Shown here piece after piece: positions 1-33,036 of a stretch of DNA of 33,036 nt (its first letter is position 1; each line of letters begins with the position of its first letter). Origin of the DNA: a virus; the IMG/VR virus record IMGVR_UViG_3300039796_000001, positions 1 through 33,036 of that record; one strand, written 5' to 3'. Position numbers and translations under genes: made by a program. The notes beneath the pieces are model-generated. The model was not told where the DNA came from and did not search any database. It saw only the letters and a program-made list of their open reading frames with translations.

Positions 1-108
1 ACCGAAAAACTATTAAAGTTAAAATGGTGGGATTGGCCGATAGAAAAAATACGTAAATATTCGGGTCATATTTCAAAAGGTACTTTAATTATTGCAAAAG
101 AGATATAA
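1..108 (+). CDS. vat: 3' end of the Vat-like acetyltransferase gene, a duplicate of 32910-33017 created by the overlap (partial).
   Basis: Frame 1 reads TEKLLKLKWWDWPIEKIRKYSGHISKGTLIIAKEI*, identical to the C-terminus of ORF 32406-33017. Confidence 0.9.
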   Translation, partial: TEKLLKLKWWDWPIEKIRKYSGHISKGTLIIAKEI

Positions 109-127
109 AAATGAGTAAAGCAATAAC
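1..127. repeat. Terminal overlap copy A. It is identical to 32910-33036, giving a unit length of 32,909 bp.
   Basis: Direct reading: accgaaaaactattaaag...aaaaatgagtaaagcaataac occurs at both window ends with a constant offset of 32,909 and no mismatch seen. Confidence 0.95.
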
Positions 128-407
128 ATTCGATACTTTAAGGTACGCTAAGAAACTTAGAGAAGCCGGAGTATCAGAAAAAGCAGCCGAAATACAAGCA
201 GAGGCTTTGAAAGAAGTTATAGAAGATAACCTTGCTACAAAAAGTGATATTTGGGAAGTTAAGAGAGATATTGAAATAGTTAAAAGTGAGTTAAAGAAAG
301 ATATTGAAATACTTAAAAGGGACTTAACTCTGCGTATAGGCGCTATGTTCGCTGCATCAATTAGTATTTTAAGTTTCGTATTAACAGTATTGCACAAAGT
401 TAATTAA
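111..407 (+). CDS. DUF1640-like coiled-coil protein with a C-terminal membrane anchor.
   Basis: 98 aa. The N-terminal pattern is FDTLRYAKKLREAGVSEKAAEIQAEAL and the heptad-like repeats are DIEIVKSELKKDIEILKRDL. The terminal hydrophobic helix is IGAMFAASISILSFVLTVL. The gene starts 2 nt after the vat stop. The family name is from memory. Confidence 0.7.
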   Translation: MSKAITFDTLRYAKKLREAGVSEKAAEIQAEALKEVIEDNLATKSDIWEVKRDIEIVKSELKKDIEILKRDLTLRIGAMFAASISILSFVLTVLHKVN

Positions 408-435
408 TAAAAGGGATATAAAGTGGATAAATCAT

Positions 436-630
436 ATGAAATTTAAAGTAGAAGACTACACTGCTGATGACGAAAACATAACCACTAGAATAACATCTGA
501 AAATAATGATATTGAATATAGGATGGTTATTAATCCCCCAGAATGGACGAAAGAAGAGCCTTCTCTAACTATTAATATTAAAAGCTATGACTCTAAAAGA
601 GTTGTTAAGAAAAAATCTAAGAAGGCTTAG
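436..630 (+). CDS. Hypothetical 64-aa protein with a basic tail.
   Basis: ORF track only. It is the last plus-strand ORF before the hairpin terminator at 647-686. The RBS is weak. Confidence 0.4.
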   Translation: MKFKVEDYTADDENITTRITSENNDIEYRMVINPPEWTKEEPSLTINIKSYDSKRVVKKKSKKA

Positions 631-646
631 CAGAATTATTCTAAAG

Positions 647-686
647 ACTTCCGATAAATCCTAATATCGGAAGTGTGGGTTTTATC
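647..686. terminator. Hairpin terminator between convergent genes.
   Basis: A perfect 10-bp stem, acttccgata (647-656) with tatcggaagt (665-674), encloses an 8-nt loop. It is followed by gtgggtttta on the plus strand and a T-rich stretch on the minus strand. Confidence 0.65.
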
Positions 687-730
687 AAAAAATACCGTGT
701 TTTATGCTGTTTTTCGGGGCTAGTTAATAA

Positions 731-1342
731 TCAGTTCAGAATTTCAGTCAATGATTTTGAATTTTGTAGTTGTCTAATTGCATTGGTTAATGCCTTGTTA
801 AAGGCGGCCTTTAACGTATCATTACCGCCCCAAGCAGTAATTACAGAGCCATGTCCTCTAATTATATCCTGCCAAACAATAGCATGGCTAATTTCATTAT
901 AAACGCGGATATTCAATTCAACCTGAACTCCAACAGTTCCTTGAACCCAACCCATTACATATTTAGGCTTTACTTCTATTAGTTCACAATCAAAAAGGTA
1001 TTTAGAACGATTTGACAGGCTATATCCCATTTGATTTAGACCGGTAGATAATGCCTCTTTAACAATATTGGCAAGAGGTTTTTCTGCCAAATAACCTCCG
1101 GAGGTTACATTATTATACATATTCTGTTTGTGTATTATAAGCCGAGGATCTTCAACATCTCGTTTATCTTGAACACTGACTGAAACTTTCTCAGCATGAG
1201 ATACCTTTAAAATACCACCACTATTTGCATCAAGATGATAATTCAATGCTAAGTTCTCCTTTGTCATGGCACATCCTGACAAAAAAGCTATGCTACATAA
1301 GGTGATAGGTAACCTAATAAAAGACATCATTTTTTCTCTCAT
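731..1342 (-). CDS. Lipoprotein, possibly of the YajG-like family.
   Basis: A signal peptide ends in the lipobox LSGC (Cys24). The ~200 aa size and the C-terminal helix KAAFNKALTNAIRQLQ are reminiscent of YajG (tentative). The start could instead be the ATG at 1330 or 1327. Confidence 0.7.
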   Translation of the reverse strand: MREKMMSFIRLPITLCSIAFLSGCAMTKENLALNYHLDANSGGILKVSHAEKVSVSVQDKRDVEDPRLIIHKQNMYNNVTSGGYLAEKPLANIVKEALSTGLNQMGYSLSNRSKYLFDCELIEVKPKYVMGWVQGTVGVQVELNIRVYNEISHAIVWQDIIRGHGSVITAWGGNDTLKAAFNKALTNAIRQLQNSKSLTEILN

Positions 1343-1461
1343 TTTTATTTTAAAAATAATTTACATATAATATTTCAATATACTTATTTTTGCAAACTAA
1401 TTTTTATGAAAATGCGTGCTAATATTTGATATCATGCTAGACGATAATATAGGAGTTAATT

Positions 1462-2160
1462 ATGAAGAATTATAAAAAAGAATTGAAAATATTAACAGAT
1501 TCATTGAAGAACCTATTAGACATATTAAAAGAAGAGAAAAAAGAAGCTATGGAATCTATGCAGTTTTCAAGCGAAGGAATGCTTGTTAATTACGTTGATA
1601 TTGGGGGTATAAATTATAGTATATCTTGTTTAAAAAATTTACTATCCACCCCTAATGAAAGCTTCAACTTCTTAAAAGAACTTATAAAGGCTGAGCAAGT
1701 ATTTAAAAATGTTCCTTATTTTCCTAAATTTAGACATTTCGTGCCAGACCGAGAAATTGTCTATGCCGAAATTGATAATCAAATAGATGAATTGGGAAAA
1801 AAGTCACATGAATTAAAAGATGACGCTTATAGTAAAGCTACTAAGCTAATATCTTCACTCAGAAAATTAACTACCGATTTATTCGTAGAACAAACCATTA
1901 AATATCCCGAATATAAAGTACGCGCTATAGAAATAATTGAAACCCAAAGAGAAGGATTAGATACACATGTAGGGTTTAAGGAAATTTTGGCAAATTTATT
2001 GATATTAATTGCCACGCTAGGTACAGCACAATTGGTCAATAAGAAAGTAACTGGAAATTTACTATTTTTTACTAAAACAGATTCGTGTGAAAAACTAGAT
2101 ACTCTTATTAAGACCATAGAAGATAGAGAACAGTATTTCCCTAGTACATCTAAGGCGTAA
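1462..2160 (+). CDS. Hypothetical helical protein with one hydrophobic segment.
   Basis: AGGAG lies 7 nt upstream of the ATG. 232 aa with a hydrophobic stretch ILANLLILIATLGTAQLV. No family recognised. Confidence 0.6.
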   Translation: MKNYKKELKILTDSLKNLLDILKEEKKEAMESMQFSSEGMLVNYVDIGGINYSISCLKNLLSTPNESFNFLKELIKAEQVFKNVPYFPKFRHFVPDREIVYAEIDNQIDELGKKSHELKDDAYSKATKLISSLRKLTTDLFVEQTIKYPEYKVRAIEIIETQREGLDTHVGFKEILANLLILIATLGTAQLVNKKVTGNLLFFTKTDSCEKLDTLIKTIEDREQYFPSTSKA

Positions 2161-2304
2161 TTATTTTTTCTTCTTAGACCTTCTTGCTTGCGAATAAGCT
2201 ATAGCAATTGCTTGCTTCTGTAGCTTATTCGCTTGCATTTCTCGTCTAATATTTTCTGAAAAGCCCTTCTTAGTACGGGATTTTTTACCTGATATTAAAG
2301 GCAT
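2161..2304 (-). CDS. Small basic phage protein of 47 aa, not in the ORF track.
   Basis: My translation is MPLISGKKSRTKKGFSENIRREMQANKLQKQAIAIAYSQARRSKKKK*. AGGTGA lies 5 nt upstream of the ATG at 2304. The KQAIAIAYS..AR pattern is recalled from small conserved phage proteins. Confidence 0.55.
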   Translation of the reverse strand: MPLISGKKSRTKKGFSENIRREMQANKLQKQAIAIAYSQARRSKKKK

Positions 2305-2307
2305 ATA

Positions 2308-2541
2308 TCACCTAATTGTGCTGAAAATAGAAAATGTAAAATGCTTAAGAGGAAAATTTATATTACTAACAGTATAATTTGATTGAATTAATCTGACATA
2401 GGCTAATTTTTCAGAAAATGTCATTTTATTACCGTCTGAATTGTACATTTTTATATCATCCAACGTATCTGATTTTGAAAATGCACTGACTTTATGAAAA
2501 GTATCTAACATTTTCTGTAGCTCATTATAGTTAGGTAGCAT
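2308..2541 (-). CDS. Hypothetical 77-aa protein.
   Basis: An internal ATG at 2541 (MLPNYNELQK...) overlaps the terL stop by 11 nt. The longer track ORF from 2586 would run deep into terL. Confidence 0.4.
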   Translation of the reverse strand: MLPNYNELQKMLDTFHKVSAFSKSDTLDDIKMYNSDGNKMTFSEKLAYVRLIQSNYTVSNINFPLKHFTFSIFSTIR

Positions 2542-3994
2542 AATAAACAATCTCGGTAGCGACATCCCGAACCATCTGATGCTCAATGGCTAGGGTCATG
2601 GTTTGAAAAGCATCGACAGCGTGTGAAGTCCAATCGTGTAGAGGCGAATCTTTGTAGATATTATTTTTCTCATCAAACACCTTGGAGTAATTGGATAGGC
2701 AATCAATCAATCTTTCCGTATTTTCCTTATTAAACTTGGTTCTATAAAGTATTCTACGCATCAAATTAATGGCATCAATTTTACGCTGAGGTTTAGGTAC
2801 GCAATAAGCGGCCTCCCCTAGTTCTTGTAAAATGTCTTGAGTGCTTTTGGCAGTGGCCTTATCTCGGCTTTTACCATCATGCGGTAAAAAATGGCTGTGT
2901 AAACGAAGATGGTGTCGAGTGCAAAGGCGATGCGCTTCATTGACATAATATTGAATCGGATGATTATTGGCTTCAATAAAGTGGATAATGACCGGATTAT
3001 TTAAATGATCGAATTGTGCTAAAACAACAGCAGTTGAATCATTAACCCCTAAATCATAGAAGGCATAGACCGGAACATTGGGCAAAATCAGCTCAGGAAT
3101 AATTTTCTTAGTTTCGTCCAAGTTTTGAACTTCTTTGGAAAAATATAATCTTTCATGTTGTACGGTAATGACTGAATAATACTCCTGCTGAATTAGAAAT
3201 TCAGGCATACCGGCTTTACGGTCTTCATCGATTAATTCATCGGTAACGTATCTATTGCCGTTTTCATCTTTAAGGCTTTCGACGCTATCAATACGCCATA
3301 CCCAAGCCGGATTGGTTTTGATGGATTGTAGATAACGATAGGCATGATTCATGCCGTTAAAAGTGGTTTGTAAAATAAACCAGCCGTTATTTTGTCGAAA
3401 GACTGGCATAAGAATATGTAAAACTCGAGGGTCAGAAAACGCATATTCAGAGAAGACAGCTCCAAGCACATTCACCCCTCTTAACTTATCTGGGTCGATA
3501 TCTGACCCTAGTACTCGAATCACAGAGCCGTTAATGAGCTGTATGGTCATATCTTGGTTATTGATATGCTTGATACACCTCTTAGGGATCATATCCAGGA
3601 AGCGAAGACTTTTCCCTTCATTCTCATCATTCAATAATACGGCACCTTCCCATAGCACAAGGCGTGCCCGTACATTGGTGGGATAGATCATCAAATACAA
3701 CCCGGCTTGAGTCAGTGCCCCTTGAATCAGGAGGTTCCACGACTCAACCTCTTTTCCTGAACGTCTAGGTCGTACTAAAAAAAATCGTTTATAATTTTCA
3801 GTAAATAATTTGTGCTGTATTTCTAATTGATAAGGTCTTAGCTGTAAACACGGCAAAGAGACGGCTTCTGTTTTGCCAAACTTTAAAACAAGATTATTTT
3901 TATCATCGCGCTCCCAGGTAAATTGCCCATACGATCGTTTTTGTAGATGCGCTTTTAAATGGTTGATTTCTTTTTTAAAAGTAGCGAGTTGCAT
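2531..3994 (-). CDS. terL: Terminase large subunit, T7 gp19-like.
   Basis: 487 aa with a Walker-A-like RPRRSGKE after LRPYQLEIQ. It is the last large gene after the tail fibre, as in T7-type gene order. Confidence 0.85.
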   Translation of the reverse strand: MQLATFKKEINHLKAHLQKRSYGQFTWERDDKNNLVLKFGKTEAVSLPCLQLRPYQLEIQHKLFTENYKRFFLVRPRRSGKEVESWNLLIQGALTQAGLYLMIYPTNVRARLVLWEGAVLLNDENEGKSLRFLDMIPKRCIKHINNQDMTIQLINGSVIRVLGSDIDPDKLRGVNVLGAVFSEYAFSDPRVLHILMPVFRQNNGWFILQTTFNGMNHAYRYLQSIKTNPAWVWRIDSVESLKDENGNRYVTDELIDEDRKAGMPEFLIQQEYYSVITVQHERLYFSKEVQNLDETKKIIPELILPNVPVYAFYDLGVNDSTAVVLAQFDHLNNPVIIHFIEANNHPIQYYVNEAHRLCTRHHLRLHSHFLPHDGKSRDKATAKSTQDILQELGEAAYCVPKPQRKIDAINLMRRILYRTKFNKENTERLIDCLSNYSKVFDEKNNIYKDSPLHDWTSHAVDAFQTMTLAIEHQMVRDVATEIVYYAT

Positions 3995-3996
3995 TT

Positions 3997-5964
3997 CTAA
4001 TATTTTATAACGAAATTAGCTGCAAAGTTTGATGGACGTGATTCTTTTCCACCAAAATCAACTGTAATATTTGATGATCCCAATGAATTATCACCGCCAG
4101 CGAAAGCAGTGACACTAGTGTTTGGGTTTAAAAGCGCAAAATTACCATTACGTGATGAATGATGGTGAGAATAAATTTCATCAAACTGAAATGAACCGAT
4201 AGCATTATTAATCAATCCTTGACCATAATTAAAATAGCGGTCATCCACTTTCACACTGCCATCTTGGTTCCAGCCGCGAATGAATGTATCTTGTAAATCA
4301 GGTACAGCAAAATAAAACTGATTGATGGCAATTTTAATCTTTTGGACAACTTGTGCGAGAGTATCAGACTGCACAAAATCGACAGGAATATTGGTACCTG
4401 AAATGGTCGGTGGTTCGCCTTGACCATTTATTCTAGCAAAGACATTAAAGTTTGCAGCACTCGTTGAAAACGTCCAGTAATCGCCGGGTTTAATCGTGCT
4501 TGCATCGGTACACGTTATACGTGTTAATTGATGTCCGCCTATAAATTCAGCGAGATAAATAGCGACATCTCTAGCGGTATGTGTCGATAAAAGTGGTAGC
4601 AAGATTGCAGTTAAGTAGGATGGGACAGGATTGGTGCCTTGGCCATTTACAGTGAACCACACTCCGAAGGTATTGATTGTATTTGCAAATTTAAACCATT
4701 TACCGGCTAAATTATTAGCAGCAGTACAATTGATGTAGAAAAGTGGTTTTACTCCTGCAACATTTCTTAGTTGAACGATATTAAACCCACTGGTTTGTAC
4801 ATCGGGTGCTGTAACAGAAGCGGCTATTTTTCCTTGTACATAAACACGATTAGGGTAATCAGAACTTAGGAAGGCATTCACCGCATAATTATTGCCTGCA
4901 AATGGCGTTTCTATGGTAAATCCTGATGTTCCTGCTGTACTTGCCCTTGCTGCATGGATTCGATTTGTGGTTAAAATGAGTTGGTTGTTGGCATTAAGGT
5001 TGGCAGTAACAAAGCTAGTACTCGTACCAAATCGATAATACCCTGTTTCTTCATTCCAAAGTTTTTTTGCTAGACGTAGATAAGGAATATTATCGGCCGA
5101 AGAACCTGACCGTAAATAACGTGTGCCGACACAGAGTAATTCACCCATCTGAGCTTTAGGATAAACAGCAGCAAATATCTTTCCCACATCACCATCATAA
5201 ATAAATAAGCTGCCTTTACCATAATAAACCGGTAAGCCTTCACTTAAACCATCGGGTTCTGGTATTGGTAAAAAATCATGTAGATACTTAATATAGGTCT
5301 GTAATTGATTTAAAAAGGCTTGCAAGGTCAAACCTTGTTTTTGAATATTATCGTAATAACCAATTAAGCCCGTTCCATCTCCTCCATTCGGGAATTGACT
5401 AGCCAATTCCGAACGTAAGGTACTGACATTGGTATTTTCAATTTGGGCTGCGATAATTTGTCCGTTTCGACTGAGCCAGACTTGATTGTCTTTGGTGGTT
5501 AAGATGGGTAATTTATTAGATAAATTAGAAGGTAGATAACTATTAATCACATACTGCAAGCTATCGGTATCTAATTCGGTTTGAAACTGCTGCATAATCA
5601 GCAAAACACGTTCAAAGGCGGCATCTAAGGTATGGCCATTAAAGGTTTGTGCATTGCCAAACTCTGTATCGATACTGACCTGCATGCTACGTACTAAAGT
5701 AACAATACTACCGTTGCTAGGTATTTTATCTTGAACAAAGGTAATGGTACCACCCGTCATGGTTCCCGTATCTTGAACAGTATAATCCTGATTTAAGATA
5801 CAAAGATCTTTATCCGGATTAGCCGCATCAGTTGGCTGTGTCACATAAACAGCGATATCTTCTTCGATCAAGATTAAATAGGTGTAGTTGAAGACAGCCG
5901 TTGTACCATCTGCAATATATTGGTTAATCGTTTTCTGCTGCGGTAAATAGCTTGTAATATTCAT
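3997..5964 (-). CDS. Tail fibre.
   Basis: The N-terminal ~140 aa follow the T7 gp17 adaptor pattern (INQYIADGTTAVFNYTY...IAVYV...GSIVTLVRS...TFNGHTLDAAFERVLL). The C-terminus is tail-collar-like (IYSHHHS...GGKESRPSNFAANFVIKY). Confidence 0.8.
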   Translation of the reverse strand: MNITSYLPQQKTINQYIADGTTAVFNYTYLILIEEDIAVYVTQPTDAANPDKDLCILNQDYTVQDTGTMTGGTITFVQDKIPSNGSIVTLVRSMQVSIDTEFGNAQTFNGHTLDAAFERVLLIMQQFQTELDTDSLQYVINSYLPSNLSNKLPILTTKDNQVWLSRNGQIIAAQIENTNVSTLRSELASQFPNGGDGTGLIGYYDNIQKQGLTLQAFLNQLQTYIKYLHDFLPIPEPDGLSEGLPVYYGKGSLFIYDGDVGKIFAAVYPKAQMGELLCVGTRYLRSGSSADNIPYLRLAKKLWNEETGYYRFGTSTSFVTANLNANNQLILTTNRIHAARASTAGTSGFTIETPFAGNNYAVNAFLSSDYPNRVYVQGKIAASVTAPDVQTSGFNIVQLRNVAGVKPLFYINCTAANNLAGKWFKFANTINTFGVWFTVNGQGTNPVPSYLTAILLPLLSTHTARDVAIYLAEFIGGHQLTRITCTDASTIKPGDYWTFSTSAANFNVFARINGQGEPPTISGTNIPVDFVQSDTLAQVVQKIKIAINQFYFAVPDLQDTFIRGWNQDGSVKVDDRYFNYGQGLINNAIGSFQFDEIYSHHHSSRNGNFALLNPNTSVTAFAGGDNSLGSSNITVDFGGKESRPSNFAANFVIKY

Positions 5965-5968
5965 GGGC

Positions 5969-8365
5969 TTATTGTCCGTAATACATTTTTTGACCTGGTG
6001 CTAAATAAGATTTATCACCGAGGATCTGATTGAGATAAGGGCCGATAATCGGCATCGTATCGATAGGTAGAATATTTTTAGCAATATTTTTTATTTCTTT
6101 CCCTGCTTTCTTTGGGTTAGCTGTCGCAACAGCCCCTCCTAATGAAACGGTATCTAGTAATAGTTTTACGCTAGGCGGTGTAAACATTTTTGCCAAATCG
6201 CCTGACCCTCTATAATCAGGGTCAACGGTTTGCATGAAAACCCCAAAATTTGGGTTAACTAAATCCACTAAATAACTCATTTTTTGAGGGATGTTCATTT
6301 TGGAAAACAATGGCATGCTTTTGCCGTGCGATAAGTTATTAAATAGATTTGACATATAACTTAGAGGTAGGGTTGCGGCAAACATCGCTAATGCCCAACG
6401 TAAGCGCATTTGGGTATTCATAGCATCTTGAAAGCCTTGCCATATCACTTTGTCGGCATAGGTTAAAGCGAACCCTTTAAACTGCATCACCATGCGGAAT
6501 GCTTCCCCCCAGCCTGTACCTGGCCGTGTACCATAATACATAAAGGATTTCATAAAGTTATCTGGGGCTAATACGGCATTATCAGAAGCAACCGAAAATA
6601 TCGAATAAACCTTTCGATACAAATCATTACGCATCTCATAGCGAGGTTTTGTATTGCCATATAACGCTTTTAACTCGTCATCTGTGACAGCTTCTACATT
6701 GGCCGTTGTAAATAATCCTTGTTGATTCTTGGTTCGAAGTAAATCCCACTCTTTTTCCCCTAAATCATATTTTTGTAATTGCCAGCGCGTCGCGTTATTT
6801 AAGTTTTTCCAAGATTGATCACGTTGGTTATATAATCCTTTAGAGATAATGTGCATTAAGGAATGCCGATTTCCTTTGTCAAAGGCTTCCAGCAAATTGG
6901 CTCTAAAAAAACCTGTGGTCACTTTCTGAATGAGTTCAGTTCCATTGGTTAAATCTGCAAAGCGAGCGATATAACCGAGATGGCTATCTGCCAGAAGCTT
7001 GAATTGCTTCGCAATAAACGTTCGCTCGGCATCGGCAAAACGATCAAAGGTATGTGCTATCGTTGAAGCAAAGCTTTGGAAATATTGATTGCCCCATCGC
7101 TGTGCAAAAGAAGCGATATAGACAGAATCAGGCAAACTCTGTAATACGATAGTCGATAGCCTCGCTGTAGCGGTTAAAGCACGTATATTGGAGCCAAACG
7201 CAGCAATGGTGGGGCTTACTGCTCCCTTATTTTGCTGCATGACTTCTTTATATATCTTGTCAGTATTATCATTCCAATATTGATTTTTAGGTGCTTTTTT
7301 CATCTGAATCTTTTTCAGATCAAGATAAACCGATGCGGGGTTATCACCCATTAGTTCAGCAGTGCCAATACGATTTCCAGAACTATTGAGATCACCATTG
7401 ATAGCTTTAAACAAATTACCTTGACCATATTCTCGGCTATAATTCAAAAAAGACTCATGATCTTTCCAGTAAAAGAACATATGTGCCTTTCTTTTAACGG
7501 CTTCTCTATCATTGATAATCGTTGAACGCGTGAATATTTCACTTTTACCCGTCGTGATATTGTCATAAATCGTTTGTAATCGTTTATCCACTTCCGACTC
7601 AAGGAGTTTGCTTTCTGTATCAATGGCTTTACTGCCAGCAAAGGTTTTCTCTAAATTGAGATGCGTTTTTATGAATGAAACCCATCGTTTCTCTGCATTT
7701 TTAATGGACTTAGAACGCATTTCAGCCGATAAGTTATCAAGACTTAACCGCTTTTCCATACTTCGCCCACCTTGCATCACTAATCGTTGATCATGCACGG
7801 CTCGTATAAATCGATCGGTATTCACTTCACGCAGACGTAAGGCATTGGAGGTAATTAATTCTGGATTACGGACATCGATATAATTTTCTATTTTTTTAGC
7901 GAGTTGTTTGGCTAAATCAGGCGCTGCTTTACCATCTAAGGCACGGGCAATGGAAATATCGTTATCTTTGTTTTGCAAATAACTTAATTCTTCATCTGAC
8001 ATCCCTTGGTATAACGCTTTGAACAAGCGCTGTTTAGCGGCTTTTTGATAGGCCTCAACATTCATAGATAAGTTCGTATAACGTTGTGCTAATAATGAAC
8101 GTATATCAATATTTTTGGTTTTTAAGGTGGTTGCTAAGTTATCAAATTTACGAATATTATTTTGTGTGACTAAGGCGTCTTCAAAGAAAGACTGTAATTG
8201 TTCTTTATTGACATCCTCAATGGCTTGGCTAATAGCCTTCTGACTGCGTAAACTATCGTAACTTCTCGCTTTAGCTAATACGTCATTGACGTAAGTATGC
8301 AAATCATCTGTATTAAAATGAGCTAATTGTTTAAGAGCTGTATCAAAACAGTGTTGATTCTTCAT
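5969..8365 (-). CDS. Internal virion / ejection protein, large (gp16 position).
   Basis: 798 aa. The call rests on position between the core proteins and the tail fibre in T7-type order. No polymerase motifs seen. Confidence 0.6.
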   Translation of the reverse strand: MKNQHCFDTALKQLAHFNTDDLHTYVNDVLAKARSYDSLRSQKAISQAIEDVNKEQLQSFFEDALVTQNNIRKFDNLATTLKTKNIDIRSLLAQRYTNLSMNVEAYQKAAKQRLFKALYQGMSDEELSYLQNKDNDISIARALDGKAAPDLAKQLAKKIENYIDVRNPELITSNALRLREVNTDRFIRAVHDQRLVMQGGRSMEKRLSLDNLSAEMRSKSIKNAEKRWVSFIKTHLNLEKTFAGSKAIDTESKLLESEVDKRLQTIYDNITTGKSEIFTRSTIINDREAVKRKAHMFFYWKDHESFLNYSREYGQGNLFKAINGDLNSSGNRIGTAELMGDNPASVYLDLKKIQMKKAPKNQYWNDNTDKIYKEVMQQNKGAVSPTIAAFGSNIRALTATARLSTIVLQSLPDSVYIASFAQRWGNQYFQSFASTIAHTFDRFADAERTFIAKQFKLLADSHLGYIARFADLTNGTELIQKVTTGFFRANLLEAFDKGNRHSLMHIISKGLYNQRDQSWKNLNNATRWQLQKYDLGEKEWDLLRTKNQQGLFTTANVEAVTDDELKALYGNTKPRYEMRNDLYRKVYSIFSVASDNAVLAPDNFMKSFMYYGTRPGTGWGEAFRMVMQFKGFALTYADKVIWQGFQDAMNTQMRLRWALAMFAATLPLSYMSNLFNNLSHGKSMPLFSKMNIPQKMSYLVDLVNPNFGVFMQTVDPDYRGSGDLAKMFTPPSVKLLLDTVSLGGAVATANPKKAGKEIKNIAKNILPIDTMPIIGPYLNQILGDKSYLAPGQKMYYGQ

Positions 8366-9735
8366 AAGCTACCTTGTAAACACTGCATTAGGTCATTAAA
8401 GACCTGTGATTTAGTTTTAAATTCCTGATACCTTTTGAGCGCAGGCTGTACTTCCTTCGATAAATCACTGTCTTCTACTGTGTGTTTTGAAGCTATCGGT
8501 GATAATTCAGCTTCTTGTTTTAGAGTATCTTGATATTGCTTTAAGCGGCTTTTAGCATCGAATGATTGTTGTTCAGCGAGTTTAGTATTAGGCAATTGAT
8601 TTTCGATTCGTTGTTTTAAATAGTCTTTCACAGCATCGCTATTTGCTAAAGGTTCAGAACCGGCATCGATGTGGTCAATGATATTGTATAAAAACGGCCT
8701 CCAATCCTCTTCACCTTTGGTATCAAGCTCTGACAAAATGCCTTTCAGACCGGCGCTTAATGCAGGATTTTGTTTGAGTCTATCTAACGCATTTTTTTGG
8801 ATGAAATCCGACAGTACATTGGGGTTATTGATACCTTCACGGGCTAATAATTCCTCTGGTATAACCGACTGTAAGGCTTTAATATCATTAGGCGTTAATA
8901 GCGACACATTCACTTTATTATTGATAGGATTAACAGAGAGATCAGGATGATTTTTTTGTAGTAGTTCAGCGGCATGTTGTTCAAGTTCAGGGTTCTTTGG
9001 ATTTTTTAGATATTCCTGAAACCAAGCTTTTTCTTCTGGCGTAATACGCTTATTCGTTTGTGCTTGATTGAGCATTCCTTCTGTTATGTTATTGGTTTTA
9101 ACACCATTAAAAAATTTAGAACGAATCACGCTGGCTACAAAGGGAACAGAACCTAAGGCTAATCCAATCCCACCGGCAATAGCCGTAGATTTAATAAAAT
9201 GCGAAACATCCACTTTATTATCGGCTGTTATCGATTCAGCTAGATTTTGAGGAATCAATGGCGCAGTACCAATACCAGAAACAGTTAATGCTTTTTCTCC
9301 CAGTGACCCCATGGTTTCAGTGGATAATTTTGAGATCGTTTTTCCAGCAAAGTTTGACAAAAATTCCGGTGCTAACGCTGAAGCACCTCTAACAGCACCT
9401 TTAGCTAACAATCCACCTACACCACCTAATGCGATATTAATGGGGTTTAATCCAAAGCCTAATACGGCAGCAATTCCATCGCCAAATTTTTGTGTTAACG
9501 GTAAGTCAGATACTTCAGTTACATTTTGTATCGCATGATAGAGATCATTAAGTGATGAAAAGTGCGGATGTAATCCCGATAATGATCCTATTTTGTCTAA
9601 AGCCATTTCAGGTGCTATCAATTGTCCTAAGACATTCCCAGATAGTGAAGCGCTATAACTGGGAGGACTAAATTCGGCTTGTTGTTGGTATTGTTCTCTA
9701 AAATCAGGCTTTACTATCGCATTACTGAGTAGCAT
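8362..9735 (-). CDS. Internal virion protein with Gly-rich hydrophobic segments.
   Basis: 457 aa. Segments such as GIAAVLGFGLNPINIALGGVGGLLAKGA and IAGGIGLALGSVPFVASV suggest membrane insertion. An ATGA-type overlap joins it to the next gene. Confidence 0.6.
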   Translation of the reverse strand: MLLSNAIVKPDFREQYQQQAEFSPPSYSASLSGNVLGQLIAPEMALDKIGSLSGLHPHFSSLNDLYHAIQNVTEVSDLPLTQKFGDGIAAVLGFGLNPINIALGGVGGLLAKGAVRGASALAPEFLSNFAGKTISKLSTETMGSLGEKALTVSGIGTAPLIPQNLAESITADNKVDVSHFIKSTAIAGGIGLALGSVPFVASVIRSKFFNGVKTNNITEGMLNQAQTNKRITPEEKAWFQEYLKNPKNPELEQHAAELLQKNHPDLSVNPINNKVNVSLLTPNDIKALQSVIPEELLAREGINNPNVLSDFIQKNALDRLKQNPALSAGLKGILSELDTKGEEDWRPFLYNIIDHIDAGSEPLANSDAVKDYLKQRIENQLPNTKLAEQQSFDAKSRLKQYQDTLKQEAELSPIASKHTVEDSDLSKEVQPALKRYQEFKTKSQVFNDLMQCLQGSL

Positions 9736-9737
9736 GA

Positions 9738-11861
9738 CTATTTCTTCCTATGTGCATAAGCCACTAAGCTATCAGTAAATGGTTGTGAGTAAACCACAGT
9801 CCCAGCTTGGTCAACTGCCATGATCAAACCATCAGGCGTATTGGTAATAGTTAACGGATTGCGATCTAAATTAAAAAATTCAGTCAGAGGGTTTTTGACG
9901 TGTTGCCAAACTTCTTTAGCTAAGATAGTCCCTGTTGATGCGGTTGGGAAAAGACCATGGCTTTCTTCTTCAACTATCGTTTTAAACGGTTTGATCGGGT
10001 TGATACGAAATCCTAATGCTTCGTATGCTTCCTCTTTCACATGCTGGGCTAAATGAGCAGCTTCACTATCGGTAATACCTAGGTCTTTGGTGTTGAAGAT
10101 ATAACCATCACCTTTTGAAATGCTGTAAGCTTTAGAGAAATTGTTGTTAAACATTTGCATGTAGTCATTAATCTTTGTTAAACCTAAATCGTTATGGATT
10201 AAGCCTTGATACTTAACATAGTTCATGGACATGTTTACAACACTTAAGGTACGTGCAGGATCACCCGATTGGCTTAAATAATTAAAGATATCGCTGTTGT
10301 CGGGGCTAGGATTATCTTTAATCGAATTCCAGCTACTGCTCCAAAAACCTGAGGAGGCATTTAATTGTGCAACAACCAAATTCTTTAAGGATTTGTCATT
10401 GGTTTCGGAATCTTTTGCATTAGCAATTCCTATTTTTGAAAAATCTTGACCCGTTTGATTAGCAGAAATCAATTGTCGTAAAAAAGCCGGATCGGTATTG
10501 CCCTGTAATAACCCCGCGGTATAGGCCACTTCCTGTTGCAAAGGGTGCTGCATGCTTGAAGCAACATAGACCTTATTACGCGTATCGTGATGCTCTAATA
10601 CTTGTAGTAATCCATCAGGATCAGCGCCTTGCATAAAAGAAGATTGCGCTTGCATCTTTAAATCATTAGGGATGGGCTGAATAAAGTGGTTATCGATATG
10701 CATCGCATGACCGAGTTGCACCGATCGTGAAATGTAATCGTTATAGGCTGTTCGTGGATCGATACTATTATAATTCTGCGCGTAATCTTTAAGAATGGCT
10801 TGTCCTTGCGGCGTTTGTTCCATAATCTGTGCATAATCACCCGAGGTAAAATTATTCACCAGATGCTGTAAGCCAGATCGTTCACCTTTCTCCGCTTGAG
10901 TCAGTAATCCATTTTTAGTATTTAATCCATCTAAACGCTGCTTAAGTAATTGCCAATTTTCACCGTTATTGAATAGACCTTGTGCTTTTTGTACACCTTG
11001 GCCAAATAACACCACTTCATTGAGATGATCGGGTGTCAATTTCATCCAGGCAAGTGGATTAATCGCATTCCCTTTCACTAAATCGGATTTAACACCCTGC
11101 ATCGTCAAATCATTGTCATAGTGATTTTGCAGATGTAAGGTGTCTTGAGAGATAGGCGTATTAGATTTATCGACGTTCTGTGCGAACGGTGAGGCTAATA
11201 CCGTCTGTAAATCCGCTGATCGTGCTTCAGGGTTTTGTTGCAATTGATGCAATGCCTGTAGGCTATCCATCGTGTGAGATAGCGTTTGAAACAATACACT
11301 ACCTTGTTTGGGTGTAAGGATTCGGCCTAATAACGCTTTTTCTACCGTTTGATGCGCGACATCTAACTTTTGCTGAAATAACTTCTCATCATTGACCGAG
11401 GAATAAAGGTCTTTTAAGACATTGGGCCATTCCGTATAAAACTGGCCGGTTAATTTCAGCTGGTTAGTTTGATAGTTCGTTAATTGCGCTTGTGCATTAA
11501 CTTGTTGACCACTGGATTGCAGTAAATAATCCAACTGACCTTTAGTTTTATTATTAACTGGCGTCGTGTTTTTAATATTATCGAGTTGTTGCTGCGTATC
11601 TTGAGCAATTTGGCTAGCTAATTGAGGTTGAGTTTTAAGTTTAAGCAACGCATCGGATTTAATTTGACTGGCACTGCTGGTAGCTTGTAATAAGAGTGCG
11701 CTACTTTTTTCTTGTTCCATTCCTTGAGCGGTTTTCATTAAGTCTTGTGAAACAGTGCCTAATGCTTGACCTATCGCATCAAAGCCTTTGGCAGCGCTGG
11801 CCACCGGCGTATCACGAATAATCGGAATAGCATCACGGTATTGTGCTAAGGGTTCAGCCAT
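9738..11861 (-). CDS. Internal virion protein (gp15 position).
   Basis: 707 aa and Q-rich. The call is by synteny only. Confidence 0.55.
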   Translation of the reverse strand: MAEPLAQYRDAIPIIRDTPVASAAKGFDAIGQALGTVSQDLMKTAQGMEQEKSSALLLQATSSASQIKSDALLKLKTQPQLASQIAQDTQQQLDNIKNTTPVNNKTKGQLDYLLQSSGQQVNAQAQLTNYQTNQLKLTGQFYTEWPNVLKDLYSSVNDEKLFQQKLDVAHQTVEKALLGRILTPKQGSVLFQTLSHTMDSLQALHQLQQNPEARSADLQTVLASPFAQNVDKSNTPISQDTLHLQNHYDNDLTMQGVKSDLVKGNAINPLAWMKLTPDHLNEVVLFGQGVQKAQGLFNNGENWQLLKQRLDGLNTKNGLLTQAEKGERSGLQHLVNNFTSGDYAQIMEQTPQGQAILKDYAQNYNSIDPRTAYNDYISRSVQLGHAMHIDNHFIQPIPNDLKMQAQSSFMQGADPDGLLQVLEHHDTRNKVYVASSMQHPLQQEVAYTAGLLQGNTDPAFLRQLISANQTGQDFSKIGIANAKDSETNDKSLKNLVVAQLNASSGFWSSSWNSIKDNPSPDNSDIFNYLSQSGDPARTLSVVNMSMNYVKYQGLIHNDLGLTKINDYMQMFNNNFSKAYSISKGDGYIFNTKDLGITDSEAAHLAQHVKEEAYEALGFRINPIKPFKTIVEEESHGLFPTASTGTILAKEVWQHVKNPLTEFFNLDRNPLTITNTPDGLIMAVDQAGTVVYSQPFTDSLVAYAHRKK

Positions 11862-12294
11862 TGGTTTTAGGCCTCATCCCGTTCAGTTGTCCAAAGGTCA
11901 TTAAGGTATTAGCCCCATCACCAAATAACTGGCCATATAAACTATATTTTACATTCTGTTTTTCGATATCTACATTGGCATCTGAAATACTCTTTTGTGT
12001 ATCGAGATTAGCTTGTTGTCTGGCGGCTATATTTTCTGTATTACGTTGAATCGCATTAAAGCTCGCCGATGAAAAAGCGACACCACGCGTTGTCATCTGG
12101 GCGGTTTGATGTTGTATGACCTGATCGAGACTATCTAAATTACTTAAGGTTTTTTGTTGATACTGCAATTCATTTTGTTTAGCTTGTAAATCTAATTGAT
12201 TTTCTTGTGCGTTAGCGGCTTGTGCCTCCATCACACCTTTCCCTACTTCCATGGCGGCAGCAGTCGCTAAAATCAGTAACCCGGCTTGTGGCAT
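11854..12294 (-). CDS. Small internal virion protein (gp13/gp14 position).
   Basis: 146 aa with an N-terminal hydrophobic helix (LLILATAAAMEVG) followed by a Q-rich coiled coil. It lies directly downstream of tail tubular B. Confidence 0.55.
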   Translation of the reverse strand: MPQAGLLILATAAAMEVGKGVMEAQAANAQENQLDLQAKQNELQYQQKTLSNLDSLDQVIQHQTAQMTTRGVAFSSASFNAIQRNTENIAARQQANLDTQKSISDANVDIEKQNVKYSLYGQLFGDGANTLMTFGQLNGMRPKTNG

Positions 12295-12301
12295 AAGTCT
12301 C

Positions 12302-14275
12302 CTAAATCATGGTCGCCGTCACTTGATAAGCGATGGCGGTAATGTGCAAATCAAAGGGTGCATTCTGTTTGATCACAAAGGTTTTATCGCGATTCCAACC
12401 TAAAATAGGTACTGTAATAGCGGTTCCTGAACGTGTGGTTAAATTTTTGCCTTGTTGAATATCGGTAAATACTTGGTAATTGACTAATTGATCATTGATG
12501 TAAAAATTTAATGATTGGAAATATTCGACATAAATCTTGGTGGTTTGCTTCATCAAATCAGCATGCGATGACCCAGCATAAAAATACATCGGTCGGATTT
12601 CGACAGGATAAAGTAGCCCCACAAAACAAGTGCCACTATTTTTTTCAGGGTTGTTTACTTGGATTTTCCCTTCTTTAACCAGATAAACGCCGTAATCCTG
12701 GTTATCAAAAATTACTTGAACACTAATGCCTTCAAAACGATTGAGGCCTTCAATCAGACCACTCTCCGACAATTGTTTAATCTCATAGCCATCTATTTTT
12801 ACGTTTTCATCCATCTTTTCTAAGACGGTTTGTTGGCTATTTTCATATATTTTTAGCAAATAGATCGTATTGTTTATAGCTACAATATCTTGTATCTGCA
12901 CCTGTTCTTGTACTGAGATGGGTGTTAAAGCGGCAAGATTAATTTCATGGGCAAATTGAAAAACCGTAATACTATGATCTGGATTTAAAAAATAAATAAA
13001 ATTGTCTTGGGAAGTATCTGTACCACGTAGTAAGACGGCTTTGGTTGGGTTTTTAACTAAATGACTAGAAGCCTGTGAAATATTACTGGCTAGATAACTC
13101 TGGCCAATCCCTTGAAATCGAAAGTTAATGATTGCATTGCCAGTTTTGTTTAGATAATAACTGTCGTTCAAATAACTTAAAGGTTTTAGCCTCTCAGAAA
13201 CACCATACGCGGATTGTTGACGTATAGAGAACGTACTTGGAGTTAAACCCACATCCTGTTCTTGTGGGGCTACGAACTCATAATTAGCGGTATAAACTTC
13301 TAATTGTTTACCACTATTCATCCACACAATGCCGCCGGAATCACTTTGACCTAAGGTATAAATAATGGCATCGGTATCTTGGCCAGTACCTACATCAAAG
13401 TTAACCGGCGCATTAATTCTGGAACCAAATAGTGTATTAGATAAGGTGGCTGTATTAGCAAACCATAAACGGTTCTGGTAATACAGTACTCGCGATGGAT
13501 AGCCAAGTGCTGCAGAAAAAGCCGGTTTGCGTATGGAAAAGCGAGTCCCGGTGGTATCACCTGTCTTAAACGGCACTATCTCATTGGCAGTAAAAATCGT
13601 GTTGCCACCCGTATAATTAACATCCGTGATAATGCCATAACCAATGGGACTGAACTCACTGGTACCTGCACCAATTAATTCACCGCCCGTCCATGTGCCA
13701 TCAAATTGCACGCCAAATATCGTTGCGGTTACTTTTTGATTAGCACTGGTAATAGAAATCTTTGCTTTAGAGTAATCAACATCGCCGAAATCATAAGCCG
13801 GTAAGGGATATAGATTTAATACCTCGTAAATAAAGACAGTATTAGTGTAATCTTTAATCGTAATACGTGCCGGTGGGTATTTACCGTGTACTAAAATTAA
13901 TGAATCATTATCGAGGGTATAATCAATATCATTTAAATCGGCAGAAAGATAAGGTGTCGTTAGCTTTTGGTAATAACTTAAACTTTCATCATTGTTTATT
14001 TTATAAACATCAAATTGTTTATCCAAGCTGAGTAGAATATAAAAGTGATTATTCTTATCTTGAAAGCCATATAGCTTTGAATTGGGGTCGTGGTTATTCG
14101 TTTGAAGTAAAAATTTTGTTCCTTTTCTCTTTTTGGCTAAACCCGTTGTGCCCACTTCAACATTTAAAAGAGACTGAGCAGCCGTTAAATAATCTTTAAA
14201 GTCAGTACGGTGATAATGTACCGCATCAATTTCACCACTACTGAACATCGCTTGACGAATCAGTTCAGTTGCCAT
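12302..14275 (-). CDS. Tail tubular protein B (gp12-like).
   Basis: 657 aa, immediately after the gp11-like gene in T7-type synteny. Confidence 0.75.
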   Translation of the reverse strand: MATELIRQAMFSSGEIDAVHYHRTDFKDYLTAAQSLLNVEVGTTGLAKKRKGTKFLLQTNNHDPNSKLYGFQDKNNHFYILLSLDKQFDVYKINNDESLSYYQKLTTPYLSADLNDIDYTLDNDSLILVHGKYPPARITIKDYTNTVFIYEVLNLYPLPAYDFGDVDYSKAKISITSANQKVTATIFGVQFDGTWTGGELIGAGTSEFSPIGYGIITDVNYTGGNTIFTANEIVPFKTGDTTGTRFSIRKPAFSAALGYPSRVLYYQNRLWFANTATLSNTLFGSRINAPVNFDVGTGQDTDAIIYTLGQSDSGGIVWMNSGKQLEVYTANYEFVAPQEQDVGLTPSTFSIRQQSAYGVSERLKPLSYLNDSYYLNKTGNAIINFRFQGIGQSYLASNISQASSHLVKNPTKAVLLRGTDTSQDNFIYFLNPDHSITVFQFAHEINLAALTPISVQEQVQIQDIVAINNTIYLLKIYENSQQTVLEKMDENVKIDGYEIKQLSESGLIEGLNRFEGISVQVIFDNQDYGVYLVKEGKIQVNNPEKNSGTCFVGLLYPVEIRPMYFYAGSSHADLMKQTTKIYVEYFQSLNFYINDQLVNYQVFTDIQQGKNLTTRSGTAITVPILGWNRDKTFVIKQNAPFDLHITAIAYQVTATMI

Positions 14276-14276
14276 G

Positions 14277-14852
14277 TTATACCCACATCACACGATCAAA
14301 GTCGTTATACGGTGCAGTTTTAATATCCCGTTCCATGTTATTGAGTAATAGCGCATTCGTTTTTTCTTGTAAGAATTTGGTATTTAATAAATTAGAGAGT
14401 TGAACATTTTGTGTCAGTGGAATTGCCGCATCAGCGGCTGCATATAATGCCAAAGTCCGTGCAAAGATCGGTGGCATGATGCTGTAATCCATATCATTGA
14501 CCACATAATAATAGGTAAATGGTTTAGTATTGGTCAGGATTAATTCATCAATGATGGCAAAATCTAAAACAAAACGGTTGTTACCCAATTGAACAAAGCG
14601 TCCGTAATCAAAGGGTAATTGATAGCTATAACGATAATCGGGTGAAAAGTTTTGCGTAATCGGGGTATTATCTTCACGGTATTTAATAGCAAAACGCCAA
14701 GTTTCGCTGAGTAATAAGATAGGTAATAAGCTATCTAACTTCTCCGACATAAACTTGGCTGATTCACTTTCAGTTTCATTCGCAACAGGCGAAAACCCTA
14801 AAGCTAGCAGTGCTTGATTAATCACGGTTAGCTTTGAAAAAGGTAAGGCCAT
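14277..14852 (-). CDS. Tail tubular protein A (gp11-like).
   Basis: 191 aa (T7 gp11 is ~196 aa). The N-terminus INQALLALG and the position after the capsid gene fit gp11. Confidence 0.75.
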   Translation of the reverse strand: MALPFSKLTVINQALLALGFSPVANETESESAKFMSEKLDSLLPILLLSETWRFAIKYREDNTPITQNFSPDYRYSYQLPFDYGRFVQLGNNRFVLDFAIIDELILTNTKPFTYYYVVNDMDYSIMPPIFARTLALYAAADAAIPLTQNVQLSNLLNTKFLQEKTNALLLNNMERDIKTAPYNDFDRVMWV

Positions 14853-14869
14853 ATTTACTTTATTTTTCC

Positions 14870-15151
14870 TTAAGGCGAAGGATTTAAACTCGCTTTGGGT
14901 GGTTTTGTTTTATCCGTTTCCTTATTTATAACGGCATACATACCCATACCGTCTTTTTCTGAGGAAACGAAGACGAGATCATTAACTTTGACGATACCCT
15001 CTTCATAGAAATCATTCATATAGCTATCTTTTAATAAAGTAGCGTTATCGTCTTCTGTGGAAGCAGAAAACACATTGGGTGCGGTACCTGGGAAGCCGCC
15101 TACTAAAGGCGTAAAGGTTTTAAAATTTGATGTTTTAACAGGGCTTGCCAT
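14870..15151 (-). CDS. Small virion-module protein of 93 aa. It may also be the C-terminal extension of a frameshifted capsid.
   Basis: AGGAG lies 5 nt upstream of the ATG at 15151 (MASPVKTSNF...). The same frame stays open upstream to 15259, across the capsid 3' end. Confidence 0.6.
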   Translation of the reverse strand: MASPVKTSNFKTFTPLVGGFPGTAPNVFSASTEDDNATLLKDSYMNDFYEEGIVKVNDLVFVSSEKDGMGMYAVINKETDKTKPPKASLNPSP

Positions 15152-15159
15152 GATGACTC

Positions 15160-16050
15160 CTAAGGATTTGGGGCAAATTTTTGATTCGCGGTGATTAAGG
15201 CAATCCCGCGGGGTTGAATGATCTTGGCACCGCTGGTTAAACAGGTAAGTAATTCCCAACGATCTTGATGCGGTAACCAGGTAATACTCGTCATAATATC
15301 CCGGTTATAACCTTGGATAATGGCATCACGATGCACGACAGGTACTGTATATTTAAATAACCCGGTAGCATCCGCTACACGTGGAATACTATTAACCCCA
15401 TTTTCACCTAAGAATCGAAAATCAATGTCTAAATAGACTTTAACTTTGTTATTCGTTAAAGGTTTAACGTCGTTATAGAAGAAGTTGGTTACTTGCTTGT
15501 CGCCATACAAAGAGGGCTTTAGTAAAGCAGGCACCCATGTACTTACCTCCAGATCATGTACATCCATCCCTTGGCTTTCTAAATAGGAAATCGCTAAGGC
15601 ATATTTCTCTTCATTAATACCCGTGTTGACACCGACATTTAATGGCACTGTATAAATGTCGCCATTGATAAACGCAGGGTCACTAAAGATAGCATTAATT
15701 TTAATGTAATCGGTTAAACGCGCAGCCGCTAAACCGTGTAACCGGGCATGGTCACGAATCTTATCAAAGTTATACAAAGTCTTTTCACCACCGCCAATCA
15801 CCGTCTTAAGATGGTAATCATTGGTAGGTACTTGCACATTGGTTTCATTAACCGGTGTGACAAAAATATCTGTCGGTGCAAAATTGGTTTGATTCATTTC
15901 CACCAGATCAGAAACAGGCACATTCAGTGCGGTACCATGTAATCCATGGCGTTCTTCAATGGTATCTTGGAGTTTTAAACGGTTTTGATATTGCAGCGTG
16001 ACTTCGGTATCAAATAATTGACACGCGGCTTCTAAATTTACTTCTGGCAT
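15160..16050 (-). CDS. Major capsid protein.
   Basis: ~296 aa between the scaffold and tail tubular A. The ATG at 16050 is preceded by AGG. The track ORF starts two codons earlier, at the TTG at 16056. Confidence 0.8.
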   Translation of the reverse strand: MPEVNLEAACQLFDTEVTLQYQNRLKLQDTIEERHGLHGTALNVPVSDLVEMNQTNFAPTDIFVTPVNETNVQVPTNDYHLKTVIGGGEKTLYNFDKIRDHARLHGLAAARLTDYIKINAIFSDPAFINGDIYTVPLNVGVNTGINEEKYALAISYLESQGMDVHDLEVSTWVPALLKPSLYGDKQVTNFFYNDVKPLTNNKVKVYLDIDFRFLGENGVNSIPRVADATGLFKYTVPVVHRDAIIQGYNRDIMTSITWLPHQDRWELLTCLTSGAKIIQPRGIALITANQKFAPNP

Positions 16051-16230
16051 ACGCAACCTAATAAATAAAAATTAATTAATTTCCATCTATCAGGTTGCCT
16101 AAAATAAAATTAGGGCTGATATGGCACACGATCGACTAAAAAGGTTACGAAAAGGCTTTTTAGTTGATAATTTCAGTTTAGTGCTTGTATTTAAAAGCGC
16201 AACTACTTTATAAGGTATAAAAAGTAGTTT

Positions 16231-16896
16231 TTACTTGTTTTTCCTGGCTTCAGCCACTTCATTCGCAAGATTAATGTATCGTTTCTTGTTTTTCTCAGTA
16301 GGATTTTTTTGGTATTCGTGCGCTATATTGAGCAACTCTGTTCTACCTTCATAAGGATCGGAAAGATTGGCACGTTGATTACTCAACCCAGGTACTTGAC
16401 TGTTTAATACTTGATCACGGTGTTTCATGGCATCTGACATGGCATTCTCATCTCCTAAAATCGTATTTAAAACGGTGTTATGCAAAGCAGCGGGATATAT
16501 TTTTGTTACATAATCCTCAACCACTTTCAATTGACTACCGAGCTGCTTTTTACGTTCTTCTAGTTGTGTTTGGTATTGCTGTTGTTGTTCCTGCATAGAG
16601 ACTAGCGTTTTATTAAACTGTTCCTGATTTAATCCAGCAGATTTAGCTAAGGACTGTAGATCATTCAGTACAGGGTCAGGCAATGAAACCTCGGGCAAAC
16701 TATAGTTTTGGGGAACTTCATAACTTTTAAGCTTTTCTTGCAAGGCTTTATTTTCATTAAAGACCTTAGCACTGTTCTTATAGGCCTTTTCTAGTTCATC
16801 GACACTGGTGTATTTACCTGCATAGAGTTTAGGTGGTTCAGAGGATATAATTTCTTCATTGACTGGATTTTCTACTTCATTATTTGTTATTTCCAT
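16231..16896 (-). CDS. Scaffolding protein.
   Basis: 221 aa, acidic and Q-rich with predicted coiled coil. The motif KYTSVDELEKAYKNS is typical of podovirus scaffolds, and the gene sits between portal and capsid. Confidence 0.7.
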   Translation of the reverse strand: MEITNNEVENPVNEEIISSEPPKLYAGKYTSVDELEKAYKNSAKVFNENKALQEKLKSYEVPQNYSLPEVSLPDPVLNDLQSLAKSAGLNQEQFNKTLVSMQEQQQQYQTQLEERKKQLGSQLKVVEDYVTKIYPAALHNTVLNTILGDENAMSDAMKHRDQVLNSQVPGLSNQRANLSDPYEGRTELLNIAHEYQKNPTEKNKKRYINLANEVAEARKNK

Positions 16897-17239
16897 TATT
16901 TTCCTCCAGTAATTGATGAATAGTAGCTATTCTGTTTTGAATGTATTCCCATGCATAATTTTCATCTGATGAAGAATGAAAAATATGTTCTAATATAGTT
17001 TCTAATATTTTTCCTGTAAAAAAATGTCTACCATCTTCATCCAATACAAATAGATTAAAAATTTTATAATCTTCCTTGTTAATAATTTTATTTTCTAATA
17101 ATTTAGATAATCCCTTACGTATTGGCTCTTTCCTATCACTTAAATAGACGCTAAAGGCTTCAGCTTTAAAAAATTCCTTTACTATAAAATTTTTAAAGTT
17201 AATTACAAGTTCACTGTAATGTTTAGGAGGCGTCATCAT
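16880..17239 (-). CDS. Hypothetical protein, paralog of 17223-17489.
   Basis: The motifs LSKLLENKIINKEDYKIFNLF and YAWEYIQNRIATIHQLLEE match those of the neighbouring ORF. Confidence 0.55.
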   Translation of the reverse strand: MMTPPKHYSELVINFKNFIVKEFFKAEAFSVYLSDRKEPIRKGLSKLLENKIINKEDYKIFNLFVLDEDGRHFFTGKILETILEHIFHSSSDENYAWEYIQNRIATIHQLLEENNGNNK

Positions 17240-17489
17240 AGGCTATATCCTCTAGGAGTTGATAAATATAAGTCATGGTATTTTGGATATCACGCCACAC
17301 TGAACGACGTCCATCGCTCCAAGCAAATCCTGGCTCAGTTGAAGTTGGTGATTCTTCCATCGCAATGTGTAGTAATTGATTTTTAAGAAATTCAGCAGCT
17401 TGTGTCTGAGTAAACAGCAAAAATAAATTGTACTGATGTTTATCTATTTTCTTTTTATCTAATAACTGCTTGAGTTTAGATATCATCAA
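17223..17489 (-). CDS. Hypothetical protein, paralog of 16880-17239.
   Basis: The motifs LKQLLDKKKIDKHQYNLFLLF and FAWSDGRRSVWRDIQNTMTYIYQLLED match those of the neighbouring ORF. Confidence 0.55.
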   Translation of the reverse strand: MMISKLKQLLDKKKIDKHQYNLFLLFTQTQAAEFLKNQLLHIAMEESPTSTEPGFAWSDGRRSVWRDIQNTMTYIYQLLEDIAYDDAS

Positions 17490-19063
17490 AATTGCACTTG
17501 TGAAGGACTAGGAATCGAAATCGGACTCGCACTCGTGGCTGGTGTGGGAAGTTGTGGCGTAGGCGTTTGTGATTGTTGAATCTGCTGTGCCATATGTTGT
17601 AAGAAGCTTGCAAATTCTTCTTTTGATTTCATGAGCTTAGAAGGTAGATTGAGTTTATCAGCTAAGAATGGTAATACTTCTTCCATCTTGGTAGCCGTTA
17701 ACACAGCCCCTTCCCCACCAAATTGCTGAAGAATCTGCGCCATCATCGTAAAGTGGCTTAAGTCATCTTGTTTTTGCAGATCGTATAAGGGACTTTGAAA
17801 ATCAAAACGCAATAAATGCGGATTAATGTCACTAACACTTCTATCTTGAGACAGTAATCGTCGTTTGGCTAGAATCTTAGCGCTGATGGTAAAAATCTGC
17901 TTTGGTAGTTCATTAATCAATCTTGAAATATCAGTAGCGCTGGTTCGTTGTGCCCTATTCTCTCGAACAGATACTTCCGTTGCTGATTTAACAGGTGTAT
18001 TGACTTCACCTATTGGATCGACTTGAAAGCCATCCCGAATAATTTGTCTTAAATCCCTTATATGTTCGAGCACTTCAGGGTATTCAGGCAGTTGTAGTGC
18101 TTCTAAGGGGTTACGACCTTGTGGGTTACGTGCAATTAATGCACCCGCCCATTGTCTGACCATATGCGGATTAAAGTACTTGTCCGCGTCATAAAATAAG
18201 GGCGGATTAGCCTTATACGCTAAGTTTTTACGGCTATATTCGATGATACGATTGAGATCACGTATGGTAGGTAATAAATCAATCCCTATACCTCGTCCTT
18301 CACATTCCCCTGGTCTGACACGATCGCGGTAAATAATAATTTGATTGTACTCACGTTCAGTTTCCCAAAGTGGGGTTAAGGGATCTTCTTCTAATACCGC
18401 ATAGAGATAAAATTGATTCTCTTTTAACTTAATCTGACCATAGATAACCACAAACAATTCATTGGGTTGCTCGAGTAATCGGCGTTTGTTTTTATATTTT
18501 GAGAAGTCTTCCGCTATTTTTCTACCACTCATCTTGCATTGATACCAACACGTATTTAAGACATCATCCGTGCTGTACTCTATGGTCAAAGCGATCGCTG
18601 GAATAGAGCGAAAATAAAGCGGTGTCACATCATCAATCGACTCTACCCAAAGTGCTGCTGTACCGCCTACTAAATCTAAATTGGATGATGCCACCATGCG
18701 GGCTAGATTCGATTGGTTTAAATAGAAAAATAAACGATCATTTATTTCATCAGCAACGGGTTGTAATTCGGAAATGTTATCTTTCTTAGTAAAATGCGGG
18801 TCGAGGCTTAATTTGCCCCAGGTACGATCTTGCGGAAGTAACAGGCCATGCAAATCATTAGCACGTTGATAGGCGCATAGAAGAGCCGTATTGTCCCACA
18901 TCATTAAGCCTGTGGGTTTACCTTCATCGCTATAATTGAATTTAATGTTAAACGCATCCCGATCAGGAATAACGTAGGTATATAAATCCTTATATAAGGT
19001 TAACCATCTATCCTTATAGCGTTTGCTTTCTTCATAACGTGCATACAGTTTAGCAAAGTTCAT
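17486..19063 (-). CDS. Portal protein (gp8-like).
   Basis: 525 aa (T7 gp8 is ~536 aa). It lies upstream of scaffold and capsid and has a P/T/S-rich C-terminal tail. Confidence 0.8.
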   Translation of the reverse strand: MNFAKLYARYEESKRYKDRWLTLYKDLYTYVIPDRDAFNIKFNYSDEGKPTGLMMWDNTALLCAYQRANDLHGLLLPQDRTWGKLSLDPHFTKKDNISELQPVADEINDRLFFYLNQSNLARMVASSNLDLVGGTAALWVESIDDVTPLYFRSIPAIALTIEYSTDDVLNTCWYQCKMSGRKIAEDFSKYKNKRRLLEQPNELFVVIYGQIKLKENQFYLYAVLEEDPLTPLWETEREYNQIIIYRDRVRPGECEGRGIGIDLLPTIRDLNRIIEYSRKNLAYKANPPLFYDADKYFNPHMVRQWAGALIARNPQGRNPLEALQLPEYPEVLEHIRDLRQIIRDGFQVDPIGEVNTPVKSATEVSVRENRAQRTSATDISRLINELPKQIFTISAKILAKRRLLSQDRSVSDINPHLLRFDFQSPLYDLQKQDDLSHFTMMAQILQQFGGEGAVLTATKMEEVLPFLADKLNLPSKLMKSKEEFASFLQHMAQQIQQSQTPTPQLPTPATSASPISIPSPSQVQF

Positions 19064-19260
19064 TGGATAATCTGCGCAGGTGGATTGGGATTGTCAGGAT
19101 TACTAAACTGTTGTGCATCTTGGCCTTTAACAATCGCCATTCGGGCGTTGGTAAGTGCTTTCACCTTTTCTTGTATTGTTTGCTTATCGAGTTGAATTTG
19201 TTCATTCATTAATCGATTAGCTTCATCATCTCCGCCGCCACCACTCATGCACGCCTCCAA
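19060..19260 (-). CDS. Hypothetical small protein preceding the portal gene.
   Basis: 66 aa. Its 4-nt overlap with the portal start suggests translational coupling. Confidence 0.45.
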   Translation of the reverse strand: MEACMSGGGGDDEANRLMNEQIQLDKQTIQEKVKALTNARMAIVKGQDAQQFSNPDNPNPPAQIIQ

Positions 19261-19658
19261 TGAACCAATAACTCATAATTGGTTTTATCCTTATGTTTTA
19301 TAAGCTTTTTATATAAATGTTTCGGATTAAACGTCCAACCAATCTCAACGCCGCTAAAATAACGACACACCTCATTACAGGTGTACCATTTCAATGGCCA
19401 TTCTTTGACCTTTTTCTTTTTTTTAATCCATACTGCAATAAAAGCGCTTAACATCGGTAGTTTTTTAATACTATCTAGGTTTTTACTCACATCATTTGAT
19501 TTCAAAATACGGTAAATAAAACCAAAGGGAGCAATCTCAAACAAAATACAATGGTCACCTTCGTAACATAGTAAAGCACTATGAACTAATTCCTGGCTAA
19601 AACTAAAAACGTTATATTTCCCAATGCCGCGGTTATAAAATAAAAAAACCGCAATCAC
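19245..19658 (-). CDS. Hypothetical protein, possibly a permuted NlpC/P60-type (YiiX-like) cysteine amidase.
   Basis: 137 aa. A His-then-Cys order (VHSALL..ILFEIAPFG ... WYTCNEVCRYF) recalls permuted papain-like amidases. The match is weak. Confidence 0.3.
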   Translation of the reverse strand: MIAVFLFYNRGIGKYNVFSFSQELVHSALLCYEGDHCILFEIAPFGFIYRILKSNDVSKNLDSIKKLPMLSAFIAVWIKKKKKVKEWPLKWYTCNEVCRYFSGVEIGWTFNPKHLYKKLIKHKDKTNYELLVHWRRA

Positions 19659-19843
19659 TGACGATTTCTTAATTTCTTTAAGGTCTCGGCTAATTTCGCT
19701 CTTTTAGCTAATAGTGTATCTTTAGAGTTAGCCGCTTTCTCTAATTTACCTTCCGGTATCTTTTCACCTTTTTTCATATGAAGTGATTTACGTAAAGCAC
19801 CTTTATGTTTAATCGCTTTCTGAATCCATTTTTTAGCCATCAC
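19655..19843 (-). CDS. Small basic protein, DUF3008-like.
   Basis: The pattern HKGALRKSLHMKKGEKIP...LAKRAKLAETLKKL is recalled from the DUF3008 family. Confidence 0.55.
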   Translation of the reverse strand: MMAKKWIQKAIKHKGALRKSLHMKKGEKIPEGKLEKAANSKDTLLAKRAKLAETLKKLRNRQ

Positions 19844-20219
19844 TTAATACCCTTTTAATTTCATCTAACTCTTGCCTCAATAGGAGTAGCTCATGCGCGC
19901 CTACGGCAAATTCTGTGGGGAAACGTCGTTCTAAAATCCAAGCGCGTGATTGCCAGCTTTTTACACCCGCTTTAATATCATCCAATAATTGGATAATGGC
20001 TTCACATTCACACTTTTTTATAGTGCTGGAAAATTCGGCTAATACGGTTTTTTTTCCTTCTTTTAAATCAGAAAGACCTATATTAATCCAATCGGACAAT
20101 GTCCCGCGATTAATGCCGTTTGACTCAGCAGCCAAGGAATAAGGGACTAAATTTGAAATGGCAGCAATAATCTTTTCTGCACGTTCGGAATTAAATTTGG
20201 TAGGGCGACCTACTTTCAT
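19833..20219 (-). CDS. HTH protein of the terminase-small-subunit-like type.
   Basis: It contains GRPTKFNSERAEKIIAAISN...INRGTLSDWI...EFSSTIKK...WQSRAWILERRFPTEF. This GRP...HTH...W.LERR.P pattern is seen in many phage TerS-like proteins. Confidence 0.55.
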   Translation of the reverse strand: MKVGRPTKFNSERAEKIIAAISNLVPYSLAAESNGINRGTLSDWINIGLSDLKEGKKTVLAEFSSTIKKCECEAIIQLLDDIKAGVKSWQSRAWILERRFPTEFAVGAHELLLLRQELDEIKRVLSDG

Positions 20220-20395
20220 CCCCGATTATGATCCACAAAAATAGGTTCTGCATTGCCTAAATAGCGTTTATTAACCAGCGCATAGGCACTTGCTGCTTGG
20301 GATTTCGCTAGCTTGACATAAAGAGATTCAGAGCTCGAAGAATCGGAAGCTGTGGCAGGAAGTGTTGTATTTTCTTTATGAACTTTATTACTCAT
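20216..20395 (-). CDS. Hypothetical 59-aa protein, not in the ORF track.
   Basis: My translation is MSNKVHKENTTLPATASDSSSSESLYVKLAKSQAASAYALVNKRYLGNAEPIFVDHNRG*. The stop overlaps the next ATG as ATGA. No clear SD. Confidence 0.35.
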   Translation of the reverse strand: MSNKVHKENTTLPATASDSSSSESLYVKLAKSQAASAYALVNKRYLGNAEPIFVDHNRG

Positions 20396-20557
20396 TTAAA
20401 AAGAAACAGTTACTATGTAGATAATACTATAGGATAAAAAATAGATATAAACACCTACTTTATATGGTAGGTTTTTTTATGCTGCCATCATTGGGAAAGT
20501 GACGGGATCGTTTGCATGTTTCATGAAAAAATTCAAAATAGAATGCATGATCTCTCC

Positions 20558-20839
20558 TTAAAAGAAATCAAAATAGTCATGTAAAATATCGTAGGCTTCT
20601 TTGATGGTATAAGATGGCTCTTTGGAATAACCTACGTCAGCCATTAGGTTTAACCAATTCTTTTGCTCCTGGGTTAAATTAATTTTTTTACTTTTTAAAA
20701 AAATGAGCTCATAGGTGGTATAACGTGTTTGGCATTTAACGCATTTGTGTCGACGAATATGTGAGCGGCCATCCAATCCTGATCTAGAATCACTTATACG
20801 TGTCTTTGGATAATTACAGTCAGAATTAATACAACGCAT
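20558..20839 (-). CDS. NrdR-like zinc-ribbon protein lacking an ATP-cone.
   Basis: MRCINSDCNYPKTRISDSRSGLDGRSHIRRHKCVKCQTRYTTYE matches the NrdR N-terminal pattern C..C....V.DSR......RRR..C..C..RFTT.E. At 93 aa it is too short to hold an ATP-cone. Confidence 0.6.
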   Translation of the reverse strand: MRCINSDCNYPKTRISDSRSGLDGRSHIRRHKCVKCQTRYTTYELIFLKSKKINLTQEQKNWLNLMADVGYSKEPSYTIKEAYDILHDYFDFF

Positions 20840-21202
20840 CTATTTCTCCGGTATCACTGTGAAATCTCGGTATTCAAAATATCCTTTTTTATCAGCCCTA
20901 ATTTTCTCGTAATGCGGTAATGATAGATTAGCAATTCTTGTTAACCTTTCCATTACCCAATCTATAGTTGCTTCGGCGGAACAAATTGAATTCTTTTGAA
21001 GAGATTTTAGATAGGCTTGTCCTGCTGGTTTTTTTAAAAGACTGCTCGCCATTTTAGAAACATGTTTAGGAGCAAAACCCGCATCGATTGCAGCTTGGGA
21101 AGGATTCATCTGCCCAGTCGTTTTCATTTGCTCGATGATATTATTGTAGAAATTGAATTGTTTTGGAGTAAGACCGTTAGGTAATCGAGGTTCATTCGCC
21201 AT
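20840..21202 (-). CDS. terS: Terminase small subunit, Terminase_2-type.
   Basis: LTPKQFNFYNNII...NPSQAAIDAGFAPKHVSKMASSLLKKPAGQAYL matches the LT.KQ..F...Y...N...AA..AGYS...A...AS.LL pattern. Confidence 0.65.
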   Translation of the reverse strand: MANEPRLPNGLTPKQFNFYNNIIEQMKTTGQMNPSQAAIDAGFAPKHVSKMASSLLKKPAGQAYLKSLQKNSICSAEATIDWVMERLTRIANLSLPHYEKIRADKKGYFEYRDFTVIPEK

Positions 21203-21210
21203 AAAAAGGC

Positions 21211-21438
21211 TTACCTATTATTATCTATAGGTATTTTACGAGGCGGCCGGCCTCTTCTTTTTATAGGCTTAGGTTCTTGTACAGTAGAAAGAATGGATTT
21301 ATCGTTTATTTTGTCATCGTTTTCAGATGCTTTTGTGATAAATCCAATACCATTGCAAGACGGACATTCTTTTTGAATAAATCCCAAAGGTGAGACCTTC
21401 TTTTTGCCATTACATGTAGTACATCGTAGAAAAGCCAA
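21211..21438 (-). CDS. DnaJ-type zinc-finger protein with a C-terminal AT-hook.
   Basis: CTTCNGKK and CPSCNGIG (CxxCxGxG) sit at the N-terminus. The C-terminus carries KRRGRPPRK, an RGRP AT-hook core. Confidence 0.55.
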   Translation of the reverse strand: MAFLRCTTCNGKKKVSPLGFIQKECPSCNGIGFITKASENDDKINDKSILSTVQEPKPIKRRGRPPRKIPIDNNR

Positions 21439-21446
21439 CGTATCAC

Positions 21447-21701
21447 CTATTTGCGCTTAGTATATTTTCTCTTTTCACGCATAGGTTCATGTGATTTAAC
21501 ACCTTCGCCTACTCTTCGCGCAGTATGTGGTTTAGCTGCTAGTTCGCCACCAGTAATCTGGCCTAGGTTTCTTTTCGTCTCAACAATTGCTTTGTTATGC
21601 TCATTTGCCATCGTGGCATGAGTTTTAGATAAGTCATTGTGATGTTTAGCCATTCTTTTGTGATGACTCATTTTTTCGTGATGTTCCTTTTTATGACGCA
21701 T
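21447..21701 (-). CDS. His/Lys-rich basic hypothetical protein.
   Basis: 84 aa, from the ORF track, co-oriented in the operon. Confidence 0.45.
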   Translation of the reverse strand: MRHKKEHHEKMSHHKRMAKHHNDLSKTHATMANEHNKAIVETKRNLGQITGGELAAKPHTARRVGEGVKSHEPMREKRKYTKRK

Positions 21702-21730
21702 AGCAGTTCCTTGCAGTGTTAAATTAAATA

Positions 21731-21926
21731 GTTACTTTTTTAAGAGACGATTGGCTTTAGCTTTTATTTTTTCGGCAGAAGAGGCAGACAATTTCCCTTT
21801 CTTAACCATTTGAGTAGCGCGTGCTTTCGCATTGATCGCGTGCTCTTTTTGGGTATTTTTCTTGTTTAGGTAAACCGAAAACAGATTTTTTCAGTTTCTT
21901 TCGTTTGGCAGTTGTTAGAATAGTCA
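21731..21926 (-). pseudogene. Small basic phage gene interrupted by a +1 frame change at an A5 run.
   Basis: The span is 196 nt, i.e. 3n+1. The 5' frame gives MTILTTAKRKKLKKSVFGLPKQEKYPK.. and stops at 21801-21803. The next frame continues as EHAINAKARATQMVKKGKLSASSAEKIKAKANRLLKK*. The junction is CCAAAAAGAG, which is the T5 run at 21845-21849 on the plus strand. Confidence 0.5.
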
Positions 21927-21969
21927 TCCTTGACTTACATCCTTGTGTCCGAATTACGTATATATCATA

Positions 21970-22350
21970 TCATATCCGATAATTCAATATCGAAATGGGT
22001 TTATATTGATTATCAAGGTAAGATAAAAGCAAATCAATTGATTCTTCGACACTTCTTGTTACTTCTGCGGCATAACCATTTTGTCGCATTTTGATTAACC
22101 AATTTTCTTGTTCGGGTTTTAAAGTTCCGGTTTCTGTTTTCAATTCTAGCCAGAGTCCAGGATAGTTTTTTGTTAGTGCCGGTAAAAACAAATCGCTAAC
22201 GCCTTTTCTTACACCCATTAATTTTAGTTCTCTCGCCTCAATAGGATGTCTGTAACCACCATTAGGAATATGTAAGAGCAGTTCTTTCATGACAGGATGA
22301 GTGAAAGCATTTCGCACAACCATTTTATGGATGTATTTTTCACATAGCAT
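21970..22350 (-). CDS. VRR-NUC domain nuclease.
   Basis: 126 aa. GVSDLFLP...GLWLELKTETGTLKPEQENW fits the VRR-NUC D...E.K signature. Confidence 0.65.
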   Translation of the reverse strand: MLCEKYIHKMVVRNAFTHPVMKELLLHIPNGGYRHPIEARELKLMGVRKGVSDLFLPALTKNYPGLWLELKTETGTLKPEQENWLIKMRQNGYAAEVTRSVEESIDLLLSYLDNQYKPISILNYRI

Positions 22351-22351
22351 A

Positions 22352-22570
22352 TCAATCCTTTTTGCTATCTAGCCTCGCGTTACTAATGATTCGATTTATG
22401 TGGAGCTCCGTTGATGCCAAAGCAATACTGATTTCATATGGCAAGCGACCTGACCTTTTCAAATAAAACATATAAGGATAACAGCCTATTTTACTTTGAA
22501 TGATCCTCTTTAAGATTCTATAGGCTATTTCTGTGCATTTAGCCTGCAATCTTTTTACCGCTCCCGACAT
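22352..22570 (-). CDS. Small protein with a possible HTH.
   Basis: 72 aa. LPYEISIALASTELHINRIISNAR resembles a helix-turn-helix. It has its own ATG with AAGGA upstream. Confidence 0.4.
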   Translation of the reverse strand: MSGAVKRLQAKCTEIAYRILKRIIQSKIGCYPYMFYLKRSGRLPYEISIALASTELHINRIISNARLDSKKD

Positions 22571-22794
22571 CGTCTTATTTCCTTTCTAATAGTTCCTCTC
22601 ATAATAGCGGCATGAATCATCAGAATGAATCTAATTTCATGAAGTTCATAGCCTTTATTTTTTAAATAAAGTTTGTGACAAGCCTTAATGAGGTCATTAA
22701 TAGGCTTAAAATGATAGAGAGAAGAGAAAAAGTGTATGCCTGCACGGCATATTTTTTTGTAGGTCAGATCAATCGTAGCAATAGAAGTTTCCAT
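22555..22794 (-). CDS. Hypothetical protein, first gene of the leftward operon.
   Basis: 79 aa, from the ORF track. It lies next to the divergent control region. Confidence 0.4.
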   Translation of the reverse strand: METSIATIDLTYKKICRAGIHFFSSLYHFKPINDLIKACHKLYLKNKGYELHEIRFILMIHAAIMRGTIRKEIRRCRER

Positions 22795-22994
22795 ACTTTA
22801 CTTTCCGCCCGCTTAAAAAAAGTGCGCCATACAAAAGGGAGTAAATATAACGCACAATAAAGCTCCTATCCTACTATTTTAACATATATTTTTTTTATTA
22901 TCGAACGCATAACTTATCAACAATTTCTGTGGGTAACTCTGTTGATAGATACTTAACAATCCACCTAGATGTTGTAGTCATTACCCTAGATATA

Positions 22995-23039
22995 GATCAA
23001 CCCAGATTGATCAAATGTTGATCAAATGTTGATCACACT
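22995..23039. promoter_or_regulatory. GATC-containing palindromic operator-like array.
   Basis: TTGATCAAATG occurs at 23007-23017 and 23018-23028, with TTGATCACAC at 23029-23038 and AGATCAA at 22994-23000. The TTGATCAA core is a perfect palindrome. The last three GATC sites (23009, 23020, 23031) are 11 bp apart. Confidence 0.55.
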
Positions 23040-23062
23040 CTAAAGCTTTCCTGAATTCTTAC

Positions 23063-23071
23063 TGATATAAT
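23063..23071 (+). promoter_or_regulatory. Extended -10 promoter of the PAS-LuxR gene.
   Basis: TGaTATAAT is read directly at 23063-23071 with no good -35. AGGAG lies at 23098-23102 before the ATG at 23111. Confidence 0.45.
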
Positions 23072-23110
23072 GTAAGTTCTCAACACATATAAAAATTAGG
23101 AGTAGTTTTT

Positions 23111-23836
23111 ATGAATCTAAGCGCAGAACAAAAACGAGAAAAACTAATAAAATTTTCCGAACATTTTCCTGTTAATACATTCCCTGGCCTGACTACAATT
23201 ATGTCACCAGAAAATACATATTTTCATTCCTCTAAAACTGTTATTAAAACGATAGGATGTAAAAGTGAAGAAGAAGCGCACGATATTCCATTTAAGGATA
23301 TACCAGCTCATAGCCATACTAATCATGTTCAATGGTCAATAGATAATAAGGCTACGATGGAAAGTAAAAAAGTAATTAGAATTATTAGTTATGGTCATTT
23401 TTCAGATGGATGGAAAGTATATTTAGGACATCAAAAACCCATTATAGATGATGAAAGTGAAGAAGCTATAGGAGTTATTGGTAATTATATAGATATAACT
23501 GAGAACTCATTTTTTGATATAGGACGACTTATCCTAATGGAAAAAAATGGCTTAAAGAGAAAACAATTCCAATATAGAATACAAAGTAACCAAGGGTTTG
23601 AGGGATTATGCAAAAGAGAACAAGAAGTTTTATTTTGGTACTTGCATAATCTAAATTCGCCAGCTATATCAAGAAGATTATCTACTGAGACTAAGCCAAT
23701 CACTCCACAAACTGTTAGATCATACATAAGAAATGCAAAACTAAAGTTAGGAGTTAGCACAAAAGAGCAGCTATTAGAAAAATGTATATCTATAGGGTTT
23801 ATGGCGACCGTACCCGAATCATTATTCATAGACTAG
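23111..23836 (+). CDS. PAS-like sensor domain plus LuxR/GerE-type HTH transcription regulator.
   Basis: The C-terminus LCKREQEVLFWYLHNLNSPAISRRLS...ITPQTVRSYIRNAKLKLGVSTKEQL is a canonical LuxR-type HTH. The N-terminal ~150 aa end in a PAS-like AIGVIGNYIDITE. Confidence 0.8.
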   Translation: MNLSAEQKREKLIKFSEHFPVNTFPGLTTIMSPENTYFHSSKTVIKTIGCKSEEEAHDIPFKDIPAHSHTNHVQWSIDNKATMESKKVIRIISYGHFSDGWKVYLGHQKPIIDDESEEAIGVIGNYIDITENSFFDIGRLILMEKNGLKRKQFQYRIQSNQGFEGLCKREQEVLFWYLHNLNSPAISRRLSTETKPITPQTVRSYIRNAKLKLGVSTKEQLLEKCISIGFMATVPESLFID

Positions 23837-23843
23837 TTAATTA

Positions 23844-24245
23844 TCAATAGGCCATTTTATTTTTAGGATGGTCTATTATATCAAAGTATTTACAAAATAT
23901 ATTGTAAATTACATCCAAATCAAAAGGTTTTATTATGGACTCATTTATTCCTGATATTGTATTTTTATTATGTAATTCATAATTAGCAGTCATAAGTACA
24001 ATAGGTGTTTCACTGTCAGTTTTTCTAAACTCTTCAACAAATTCTACCCCTCCCATAACTGGCATCTTTACGTCGGTAAAAATAAAATCAATTTTTTCTT
24101 TAGTCGATTTAATAAAATCTAATCCCTCTTGACCATTGTTAGCTATAAAACTAGTCATATTTAATCGACCAAAAAAGTCTGTTAATACTCTTTGCTGTAT
24201 CTGGTTATCTTCAATAATTAAAATATTCATTTTTTTTAATTCCAT
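23844..24245 (-). CDS. Stand-alone response-regulator receiver domain (CheY-like).
   Basis: 133 aa. All receiver residues are present: E12-D13, D58 (FTDVKMP), T86 (LMTAN) and K106 (IKPF). There is no output domain. Confidence 0.85.
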   Translation of the reverse strand: MELKKMNILIIEDNQIQQRVLTDFFGRLNMTSFIANNGQEGLDFIKSTKEKIDFIFTDVKMPVMGGVEFVEEFRKTDSETPIVLMTANYELHNKNTISGINESIIKPFDLDVIYNIFCKYFDIIDHPKNKMAY

Positions 24246-24371
24246 TGTTATGTAAATAGGAATTAACTATTTTAATCTTATGGAGTTCATAAAAAAACGA
24301 CCAAACTGTTGTGACCGAAGTGTGGTAAGCCAAACACCTACATAATTCTTGTATGCATATTTATTTTATTC

Positions 24372-24399
24372 TTGTTAATTTATCGATAAATGATAGAAT
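24372..24399 (+). promoter_or_regulatory. Sigma70-like promoter for the candidate small RNA.
   Basis: The -35 is TTGTTA (24372-24377), followed by a 16-nt spacer. The extended -10 is TGaTAGAAT (24391-24399). Confidence 0.45.
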
Positions 24400-24404
24400 T
24401 ATTG

Positions 24405-24475
24405 TTCGCACAGATGCCTATTATGTTGGGTAGAGCGAGCCTAGGCTGAGTACGAAAGTGCTTGGCCTTTTTTGT
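24405..24475 (+). ncRNA. Candidate ~70-nt small RNA of unknown function.
   Basis: A promoter sits just upstream and an intrinsic terminator at the 3' end. No credible ORF or RBS lies between them. Confidence 0.4.
24443..24475 (+). terminator. Intrinsic terminator hairpin with a GAAA loop and U-run.
   Basis: aggctgagtac-GAAA-gtgcttggcct forms an 11 bp stem including G-U pairs. It is followed by tttttgttt. Confidence 0.55.
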
Positions 24476-24509
24476 TTCTGTTATATAATATGTTTAACAA
24501 ATTAAACAT
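24462..24509 (+). promoter_or_regulatory. relBE promoter and palindromic operator.
   Basis: The -35 is TTGGCC (24462-24467), the spacer is 16 nt and the -10 is TATAAT (24484-24489). A perfect inverted repeat ATGTTTAA-caaa-TTAAACAT lies at 24490-24509. Confidence 0.55.
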
Positions 24510-24521
24510 CAGGGGATGAAC

Positions 24522-24728
24522 ATGTTAGGCGTACGTTTAAACAAAGAAATAGAGTCAAGGTTAAACAAACTATGTGAAGAAACAGGACACACTAAAAGTT
24601 ATTACGCAAAGAAAGCGCTGTATGAATTTTTAGAGGATAGAGAAGATTACCTATTGGGTTTAGCTGTATTAGAAAGGAATGAGCCTACTATTAGTCTTGA
24701 AGAATTGAGGAAAGAACTTGGTTTATAA
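24522..24728 (+). CDS. relB: RelB/CopG-type ribbon-helix-helix antitoxin.
   Basis: MLGVRLNKEIESRLNKLCEETGHTKSYYAKKALYEFLEDRED is an RHH pattern. AGGGG lies 6 nt upstream of the ATG at 24522, and the track ATG at 24516 abuts the SD. The gene overlaps the toxin gene. Confidence 0.85.
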   Translation: MLGVRLNKEIESRLNKLCEETGHTKSYYAKKALYEFLEDREDYLLGLAVLERNEPTISLEELRKELGL

Positions 24729-24984
24729 AATTGAATTCTCCGAAAAAGCTAAGAAATCTATAAAAAAACTAGATCGTCAGGTTCAAAAAAAGATATTAGA
24801 TTACATTGATGAAAAAATATGTAAAAACCCTTATCATAAAAGATTGGGTATAAAATTATCTTATGAAAAAGCAGGATTATGGAGATACCGTGTTGGTGAT
24901 TACAGGATAATATGTGAAATAAATGATAAAAAAATTACCATATTGGTCTTAGATGTCGGACACAGAAGGGATATATACAAATAA
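24718..24984 (+). CDS. relE: RelE/ParE-family toxin.
   Basis: 88 aa. KIEFSEKAKKSIKKLDRQVQKKI...WRYRVGDYRIICEINDKKITILVLDVGHRRDIY is the classic RelE/StbE pattern. A TTG start overlaps the end of relB. Confidence 0.85.
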   Translation: MVYKIEFSEKAKKSIKKLDRQVQKKILDYIDEKICKNPYHKRLGIKLSYEKAGLWRYRVGDYRIICEINDKKITILVLDVGHRRDIYK

Positions 24985-25114
24985 GGGCATAGTTTAAGGC
25001 TACGCCCTACTTGTATATTCAAACACTATATGAATAAAATAGTATGAACAAACCATTATAACATACTTTATTATGTTTGTGGCCGAATTCGGTTAAGTAG
25101 TTGACCGAATCGGT

Positions 25115-25528
25115 TTAGAAAGGTATCTGATCATCAAAAGTTTCGTCTTCTTCTATTGCTTTAGGGTTAACAGGTGCGAAGGGTTTATCAGTTCCTCCGC
25201 CTAGCATCTGAAGGTCACTAGCCAGTATCTCAGTGCTCGTTTTTTCATGCCCTGTCTTATCCGTGTACTTCCTGGTCTGTATCTTCCCCTCTATATACAC
25301 CTTAGCGCCCTTTTTAAGGTACTGTACGGCTATCTCGGCTAACCTTTGGAAGAGGACTATCCTATGCCATTCAGTCTTCTCATGCTTAGCGCCCGTCGCC
25401 TTATCCTTCCAGTTCTCCGAAGTTGCTACGCTAATAGAACTCATCGCAACACCATTAGGCGTATGACGTAGCTCGGGGTCGTTTCCTAAGTTCCCTATAA
25501 TGATTACCTTGTTAATTCCTTTTGACAT
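25115..25528 (-). CDS. ssb: Single-stranded DNA-binding protein.
   Basis: [21 protein letters not shown]...TEWHRIVLF is an OB fold. The acidic tip DDQIPF is typical of proteobacterial SSB. Confidence 0.9.
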
Positions 25529-25529
25529 G

Positions 25530-25795
25530 AAAGCTCCCTAGTTAATTAGTTAATCAACTTGTGAATAATTATGCACAGGTTAAAAATTAAATCTGATCTC
25601 TATATACTATATATACATATAATGATTAGTGAAGATCGATAATTCTTTATTAAGATATCGTTATAATTAAATAAATGCTAAATTCTTTATTATAGAAGGA
25701 GAAAGAGGAGTATAAACAGTATAAATAATGAACAATATATAGGGTTGGACGTAACGATGCCTCTGTAGTCAAACAGATTTAAAAAATATTAGGTA
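25530..25795. other. Candidate vegetative origin: DnaA box, AT-rich tract and 12-mer direct repeats.
   Basis: TTATGCACA (25569-25577) fits TTATNCACA. An alternating TA tract lies at ~25598-25624. AATTCTTTATTA occurs at 25641-25652 and 25681-25692, exactly 40 bp apart. GATC sites lie at 25595 and 25634. The region is immediately downstream of rep. Confidence 0.4.
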
Positions 25796-26518
25796 TTAAG
25801 GCCCAGATTTTTGTGTAGAACGACAGAATCTCATATTTTTAATGAGGTCTTTTATCTTAGACATTTGGCTAGCGCCATTGGGGTCTTTTTTTACCGATTC
25901 AGGTACATAAAATTTATGAGGTGACGGCTTGTTAATCTCTTCTTTTATACGTTTTTCCTGTCTAACCTTATCTTCTTGTTTGTTAAAAGCGGACAGCTTG
26001 TTACGCTCTAGTCGTTCTTTATTAAAGCCTAAGGCTATAAAGAAATCTAAGGTTAGTCTTCTAACCGAGGGAGCCGATTTAAAGTATTTATTGTAATCCT
26101 CACTACCTCTGTGGATGTTTCTTTTTGGTGGTATTGTTTTAAACATCTTAAGAACGGTCATGTACCCTGCTCTTTTAAGCAGGACGATGCACTTATTAAA
26201 GTAATAGGTAGATAGACCCGTAACCCTTCGGAGTATCTTTAGGTCGAAGTTTACAAACTCGCATCTTTCCTTATTCCATACCCCATATTGAAGGCTGGCT
26301 AAGTCGGTATAGTGAAGTAAGGCTTGAGAGAATGATTTAAGGGCATCCAGCTGCTTTTTAGATACTTTACCTATCTTCTGTAGGAACACGTATCTTTTAT
26401 CAATGGATTTACAAAGTCTCTTCGCCTCTTCTAAAAATTCTGGACGACGATAATGCCACGAGGGCTGATTAAAAAGAGCATTAGAACTAGAACTATTACT
26501 CAACATTTCGCTTACCAC
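25796..26518 (-). CDS. Plasmid replication initiator, tentatively RepA-like of the IncFII style.
   Basis: 240 aa with a winged-helix-like LSTYYFNKCIVLLKRAGYMTV and a basic C-terminal third. Context supports the call: an antisense RNA hairpin and leader ORF upstream, and an origin-like DNA downstream. The start is ambiguous (GTG 26518 or ATG 26506) and lacks an SD. Confidence 0.55.
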   Translation of the reverse strand: MVSEMLSNSSSSNALFNQPSWHYRRPEFLEEAKRLCKSIDKRYVFLQKIGKVSKKQLDALKSFSQALLHYTDLASLQYGVWNKERCEFVNFDLKILRRVTGLSTYYFNKCIVLLKRAGYMTVLKMFKTIPPKRNIHRGSEDYNKYFKSAPSVRRLTLDFFIALGFNKERLERNKLSAFNKQEDKVRQEKRIKEEINKPSPHKFYVPESVKKDPNGASQMSKIKDLIKNMRFCRSTQKSGP

Positions 26519-26538
26519 AGTTAGTTGAGCGAAAGTTG

Positions 26539-26568
26539 TTGATTTTCTTATGAATCGCTGGGTATAAT
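26539..26568 (+). promoter_or_regulatory. Promoter for a countertranscript antisense to the rep leader.
   Basis: The -35 is TTGATT (26539-26544), the spacer is 18 nt and the -10 is a perfect TATAAT (26563-26568). Confidence 0.45.
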
Positions 26569-26572
26569 CGCT

Positions 26573-26650
26573 TCATGTGACGGAGCCCCTTAATCGATTA
26601 CTACCCTGCCAAGAGTTTCCTTCGATTAAGGGGTTTTCTATTTGTATCAT
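26573..26650 (-). CDS. Possible 25-codon leader peptide in the rep leader.
   Basis: My translation is MIQIENPLIEGNSWQGSNRLRGSVT*. AAGGG lies 6 nt upstream. The ORF is fully covered by the candidate antisense RNA. Confidence 0.3.
   Translation of the reverse strand: MIQIENPLIEGNSWQGSNRLRGSVT
26575..26637 (+). ncRNA. Candidate antisense RNA controlling rep (CopA-like role).
   Basis: It starts ~7 nt after the TATAAT. A 12-bp perfect stem, ccccttaatcga (26586-26597) with tcgattaagggg (26622-26633), is followed by TTTT. The RNA lies wholly within the rep 5' leader on the opposite strand. Confidence 0.45.
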
Positions 26651-26738
26651 AGGAAACCCTTTTTGAATCTGTTCTATATCGTCATTGTTATGACGTTCTA
26701 ATTATCTCTGTCTTTGTTGTAATTAAATACTTACCTGA

Positions 26739-26766
26739 GTATTACCCTACTTTCTCATTTTGTCAA
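26739..26766 (-). promoter_or_regulatory. Candidate rep promoter.
   Basis: On the minus strand, TTGACA (26766-26761) is followed by a 16-nt spacer and TAATAC (26744-26739). This would give a ~215-nt leader. Confidence 0.35.
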
Positions 26767-26807
26767 ATACTAAAAAATCCCTATAAATTAAGCTATTTAT
26801 ACTCATT

Positions 26808-26883
26808 TGCACTACACCGTTTATTAGTATATTACACCTTTATACACCGTATGGATTAGTTTAGTGCATAACTACATTGCACC
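26808..26883. repeat. Iteron or centromere-like T(A/G)CACC hexamers upstream of parA.
   Basis: TGCACT lies at 26808, TACACC at 26813, 26833 and 26843, and TGCACC at 26878. Confidence 0.55.
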
Positions 26884-26933
26884 TATCAGTGTAATGTATT
26901 AATATACCTCTACCTTATATAAAGAGTATAAAA

Positions 26934-27656
26934 ATGAAAATTATTTTAATAGGTGGGGCAAAGGGCGGCCCTGGTAAAAGCACTATTGCAACAAATTTGT
27001 CTGTGATGAGTTGCTATATGACTAAAAAAACACTTTTAATCGATATAGATAGTAAAGGCTCTACTACCTCTTCTGAATTTATAAATGAACGTCATGATAA
27101 GCAATTAAAATTCACTCCCAATTGCATTCAGCTATCAGGTAGATACATTAATAAAGAAATAGAAGATTTTTCCAATCAATTTGATGTAATAGTAATCGAT
27201 GCAGGTGGATATGATTCCGTCGAATTACGGTCGGCCATGTTATGTGAATTGGTTAAGGAAGTGTTTATACCTGTTAGACCTGGCAAAGCAGATATTGGAA
27301 CGTTATCAAAAATGGACGAAGTTATAGAAAAAGCAAAGTGTATTAATGAGAATATGATAGGGAAAATTATATTAAATCAATGCCGTTCTGTAGGTAAACA
27401 ATTAGCACTTCATAATAGTATCAGTGCCATAGAAAAATTAGAATATATGGAAGTGCTTAAAACAAGAATTTTTAATCGCATCTCATTTGAACATGCTTTG
27501 GAAGATTCTCTAATAGTTATTGAATCTGAAAAAAAGGATATGAAAGCGATGAAAAAATATCAATTGGACAGATATATACCCAAAGCTTCTCAAGAAATGA
27601 AAGAACTGTATTTTGAAATAATTAACGAAGAATTTTTTATAGAGGAAAGTTTATGA
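26934..27656 (+). CDS. parA: ParA-family partition ATPase (small, type Ib-like).
   Basis: It has the deviant Walker A GGAKGGPGKST at the N-terminus and a Walker B-like VIVIDAGG. 240 aa with no N-terminal HTH. Confidence 0.85.
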   Translation: MKIILIGGAKGGPGKSTIATNLSVMSCYMTKKTLLIDIDSKGSTTSSEFINERHDKQLKFTPNCIQLSGRYINKEIEDFSNQFDVIVIDAGGYDSVELRSAMLCELVKEVFIPVRPGKADIGTLSKMDEVIEKAKCINENMIGKIILNQCRSVGKQLALHNSISAIEKLEYMEVLKTRIFNRISFEHALEDSLIVIESEKKDMKAMKKYQLDRYIPKASQEMKELYFEIINEEFFIEESL

Positions 27657-27937
27657 GCAATAACAAGAGTATAGCTGATTTTATAGATGAGCCCAATAAG
27701 GTCACTCATAGAATTTCAAGAAAAAACCCATCAAAAAAAGATATCTTACTTATGATAACGGGTAAAAAAAGTAATGACATAAGATCTATTAGAAAAGTTA
27801 TGTATTTTAAAGAAGATATTTTTAATGATATCGAAAAGTATTGTTCTGGTCACTTTACAGCAATTGTAAATTATTTGATCAAAAGAGGATTAGATGATGT
27901 TGTTAAAAAAGGGGAAAAGGTGTTTGATGAGGCATAG
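27653..27937 (+). CDS. Putative centromere-binding partner with an RHH-like C-terminus (ParG/ParR analogue).
   Basis: 94 aa. An ATGA overlap joins it to parA, and GAGGA lies 7 nt upstream. The C-terminal RKVMYFKEDIFNDIEKYC..FTAIVNYLIKRGLDDV looks ribbon-helix-helix. Confidence 0.5.
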   Translation: MSNNKSIADFIDEPNKVTHRISRKNPSKKDILLMITGKKSNDIRSIRKVMYFKEDIFNDIEKYCSGHFTAIVNYLIKRGLDDVVKKGEKVFDEA

Positions 27938-27965
27938 TTATAAACTAAACCTAAATAAACCTTTG

Positions 27966-27991
27966 TACACCCTATTGCACCTTACTACACC
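27966..27991. repeat. Three T(A/G)CACC hexamers phased at exactly 10 bp, downstream of the par operon.
   Basis: TACACC lies at 27966, TGCACC at 27976 and TACACC at 27986. Confidence 0.6.
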
Positions 27992-28040
27992 TTATGCTAG
28001 TATATAAAAACTAGACATTAACAAAGAGGGGATTAAAAAA

Positions 28041-28346
28041 ATGAAACAATTTAGTAAAGAACAATATGAAAACATTAAAGACATATCTTCAGAAATATAT
28101 CATGAAGTTTGTAACCAAGTATGGAATCGTGCTGATGACCTATCAATAGAAATGGGATTTAACAGAGAAAGAAAATCAGAAGTTATAGATTTAATACATA
28201 TGGCTATTGCTTCAGAACTACTTACTCGTGGTGTCGCTATTAGAACATATAATCACATAATTGCTGATTACTCAGGGCACAAAACTACTGAAGAACAACT
28301 AAGAGAAGAATTAGAAAATAAGAGGGATAACAATGATAACAATTAA
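28041..28346 (+). CDS. Small paralog 1 of a tandem three-gene family.
   Basis: It shares the N-terminal QYE(N/D)IK..S..IY.EV motif with the next two ORFs. GAGGGG RBS. Confidence 0.55.
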   Translation: MKQFSKEQYENIKDISSEIYHEVCNQVWNRADDLSIEMGFNRERKSEVIDLIHMAIASELLTRGVAIRTYNHIIADYSGHKTTEEQLREELENKRDNNDNN

Positions 28347-28668
28347 ACCTTATCAGTATGAAGATATAAAAACGTACACCCATAAAATATATTTAGAAGT
28401 TGAAAAAATGGTACGTAACTATTCCTCGTATATGGCAAAAGACTTTGGTACTGAGCATGCCGATATATTTGCAGAATTAATATTATTTAAGCTTTCTGAA
28501 GAGGTTAATTTTAATTCTGTTCAATTAGGTTTCAAAAACGATATGAAATACAAACATAAAATGGAAAATAACGAAACAGAAATTAAATCTGAAATAGGGG
28601 AAATGATACATAATCTTAAAATAGATATGGAGGAGATGATTTCAAGATTAAAAGCAATGAAAGAATAA
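28333..28668 (+). CDS. Small paralog 2.
   Basis: It shares QYEDIKTYTHKIYLEVEKMVRNYSSYMAKDF...FAELILFKLSEEV with paralog 3. GAGGGA RBS. Confidence 0.6.
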   Translation: MITIKPYQYEDIKTYTHKIYLEVEKMVRNYSSYMAKDFGTEHADIFAELILFKLSEEVNFNSVQLGFKNDMKYKHKMENNETEIKSEIGEMIHNLKIDMEEMISRLKAMKE

Positions 28669-28680
28669 GAAGGTGAAATA

Positions 28681-28977
28681 ATGAAAAAAATTACTATAGA
28701 CCAATATGAAGATATAGAAAAATATTCTATAAAAATACATTTTGAAATTATGAAAATGGTACGTAACTATTCATCCTTTATGGCAAAAGAATTAGATTCT
28801 AAATACGACGATAAATTTGCAGAATTAATGTTATTCAAAATATCTGGTGAAATTTCTGACAACGCATTTTATTTAGGGAAAGGAAATGCGGTTACAAATG
28901 AAAGTAAAAATGATTTAGATAACATGATGGATAAAATAATATCTGTATTTGAACAATATAAGAATAATAGGGAGTGA
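28681..28977 (+). CDS. Small paralog 3.
   Basis: It contains QYEDIEKYSIKIHFEIMKMVRNYSSFMAKEL...FAELMLFKISGEI. It shares nucleotide-level identity blocks with paralog 2 (aaaatggtacgtaactattc, tttgcagaattaat). AAGGTGA RBS. Confidence 0.6.
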   Translation: MKKITIDQYEDIEKYSIKIHFEIMKMVRNYSSFMAKELDSKYDDKFAELMLFKISGEISDNAFYLGKGNAVTNESKNDLDNMMDKIISVFEQYKNNRE

Positions 28978-28980
28978 TAA

Positions 28981-29148
28981 ATGAATATTTACGCAGAGTC
29001 AGCAATAATAATCGTATTAACATTAAGTTTACTTCTATCAAATGTCCTTTTTACTTATATAGGAATATCGATTTTGATAGCAACGGTACTTCTTATTGGA
29101 ATTTATAATGAAGTTAATAAACTAAATACAGATGATTATAGGGAATAA
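28981..29148 (+). CDS. 55-aa two-TM membrane micro-protein, not in the ORF track.
   Basis: My translation is MNIYAESAIIIVLTLSLLLSNVLFTYIGISILIATVLLIGIYNEVNKLNTDDYRE*. GGGAG lies 7 nt upstream. Confidence 0.5.
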   Translation: MNIYAESAIIIVLTLSLLLSNVLFTYIGISILIATVLLIGIYNEVNKLNTDDYRE

Positions 29149-29230
29149 TAAAATAATAAGGGCGTTCCCTAATGTGTGACGACATTAGAAACGTTTAACA
29201 ATGTTCAAACCAAATCAATAGGAGCTAACA

Positions 29231-29698
29231 ATGACCACCCTTAACGACAATATATCATACAATTTATCATTAGAAGAAAATATTGATGACCTGATAAACC
29301 GACACTCGTATAAAACTAGCAAAGGTGAAGTTTGCCTTGATTTTTACAAACTAGATAGAGACGACCAATTGGATTTATGTCGTTCATTTATAGATTCTTG
29401 TGAGTACGATAGCTTAAATTATTATTATGAGAAATACGATTACCAAGAAGCAATTATGGGCTGCATTAAAAATCATTTCAACAAGGAGAAATATAATATA
29501 ACCGGACAACCTGACAAAACAATAAAGGAACTCATTGAGTCTATAGAAGATGAATTTATAAAATCAAATGCTAAGTACATACAGAGTGATATAGACAATG
29601 CTCTTGAAGAAATTAACAAAGAATGGGAAGAAGCTAGAAATGAAAAAGCTTATAAGGATATGGCATTTGAAATGAGCGATCAAGTATTTTATAGATAA
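29231..29698 (+). CDS. Acidic hypothetical protein.
   Basis: 155 aa, rich in D, E and Y. AGGAG lies 7 nt upstream. Confidence 0.55.
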   Translation: MTTLNDNISYNLSLEENIDDLINRHSYKTSKGEVCLDFYKLDRDDQLDLCRSFIDSCEYDSLNYYYEKYDYQEAIMGCIKNHFNKEKYNITGQPDKTIKELIESIEDEFIKSNAKYIQSDIDNALEEINKEWEEARNEKAYKDMAFEMSDQVFYR

Positions 29699-29772
29699 AT
29701 AGAAATCATCGTTCCCCAAGGTCACCACAACCTTGAGGACATTTAACACAACTAACTATTATGGAGTTAATT

Positions 29773-30201
29773 ATGACCGACTTAGATATATTACTAGAAT
29801 TAAGAAAATTAGAAAAACTAAAAGATTTCAATTTACTAAGACAACCATCAAAAGATTTTATAGAAGATTTGAAGCACACAAAAAATACTCTTATAGAGCT
29901 TGAGTGCCAATTAAATCTAGCTATCGAATCAATTGAAATGGGAATAGAAGACTGTGAAAGGGCTTTATACCAAGAACAATCATACATACCAGTAGCGCTT
30001 ATACCCGTTTTAAATGATGACAAAGAACTTATAACGGAAAAAATTAAACTAGCTGGAATTCTTATAACCAAATTTAATTCTTATAAAACATACGACAAAG
30101 TTTTCCGAGAAGTTAATAACATGGAGCCATCAACGGATGATGAAACTATGCAGACTAAAGGACTCAACAATAATTTGGACAAAGGAGAAGCCAATGAGTA
30201 A
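29773..30201 (+). CDS. Coiled-coil hypothetical protein with an acidic C-terminus.
   Basis: The ATG at 29773 has GGAG 6 nt upstream, whereas the track ATG at 29761 has no SD. Heptad-like LDILLELRKLEKLKD. Confidence 0.5.
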   Translation: MTDLDILLELRKLEKLKDFNLLRQPSKDFIEDLKHTKNTLIELECQLNLAIESIEMGIEDCERALYQEQSYIPVALIPVLNDDKELITEKIKLAGILITKFNSYKTYDKVFREVNNMEPSTDDETMQTKGLNNNLDKGEANE

Positions 30202-30325
30202 GTCACTTCTATTAAAGGATCACATCTATGTAATCTCTCGTAAAGAGAGGTTACACAATAGACCCACAAAGTTTAAGAAAATAGTAAATAAGGGGTTATC
30301 TATCATTGGGTTGAGGTGGTTATGA
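30194..30325 (+). CDS. 43-aa basic micro-ORF coupled at both ends.
   Basis: AGGAGA lies 5-6 nt upstream. The ATG overlaps the previous gene's end, and the stop overlaps the exonuclease ATG as ATGA. Confidence 0.4.
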   Translation: MSKSLLLKDHIYVISRKERLHNRPTKFKKIVNKGLSIIGLRWL

Positions 30326-31218
30326 GTAATGCCATAAAGATTCACGATGAAAATCAAACACAATTAGTTGAAAATTTTTATGAATTCCCAAGTATATACG
30401 ATTTAGCTAAATCCCCTGGGATATATGATATATCTGAAGATGAATATCATGAGGGTCCTGGTATAAGCCGTTCATCCCTTATGGAATTCACAGAAGAAGA
30501 GGGAAGGTGCCCTTATAATTACTGGTATAAATATAATAATAATATTGTAAAAAAAGAAGAAAAACCTCATTTTCTATTTGGACATGCTTTACATACATTC
30601 TTTTTGGAGCCAGAAGAATTTCAAAGTAGATTCATAATTATAGAAAAAATGCACAGAGGAACACTAAAGTACAAAAAGTTAATTTCTGAATTGGAGCCTA
30701 CATTAAATGGCAGGCAGATAATAAATAAAGAAGATTATAAAAAACTTCAAGAAATTAACAAAAGAATAAATGAGCATGAAATAGCACCTTTACTTATCAA
30801 TAACGATAAGGCTGAAATAGAAAAATCTCTTTATTGGGTAGATAAAGATAGCGGGGTTTTGTGTAAGTCAAGACCTGACATTATGATAAATAATGTGGTT
30901 GTAGACCTAAAATCTAGTAAAGATTTATCTTATAAATCATTTAGACGTGATATAGAAAAATATGGCTACCATATACAGGCAGCAATGATAAGAGATTCTA
31001 AAGAGGTATTGCTAAATAAGAAAACAGATATTTTCATTAATCTTTGTTTTGAAAAAACAGCGCCTTATTTACCTAGAATCTTTCAGATAGACCCAGTAGA
31101 TATAGACCAAGGACAAGAAATTTATAAAAAAGCAGCCATTTATTTTAAAGAATGTAGAGATACTGATACATGGCCTACCTATAAGTCAAGAATGGTTTCT
31201 CTAAACTCATATAATTAA
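30322..31218 (+). CDS. PD-(D/E)XK recombination exonuclease.
   Basis: It contains GHALHTFFLEPEEF, SRPDIMINNVVVDLKSSKD (D..D.K) and YHIQAAM. The gene lies directly upstream of recT. The ATG at 30322 has a GAGGTGG SD. Confidence 0.75.
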   Translation: MSNAIKIHDENQTQLVENFYEFPSIYDLAKSPGIYDISEDEYHEGPGISRSSLMEFTEEEGRCPYNYWYKYNNNIVKKEEKPHFLFGHALHTFFLEPEEFQSRFIIIEKMHRGTLKYKKLISELEPTLNGRQIINKEDYKKLQEINKRINEHEIAPLLINNDKAEIEKSLYWVDKDSGVLCKSRPDIMINNVVVDLKSSKDLSYKSFRRDIEKYGYHIQAAMIRDSKEVLLNKKTDIFINLCFEKTAPYLPRIFQIDPVDIDQGQEIYKKAAIYFKECRDTDTWPTYKSRMVSLNSYN

Positions 31219-31235
31219 CAAGGTTAAAATAGCAT

Positions 31236-32114
31236 ATGAAAAAATTGATTTCAACACAATCATCAGAAAGTGAAAAAAAGTATGACTTCTTGCCTAAAAG
31301 TTTTGAAGAGACTTTTAAGTTTGCTGAATTAATTTCTAAAACCGATATGTGCCCCAGAGATTATAAAGGAAAGATAGCAGATATAGTTATTGCTATAGGT
31401 ACTGGGTCATCATTGGGACTGGCTCCAATACCATCATTACATAACATATCCGTTATAAATGGTCGACCTGCTATTTGGGGTGATGGTGCTAGGGCTTTAT
31501 TGTTAAGTCACAGAGATTGCTTGGATATAGAAGAATGGTTTGAGGGTTCTGAAGAAGATAAAACACTAACAGCATTTTGTAAGATAACTAGAAGAGGTAA
31601 AAAAAGTCCGTTTATAGCAAAGTTCAGTATGAACGACGCTTTAAAAGCAGGGTTGATTAATAAGGATATATATAAAAAATATTTGCGTCGTATGTTACAA
31701 TGTCGTTCATTTGGTTTTGCATCTAGGGACGCTTTTTCTGATGTTTTGAAAGGGGTAATCACTCAAGAAGAAGCGAATGATTATAAAGTAACAAAAGATG
31801 TAAAAGAATCAATAGATACTGAAATATTAGATGCTATCTTAGGCAATAAAATAGATGAACCAGTAGAAGATGAAGAAATAATTGTAAAGGCAATTTATAA
31901 AATTCAATCAACTAGTAATATAGAAGAATTGAATATGTTAGGCGATGAAATAAAAAATATGTCGCTTTCAAATGATCAAAAAGTAAAAGTAAGAAATTTT
32001 TTCAAACAAAAAAGAGATGAATTTTATTATTCTGATGATAAAAACTCTATTCGTAAAGTAGAAACAAACGAAATATATGATTCAGAAAATACATTGGAGG
32101 TAACTAATGTATGA
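31236..32114 (+). CDS. recT: RecT-family single-strand annealing protein.
   Basis: It contains GSSLGLAPIPSLHNISVINGRPAIWGDGARALLL and KYLRRMLQCRSFGFASRDAF, which are RecT hallmarks. It is paired with the exonuclease. Confidence 0.8.
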   Translation: MKKLISTQSSESEKKYDFLPKSFEETFKFAELISKTDMCPRDYKGKIADIVIAIGTGSSLGLAPIPSLHNISVINGRPAIWGDGARALLLSHRDCLDIEEWFEGSEEDKTLTAFCKITRRGKKSPFIAKFSMNDALKAGLINKDIYKKYLRRMLQCRSFGFASRDAFSDVLKGVITQEEANDYKVTKDVKESIDTEILDAILGNKIDEPVEDEEIIVKAIYKIQSTSNIEELNMLGDEIKNMSLSNDQKVKVRNFFKQKRDEFYYSDDKNSIRKVETNEIYDSENTLEVTNV

Positions 32115-32371
32115 AAGATGATAACTCAAAAAGAGTAAAAAAACTTAGTGATATACTGAATGAAAAAGTCATTAGAGAGGTTGACCATATTTACGACCAA
32201 GAAAATAAGGAAGTTTTTAATGCGGTCGTAATCAGCTTGATTAGCTCATTAATATTATCATTATCATGTTCATTCAAAATAGAAGAAAGAGAAACGATAC
32301 TTTCAAATATGGATGGCGTTTTTGATAAAGTTAGAGAAAAGATTGTTAGCTTTTTGGATGAACTAGTCTAG
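32111..32371 (+). CDS. Hypothetical 86-aa protein.
   Basis: An ATGA overlap joins it to the recT stop. From the ORF track. Confidence 0.45.
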   Translation: MKDDNSKRVKKLSDILNEKVIREVDHIYDQENKEVFNAVVISLISSLILSLSCSFKIEERETILSNMDGVFDKVREKIVSFLDELV

Positions 32372-32405
32372 AGATAATATTTTAATACAAACAGAATAAA
32401 TAAAT

Positions 32406-33017
32406 ATGATTGACCCTAATAAAAAAGAAATAAATCACAATAAAAGGTTATGTTTTTTAAAGAACATTATTACCAACCCTAATATTATAGTGGGCGATTA
32501 TACCTATTACGATGACCCAGAGGATGTTAATAATTTTAATAAAAACGTACTTTATCACTTCGACTTTATTGGCGATAAATTGATAATTGGTAAATTCTGT
32601 CAGATAGCAACTGGCGTAAGATTTATTATGAATGGCGCTGTTCATTCTATAGAAGGATTTTCTACCTTCCCATTCCTTATTTTTGGGAAAGACTGGGGAG
32701 AAATCCCTGAATATCCACAATCAAAAGGTGATACGGTAATAGGGAATGATGTTTGGATTGGTAACTCGGTTACCATAATGCCAGGTATTAAGATAGGCGA
32801 TGGGGCCATATTGGCAACGAACGCCGTTATTACTAAAGATGTAGAGCCTTATACTATTGTAGGTGGCAATCCTGGTAAAGTTATAAGAAAGCGATTCGAT
32901 GACGAAACTACCGAAAAACTATTAAAGTTAAAATGGTGGGATTGGCCGATAGAAAAAATACGTAAATATTCGGGTCATATTTCAAAAGGTACTTTAATTA
33001 TTGCAAAAGAGATATAA
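32406..33017 (+). CDS. vat: Vat-family (xenobiotic/streptogramin A) O-acetyltransferase, hexapeptide-repeat type.
   Basis: 203 aa. It contains VGDYTYYDD..., LIIGKFCQIATGVRFIMNGAVHSIEGFSTFPF, GDTVIGNDVWIGNSVTIMPGIKIGDGAILATNAVITKDVEPYTIVGGNPGKVIRKRF and LKWWDWPIEKI. These follow Vat(D)-type sequences nearly motif for motif, including the catalytic His in NGA.H. Confidence 0.85.
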   Translation: MIDPNKKEINHNKRLCFLKNIITNPNIIVGDYTYYDDPEDVNNFNKNVLYHFDFIGDKLIIGKFCQIATGVRFIMNGAVHSIEGFSTFPFLIFGKDWGEIPEYPQSKGDTVIGNDVWIGNSVTIMPGIKIGDGAILATNAVITKDVEPYTIVGGNPGKVIRKRFDDETTEKLLKLKWWDWPIEKIRKYSGHISKGTLIIAKEI

Positions 33018-33036
33018 AAATGAGTAAAGCAATAAC
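32910..33036. repeat. Terminal overlap copy B, identical to 1-127.
   Basis: Same as copy A. It includes the vat 3' end and the first 17 nt of the DUF1640-like gene (ATG at 33020). Confidence 0.95.

Follow-up and report, generated by a model that had tools for sequence, protein, structure and literature searches.

A candidate podoviral phage-plasmid combining a T7-type virion block with a plasmid-type replication and partition arm

The window, i.e. the whole stretch of 33,036 nucleotides that was analysed, carries an exact 127-nt terminal direct repeat, comparison of the contig ends showing that positions 1-127 are identical to positions 32910-33036. This repeat lies within coding sequence (the end of a Vat-like gene and the start of the ORF 111-407), has the length of an assembler overlap, and joins the contig ends to give a circle of 32,909 bp, a size that fits the 33-37-kb contigs of the relatives of its virion block. 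In view of this overlap, the element corresponds to the entire window, so that the extent of 2161-27937 given in the preliminary description was too narrow; no chromosomal flanks are present in the window, the contig closing on itself. The virion arm (2531-~20900, minus strand) encodes a T7-type portal, capsid, tail tubular proteins A and B, internal proteins, fibre and large terminase, and is followed by packaging-proximal genes:

2531-3994, minus strand: large terminase (ATPase and RNase-H-like nuclease; phrog_2472 is the only PHROG)
3997-5964, minus strand: tail fibre with N-terminal adaptor and C-terminal collar/fibre domain (phrog_1640, 5662, 327, 523)
5969-12294, minus strand: four genes located where T7 has its internal virion proteins (798, 457, 707 and 146 aa)
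5969-8365, minus strand: the 798-aa virion protein among these (phrog_684, E 3e-62)
12302-14275, minus strand: tail tubular B (phrog_376, E 1e-75)
14277-14852, minus strand: tail tubular A (phrog_394, E 1.6e-25)
15160-16056, minus strand: major capsid protein (PF19821, E 1e-20; phrog_3437)
16231-16896, minus strand: putative scaffold, from position and conservation only
17486-19063, minus strand: T7-type portal, or head-to-tail connector (PF12236, E 1.9e-42; phrog_332)
19833-21202, minus strand: packaging-proximal genes (phrog_4102, PF22811 and PF03592)
19833-20219, minus strand: TerS-like gene
20558-20839, minus strand: NrdR-type Zn-ribbon protein
20840-21202, minus strand: Terminase_2 small terminase, containing the right-hand recombination joint

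The T7 gene order first noticed in the reading frames thus holds by profile for the portal, capsid, tail tubular A and B, 798-aa protein and fibre, and by fold for the large terminase, whereas the scaffold and, among the four internal core proteins, those of 457, 707 and 146 aa are placed by position. The large terminase has no Pfam match, but its product is confirmed by the predicted fold: its AlphaFold (AF2) model (pLDDT 82.7) has the D6E, T4 gp17, HK97 and Sf6 TerL as top Foldseek matches (E 5e-17 to 1e-10). In addition, its homologs carry the JGI name 'phage terminase large subunit'. Gene by gene, the virion block shows 56-96% protein identity to prophages of Rickettsiella and Aquirickettsiella, with the portal 75-96% identical to loci of these genomes, the fibre 66-77% identical in the virion-block relatives (group A), and all four internal-position proteins conserved in Rickettsiella prophages. 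All large ORFs for virion and packaging proteins are intact, and the 18-kb block contains neither frameshift nor truncation. Judged from its sequence, the block as a whole is intact and has an architecture of the T7/BPP-1 type. Its description as 'T7-type' applies at the level of profiles and gene order only, and the element is not a strict T7 relative; for tail tubular B, the nearest isolates are MEP301 (Methylophilales), HTVC pelagiphages, YeP4-6, BPP-1 and phiV10, with 20-27% identity.

Profile searches gave no match to polymerase, helicase or integrase families for any window ORF, and six-frame tblastn of the window with T7 gp1, gp4 and gp5 and the relatives' Int, Xis, cI and DnaB as queries reached a best E of 0.2, which upholds the absence in any frame of RNA polymerase, DNA polymerase, primase/helicase and integrase noted from the start. 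Neither an excisionase nor a cI-type repressor was found in any frame of the window, no cI/Cro-type repressor was recognised by profile searches or tblastn, and no att site was found in the window. Besides, no window ORF matched endolysin, holin or spanin families, about 20 ORFs received no family assignment in the profile searches, and the large collections searched contain none of the window's own proteins. The missing RNA and DNA polymerases are not unusual in themselves, since the nearest cultured virion relatives are temperate or RNA polymerase-less podoviruses. The remainder of the circle contains the following features:

21211-22794, minus strand: small early genes heading the long minus-strand operon, syntenic in the contigs L001-L003
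21970-22350, minus strand: VRR-NUC nuclease (PF08774, E 3e-10; phrog_824/5702)
22795-23110: divergent control region, with the virion/early operon on one side and the LuxR-type gene on the other
23111-23836, plus strand: LuxR-type regulator (PF00196; weak TIGR03541 match for the 23111-24245 pair)
23844-24245, minus strand: single-domain response-regulator receiver (PF00072)
24516-24728, plus strand: RelB-like antitoxin (NF048017, 69 bits against a cut-off of 50)
24718-24984, plus strand: RelE/ParE-superfamily toxin (PF05016, E 1.6e-15)
25115-25528, minus strand: single-strand DNA-binding protein, SSB (PF00436, E 1.7e-37)
25529-25795: candidate origin directly downstream of rep, with conserved non-coding blocks and an AT-rich stretch
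25796-26506, minus strand: candidate 'RepA' replication initiator (Rep), 236 aa, winged-helix core
26539-26643, plus strand: antisense (counter-transcript) RNA gene, promoter TTGATT-18-TATAAT, RNA of ~65 nt
26573-26766, minus strand: rep promoter TTGACA-17-AATACT (26766 to 26738) and leader
26650 to 26573, minus strand: 25-codon leader ORF running across the antisense target
26813-26883, minus strand: four GGTGYA heptad cores upstream of parA, candidate operator/centromere
26934-27937, plus strand: partition operon
26934-27656, plus strand: small Walker-type ParA (AAA_31/CbiA/MipZ; phrog_164, E 3e-28; NF041546)
27653-27937, plus strand: 94-aa ParA partner, from its position in the par operon
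27946-27992, minus strand: five tandem 10-bp repeats, candidate centromere (heptads AGGTGTA, AGGTGCA, GGGTGTA and AGGTTTA twice)
28041-32371, plus strand: accessory/early operon, including ORFs with no assigned function
28041-28977, plus strand: three paralogous small genes (D1 repeat)
30316-31218, plus strand: RecE-type exonuclease (PF12684; phrog_412, E 5e-67)
31236-32114, plus strand: RecT (phrog_561, E 4e-28)
32406-33017, plus strand: Vat-family (streptogramin A type) hexapeptide acetyltransferase-like cargo (NF000311, 272.7 bits against a cut-off of 300), 85% identical in L001
111-2305: remaining part of the arm shared with group B
111-407: DUF1640-like membrane protein
436-630: ORF of the group B arm
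731-1342, minus strand: lipoprotein
1462-2160: 232-aa protein with a region like the LegK1 C-terminus
2161-2304, minus strand: small basic ORF

The RepA-like initiator of the preliminary description has no direct match in Pfam (including PF02387), PHROGs or NCBIfam, but a profile of its family aligns with R100 RepA (hhalign probability 89.6%, E 1.9e-6), pointing to a winged-helix initiator with a remote relationship to IncFII RepA. Eight close homologs were found, and 70 representatives at E<=1e-3, among which IncFII_repA was matched once and HTH_36 five times; the family is absent from 185,579 species-representative genomes, and its weak homologs occur only in Legionella and Aquicella plasmids. 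The AF2 model (pLDDT 70.8) matched only generic winged-helix proteins in Foldseek (E>0.03). This remote assignment is backed by synteny, the homolog in one inspected Legionella pneumophila plasmid adjoining parAB in divergent orientation, and by the conserved antisense-RNA control region. Here, the predicted RNA folds into a 12-bp stem (26586-26597 with 26622-26633) with a 24-nt loop and a U-run; every position of the stem pairs in six relatives, with three compensatory pairs, and there are three U.G pairs whose counterparts in the mRNA would be C.A mismatches, indicating strand specificity. The elements compared, with Rep proteins of only 53-97% identity, have kept both promoters and the stem-loop, and the leader ORF start is conserved in 6/6 sequences. 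The suggested antisense-type control is thus supported by conserved promoters and covariation. The best relaxed Rfam matches, both on the expected strand and with scores amounting to roughly a third to a half of the gathering thresholds, are CopA for the antisense RNA (22 bits, E 0.18) and PK-repBA for the rep leader (21 bits, E 0.029). For the DnaA-box/AT-rich origin candidate, an alignment of four elements reveals conserved non-coding blocks, and the region has two inverted DnaA-box-like 9-mers at 25560-25577 and TTATNCACA matches; by analogy with the IncFII layout, 25529-25795 would be the replication origin. The presence of ssb is likewise clear from its profile match.

As regards partition, ParA was recovered by profiles, whereas its 94-aa partner, initially taken for an RHH protein, has no family match and no RHH similarity that could be detected. 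The centromere-like repeats are real and form heptad arrays of 10-bp period on both sides of the par operon. The upstream cores are kept in L002, which has the same ParA type, and missing in L001, which has a different ParA with the same Rep; the downstream array begins 9 nt past the operon, and two of its cores occur at the same place in L002. The arrays therefore co-vary with the ParA type and not with the Rep type. The relBE pair was confirmed by the toxin match and by an antitoxin score above the NCBIfam cut-off, and L031 and L032 carry a ParE_toxin gene with a small partner ORF at the same location. Finally, the divergent control region contains three TTGATCA boxes of 11-bp period (23007-23035) and related half-sites, and the regulator/receiver pair is conserved at 46-58% in L001-L003. 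We infer that this region is a lysis-lysogeny switch, with the LuxR-type system likely providing lysis-lysogeny control.

The two arms of the element have different nearest relatives and a different G+C content (0.38 versus 0.32). Where early regions were seen, the prophage relatives of the virion block encode integrase, Xis, cI and/or DnaB, and none of the 12 Rickettsiella-type genome loci fetched contains the arm's proteins. The plasmid arm recurs as fragments in seven other contigs (L001-L003, L031-L033 and L087), in two of which, L001 and L003, it is joined to a virion block of P22_portal/Terminase_6C type, the two parts differing in G+C by the same offset as in the element. At the right joint (~20925-20996), blastn similarity to the group A locus L008 stops at 20924 and similarity to group B starts at 20925 (L003) or 20996 (L001). 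At the left joint (2305-2540), L002 similarity stops at 2305 and group A similarity begins at 2540, the joint being a unique 77-codon ORF and not shared sequence. As the close virion-block relatives are integrative prophages without the arm, the latter appears as a swapped-in lifestyle module. It is proposed that recombination gave rise to the element, the virion block coming from an integrative Rickettsiella prophage lineage and the arm from a plasmid-prophage lineage, with one crossover inside the shared Terminase_2 small-terminase gene. The arm is itself mosaic, with L001-like and L002-like segments.

The coexistence of a T7-style virion block with a plasmid-style replication, partition and addiction block is confirmed on one closed 32,909-bp unit, which is most likely the complete circular genome of a temperate podovirus of Rickettsiella/Aquirickettsiella-type Legionellales, bacteria of insects and mites. 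Since a plasmid-type block stands in place of an integrase, the element most likely persists as a low-copy plasmid prophage and is not chromosomally integrated. The phage-plasmid interpretation is supported by the lack of integrase, att site and chromosomal flank, and by ParA and toxin-antitoxin calls that pass profile searches, Rep passing at the level of remote homology only; a candidate podoviral phage-plasmid is, in our opinion, probably the best reading of the element. In such a model, the initiator would open the DnaA-box/AT-rich region directly downstream of its own gene and recruit the host replisome, aided by the element's SSB, while the ~65-nt antisense RNA would throttle initiator synthesis by pairing with the rep-leader stem-loop, located inside the 25-codon leader ORF as in R1 (CopA/Tap/RepA) and IncB/IncI replicons. 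ParA and its partner would segregate the copies via the heptad arrays flanking their operon, and RelB/RelE would penalise loss of the element. The LuxR-type regulator, the stand-alone receiver and the TTGATCA operator-like repeats, facing the 20-kb minus-strand operon, would form the switch towards lytic growth, in which RecE/RecT, SSB and the VRR-NUC nuclease may generate and process concatemers for the TerS/TerL motor. Virions would then be produced by the element.

Alternatively, the element could be a virulent or pseudolysogenic podovirus using Rep, ParA and SSB for lytic or carrier replication only, its circularity reflecting terminally redundant or permuted packaged genomes. Any phage with terminal redundancy is expected to assemble as a circle, no recognisable repressor was found, and several 34-36-kb relatives (50-60% TerL identity) have no detectable lysogeny genes <=10 kb from TerL. 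Nevertheless, copy control by an antisense RNA, a par operon accompanied by its cognate repeats and RelBE are features of stable low-copy inheritance and not of lytic growth, and the arm is kept as a unit across the seven other contigs. Moreover, the closest relatives of the virion block, which lack the arm, are not lytic podoviruses but integrated prophages, which argues for a temperate element and makes the virulent reading unlikely. We consider it quite unlikely that the element is a defective or domesticated plasmid whose captured virion block no longer completes a lytic cycle: although no lysis families were matched and a more distant relative encodes a GH108 endolysin, small conserved ORFs such as 19245-19658 could be lysis genes, and the undamaged ORFs for virion and packaging proteins share 56-96% identity with their counterparts in many 33-37-kb relatives.

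An assembly chimera of two co-resident phages, one per lineage, joined by the assembler at shared sequence, would account for the differing relatives and G+C of the arms, for the joint within a gene common to both lineages, for the failure to find a second, independent contig with the same two joints, and for the absence of the window's own proteins from large collections. It is however very unlikely, as circle closure needs two chimeric joints, the left one being a unique ORF, and the shared TerS proteins are only ~56-78% identical between lineages, far from an exact 127-mer. Furthermore, L001 and L003 show the same G+C offset, the element size fits the capsid family, and the mosaicism within the arm is what natural recombination predicts. 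Lastly, an integrative element using host Xer-type or another, unrecognised recombinase, for which the ORFs without family assignment leave room, is highly improbable, given that the window's closest match to the dif site of E. coli (19/28 bases) is within the range of shuffled sequences, that the Rep family and the arm proteins are missing from the species-representative genomes and the 12 Rickettsiella-type loci, respectively, and that plasmid functions would be redundant in an integrated element.

Returning to the phage-plasmid reading, the replicon shares with IncFII (R1/R100) and IncB/IncI plasmids the succession of promoter, leader with antisense target, leader ORF, repA and downstream DnaA-box origin, together with remote RepA homology and sub-threshold Rfam matches (CopA, PK-repBA, PK-repZ, reaching between about a third and a half of the gathering thresholds). 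It differs from them in having no direct PF02387 match, in a leader ORF that stops 69 nt before the rep start without overlap, and in that no CopB-like repressor was seen. In type Ib partition systems (TP228 ParF/ParG; pSM19035 delta/omega), a small ParA without N-terminal DNA-binding domain acts with a partner of <100 aa, and short heptad-like repeat arrays serve as operator and centromere. The par system of the element resembles these in its small ParA, 94-aa partner and heptad arrays, but its repeat (AGGTGYA) differs and its partner has no detectable RHH similarity.

As to the virion, Bordetella BPP-1, epsilon15/phiV10, HTVC and MEP301 share tail tubular A/B and a T7-like structural order without phage RNA polymerase. 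Temperate members of this group integrate using integrases, and no report of a RepA/ParA arm in such podoviruses was found in the literature searched. The prophages of the Dermanyssus gallinae endosymbiont (CP079094) and of R. massiliensis 20B have the same block of virion genes, arranged in the same order, with two tyrosine integrases, an excisionase, a cI-type repressor and a DnaB helicase where the element has RepA, ParA and RelBE instead. Like the phage-plasmids P1, N15 and SSU5, catalogued by Pfeifer et al. 2021 (PMC7969092), the element combines full virion/packaging genes with a plasmid initiator, ParA-type partition and an addiction module, has no integrase, and pairs a conserved phage part with a variable accessory part. 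However, these groups are myo- or siphoviruses of 50-100+ kb, whereas the element is a 33-kb podovirus-type genome whose probable host is an obligate intracellular member of the Legionellales, with a distant IncFII-RepA-like, antisense-RNA replicon that is not of the P1 RepA, N15 RepA or IncFIB types. The preliminary description called a phage-plasmid of T7 architecture unusual, and podoviral phage-plasmids are indeed rare, yet not unknown, e.g. the F116 community (PMC7969092). According to the same paper, neither a partition nor a replication system is detectable in F116 itself, and ParA genes are also present in some phages that integrate. Members of the F116 community and the ParA-carrying P22-like SE1 and ST160 combine, as the element does, podovirus virions with ParA or plasmid replicase genes (PMC7969092), and in L001 and L003 the element's arm is found alongside a portal and a terminase of P22 type. 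The element's own virion block, in contrast, belongs to the T7/BPP-1 type (PF12236 portal, tail tubular A/B) and not to the P22 type.

The two ends of the window carry an exact direct repeat of 127 nt (1-127 = 32910-33036). A common assembler k-mer has just this length, and the repeat sits within coding sequence; it is therefore taken to close a circular or circularly permuted molecule of 32,909 bp and not to be a physical terminal repeat. The preliminary description had placed the candidate phage-plasmid between 2161 and 27937, an interval that covers part of the element, whereas the repeat indicates that the whole window is the element. Chromosomal flanks, which had been held to argue against such a plasmid, are absent from the window: the contig is circular, a topology that is read from the sequence and does not describe the physical state in cells. 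Besides, a tRNA scan of the window found no tRNA genes, and no Rfam family matched it at gathering thresholds. When the window was compared by megablast with 50,697 phage records and 72,556 plasmid records, nothing near-identical came up, and two of its proteins were not on record by exact look-up.

A complete tailed-phage virion and packaging set (portal, capsid, tail tubular proteins A and B, fibre, small terminase TerS and large terminase TerL) is encoded on the minus strand, most of its members being assigned by profile search and some by position alone.

2531 to about 20900, minus strand: virion block, with the members below
Portal, T7-type: PF12236, E 1.9e-42 (profile search)
Scaffold and three 'internal core' proteins: assigned from position alone
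Major capsid protein: PF19821, E 1e-20 (profile search)
Tail tubular protein A: phrog_394 (profile search)
Tail tubular protein B: phrog_376, E 1e-75 (profile search)
798-aa virion protein: phrog_684 (profile search)
Fibre with a tail-fibre N-terminal domain (profile search)
Two TerS-like genes: phrog_4102 and PF03592 (profile search)

The T7 structural gene order previously claimed is indeed found, running portal-scaffold-capsid-A-B-internal proteins-fibre-TerL, with PF12236, phrog_394 and phrog_376 among its profile matches. The putative TerL has no Pfam or PDB sequence match and no significant hhalign alignment to T7 gp19; its identity was settled through structure prediction, the predicted model (27 homologs, pLDDT 82.7) matching the full-length large terminases of D6E, T4, HK97 and Sf6 with E values of 5e-17 to 1e-10. 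Its homologs also carry the JGI name large terminase. Since the window has no BLAST-level similarity to T7 proteins, and since the nearest cultured relatives of its tail tubular protein B (MEP301, the HTVC pelagiphages, YeP4-6, BPP-1 and phiV10, at 20-27% identity) are RNA polymerase (RNAP)-less or temperate podoviruses, 'T7-type' is here an architectural statement and not one of Autographiviridae membership. With the Autographiviridae in the strict sense, the element shares the T7-type portal, the tail tubular proteins A and B and the gene order, but not the RNAP, the DNA polymerase or the primase-helicase.

The absence of RNAP, DNA polymerase, primase/helicase and integrase, noticed earlier by inspection, held in both profile and translated searches. 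No profile match to polymerase, primase, helicase, integrase, excisionase or cI-type repressor families was obtained among the window ORFs. In six-frame tblastn on the window, the best E value was 4.3 for T7 RNAP (gp1) and 1.4-1.5 for T7 gp5 DNA polymerase and gp4 primase-helicase, and the integrase, Xis, cI and DnaB proteins of the nearest prophage relatives, run together with the T7 queries, gave nothing better than E 0.2. None of the intergenic gaps is big enough for a polymerase, helicase, integrase or repressor gene.

The remainder of the element, or plasmid arm, carries a candidate replicon whose parts are as follows.

25796-26506, minus strand: Rep candidate, 236 aa
Directly downstream of rep: candidate origin, 267 bp non-coding, with conserved blocks, two inverted DnaA-box-like 9-mers and an AT-rich stretch
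26573-26650, minus strand: rep leader ORF, 25 codons in the window, containing the antisense target stem-loop
Rep promoter: TTGACA-17-AATACT
Opposing (antisense) promoter, sigma-70-like: TTGATT-18-TATAAT
Downstream of the opposing promoter: 12-bp stem, 24-nt loop and U-run; predicted plus-strand RNA of about 65 nt, 26575-26643

The RepA-like initiator of the preliminary description stands in part: a remote alignment to R100 RepA and the synteny with plasmids favour it, but a direct family match is missing, Rep having none in Pfam (PF02387 none at E 0.01), PHROGs or NCBIfam. The alignment was obtained by hhalign with the profile of 54 family members (probability 89.6%, E 1.9e-6, 116 columns), one of which matches IncFII_repA (PF02387) at 7.2e-6 and five of which match HTH_36. 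As for synteny, in the L. pneumophila plasmid NZ_CP015948 the Rep homolog adjoins, in divergent orientation, a ParA gene with a downstream partner ORF, and the site divergent from parA and its partner is the classical place of an initiator. The family is rare: a search of 5.8 billion proteins yielded 8 close homologs, and one of 1.84 billion yielded 70 representatives at E<=1e-3; in annotated collections its members are only hypothetical proteins, from nine Legionella plasmids and one Aquicella plasmid. No match was found in the phage collection or in species-representative genomes, and the family profile retrieved nothing meaningful among PDB sequences. The AlphaFold model of Rep (pLDDT 70.8) has a winged-helix core; its Foldseek matches, namely generic MarR/winged-helix proteins and staphylococcal Rep N-domains at E about 0.1 only, were too generic to support initiator function and were set aside. 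The origin candidate with DnaA boxes and an AT-rich stretch proposed earlier gains from its conserved blocks, kept in all four long relatives, and from the two inverted 9-mers.

The control region between rep and parA is kept in relatives whose Rep identity goes down to 53%, and the antisense promoter, the 12-bp stem and the U-run are conserved among them. Across six sequences, the stem pairs at every position and shows compensatory double changes at three pairs. Three of its U.G pairs would be C.A mismatches if read on the mRNA strand, an indication that selection acts on the structure in the antisense transcript. The antisense-RNA-type control that had been suggested thus takes the form of a predicted counter-transcript with a conserved promoter, stem and covariation. 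In a relaxed Rfam scan of 551 bp of this region, CopA came out best for the antisense strand and PK-repBA for the rep strand, PK-repZ being matched in one relative; all lie well below their gathering scores, CopA (RF00042) membership not being reached at 22 bits against 60. The Shine-Dalgarno sequence and ATG of the leader ORF are conserved in 6/6 sequences, and the start of its peptide, M(I/M)QIENP.. NRLRG, is kept in six relatives. The ORF has 25 codons in three of the six sequences, including the window, and about 45-51 codons, up to the rep start region, in the other three, a difference that stems from one-base indels just past the antisense target. Taken together, the layout of rep, control region and origin suggests an IncFII/IncB-like antisense-controlled replicon, albeit a very distant one.

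Beside this replicon, the arm encodes a partition system and an addiction system.

ParA: 240 aa, without N-terminal DNA-binding domain
ParA partner: 94 aa, its gene overlapping the end of parA
Antitoxin: RelB-like, NF048017 at 69.2 bits (cut-off 50), preceding the toxin gene
Toxin: RelE/ParE superfamily, PF05016, E 1.6e-15

Both had been named in the preliminary description, and the ParA call is borne out by two families (phrog_164, E 3e-28, and NF041546). The 94-aa partner, an RHH protein in the preliminary description and the putative counterpart of the ribbon-helix-helix centromere-binding protein of type Ib (ParF/ParG-like) partition systems, matches nothing in Pfam, PHROGs or NCBIfam; judged by eye only, it follows a strand-helix-helix pattern. 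Its PDB sequence matches, confined to ADP-ribosyltransferase segments, were discarded as spurious. A heptad with the core GGTGYA occurs in four copies in the 70 bp upstream of parA, and again as a five-unit tandem array with exact 10-bp spacing that begins 9 nt past the par operon. These repeats are conserved in L002, an arm-sharing contig with the same ParA type as the window, and absent from L001, another such contig, whose Rep is 96% identical to that of the window and whose ParA is 28% identical. As their presence follows the ParA type and not the Rep type, this comparison assigns the repeats to the partition system rather than the initiator; their interpretation as Rep iterons was dropped on the same ground, and the centromere-like repeats described earlier are recovered as arrays on both sides of the par operon. 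The antitoxin and toxin genes overlap by 11 nt, and a ParE_toxin gene with a small partner ORF occupies the same place, beside ssb, in two relatives; relBE is substantiated by PF05016 and by an antitoxin score above the NCBIfam cut-off.

The arm also contains candidate regulatory genes.

Within 22795-24245: LuxR-type regulator and stand-alone receiver-domain protein

The regulator weakly matches autoinducer-binding regulators (TIGR03541, E 8.5e-5), and three TTGATCA palindromes with 11-bp spacing lie in the adjacent divergent control region. The pair, which is kept in every long relative of the arm, may form a signal-responsive switch. RecE/RecT, SSB and VRR-NUC are encoded in the window as well.

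Two further genes resemble cargo. The plus-strand gene at 32406-33017 is similar to streptogramin A O-acetyltransferases of the Vat family, scoring 272.7 bits with NF000311, slightly short of the cut-off of 300; it also matches the CatB type and is 85% identical in L001. It may be a gene for antibiotic modification, carried here by the phage of an intracellular bacterium. At 1462-2160 (plus strand) a 232-aa protein is encoded whose residues 102-220 are similar to the C-terminus of LegK1, an effector kinase of the Legionella Dot/Icm system (E 1.7e-9); this protein, 88% identical in L002, could be secreted-effector-like cargo. Three tandem paralogous genes of about 100 aa each lie at 28041-28977 (plus strand), without family match; their direct repeat measures 201 nt at 71% identity, and one copy is 97% identical in L087, a further arm-sharing contig.

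Comparison with relatives establishes, at the level of sequence, a mosaic ancestry of the element. Portal homologs at 60-94% identity are abundant, many of them on 33-37-kb contigs. In species-representative genomes, 10 of 12 portal matches are titled Rickettsiella or Candidatus Aquirickettsiella, including the Rickettsiella massiliensis 20B scaffolds, the other two being titled only Gammaproteobacteria and Pseudomonadota. The Rickettsiella endosymbiont of Dermanyssus gallinae has the same virion block in its 1.89-Mb chromosome, where it is preceded by two tyrosine integrases, an excisionase, a cI-type repressor, a DnaB helicase and an SSB. In a protein-by-locus matrix, the window from 2531 to about 20839 is 56-96% identical to prophage loci of this type; those with the early region covered carry Int, Xis, cI and/or DnaB, and the Rep, ParA, partner, toxin-antitoxin and LuxR genes of the window were never found in such loci. 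The rest of the window (20840-33036 and 1-2305) matches fragments of seven other contigs, in which the synteny SSB-Rep-ParA is identical wherever they are long enough. On two of these, L001 and L003, the sequence goes on with a P22-type portal and with a second terminase unrelated to the first. The G+C content of the arm is 0.32, versus 0.38 in the virion block, and in L001 and L003 the arm is likewise lower in G+C than their own virion genes.

At the DNA level, the similarity to the integrative prophages ends at 20924, and that to the arm lineage starts at 20925 and 20996, both points falling inside a Terminase_2 TerS gene common to both lineages. This gene (20840-21202, minus strand) looks chimeric, its C-terminal end matching a Rickettsiella-type prophage locus (L008) in DNA sequence and its N-terminal part the plasmid-arm lineage; in such a chimera, the end that contacts TerL would still fit the virion block. 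The left joint is a unique 235 bp, 2305 to 2540, directly past the TerL stop. Two small minus-strand ORFs lie within 2161-2541: one of 77 codons, unique to this element, whose ATG overlaps the TerL stop, and a very basic one of 47 codons holding an inverted repeat with 20-nt arms (2185-2237). The contigs closest by TerL part from the window right after its stop. An assembly chimera of two phages would also yield such joints, and no independent contig with the same joints was found: an anchored pattern search of JGI metagenomes for the left joint gave nothing, and a ParA-based metagenome scan gave only a 5.9-kb arm fragment. A chimera seems improbable, for closure of the circle would need two false joins, one of them in unique sequence.

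Relatives seem to have a hotspot of variable cargo at the 3' end of TerL. In a census of 47 TerL relatives from IMG/VR, Rep was found in none and ParA in one, L028 (IMGVR_UViG_3300043426_000413; T7-type, TerL 57%), where a ParA and partner operon stands directly after TerL (11514-13853). This contig, which also has a 177-aa tyrosine-recombinase-like ORF and RecE/RecT, may be a second, independent plasmid-type variant. In L030, an integrated relative (OZ205042.1, a 1.77-Mb chromosome), the slot after TerL (11496-14238) is occupied by a TIR-domain protein (CAP12-PCTIR_TIR) together with a histidine kinase, possibly defence or signalling cargo.

From this gene content, we infer that the element is a temperate podovirus whose prophage would be a low-copy plasmid. 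RepA would fire the adjacent candidate origin with the host replisome and the element's own SSB, while the antisense RNA would limit RepA synthesis via the leader. ParA and its partner would segregate copies through the heptad arrays, and RelBE would penalise loss of the element. The LuxR-type regulator and the receiver are candidates for lysis-lysogeny control, and recombination by RecE/RecT, SSB and VRR-NUC could yield the concatemers needed for packaging.

A defective element is suggested by a single point, namely that no lysis genes are recognisable: none of the window ORFs has a profile match to endolysin, holin or spanin families. L017, a distant relative, encodes a GH108 endolysin. Candidate lysis genes in the window are a conserved ORF at 19245-19658, an ORF at 28981-29148 with two hydrophobic stretches as judged by eye, and a DUF1640-like ORF at 111-407. 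Copy control, partition and addiction in combination, and relatives that are temperate, fit poorly with a lytic or carrier-state phage. Integration via a host recombinase has no support, a scan of the window for dif-like sites finding nothing above chance.

Beyond the reading as a plasmid prophage, it is conceivable, although we consider it rather doubtful, that a portable cassette made of an IncFII-like RepA with antisense RNA, ParA with its heptad centromere, RelBE, SSB and the LuxR/receiver pair circulates among phages of obligate intracellular Legionellales, joins unrelated podoviral virion modules (T7/BPP-1, P22) and turns integrative phages into plasmid prophages, whose lysis decision would answer a host or bacterial signal through the LuxR/receiver pair. 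A signal-responsive lysis decision has been reported for some other phage-plasmids. In practical terms, the candidate replicon and partition cassette, which is compact (about 2.5 kb, 25.5-28.0 kb) and native to Rickettsiella/Aquirickettsiella, could be a starting point for shuttle vectors or transducing particles in bacteria whose genetic manipulation is still difficult.

Full-text literature searches returned no T7-like phage-plasmid and no phage-plasmid of Legionellales, and the searchable papers describe none whose virion block is of the T7/BPP-1 type and none from symbionts of the Rickettsiella type; Rickettsiella prophages are mentioned there only as PHASTEST detections. This combination of virion type and replicon type, in an unusual host group, thus appears unreported, and it comes with clear signs of module swapping. 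Phage-plasmids as such are a well-established class; the tailed ones are mostly sipho- or myoviruses of culturable bacteria, with few podoviruses, of which the heterogeneous F116 community is one example (PMC7969092). Gene exchange converting phage-plasmids into integrative prophages, and the reverse, has been described for P1-like elements (PMC10879196). Here, the same virion block is accompanied by Int/cI/DnaB in Rickettsiella chromosomes and by RepA/ParA/RelBE in the present element, the same arm being joined elsewhere to a P22-type block. The element would therefore offer a natural example of lifestyle conversion through module exchange, an idea that has so far come mostly from P1-like elements (PMC10879196).

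Follow-up and report, generated by a model that had tools for sequence, protein, structure and literature searches.

At the locus analysed here, the gene for a PAS–LuxR regulator and the gene for a single-domain response-regulator receiver converge so closely that exactly 7 nt (TTAATTA) separate their stop codons, just as originally annotated. On its other side the regulator diverges from a leftward series that begins with two small ORFs and continues with VRR-NUC and small-terminase-like genes and then virion genes (Table 1). The window, by which we mean the whole stretch of 33,036 nucleotides, is a complete circular element with a terminal overlap of 127 bp, a unit length of 32,909 bp and 35.6% GC. 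The element is a phage-plasmid, combining packaging genes and virion genes of podovirus type (T7-type portal, capsid and tail tubular proteins) with maintenance genes (ParA, a ParE-type toxin–antitoxin pair and SSB) on a circle in which no integrase was detected. Searches of all its ORFs with Pfam, PHROGs and NCBIfam found no kinase, integrase or CI/Cro-type HTH, which agrees with the initial annotation that no kinase and no CI/Cro repressor pair are evident; domain searches found no HisKA/HATPase domain anywhere on the element, and the regulator is the sole classical HTH transcription factor detected. DNA similarity searches against INPHARED phages and PLSDB plasmids matched the SSB gene alone. 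The Rep-like protein of the element gave weak matches to Legionella and Aquicella plasmids, a hint only.

Table 1. Features of the regulator–receiver locus (positions in the window).
Feature	Position	Strand	Basis
Second leftward small ORF, 72 aa	22352-22570	-	ORF
First leftward gene, small ORF of 79 aa, divergent from the regulator	22555-22794	-	Conserved in relatives
Leader terminator, hairpin of 10-11 bp, loop UUACUCCCUUUUG, then U7	22815-22855	-	Covariation across loci
Leftward promoter, extended -10 TGTTAAAAT	22876-22884	-	Read from sequence
Three DnaA-box-like 9-mers, directly upstream of the leftward promoter	22914-22948		Conserved in relatives
GATC-rich 11-mer repeats, just upstream of the regulator promoter	22994-23037		Sequence; conserved in part
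Regulator promoter, extended -10 TGATATAAT	23063-23071	+	Read from sequence; conserved
Regulator 5'UTR hairpin, A-U and G-U pairs only	23088-23113	+	Folding; conserved UTR
VqmA-family PAS + LuxR-HTH regulator, 241 aa, stop TAG	23111-23836	+	ORF; VqmA best PDB match
PAS-like sensor domain, ~aa 20-135, hypervariable, swappable	23168-23515	+	Model secondary structure; identities
LuxR/GerE helix-turn-helix, aa 166-221	23606-23773	+	Pfam PF00196
Single-domain response-regulator receiver, 133 aa, stop TGA	23844-24245	-	Pfam PF00072, E 1.4e-19
Candidate small RNA flanking the cassette, ~70-nt transcript	24372-24475	+	Promoter + terminator

The regulator is a real VqmA homologue, both by sequence and by predicted fold. 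phmmer aligned it with VqmA across aa 33–238 (E 7e-7), a profile search recovered V. cholerae VqmA (E 7e-12) and VP882 VqmA (1.7e-11), and a Foldseek search of the PDB with an AlphaFold2 model (pLDDT 83) returned VqmA chains as all of its best eight matches (E 5e-14 to 2e-12), the next being LOV/PAS domains at ~3e-6. The initial annotation had noted a VqmA-like architecture and size, and these data establish true homology beyond shared architecture. Its assignment of a PAS-like fold and a LuxR HTH to this gene was likewise upheld: the modelled N-terminal domain is PAS-type alpha/beta, without a match to any Pfam PAS model, and the GerE/LuxR HTH scores above the Pfam cut-off (E 1e-5), with a 5-residue insertion in its turn on alignment to VqmA. 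Every one of the 17 close homologues is 241–246 aa long, and with 481 representative clusters at E<=1e-10 the VqmA-like superfamily is broad. No phage sequence matched the regulator in tblastn at 1e-3, and no GTDB genome scanned matched its profile.

VqmA contacts DPO through F67, F99 and K101 (10.1101/2019.12.19.881847), and this triad is not kept in the regulator, where an ungapped W..P sequence alignment pairs these residues with W75, G106 and Q108, respectively. The replacement of V. cholerae VqmA F67 by W75 is conservative; G106 is invariant among family members, and position 108 is Q, or H in some. The pocket-equivalent positions (W75, S93, G95, Y104, G106 and Q108 in this regulator, by sequence alignment) fall into four residue classes across alleles, two of which are found in chromosomal as well as phage copies. 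Since the DPO residues of VqmA are not kept and the pocket varies in four classes, the signal is probably something other than DPO, the VP882 autoinducer, and the parallel with VP882 that had been drawn for this gene is, judging from its predicted pocket, unlikely to extend to the same autoinducer.

The receiver had been described as complete, which both Pfam and the residue positions confirmed. Read by position, E12, D13, D58, T86, A87, K106 and P107 are present, so that the acidic pocket, the phosphoacceptor Asp, the Thr/Ser and the Lys are all accounted for (E12, D13, D58, T86 and K106), and nine partner receivers all have D58 and K106. Homologues begin at MNIL, which is M6 of this ORF, suggesting that the true start may be 24230, in which case the numbering is 5 lower. 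The description of the receiver as an orphan did not hold: it is a fixed partner of the regulator subfamily, host chromosomes included, and its nearest relatives are the chromosomal partner receivers (58–62% identity). In family searches it scored best against the receiver domains of the hybrid kinases RcsC, LuxN, ArcB and LetS. No histidine kinase lies within the flanks of the chromosomal loci (6–10 kb per side in L001, L004 and L094; <3 kb in L111). Across loci, the domain identities of regulator and receiver are uncorrelated. The only functional tie between receiver and regulator is their invariant adjacency, which we count against the explanation preferred below.

Regulator and receiver (hereafter the cassette) form a fixed convergent pair in 12 of 12 contexts, four of them chromosomal and eight in phage-plasmid lineages, the latter being all recovered relatives with enough sequence. 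The chromosomal copies belong to an uncultured low-GC gammaproteobacterium, the putative host lineage of the element (possibly Legionellales-like; its S1 protein is at most 65% identical to that of any GTDB species representative). Housekeeping genes surround them on contigs of 305, 541/68 and 99 kb, a further copy is on a chromosomal-looking contig of 3.9 kb, and these contigs have a GC content of 35–37%, similar to the element. Both genes derive from the host chromosome, to which the nearest relatives of the receiver and the regulator promoter and 5'UTR, found again in chromosomal L004 and L094, also point. The divergence point at which the pair had been placed in the window is its position in every related phage-plasmid recovered: in all eight lineages the leftward small-ORF/terminase operon is on one side of it and the SSB/partition genes are on the other, despite differing virion modules (T7-like versus P22-like portal). 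Scans of IMG/VR and JGI metagenomes with the Rep-like protein, its alignment and the regulator profile yielded one and four further short loci and, within what is a thin sampling, found no phage-plasmid relative without the cassette.

Comparison of these relatives shows that the cassette recombines with host alleles and that the PAS domain alone can be replaced. The phage-plasmids L006 and L112 are 98–100% identical along 3.9 kb outside regulator codons ~14–133, and within these codons their nucleotide identity is 50–75%; at the protein level the PAS domains are 50% identical, the DNA-binding domains 96% and the receivers 90%, and the two PAS domains are each 79–81% identical to a different chromosomal allele. 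The window and L005 are 36% identical in the PAS domain and 87% in the DNA-binding domain, and between relatives these identities span 33–76% and 43–87%, respectively. By comparison, such PAS-only swaps are direct evidence of selection acting on sensing specificity in the element, and exchange of the sensor part between near-identical elements suggests that the element listens to host signals.

These comparisons also bear on whether the regulator is cargo that mimics its host counterpart, binding host target promoters and reprogramming the host with no role in the phage's own choice between maintenance and lysis. VqmA-phage reportedly binds PvqmR, and here phage and chromosomal copies are 71–83% identical in the DNA-binding domain and have the recognition-helix motif TVRSY in common while the PAS domain diverges, as cargo of this kind would predict. 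The regulator promoter and 5'UTR, too, are host-like, the extended -10 and 5'UTR being common to the phage-plasmid loci and chromosomal L004 and L094 (where the -10 reads TGATATACT), and the element itself yielded no regulator site. Within the 5'UTR, a predicted hairpin presents the Shine-Dalgarno GGAG in a 4-nt loop with the start codon within the stem; phage and chromosomal copies show A-U to G-U changes, and the energy z-score is only -1.2. Sporadic cargo, however, is normally patchy, whereas the pair occupies one fixed site in 8/8 lineages across virion modules, and the PAS swaps retain the phage-type DNA-binding domain (96%) rather than importing that of the host. We consider it unlikely that the cassette is cargo of this sort, although such a role would be compatible with the explanation we prefer below.

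The control region between the regulator and the first leftward gene contains two sets of repeats. The 11-mers comprise two perfect tandem copies of TTGATCAAATG (23007–23028), then TTGATCA once more at 23029, and GATCAAC in inverted orientation at 22995; they are present in the window, L005, L097 and L098 and absent in L006 and L009. The 9-mer block (TTATCAACA, TTACCCACA and CTATCAACA), a feature additional to those annotated before, is kept in all phage-plasmid relatives and is absent next to the chromosomal modules; the whole 33 kb holds 25 one-mismatch matches to the 9-mer, five of which fall inside 171 nt. The initial annotation had recorded operator-like repeats at 22995–23039, and although the repeats are real, the operator reading was not supported, since they belong to the phage backbone, are absent by the chromosomal copies and resemble DnaA boxes. 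Moreover, both sets are unchanged beside DNA-binding domains that are only 43–87% identical; being backbone-specific and lacking co-variation with this domain, they cannot be attributed to the regulator. The 9-mers were also considered as regulator operators in their own right, but a position-weight-matrix scan of the chromosomal loci found no cluster near the modules. VqmA targets have a GG-N6-CC (or GG-N9-CC) box, but that of PvqmR has no match in the element within 3 mismatches, and the best motif shared by the receiver-upstream regions of all contexts did not stand out significantly from the AT-rich background (102 versus a null of 98.5 +/- 1.7).

What the repeats do is a separate matter, and one possibility, which we entertain tentatively, is that the 9-mers and GATC-rich 11-mers are replication-origin/DnaA-binding elements or sites for a backbone protein. 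The 9-mers are clustered and match the DnaA box TTATNCACA at 7–8 of 9 positions, four GATC sites fall in 50 nt with an adjoining AT-rich run, the repeats follow the backbone independently of the regulator allele, and a search beside the putative Rep gene turned up no iterons. On the other hand, box position 6 is mostly A, not C, and activators typically bind where the block lies, at about -45 to -80 relative to the leftward promoter. Nor would Dam/SeqA be expected in a Legionellales-like host, a further point against this reading.

The constancy of the control region weighs on a further reading, that the regulator replaces CI as an immunity repressor, binding the control region when ligand-free and being released or altered by ligand, with a sign opposite to that of VqmA-phage. 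It heads the rightward genes and diverges from the lytic operon, which is where a repressor classically lies; other repressors are undetectable on the element, and its alleles are highly variable inside conserved flanks, as in lambdoid immunity regions. Repressor alleles should co-vary with their operators, yet the control region is near-identical beside DNA-binding domains of 44% identity (window versus L098), and the chromosomal copies have no phage to repress; we regard an immunity function as distinctly improbable.

Strong leftward promoters equivalent to that of the window occur in the same place in L005, L009 and L097/98. The leader terminator sits between this promoter and the first leftward gene; across six loci 96.7% of its cells are paired and two pairs carry compensatory changes, its U-G pairs form only on the minus-strand RNA, and its loop has a conserved CUCCC motif. 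The leftward promoter seems to need no activator and has a terminator behind it, so that a putative antiterminator, instead of the regulator, may gate late expression. The 79-aa small ORF, 62–86% identical in relatives at the amino acid level, is modelled as three helices (pLDDT 77) with no PDB fold match. A small ORF of <100 aa that diverges from a transcription factor 316 nt away on a plasmid-like phage is the layout of the TF-smORF modules. We rejected the 79-aa product as a Qtip homologue as it has no similarity to Qtip. The candidate small RNA (promoter TTGTTA-16-TAGAAT; GAAA-capped terminator followed by T6, the terminator being kept in L005, L009, L097 and L098) has no Rfam match, and an Rfam scan of the window found no known RNA family, VqmR included. 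Its predicted pairing with the translation-initiation regions of regulator and receiver gave no signal, the best z (~-3.5) falling in unrelated genes.

The cassette is thus a host-derived VqmA-type sensor and probably an input to lifestyle control. Our best explanation, for and against which we judge the chances to be about equal, is that this sensory cassette is kept at the junction of the virion operon and the maintenance genes and acts on lifestyle through ligand and phospho inputs. The regulator would be expressed from its own extended -10 promoter, dimerise through its PAS domain and bind a small molecule made by the host, probably not DPO. The liganded dimer would then alter transcription of the element via the conserved HTH, most likely at the 316-bp divergent control region, from which the strong promoter, leader terminator, 79-aa small ORF and packaging and virion genes follow leftward in that order. 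A host kinase or phosphorelay would supply the second input by phosphorylating D58 of the receiver, which might act on the regulator or drain phosphate from the host relay. Exchange of the sensor domain with host alleles would let each phage-plasmid read the signal class of its current host. A role as a switch or decision module is suggested by position, conservation and sensor swapping, and in its favour we also count the divergent small ORF, which mirrors the qtip–vqmA layout of VP882 and the logic of TF-smORF modules (PMC10432266). Against it we count that PvqmR-box, motif and repeat scans found no binding site for the regulator on the element. The lack of relationship between the 79-aa small ORF and Qtip, and of a CI for it to inactivate, is counted likewise, as is the possible gating of late expression by an antiterminator.

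In its most specific form, the proposal is a two-input eavesdropping switch in previously unrecognised Legionellales-like phage-plasmids, in which a receptor whose PAS domain is repeatedly exchanged by recombination for the chromosomal allele of the current host and a co-captured, phosphorelay-tapping receiver would time the exit from maintenance to virion production. We find this form somewhat doubtful, but if true it would be the first VqmA-type phage sensor beyond the VP882 group and the first whose ligand is not DPO, and no earlier phage sensory module would have joined a small-molecule receptor to a phospho-receiver. The idea of VqmA eavesdropping would recur in a phage-plasmid family and a host lineage that are both unrelated, joined here by three further features: a dedicated receiver, a different, multi-class pocket and a natural PAS domain-swap experiment. 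The locus offers a testable system for how mobile elements retune signal specificity, for the non-DPO ligands of the wider PAS–LuxR superfamily (hundreds of clusters) and for whether small-molecule sensing and phosphorelay input are integrated.

Several known systems resemble parts of this locus. Lambdoid PR'-tR' late control has a similar apparent order of strong promoter, ~60-nt leader, intrinsic terminator and packaging and virion genes, a likeness of anatomy only, as no Q-like protein was found here and the loop has a conserved CUCCC. CheY/Spo0F-type single-domain receivers likewise have a complete phosphoacceptor pocket without an output domain or adjacent kinase, whereas the receivers described here always lie tail to tail with a PAS–LuxR regulator and, in phage copies, have an extra C-terminal tail, (D/G)HSxNKMAY. 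In the TF-smORF lysis-induction modules of plasmid-like phages (Silpe et al., Nature 2023; PMC10432266), as here, a transcription factor stands beside a counter-oriented small ORF without homologues, near rep/par genes; there the small ORF inactivates the CI repressor (PMC10432266), whereas here CI is undetectable and the small ORF opens a late operon of 20 kb. VqmA–VqmR of V. cholerae (PDB 6ide, 6ugl, 6kju) has the same PAS ligand domain and LuxR HTH, and a chromosomal copy beside a phage copy; the regulator differs from it in having G106 for F99, Q108 or H for K101 and the insertion in the HTH turn, in the absence of a GG-N6-CC box and of VqmR, and in the presence of a partner receiver. VqmA-based phage eavesdropping has so far been documented in only one closely related group of linear plasmid-phages, all DPO-detecting (PMC12802170), and VqmA homologues have been described as restricted to Vibrio and VP882 (10.1101/2019.12.19.881847). 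VP882 and the present element are both phage-plasmids with a ~240-aa homologue of a host PAS–LuxR receptor, have the fold and full-length sequence homology of VqmA in common, and place the regulator gene divergent from a 79-aa small ORF (qtip in VP882) and convergent with the next gene. Unlike VP882, the present element is circular and ParA-partitioned, has no detectable TelN, CI or Q, has podovirus-type virion genes and belongs to a host that is not Vibrio, Shewanella or Salmonella; its small ORF, unrelated to Qtip, heads the packaging operon behind a terminator; and its regulator is only ~20–25% identical to that of VP882, does not keep the DPO triad and is co-inherited with a receiver domain.

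The ORF listing confirmed the convergent regulator and receiver genes of the initial annotation, with stop codons 7 nt apart. Residues 166–221 of the regulator were recognized as a LuxR/GerE helix-turn-helix (Pfam, E 1e-5), and no Pfam PAS model matched the protein. A PDB sequence search returned V. cholerae VqmA (6ugl, 6kju and 6ide; E 7e-7, residues 33–238), the quorum-sensing receptor for DPO, which together with VqmA of the Vibrio phage-plasmid VP882 (7dwm) provided the sole full-length PDB matches by sequence; a profile from 17 homologues improved the E values to 7e-12 (V. cholerae) and 1.7e-11 (VP882). When an AlphaFold2 model of the regulator (pLDDT 83) was searched with Foldseek, the eight best matches were VqmA chains (E 5e-14 to 2e-12), followed by generic LOV/PAS domains (E ~3e-6). 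These searches bear out the proposed VqmA-like combination of a PAS-like fold and a LuxR helix-turn-helix: the regulator and VqmA are truly related, although their identity is only ~20–25%. Its profile recovered 481 representative clusters at E≤1e-10, nearly all full-length (~225–250 aa). Among plasmids, VqmA proper occurs in Vibrionaceae, and relatives in Arsenophonus are annotated 'PAS and helix-turn-helix domain-containing protein'.

The second ORF is a receiver domain (Pfam, E 1.4e-19), complete as proposed, with E12, D13, D58, T86, A87, K106 and P107 all present and D58 and K106 invariant across nine partner receivers. Its start is perhaps M6 (24230), since homologues begin at MNIL. Phage-plasmid receivers (window 23844–23880; L005, L009, L097, L098 and L107) share a C-terminal tail, (D/G)HSxNKM(A/T)Y(K), which is missing from the chromosomal partners L001, L094 and L111 and leaves only a trace in L004.

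Features of the regulator–receiver locus, in window coordinates
Feature	Position	Strand	Remarks
Leader hairpin (10–11 bp) + U7	22815-22855	-	between leftward promoter and first late gene
Leftward extended -10 promoter, TGTTAAAAT	22876-84	-	
Block of three DnaA-box-like 9-mers	22914-48		
Regulator promoter, TGATATAAT	23063-71	+	extended -10
Regulator 5'UTR hairpin	23088-23113	+	Shine-Dalgarno GGAG in loop, AUG in stem
Regulator gene	23111-23836	+	241 aa, ORF listing
Receiver gene	23844-24245	-	133 aa, ORF listing
Candidate small RNA, ~70 nt	24372-24475	+	own promoter, GAAA-capped terminator

DPO binding by VqmA relies on F67, F99 and K101, and K101R and F67A each abolish it (10.1101/2019.12.19.881847). 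Aligned without gaps from the conserved W to the conserved P, the three residues correspond to W75, G106 and Q108 of the regulator. Within the subfamily G106 is invariant, position 108 is Q or H, and four residue classes occur at pocket-equivalent positions 44, 79, 95, 104 and 108. From these sequence comparisons we infer that the regulator would bind something other than DPO, and that the subfamily probably covers several ligand classes.

Chromosomal convergent pairs were found on a 305-kb contig of GCA_964271535.1 (among metK, ahcY, rpiA and lolA), a 541/68-kb contig (among rpsA, cmk, pyrF and lapB), a 99-kb contig (among housekeeping genes) and a chromosomal-looking 3.9-kb contig. The GC content of these contigs (35–37%) is similar to that of the element (35.6%), the chromosomal partners are the closest relatives of the window receiver (58–62% identity), and the extended -10 promoter and 5'UTR of the regulator are common to the window and chromosomal loci L004 and L094. 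The pair is a module of host origin. The host S1 protein has at most 65% identity to any GTDB representative; the presence of ankyrin genes, together with plasmids of Legionella and Aquicella that show weak Rep-like matches, tentatively suggests a Legionellales-like lineage. No kinase adjoined the pair in any context examined. An Arsenophonus relative of the regulator has no receiver as neighbour, and the pairing is therefore specific to the subfamily.

The pair occupies the same site in eight phage-plasmid lineages (the window, L005, L006/7/8, L009/10, L096/97, L098, L107-109 and L112), always between the leftward small-ORF/VRR-NUC/small-terminase operon and the (toxin-antitoxin)/SSB/Rep-like/ParA genes, although some lineages carry a P22-type rather than a T7-type portal. 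We conclude with high confidence that these phage-plasmids carry, as a core cassette of their family, a host-derived VqmA-family sensor and the receiver that partners it. The backbones are mosaic: between the window and L009 the Rep-like proteins are 98% identical and the regulators 52%, and between the window and L098 the cassette flanks are near-identical and the regulators 39% identical.

Lineages L006 and L112 are 98–100% identical over 3.9 kb (60-nt windows) except at regulator codons ~14–133 (L006:10041-10400), where nucleotide identity drops to 50–75%; by domain, identity is 50% in PAS, 96% in the DNA-binding domain and 90% in the receiver. Each of the two PAS domains is 79–81% identical to a different chromosomal allele, and the difference is a natural sensor-domain swap. 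The window and L005 differ likewise (36% identity in PAS, 87% in the DNA-binding domain), and most phage copies have their closest PAS relative on a chromosome. This is comparative evidence that selection acts on the element's sensing specificity and that the output domain is retained. Host-mimic cargo is a rival reading of the cassette that we consider unlikely.

The operator-like repeats described near 22995–23039 do exist: TTGATCAAATG tandem repeats lie at 23007–23028, accompanied by a third TTGATCA and by a copy in inverse orientation. Their proposed tie to the regulator is not supported, however. The 9-mer block and GATC-rich 11-mers are locally enriched, missing beside chromosomal modules, and unchanged next to DNA-binding domains that are 43–87% identical; they are backbone-specific. 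No PvqmR box is present. That the repeats serve an origin or DnaA function is a possibility we hold tentatively, and one compatible with the other readings. Leftward of the 9-mer block follow the extended -10 promoter, the hairpin with U7 and a 79-aa ORF. This hairpin is retained in six loci (96.7% of cells paired, two pairs with compensatory changes), with U-G pairs valid on minus-strand RNA only, and has the anatomy of a lambdoid PR'-tR' leader terminator; no antiterminator for it was identified. Its loop always contains an anti-Shine-Dalgarno-like ACUCC(C/U)UU. On the other side, the regulator 5'UTR stem consists exclusively of A-U and G-U pairs, is kept between phage and chromosomal copies via A-U to G-U changes, and may serve in translational control or as a thermosensor.

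Upstream of the receiver, 60–75 nt 5' of its start, a weak hairpin with an invariant T7-8 run (24298–24317, minus strand) has equivalents in phage and chromosomal copies (L005, L001, L004 and L094), is followed in the window by a short ORF (ATG AAC TCC ATA AGA TTA AAA TAG), and could be a leader or attenuator. Back to back with this region lies the candidate small RNA, whose terminator is kept in four relatives and whose body is kept in L097 and L098 and different in L005 and L009; Rfam gave no match for it, and none of its potential targets was convincing.

Positions 1–127 and 32910–33036 of the window are an exact 127-bp overlap, which makes it a complete circular (or terminally redundant) genome of 32,909 bp. 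Its T7-type portal, capsid, tail-tubular and terminase genes lie on the minus strand. The T7-type module falls within 2531–21202, whereas L006, L009, L098 and L107, which share its regulatory and plasmid backbone, have a P22-type portal and a terminase in opposite orientation; the virion module is exchanged within one phage-plasmid family. Amid small-terminase-like genes of the late operon, 20558–20839 (minus strand) encodes a protein of 93 aa that contains a zinc ribbon resembling that of NrdR (E 7e-10). Elsewhere are a ParE-type toxin-antitoxin pair, SSB, a putative Rep, ParA and RecE/RecT. No iterons were seen adjoining the putative Rep gene; upstream of parA, 26808–26885 contains several (T)ACACC repeats along with long inverted repeats, which may be a partition site. 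Three successive ORFs of ~100 aa (28041–28977) match no family, at least the second and third being clear paralogues (YEDI..Y..KI..E..KMVRNYSS.MAK).

No integrase, kinase or CI/Cro-type helix-turn-helix was detected among all window ORFs, which upholds the earlier claims that no kinase is on the element and that no CI/Cro repressor pair is evident. The regulator might itself act as an immunity repressor, which we regard as improbable. The position and universality of the pair, its sensor swapping and the lack of another detectable regulator make it plausible, at about even odds, that the pair is an input to the decision between maintenance and virion production.

Nothing comparable turned up in searches for other VqmA-like proteins or for receiver pairs on phage-plasmids. 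Within the 79-aa ORF (codons I-C-R-A-G-I; 22734–22759) lies a terminator-like hairpin, GTATGCCTGCACGGCATAT, followed by T7; its stem is retained in L005 through amino-acid-altering changes (ICQAAI), suggesting selection on nucleic-acid structure as well as protein. A three-helix model of the ORF product had no fold match. In VP882, the 79-aa qtip is divergent from vqmA-phage, and a conserved 79/83-aa ORF takes the same position here; this ORF is unrelated to Qtip and, rather than standing alone, heads the packaging operon.
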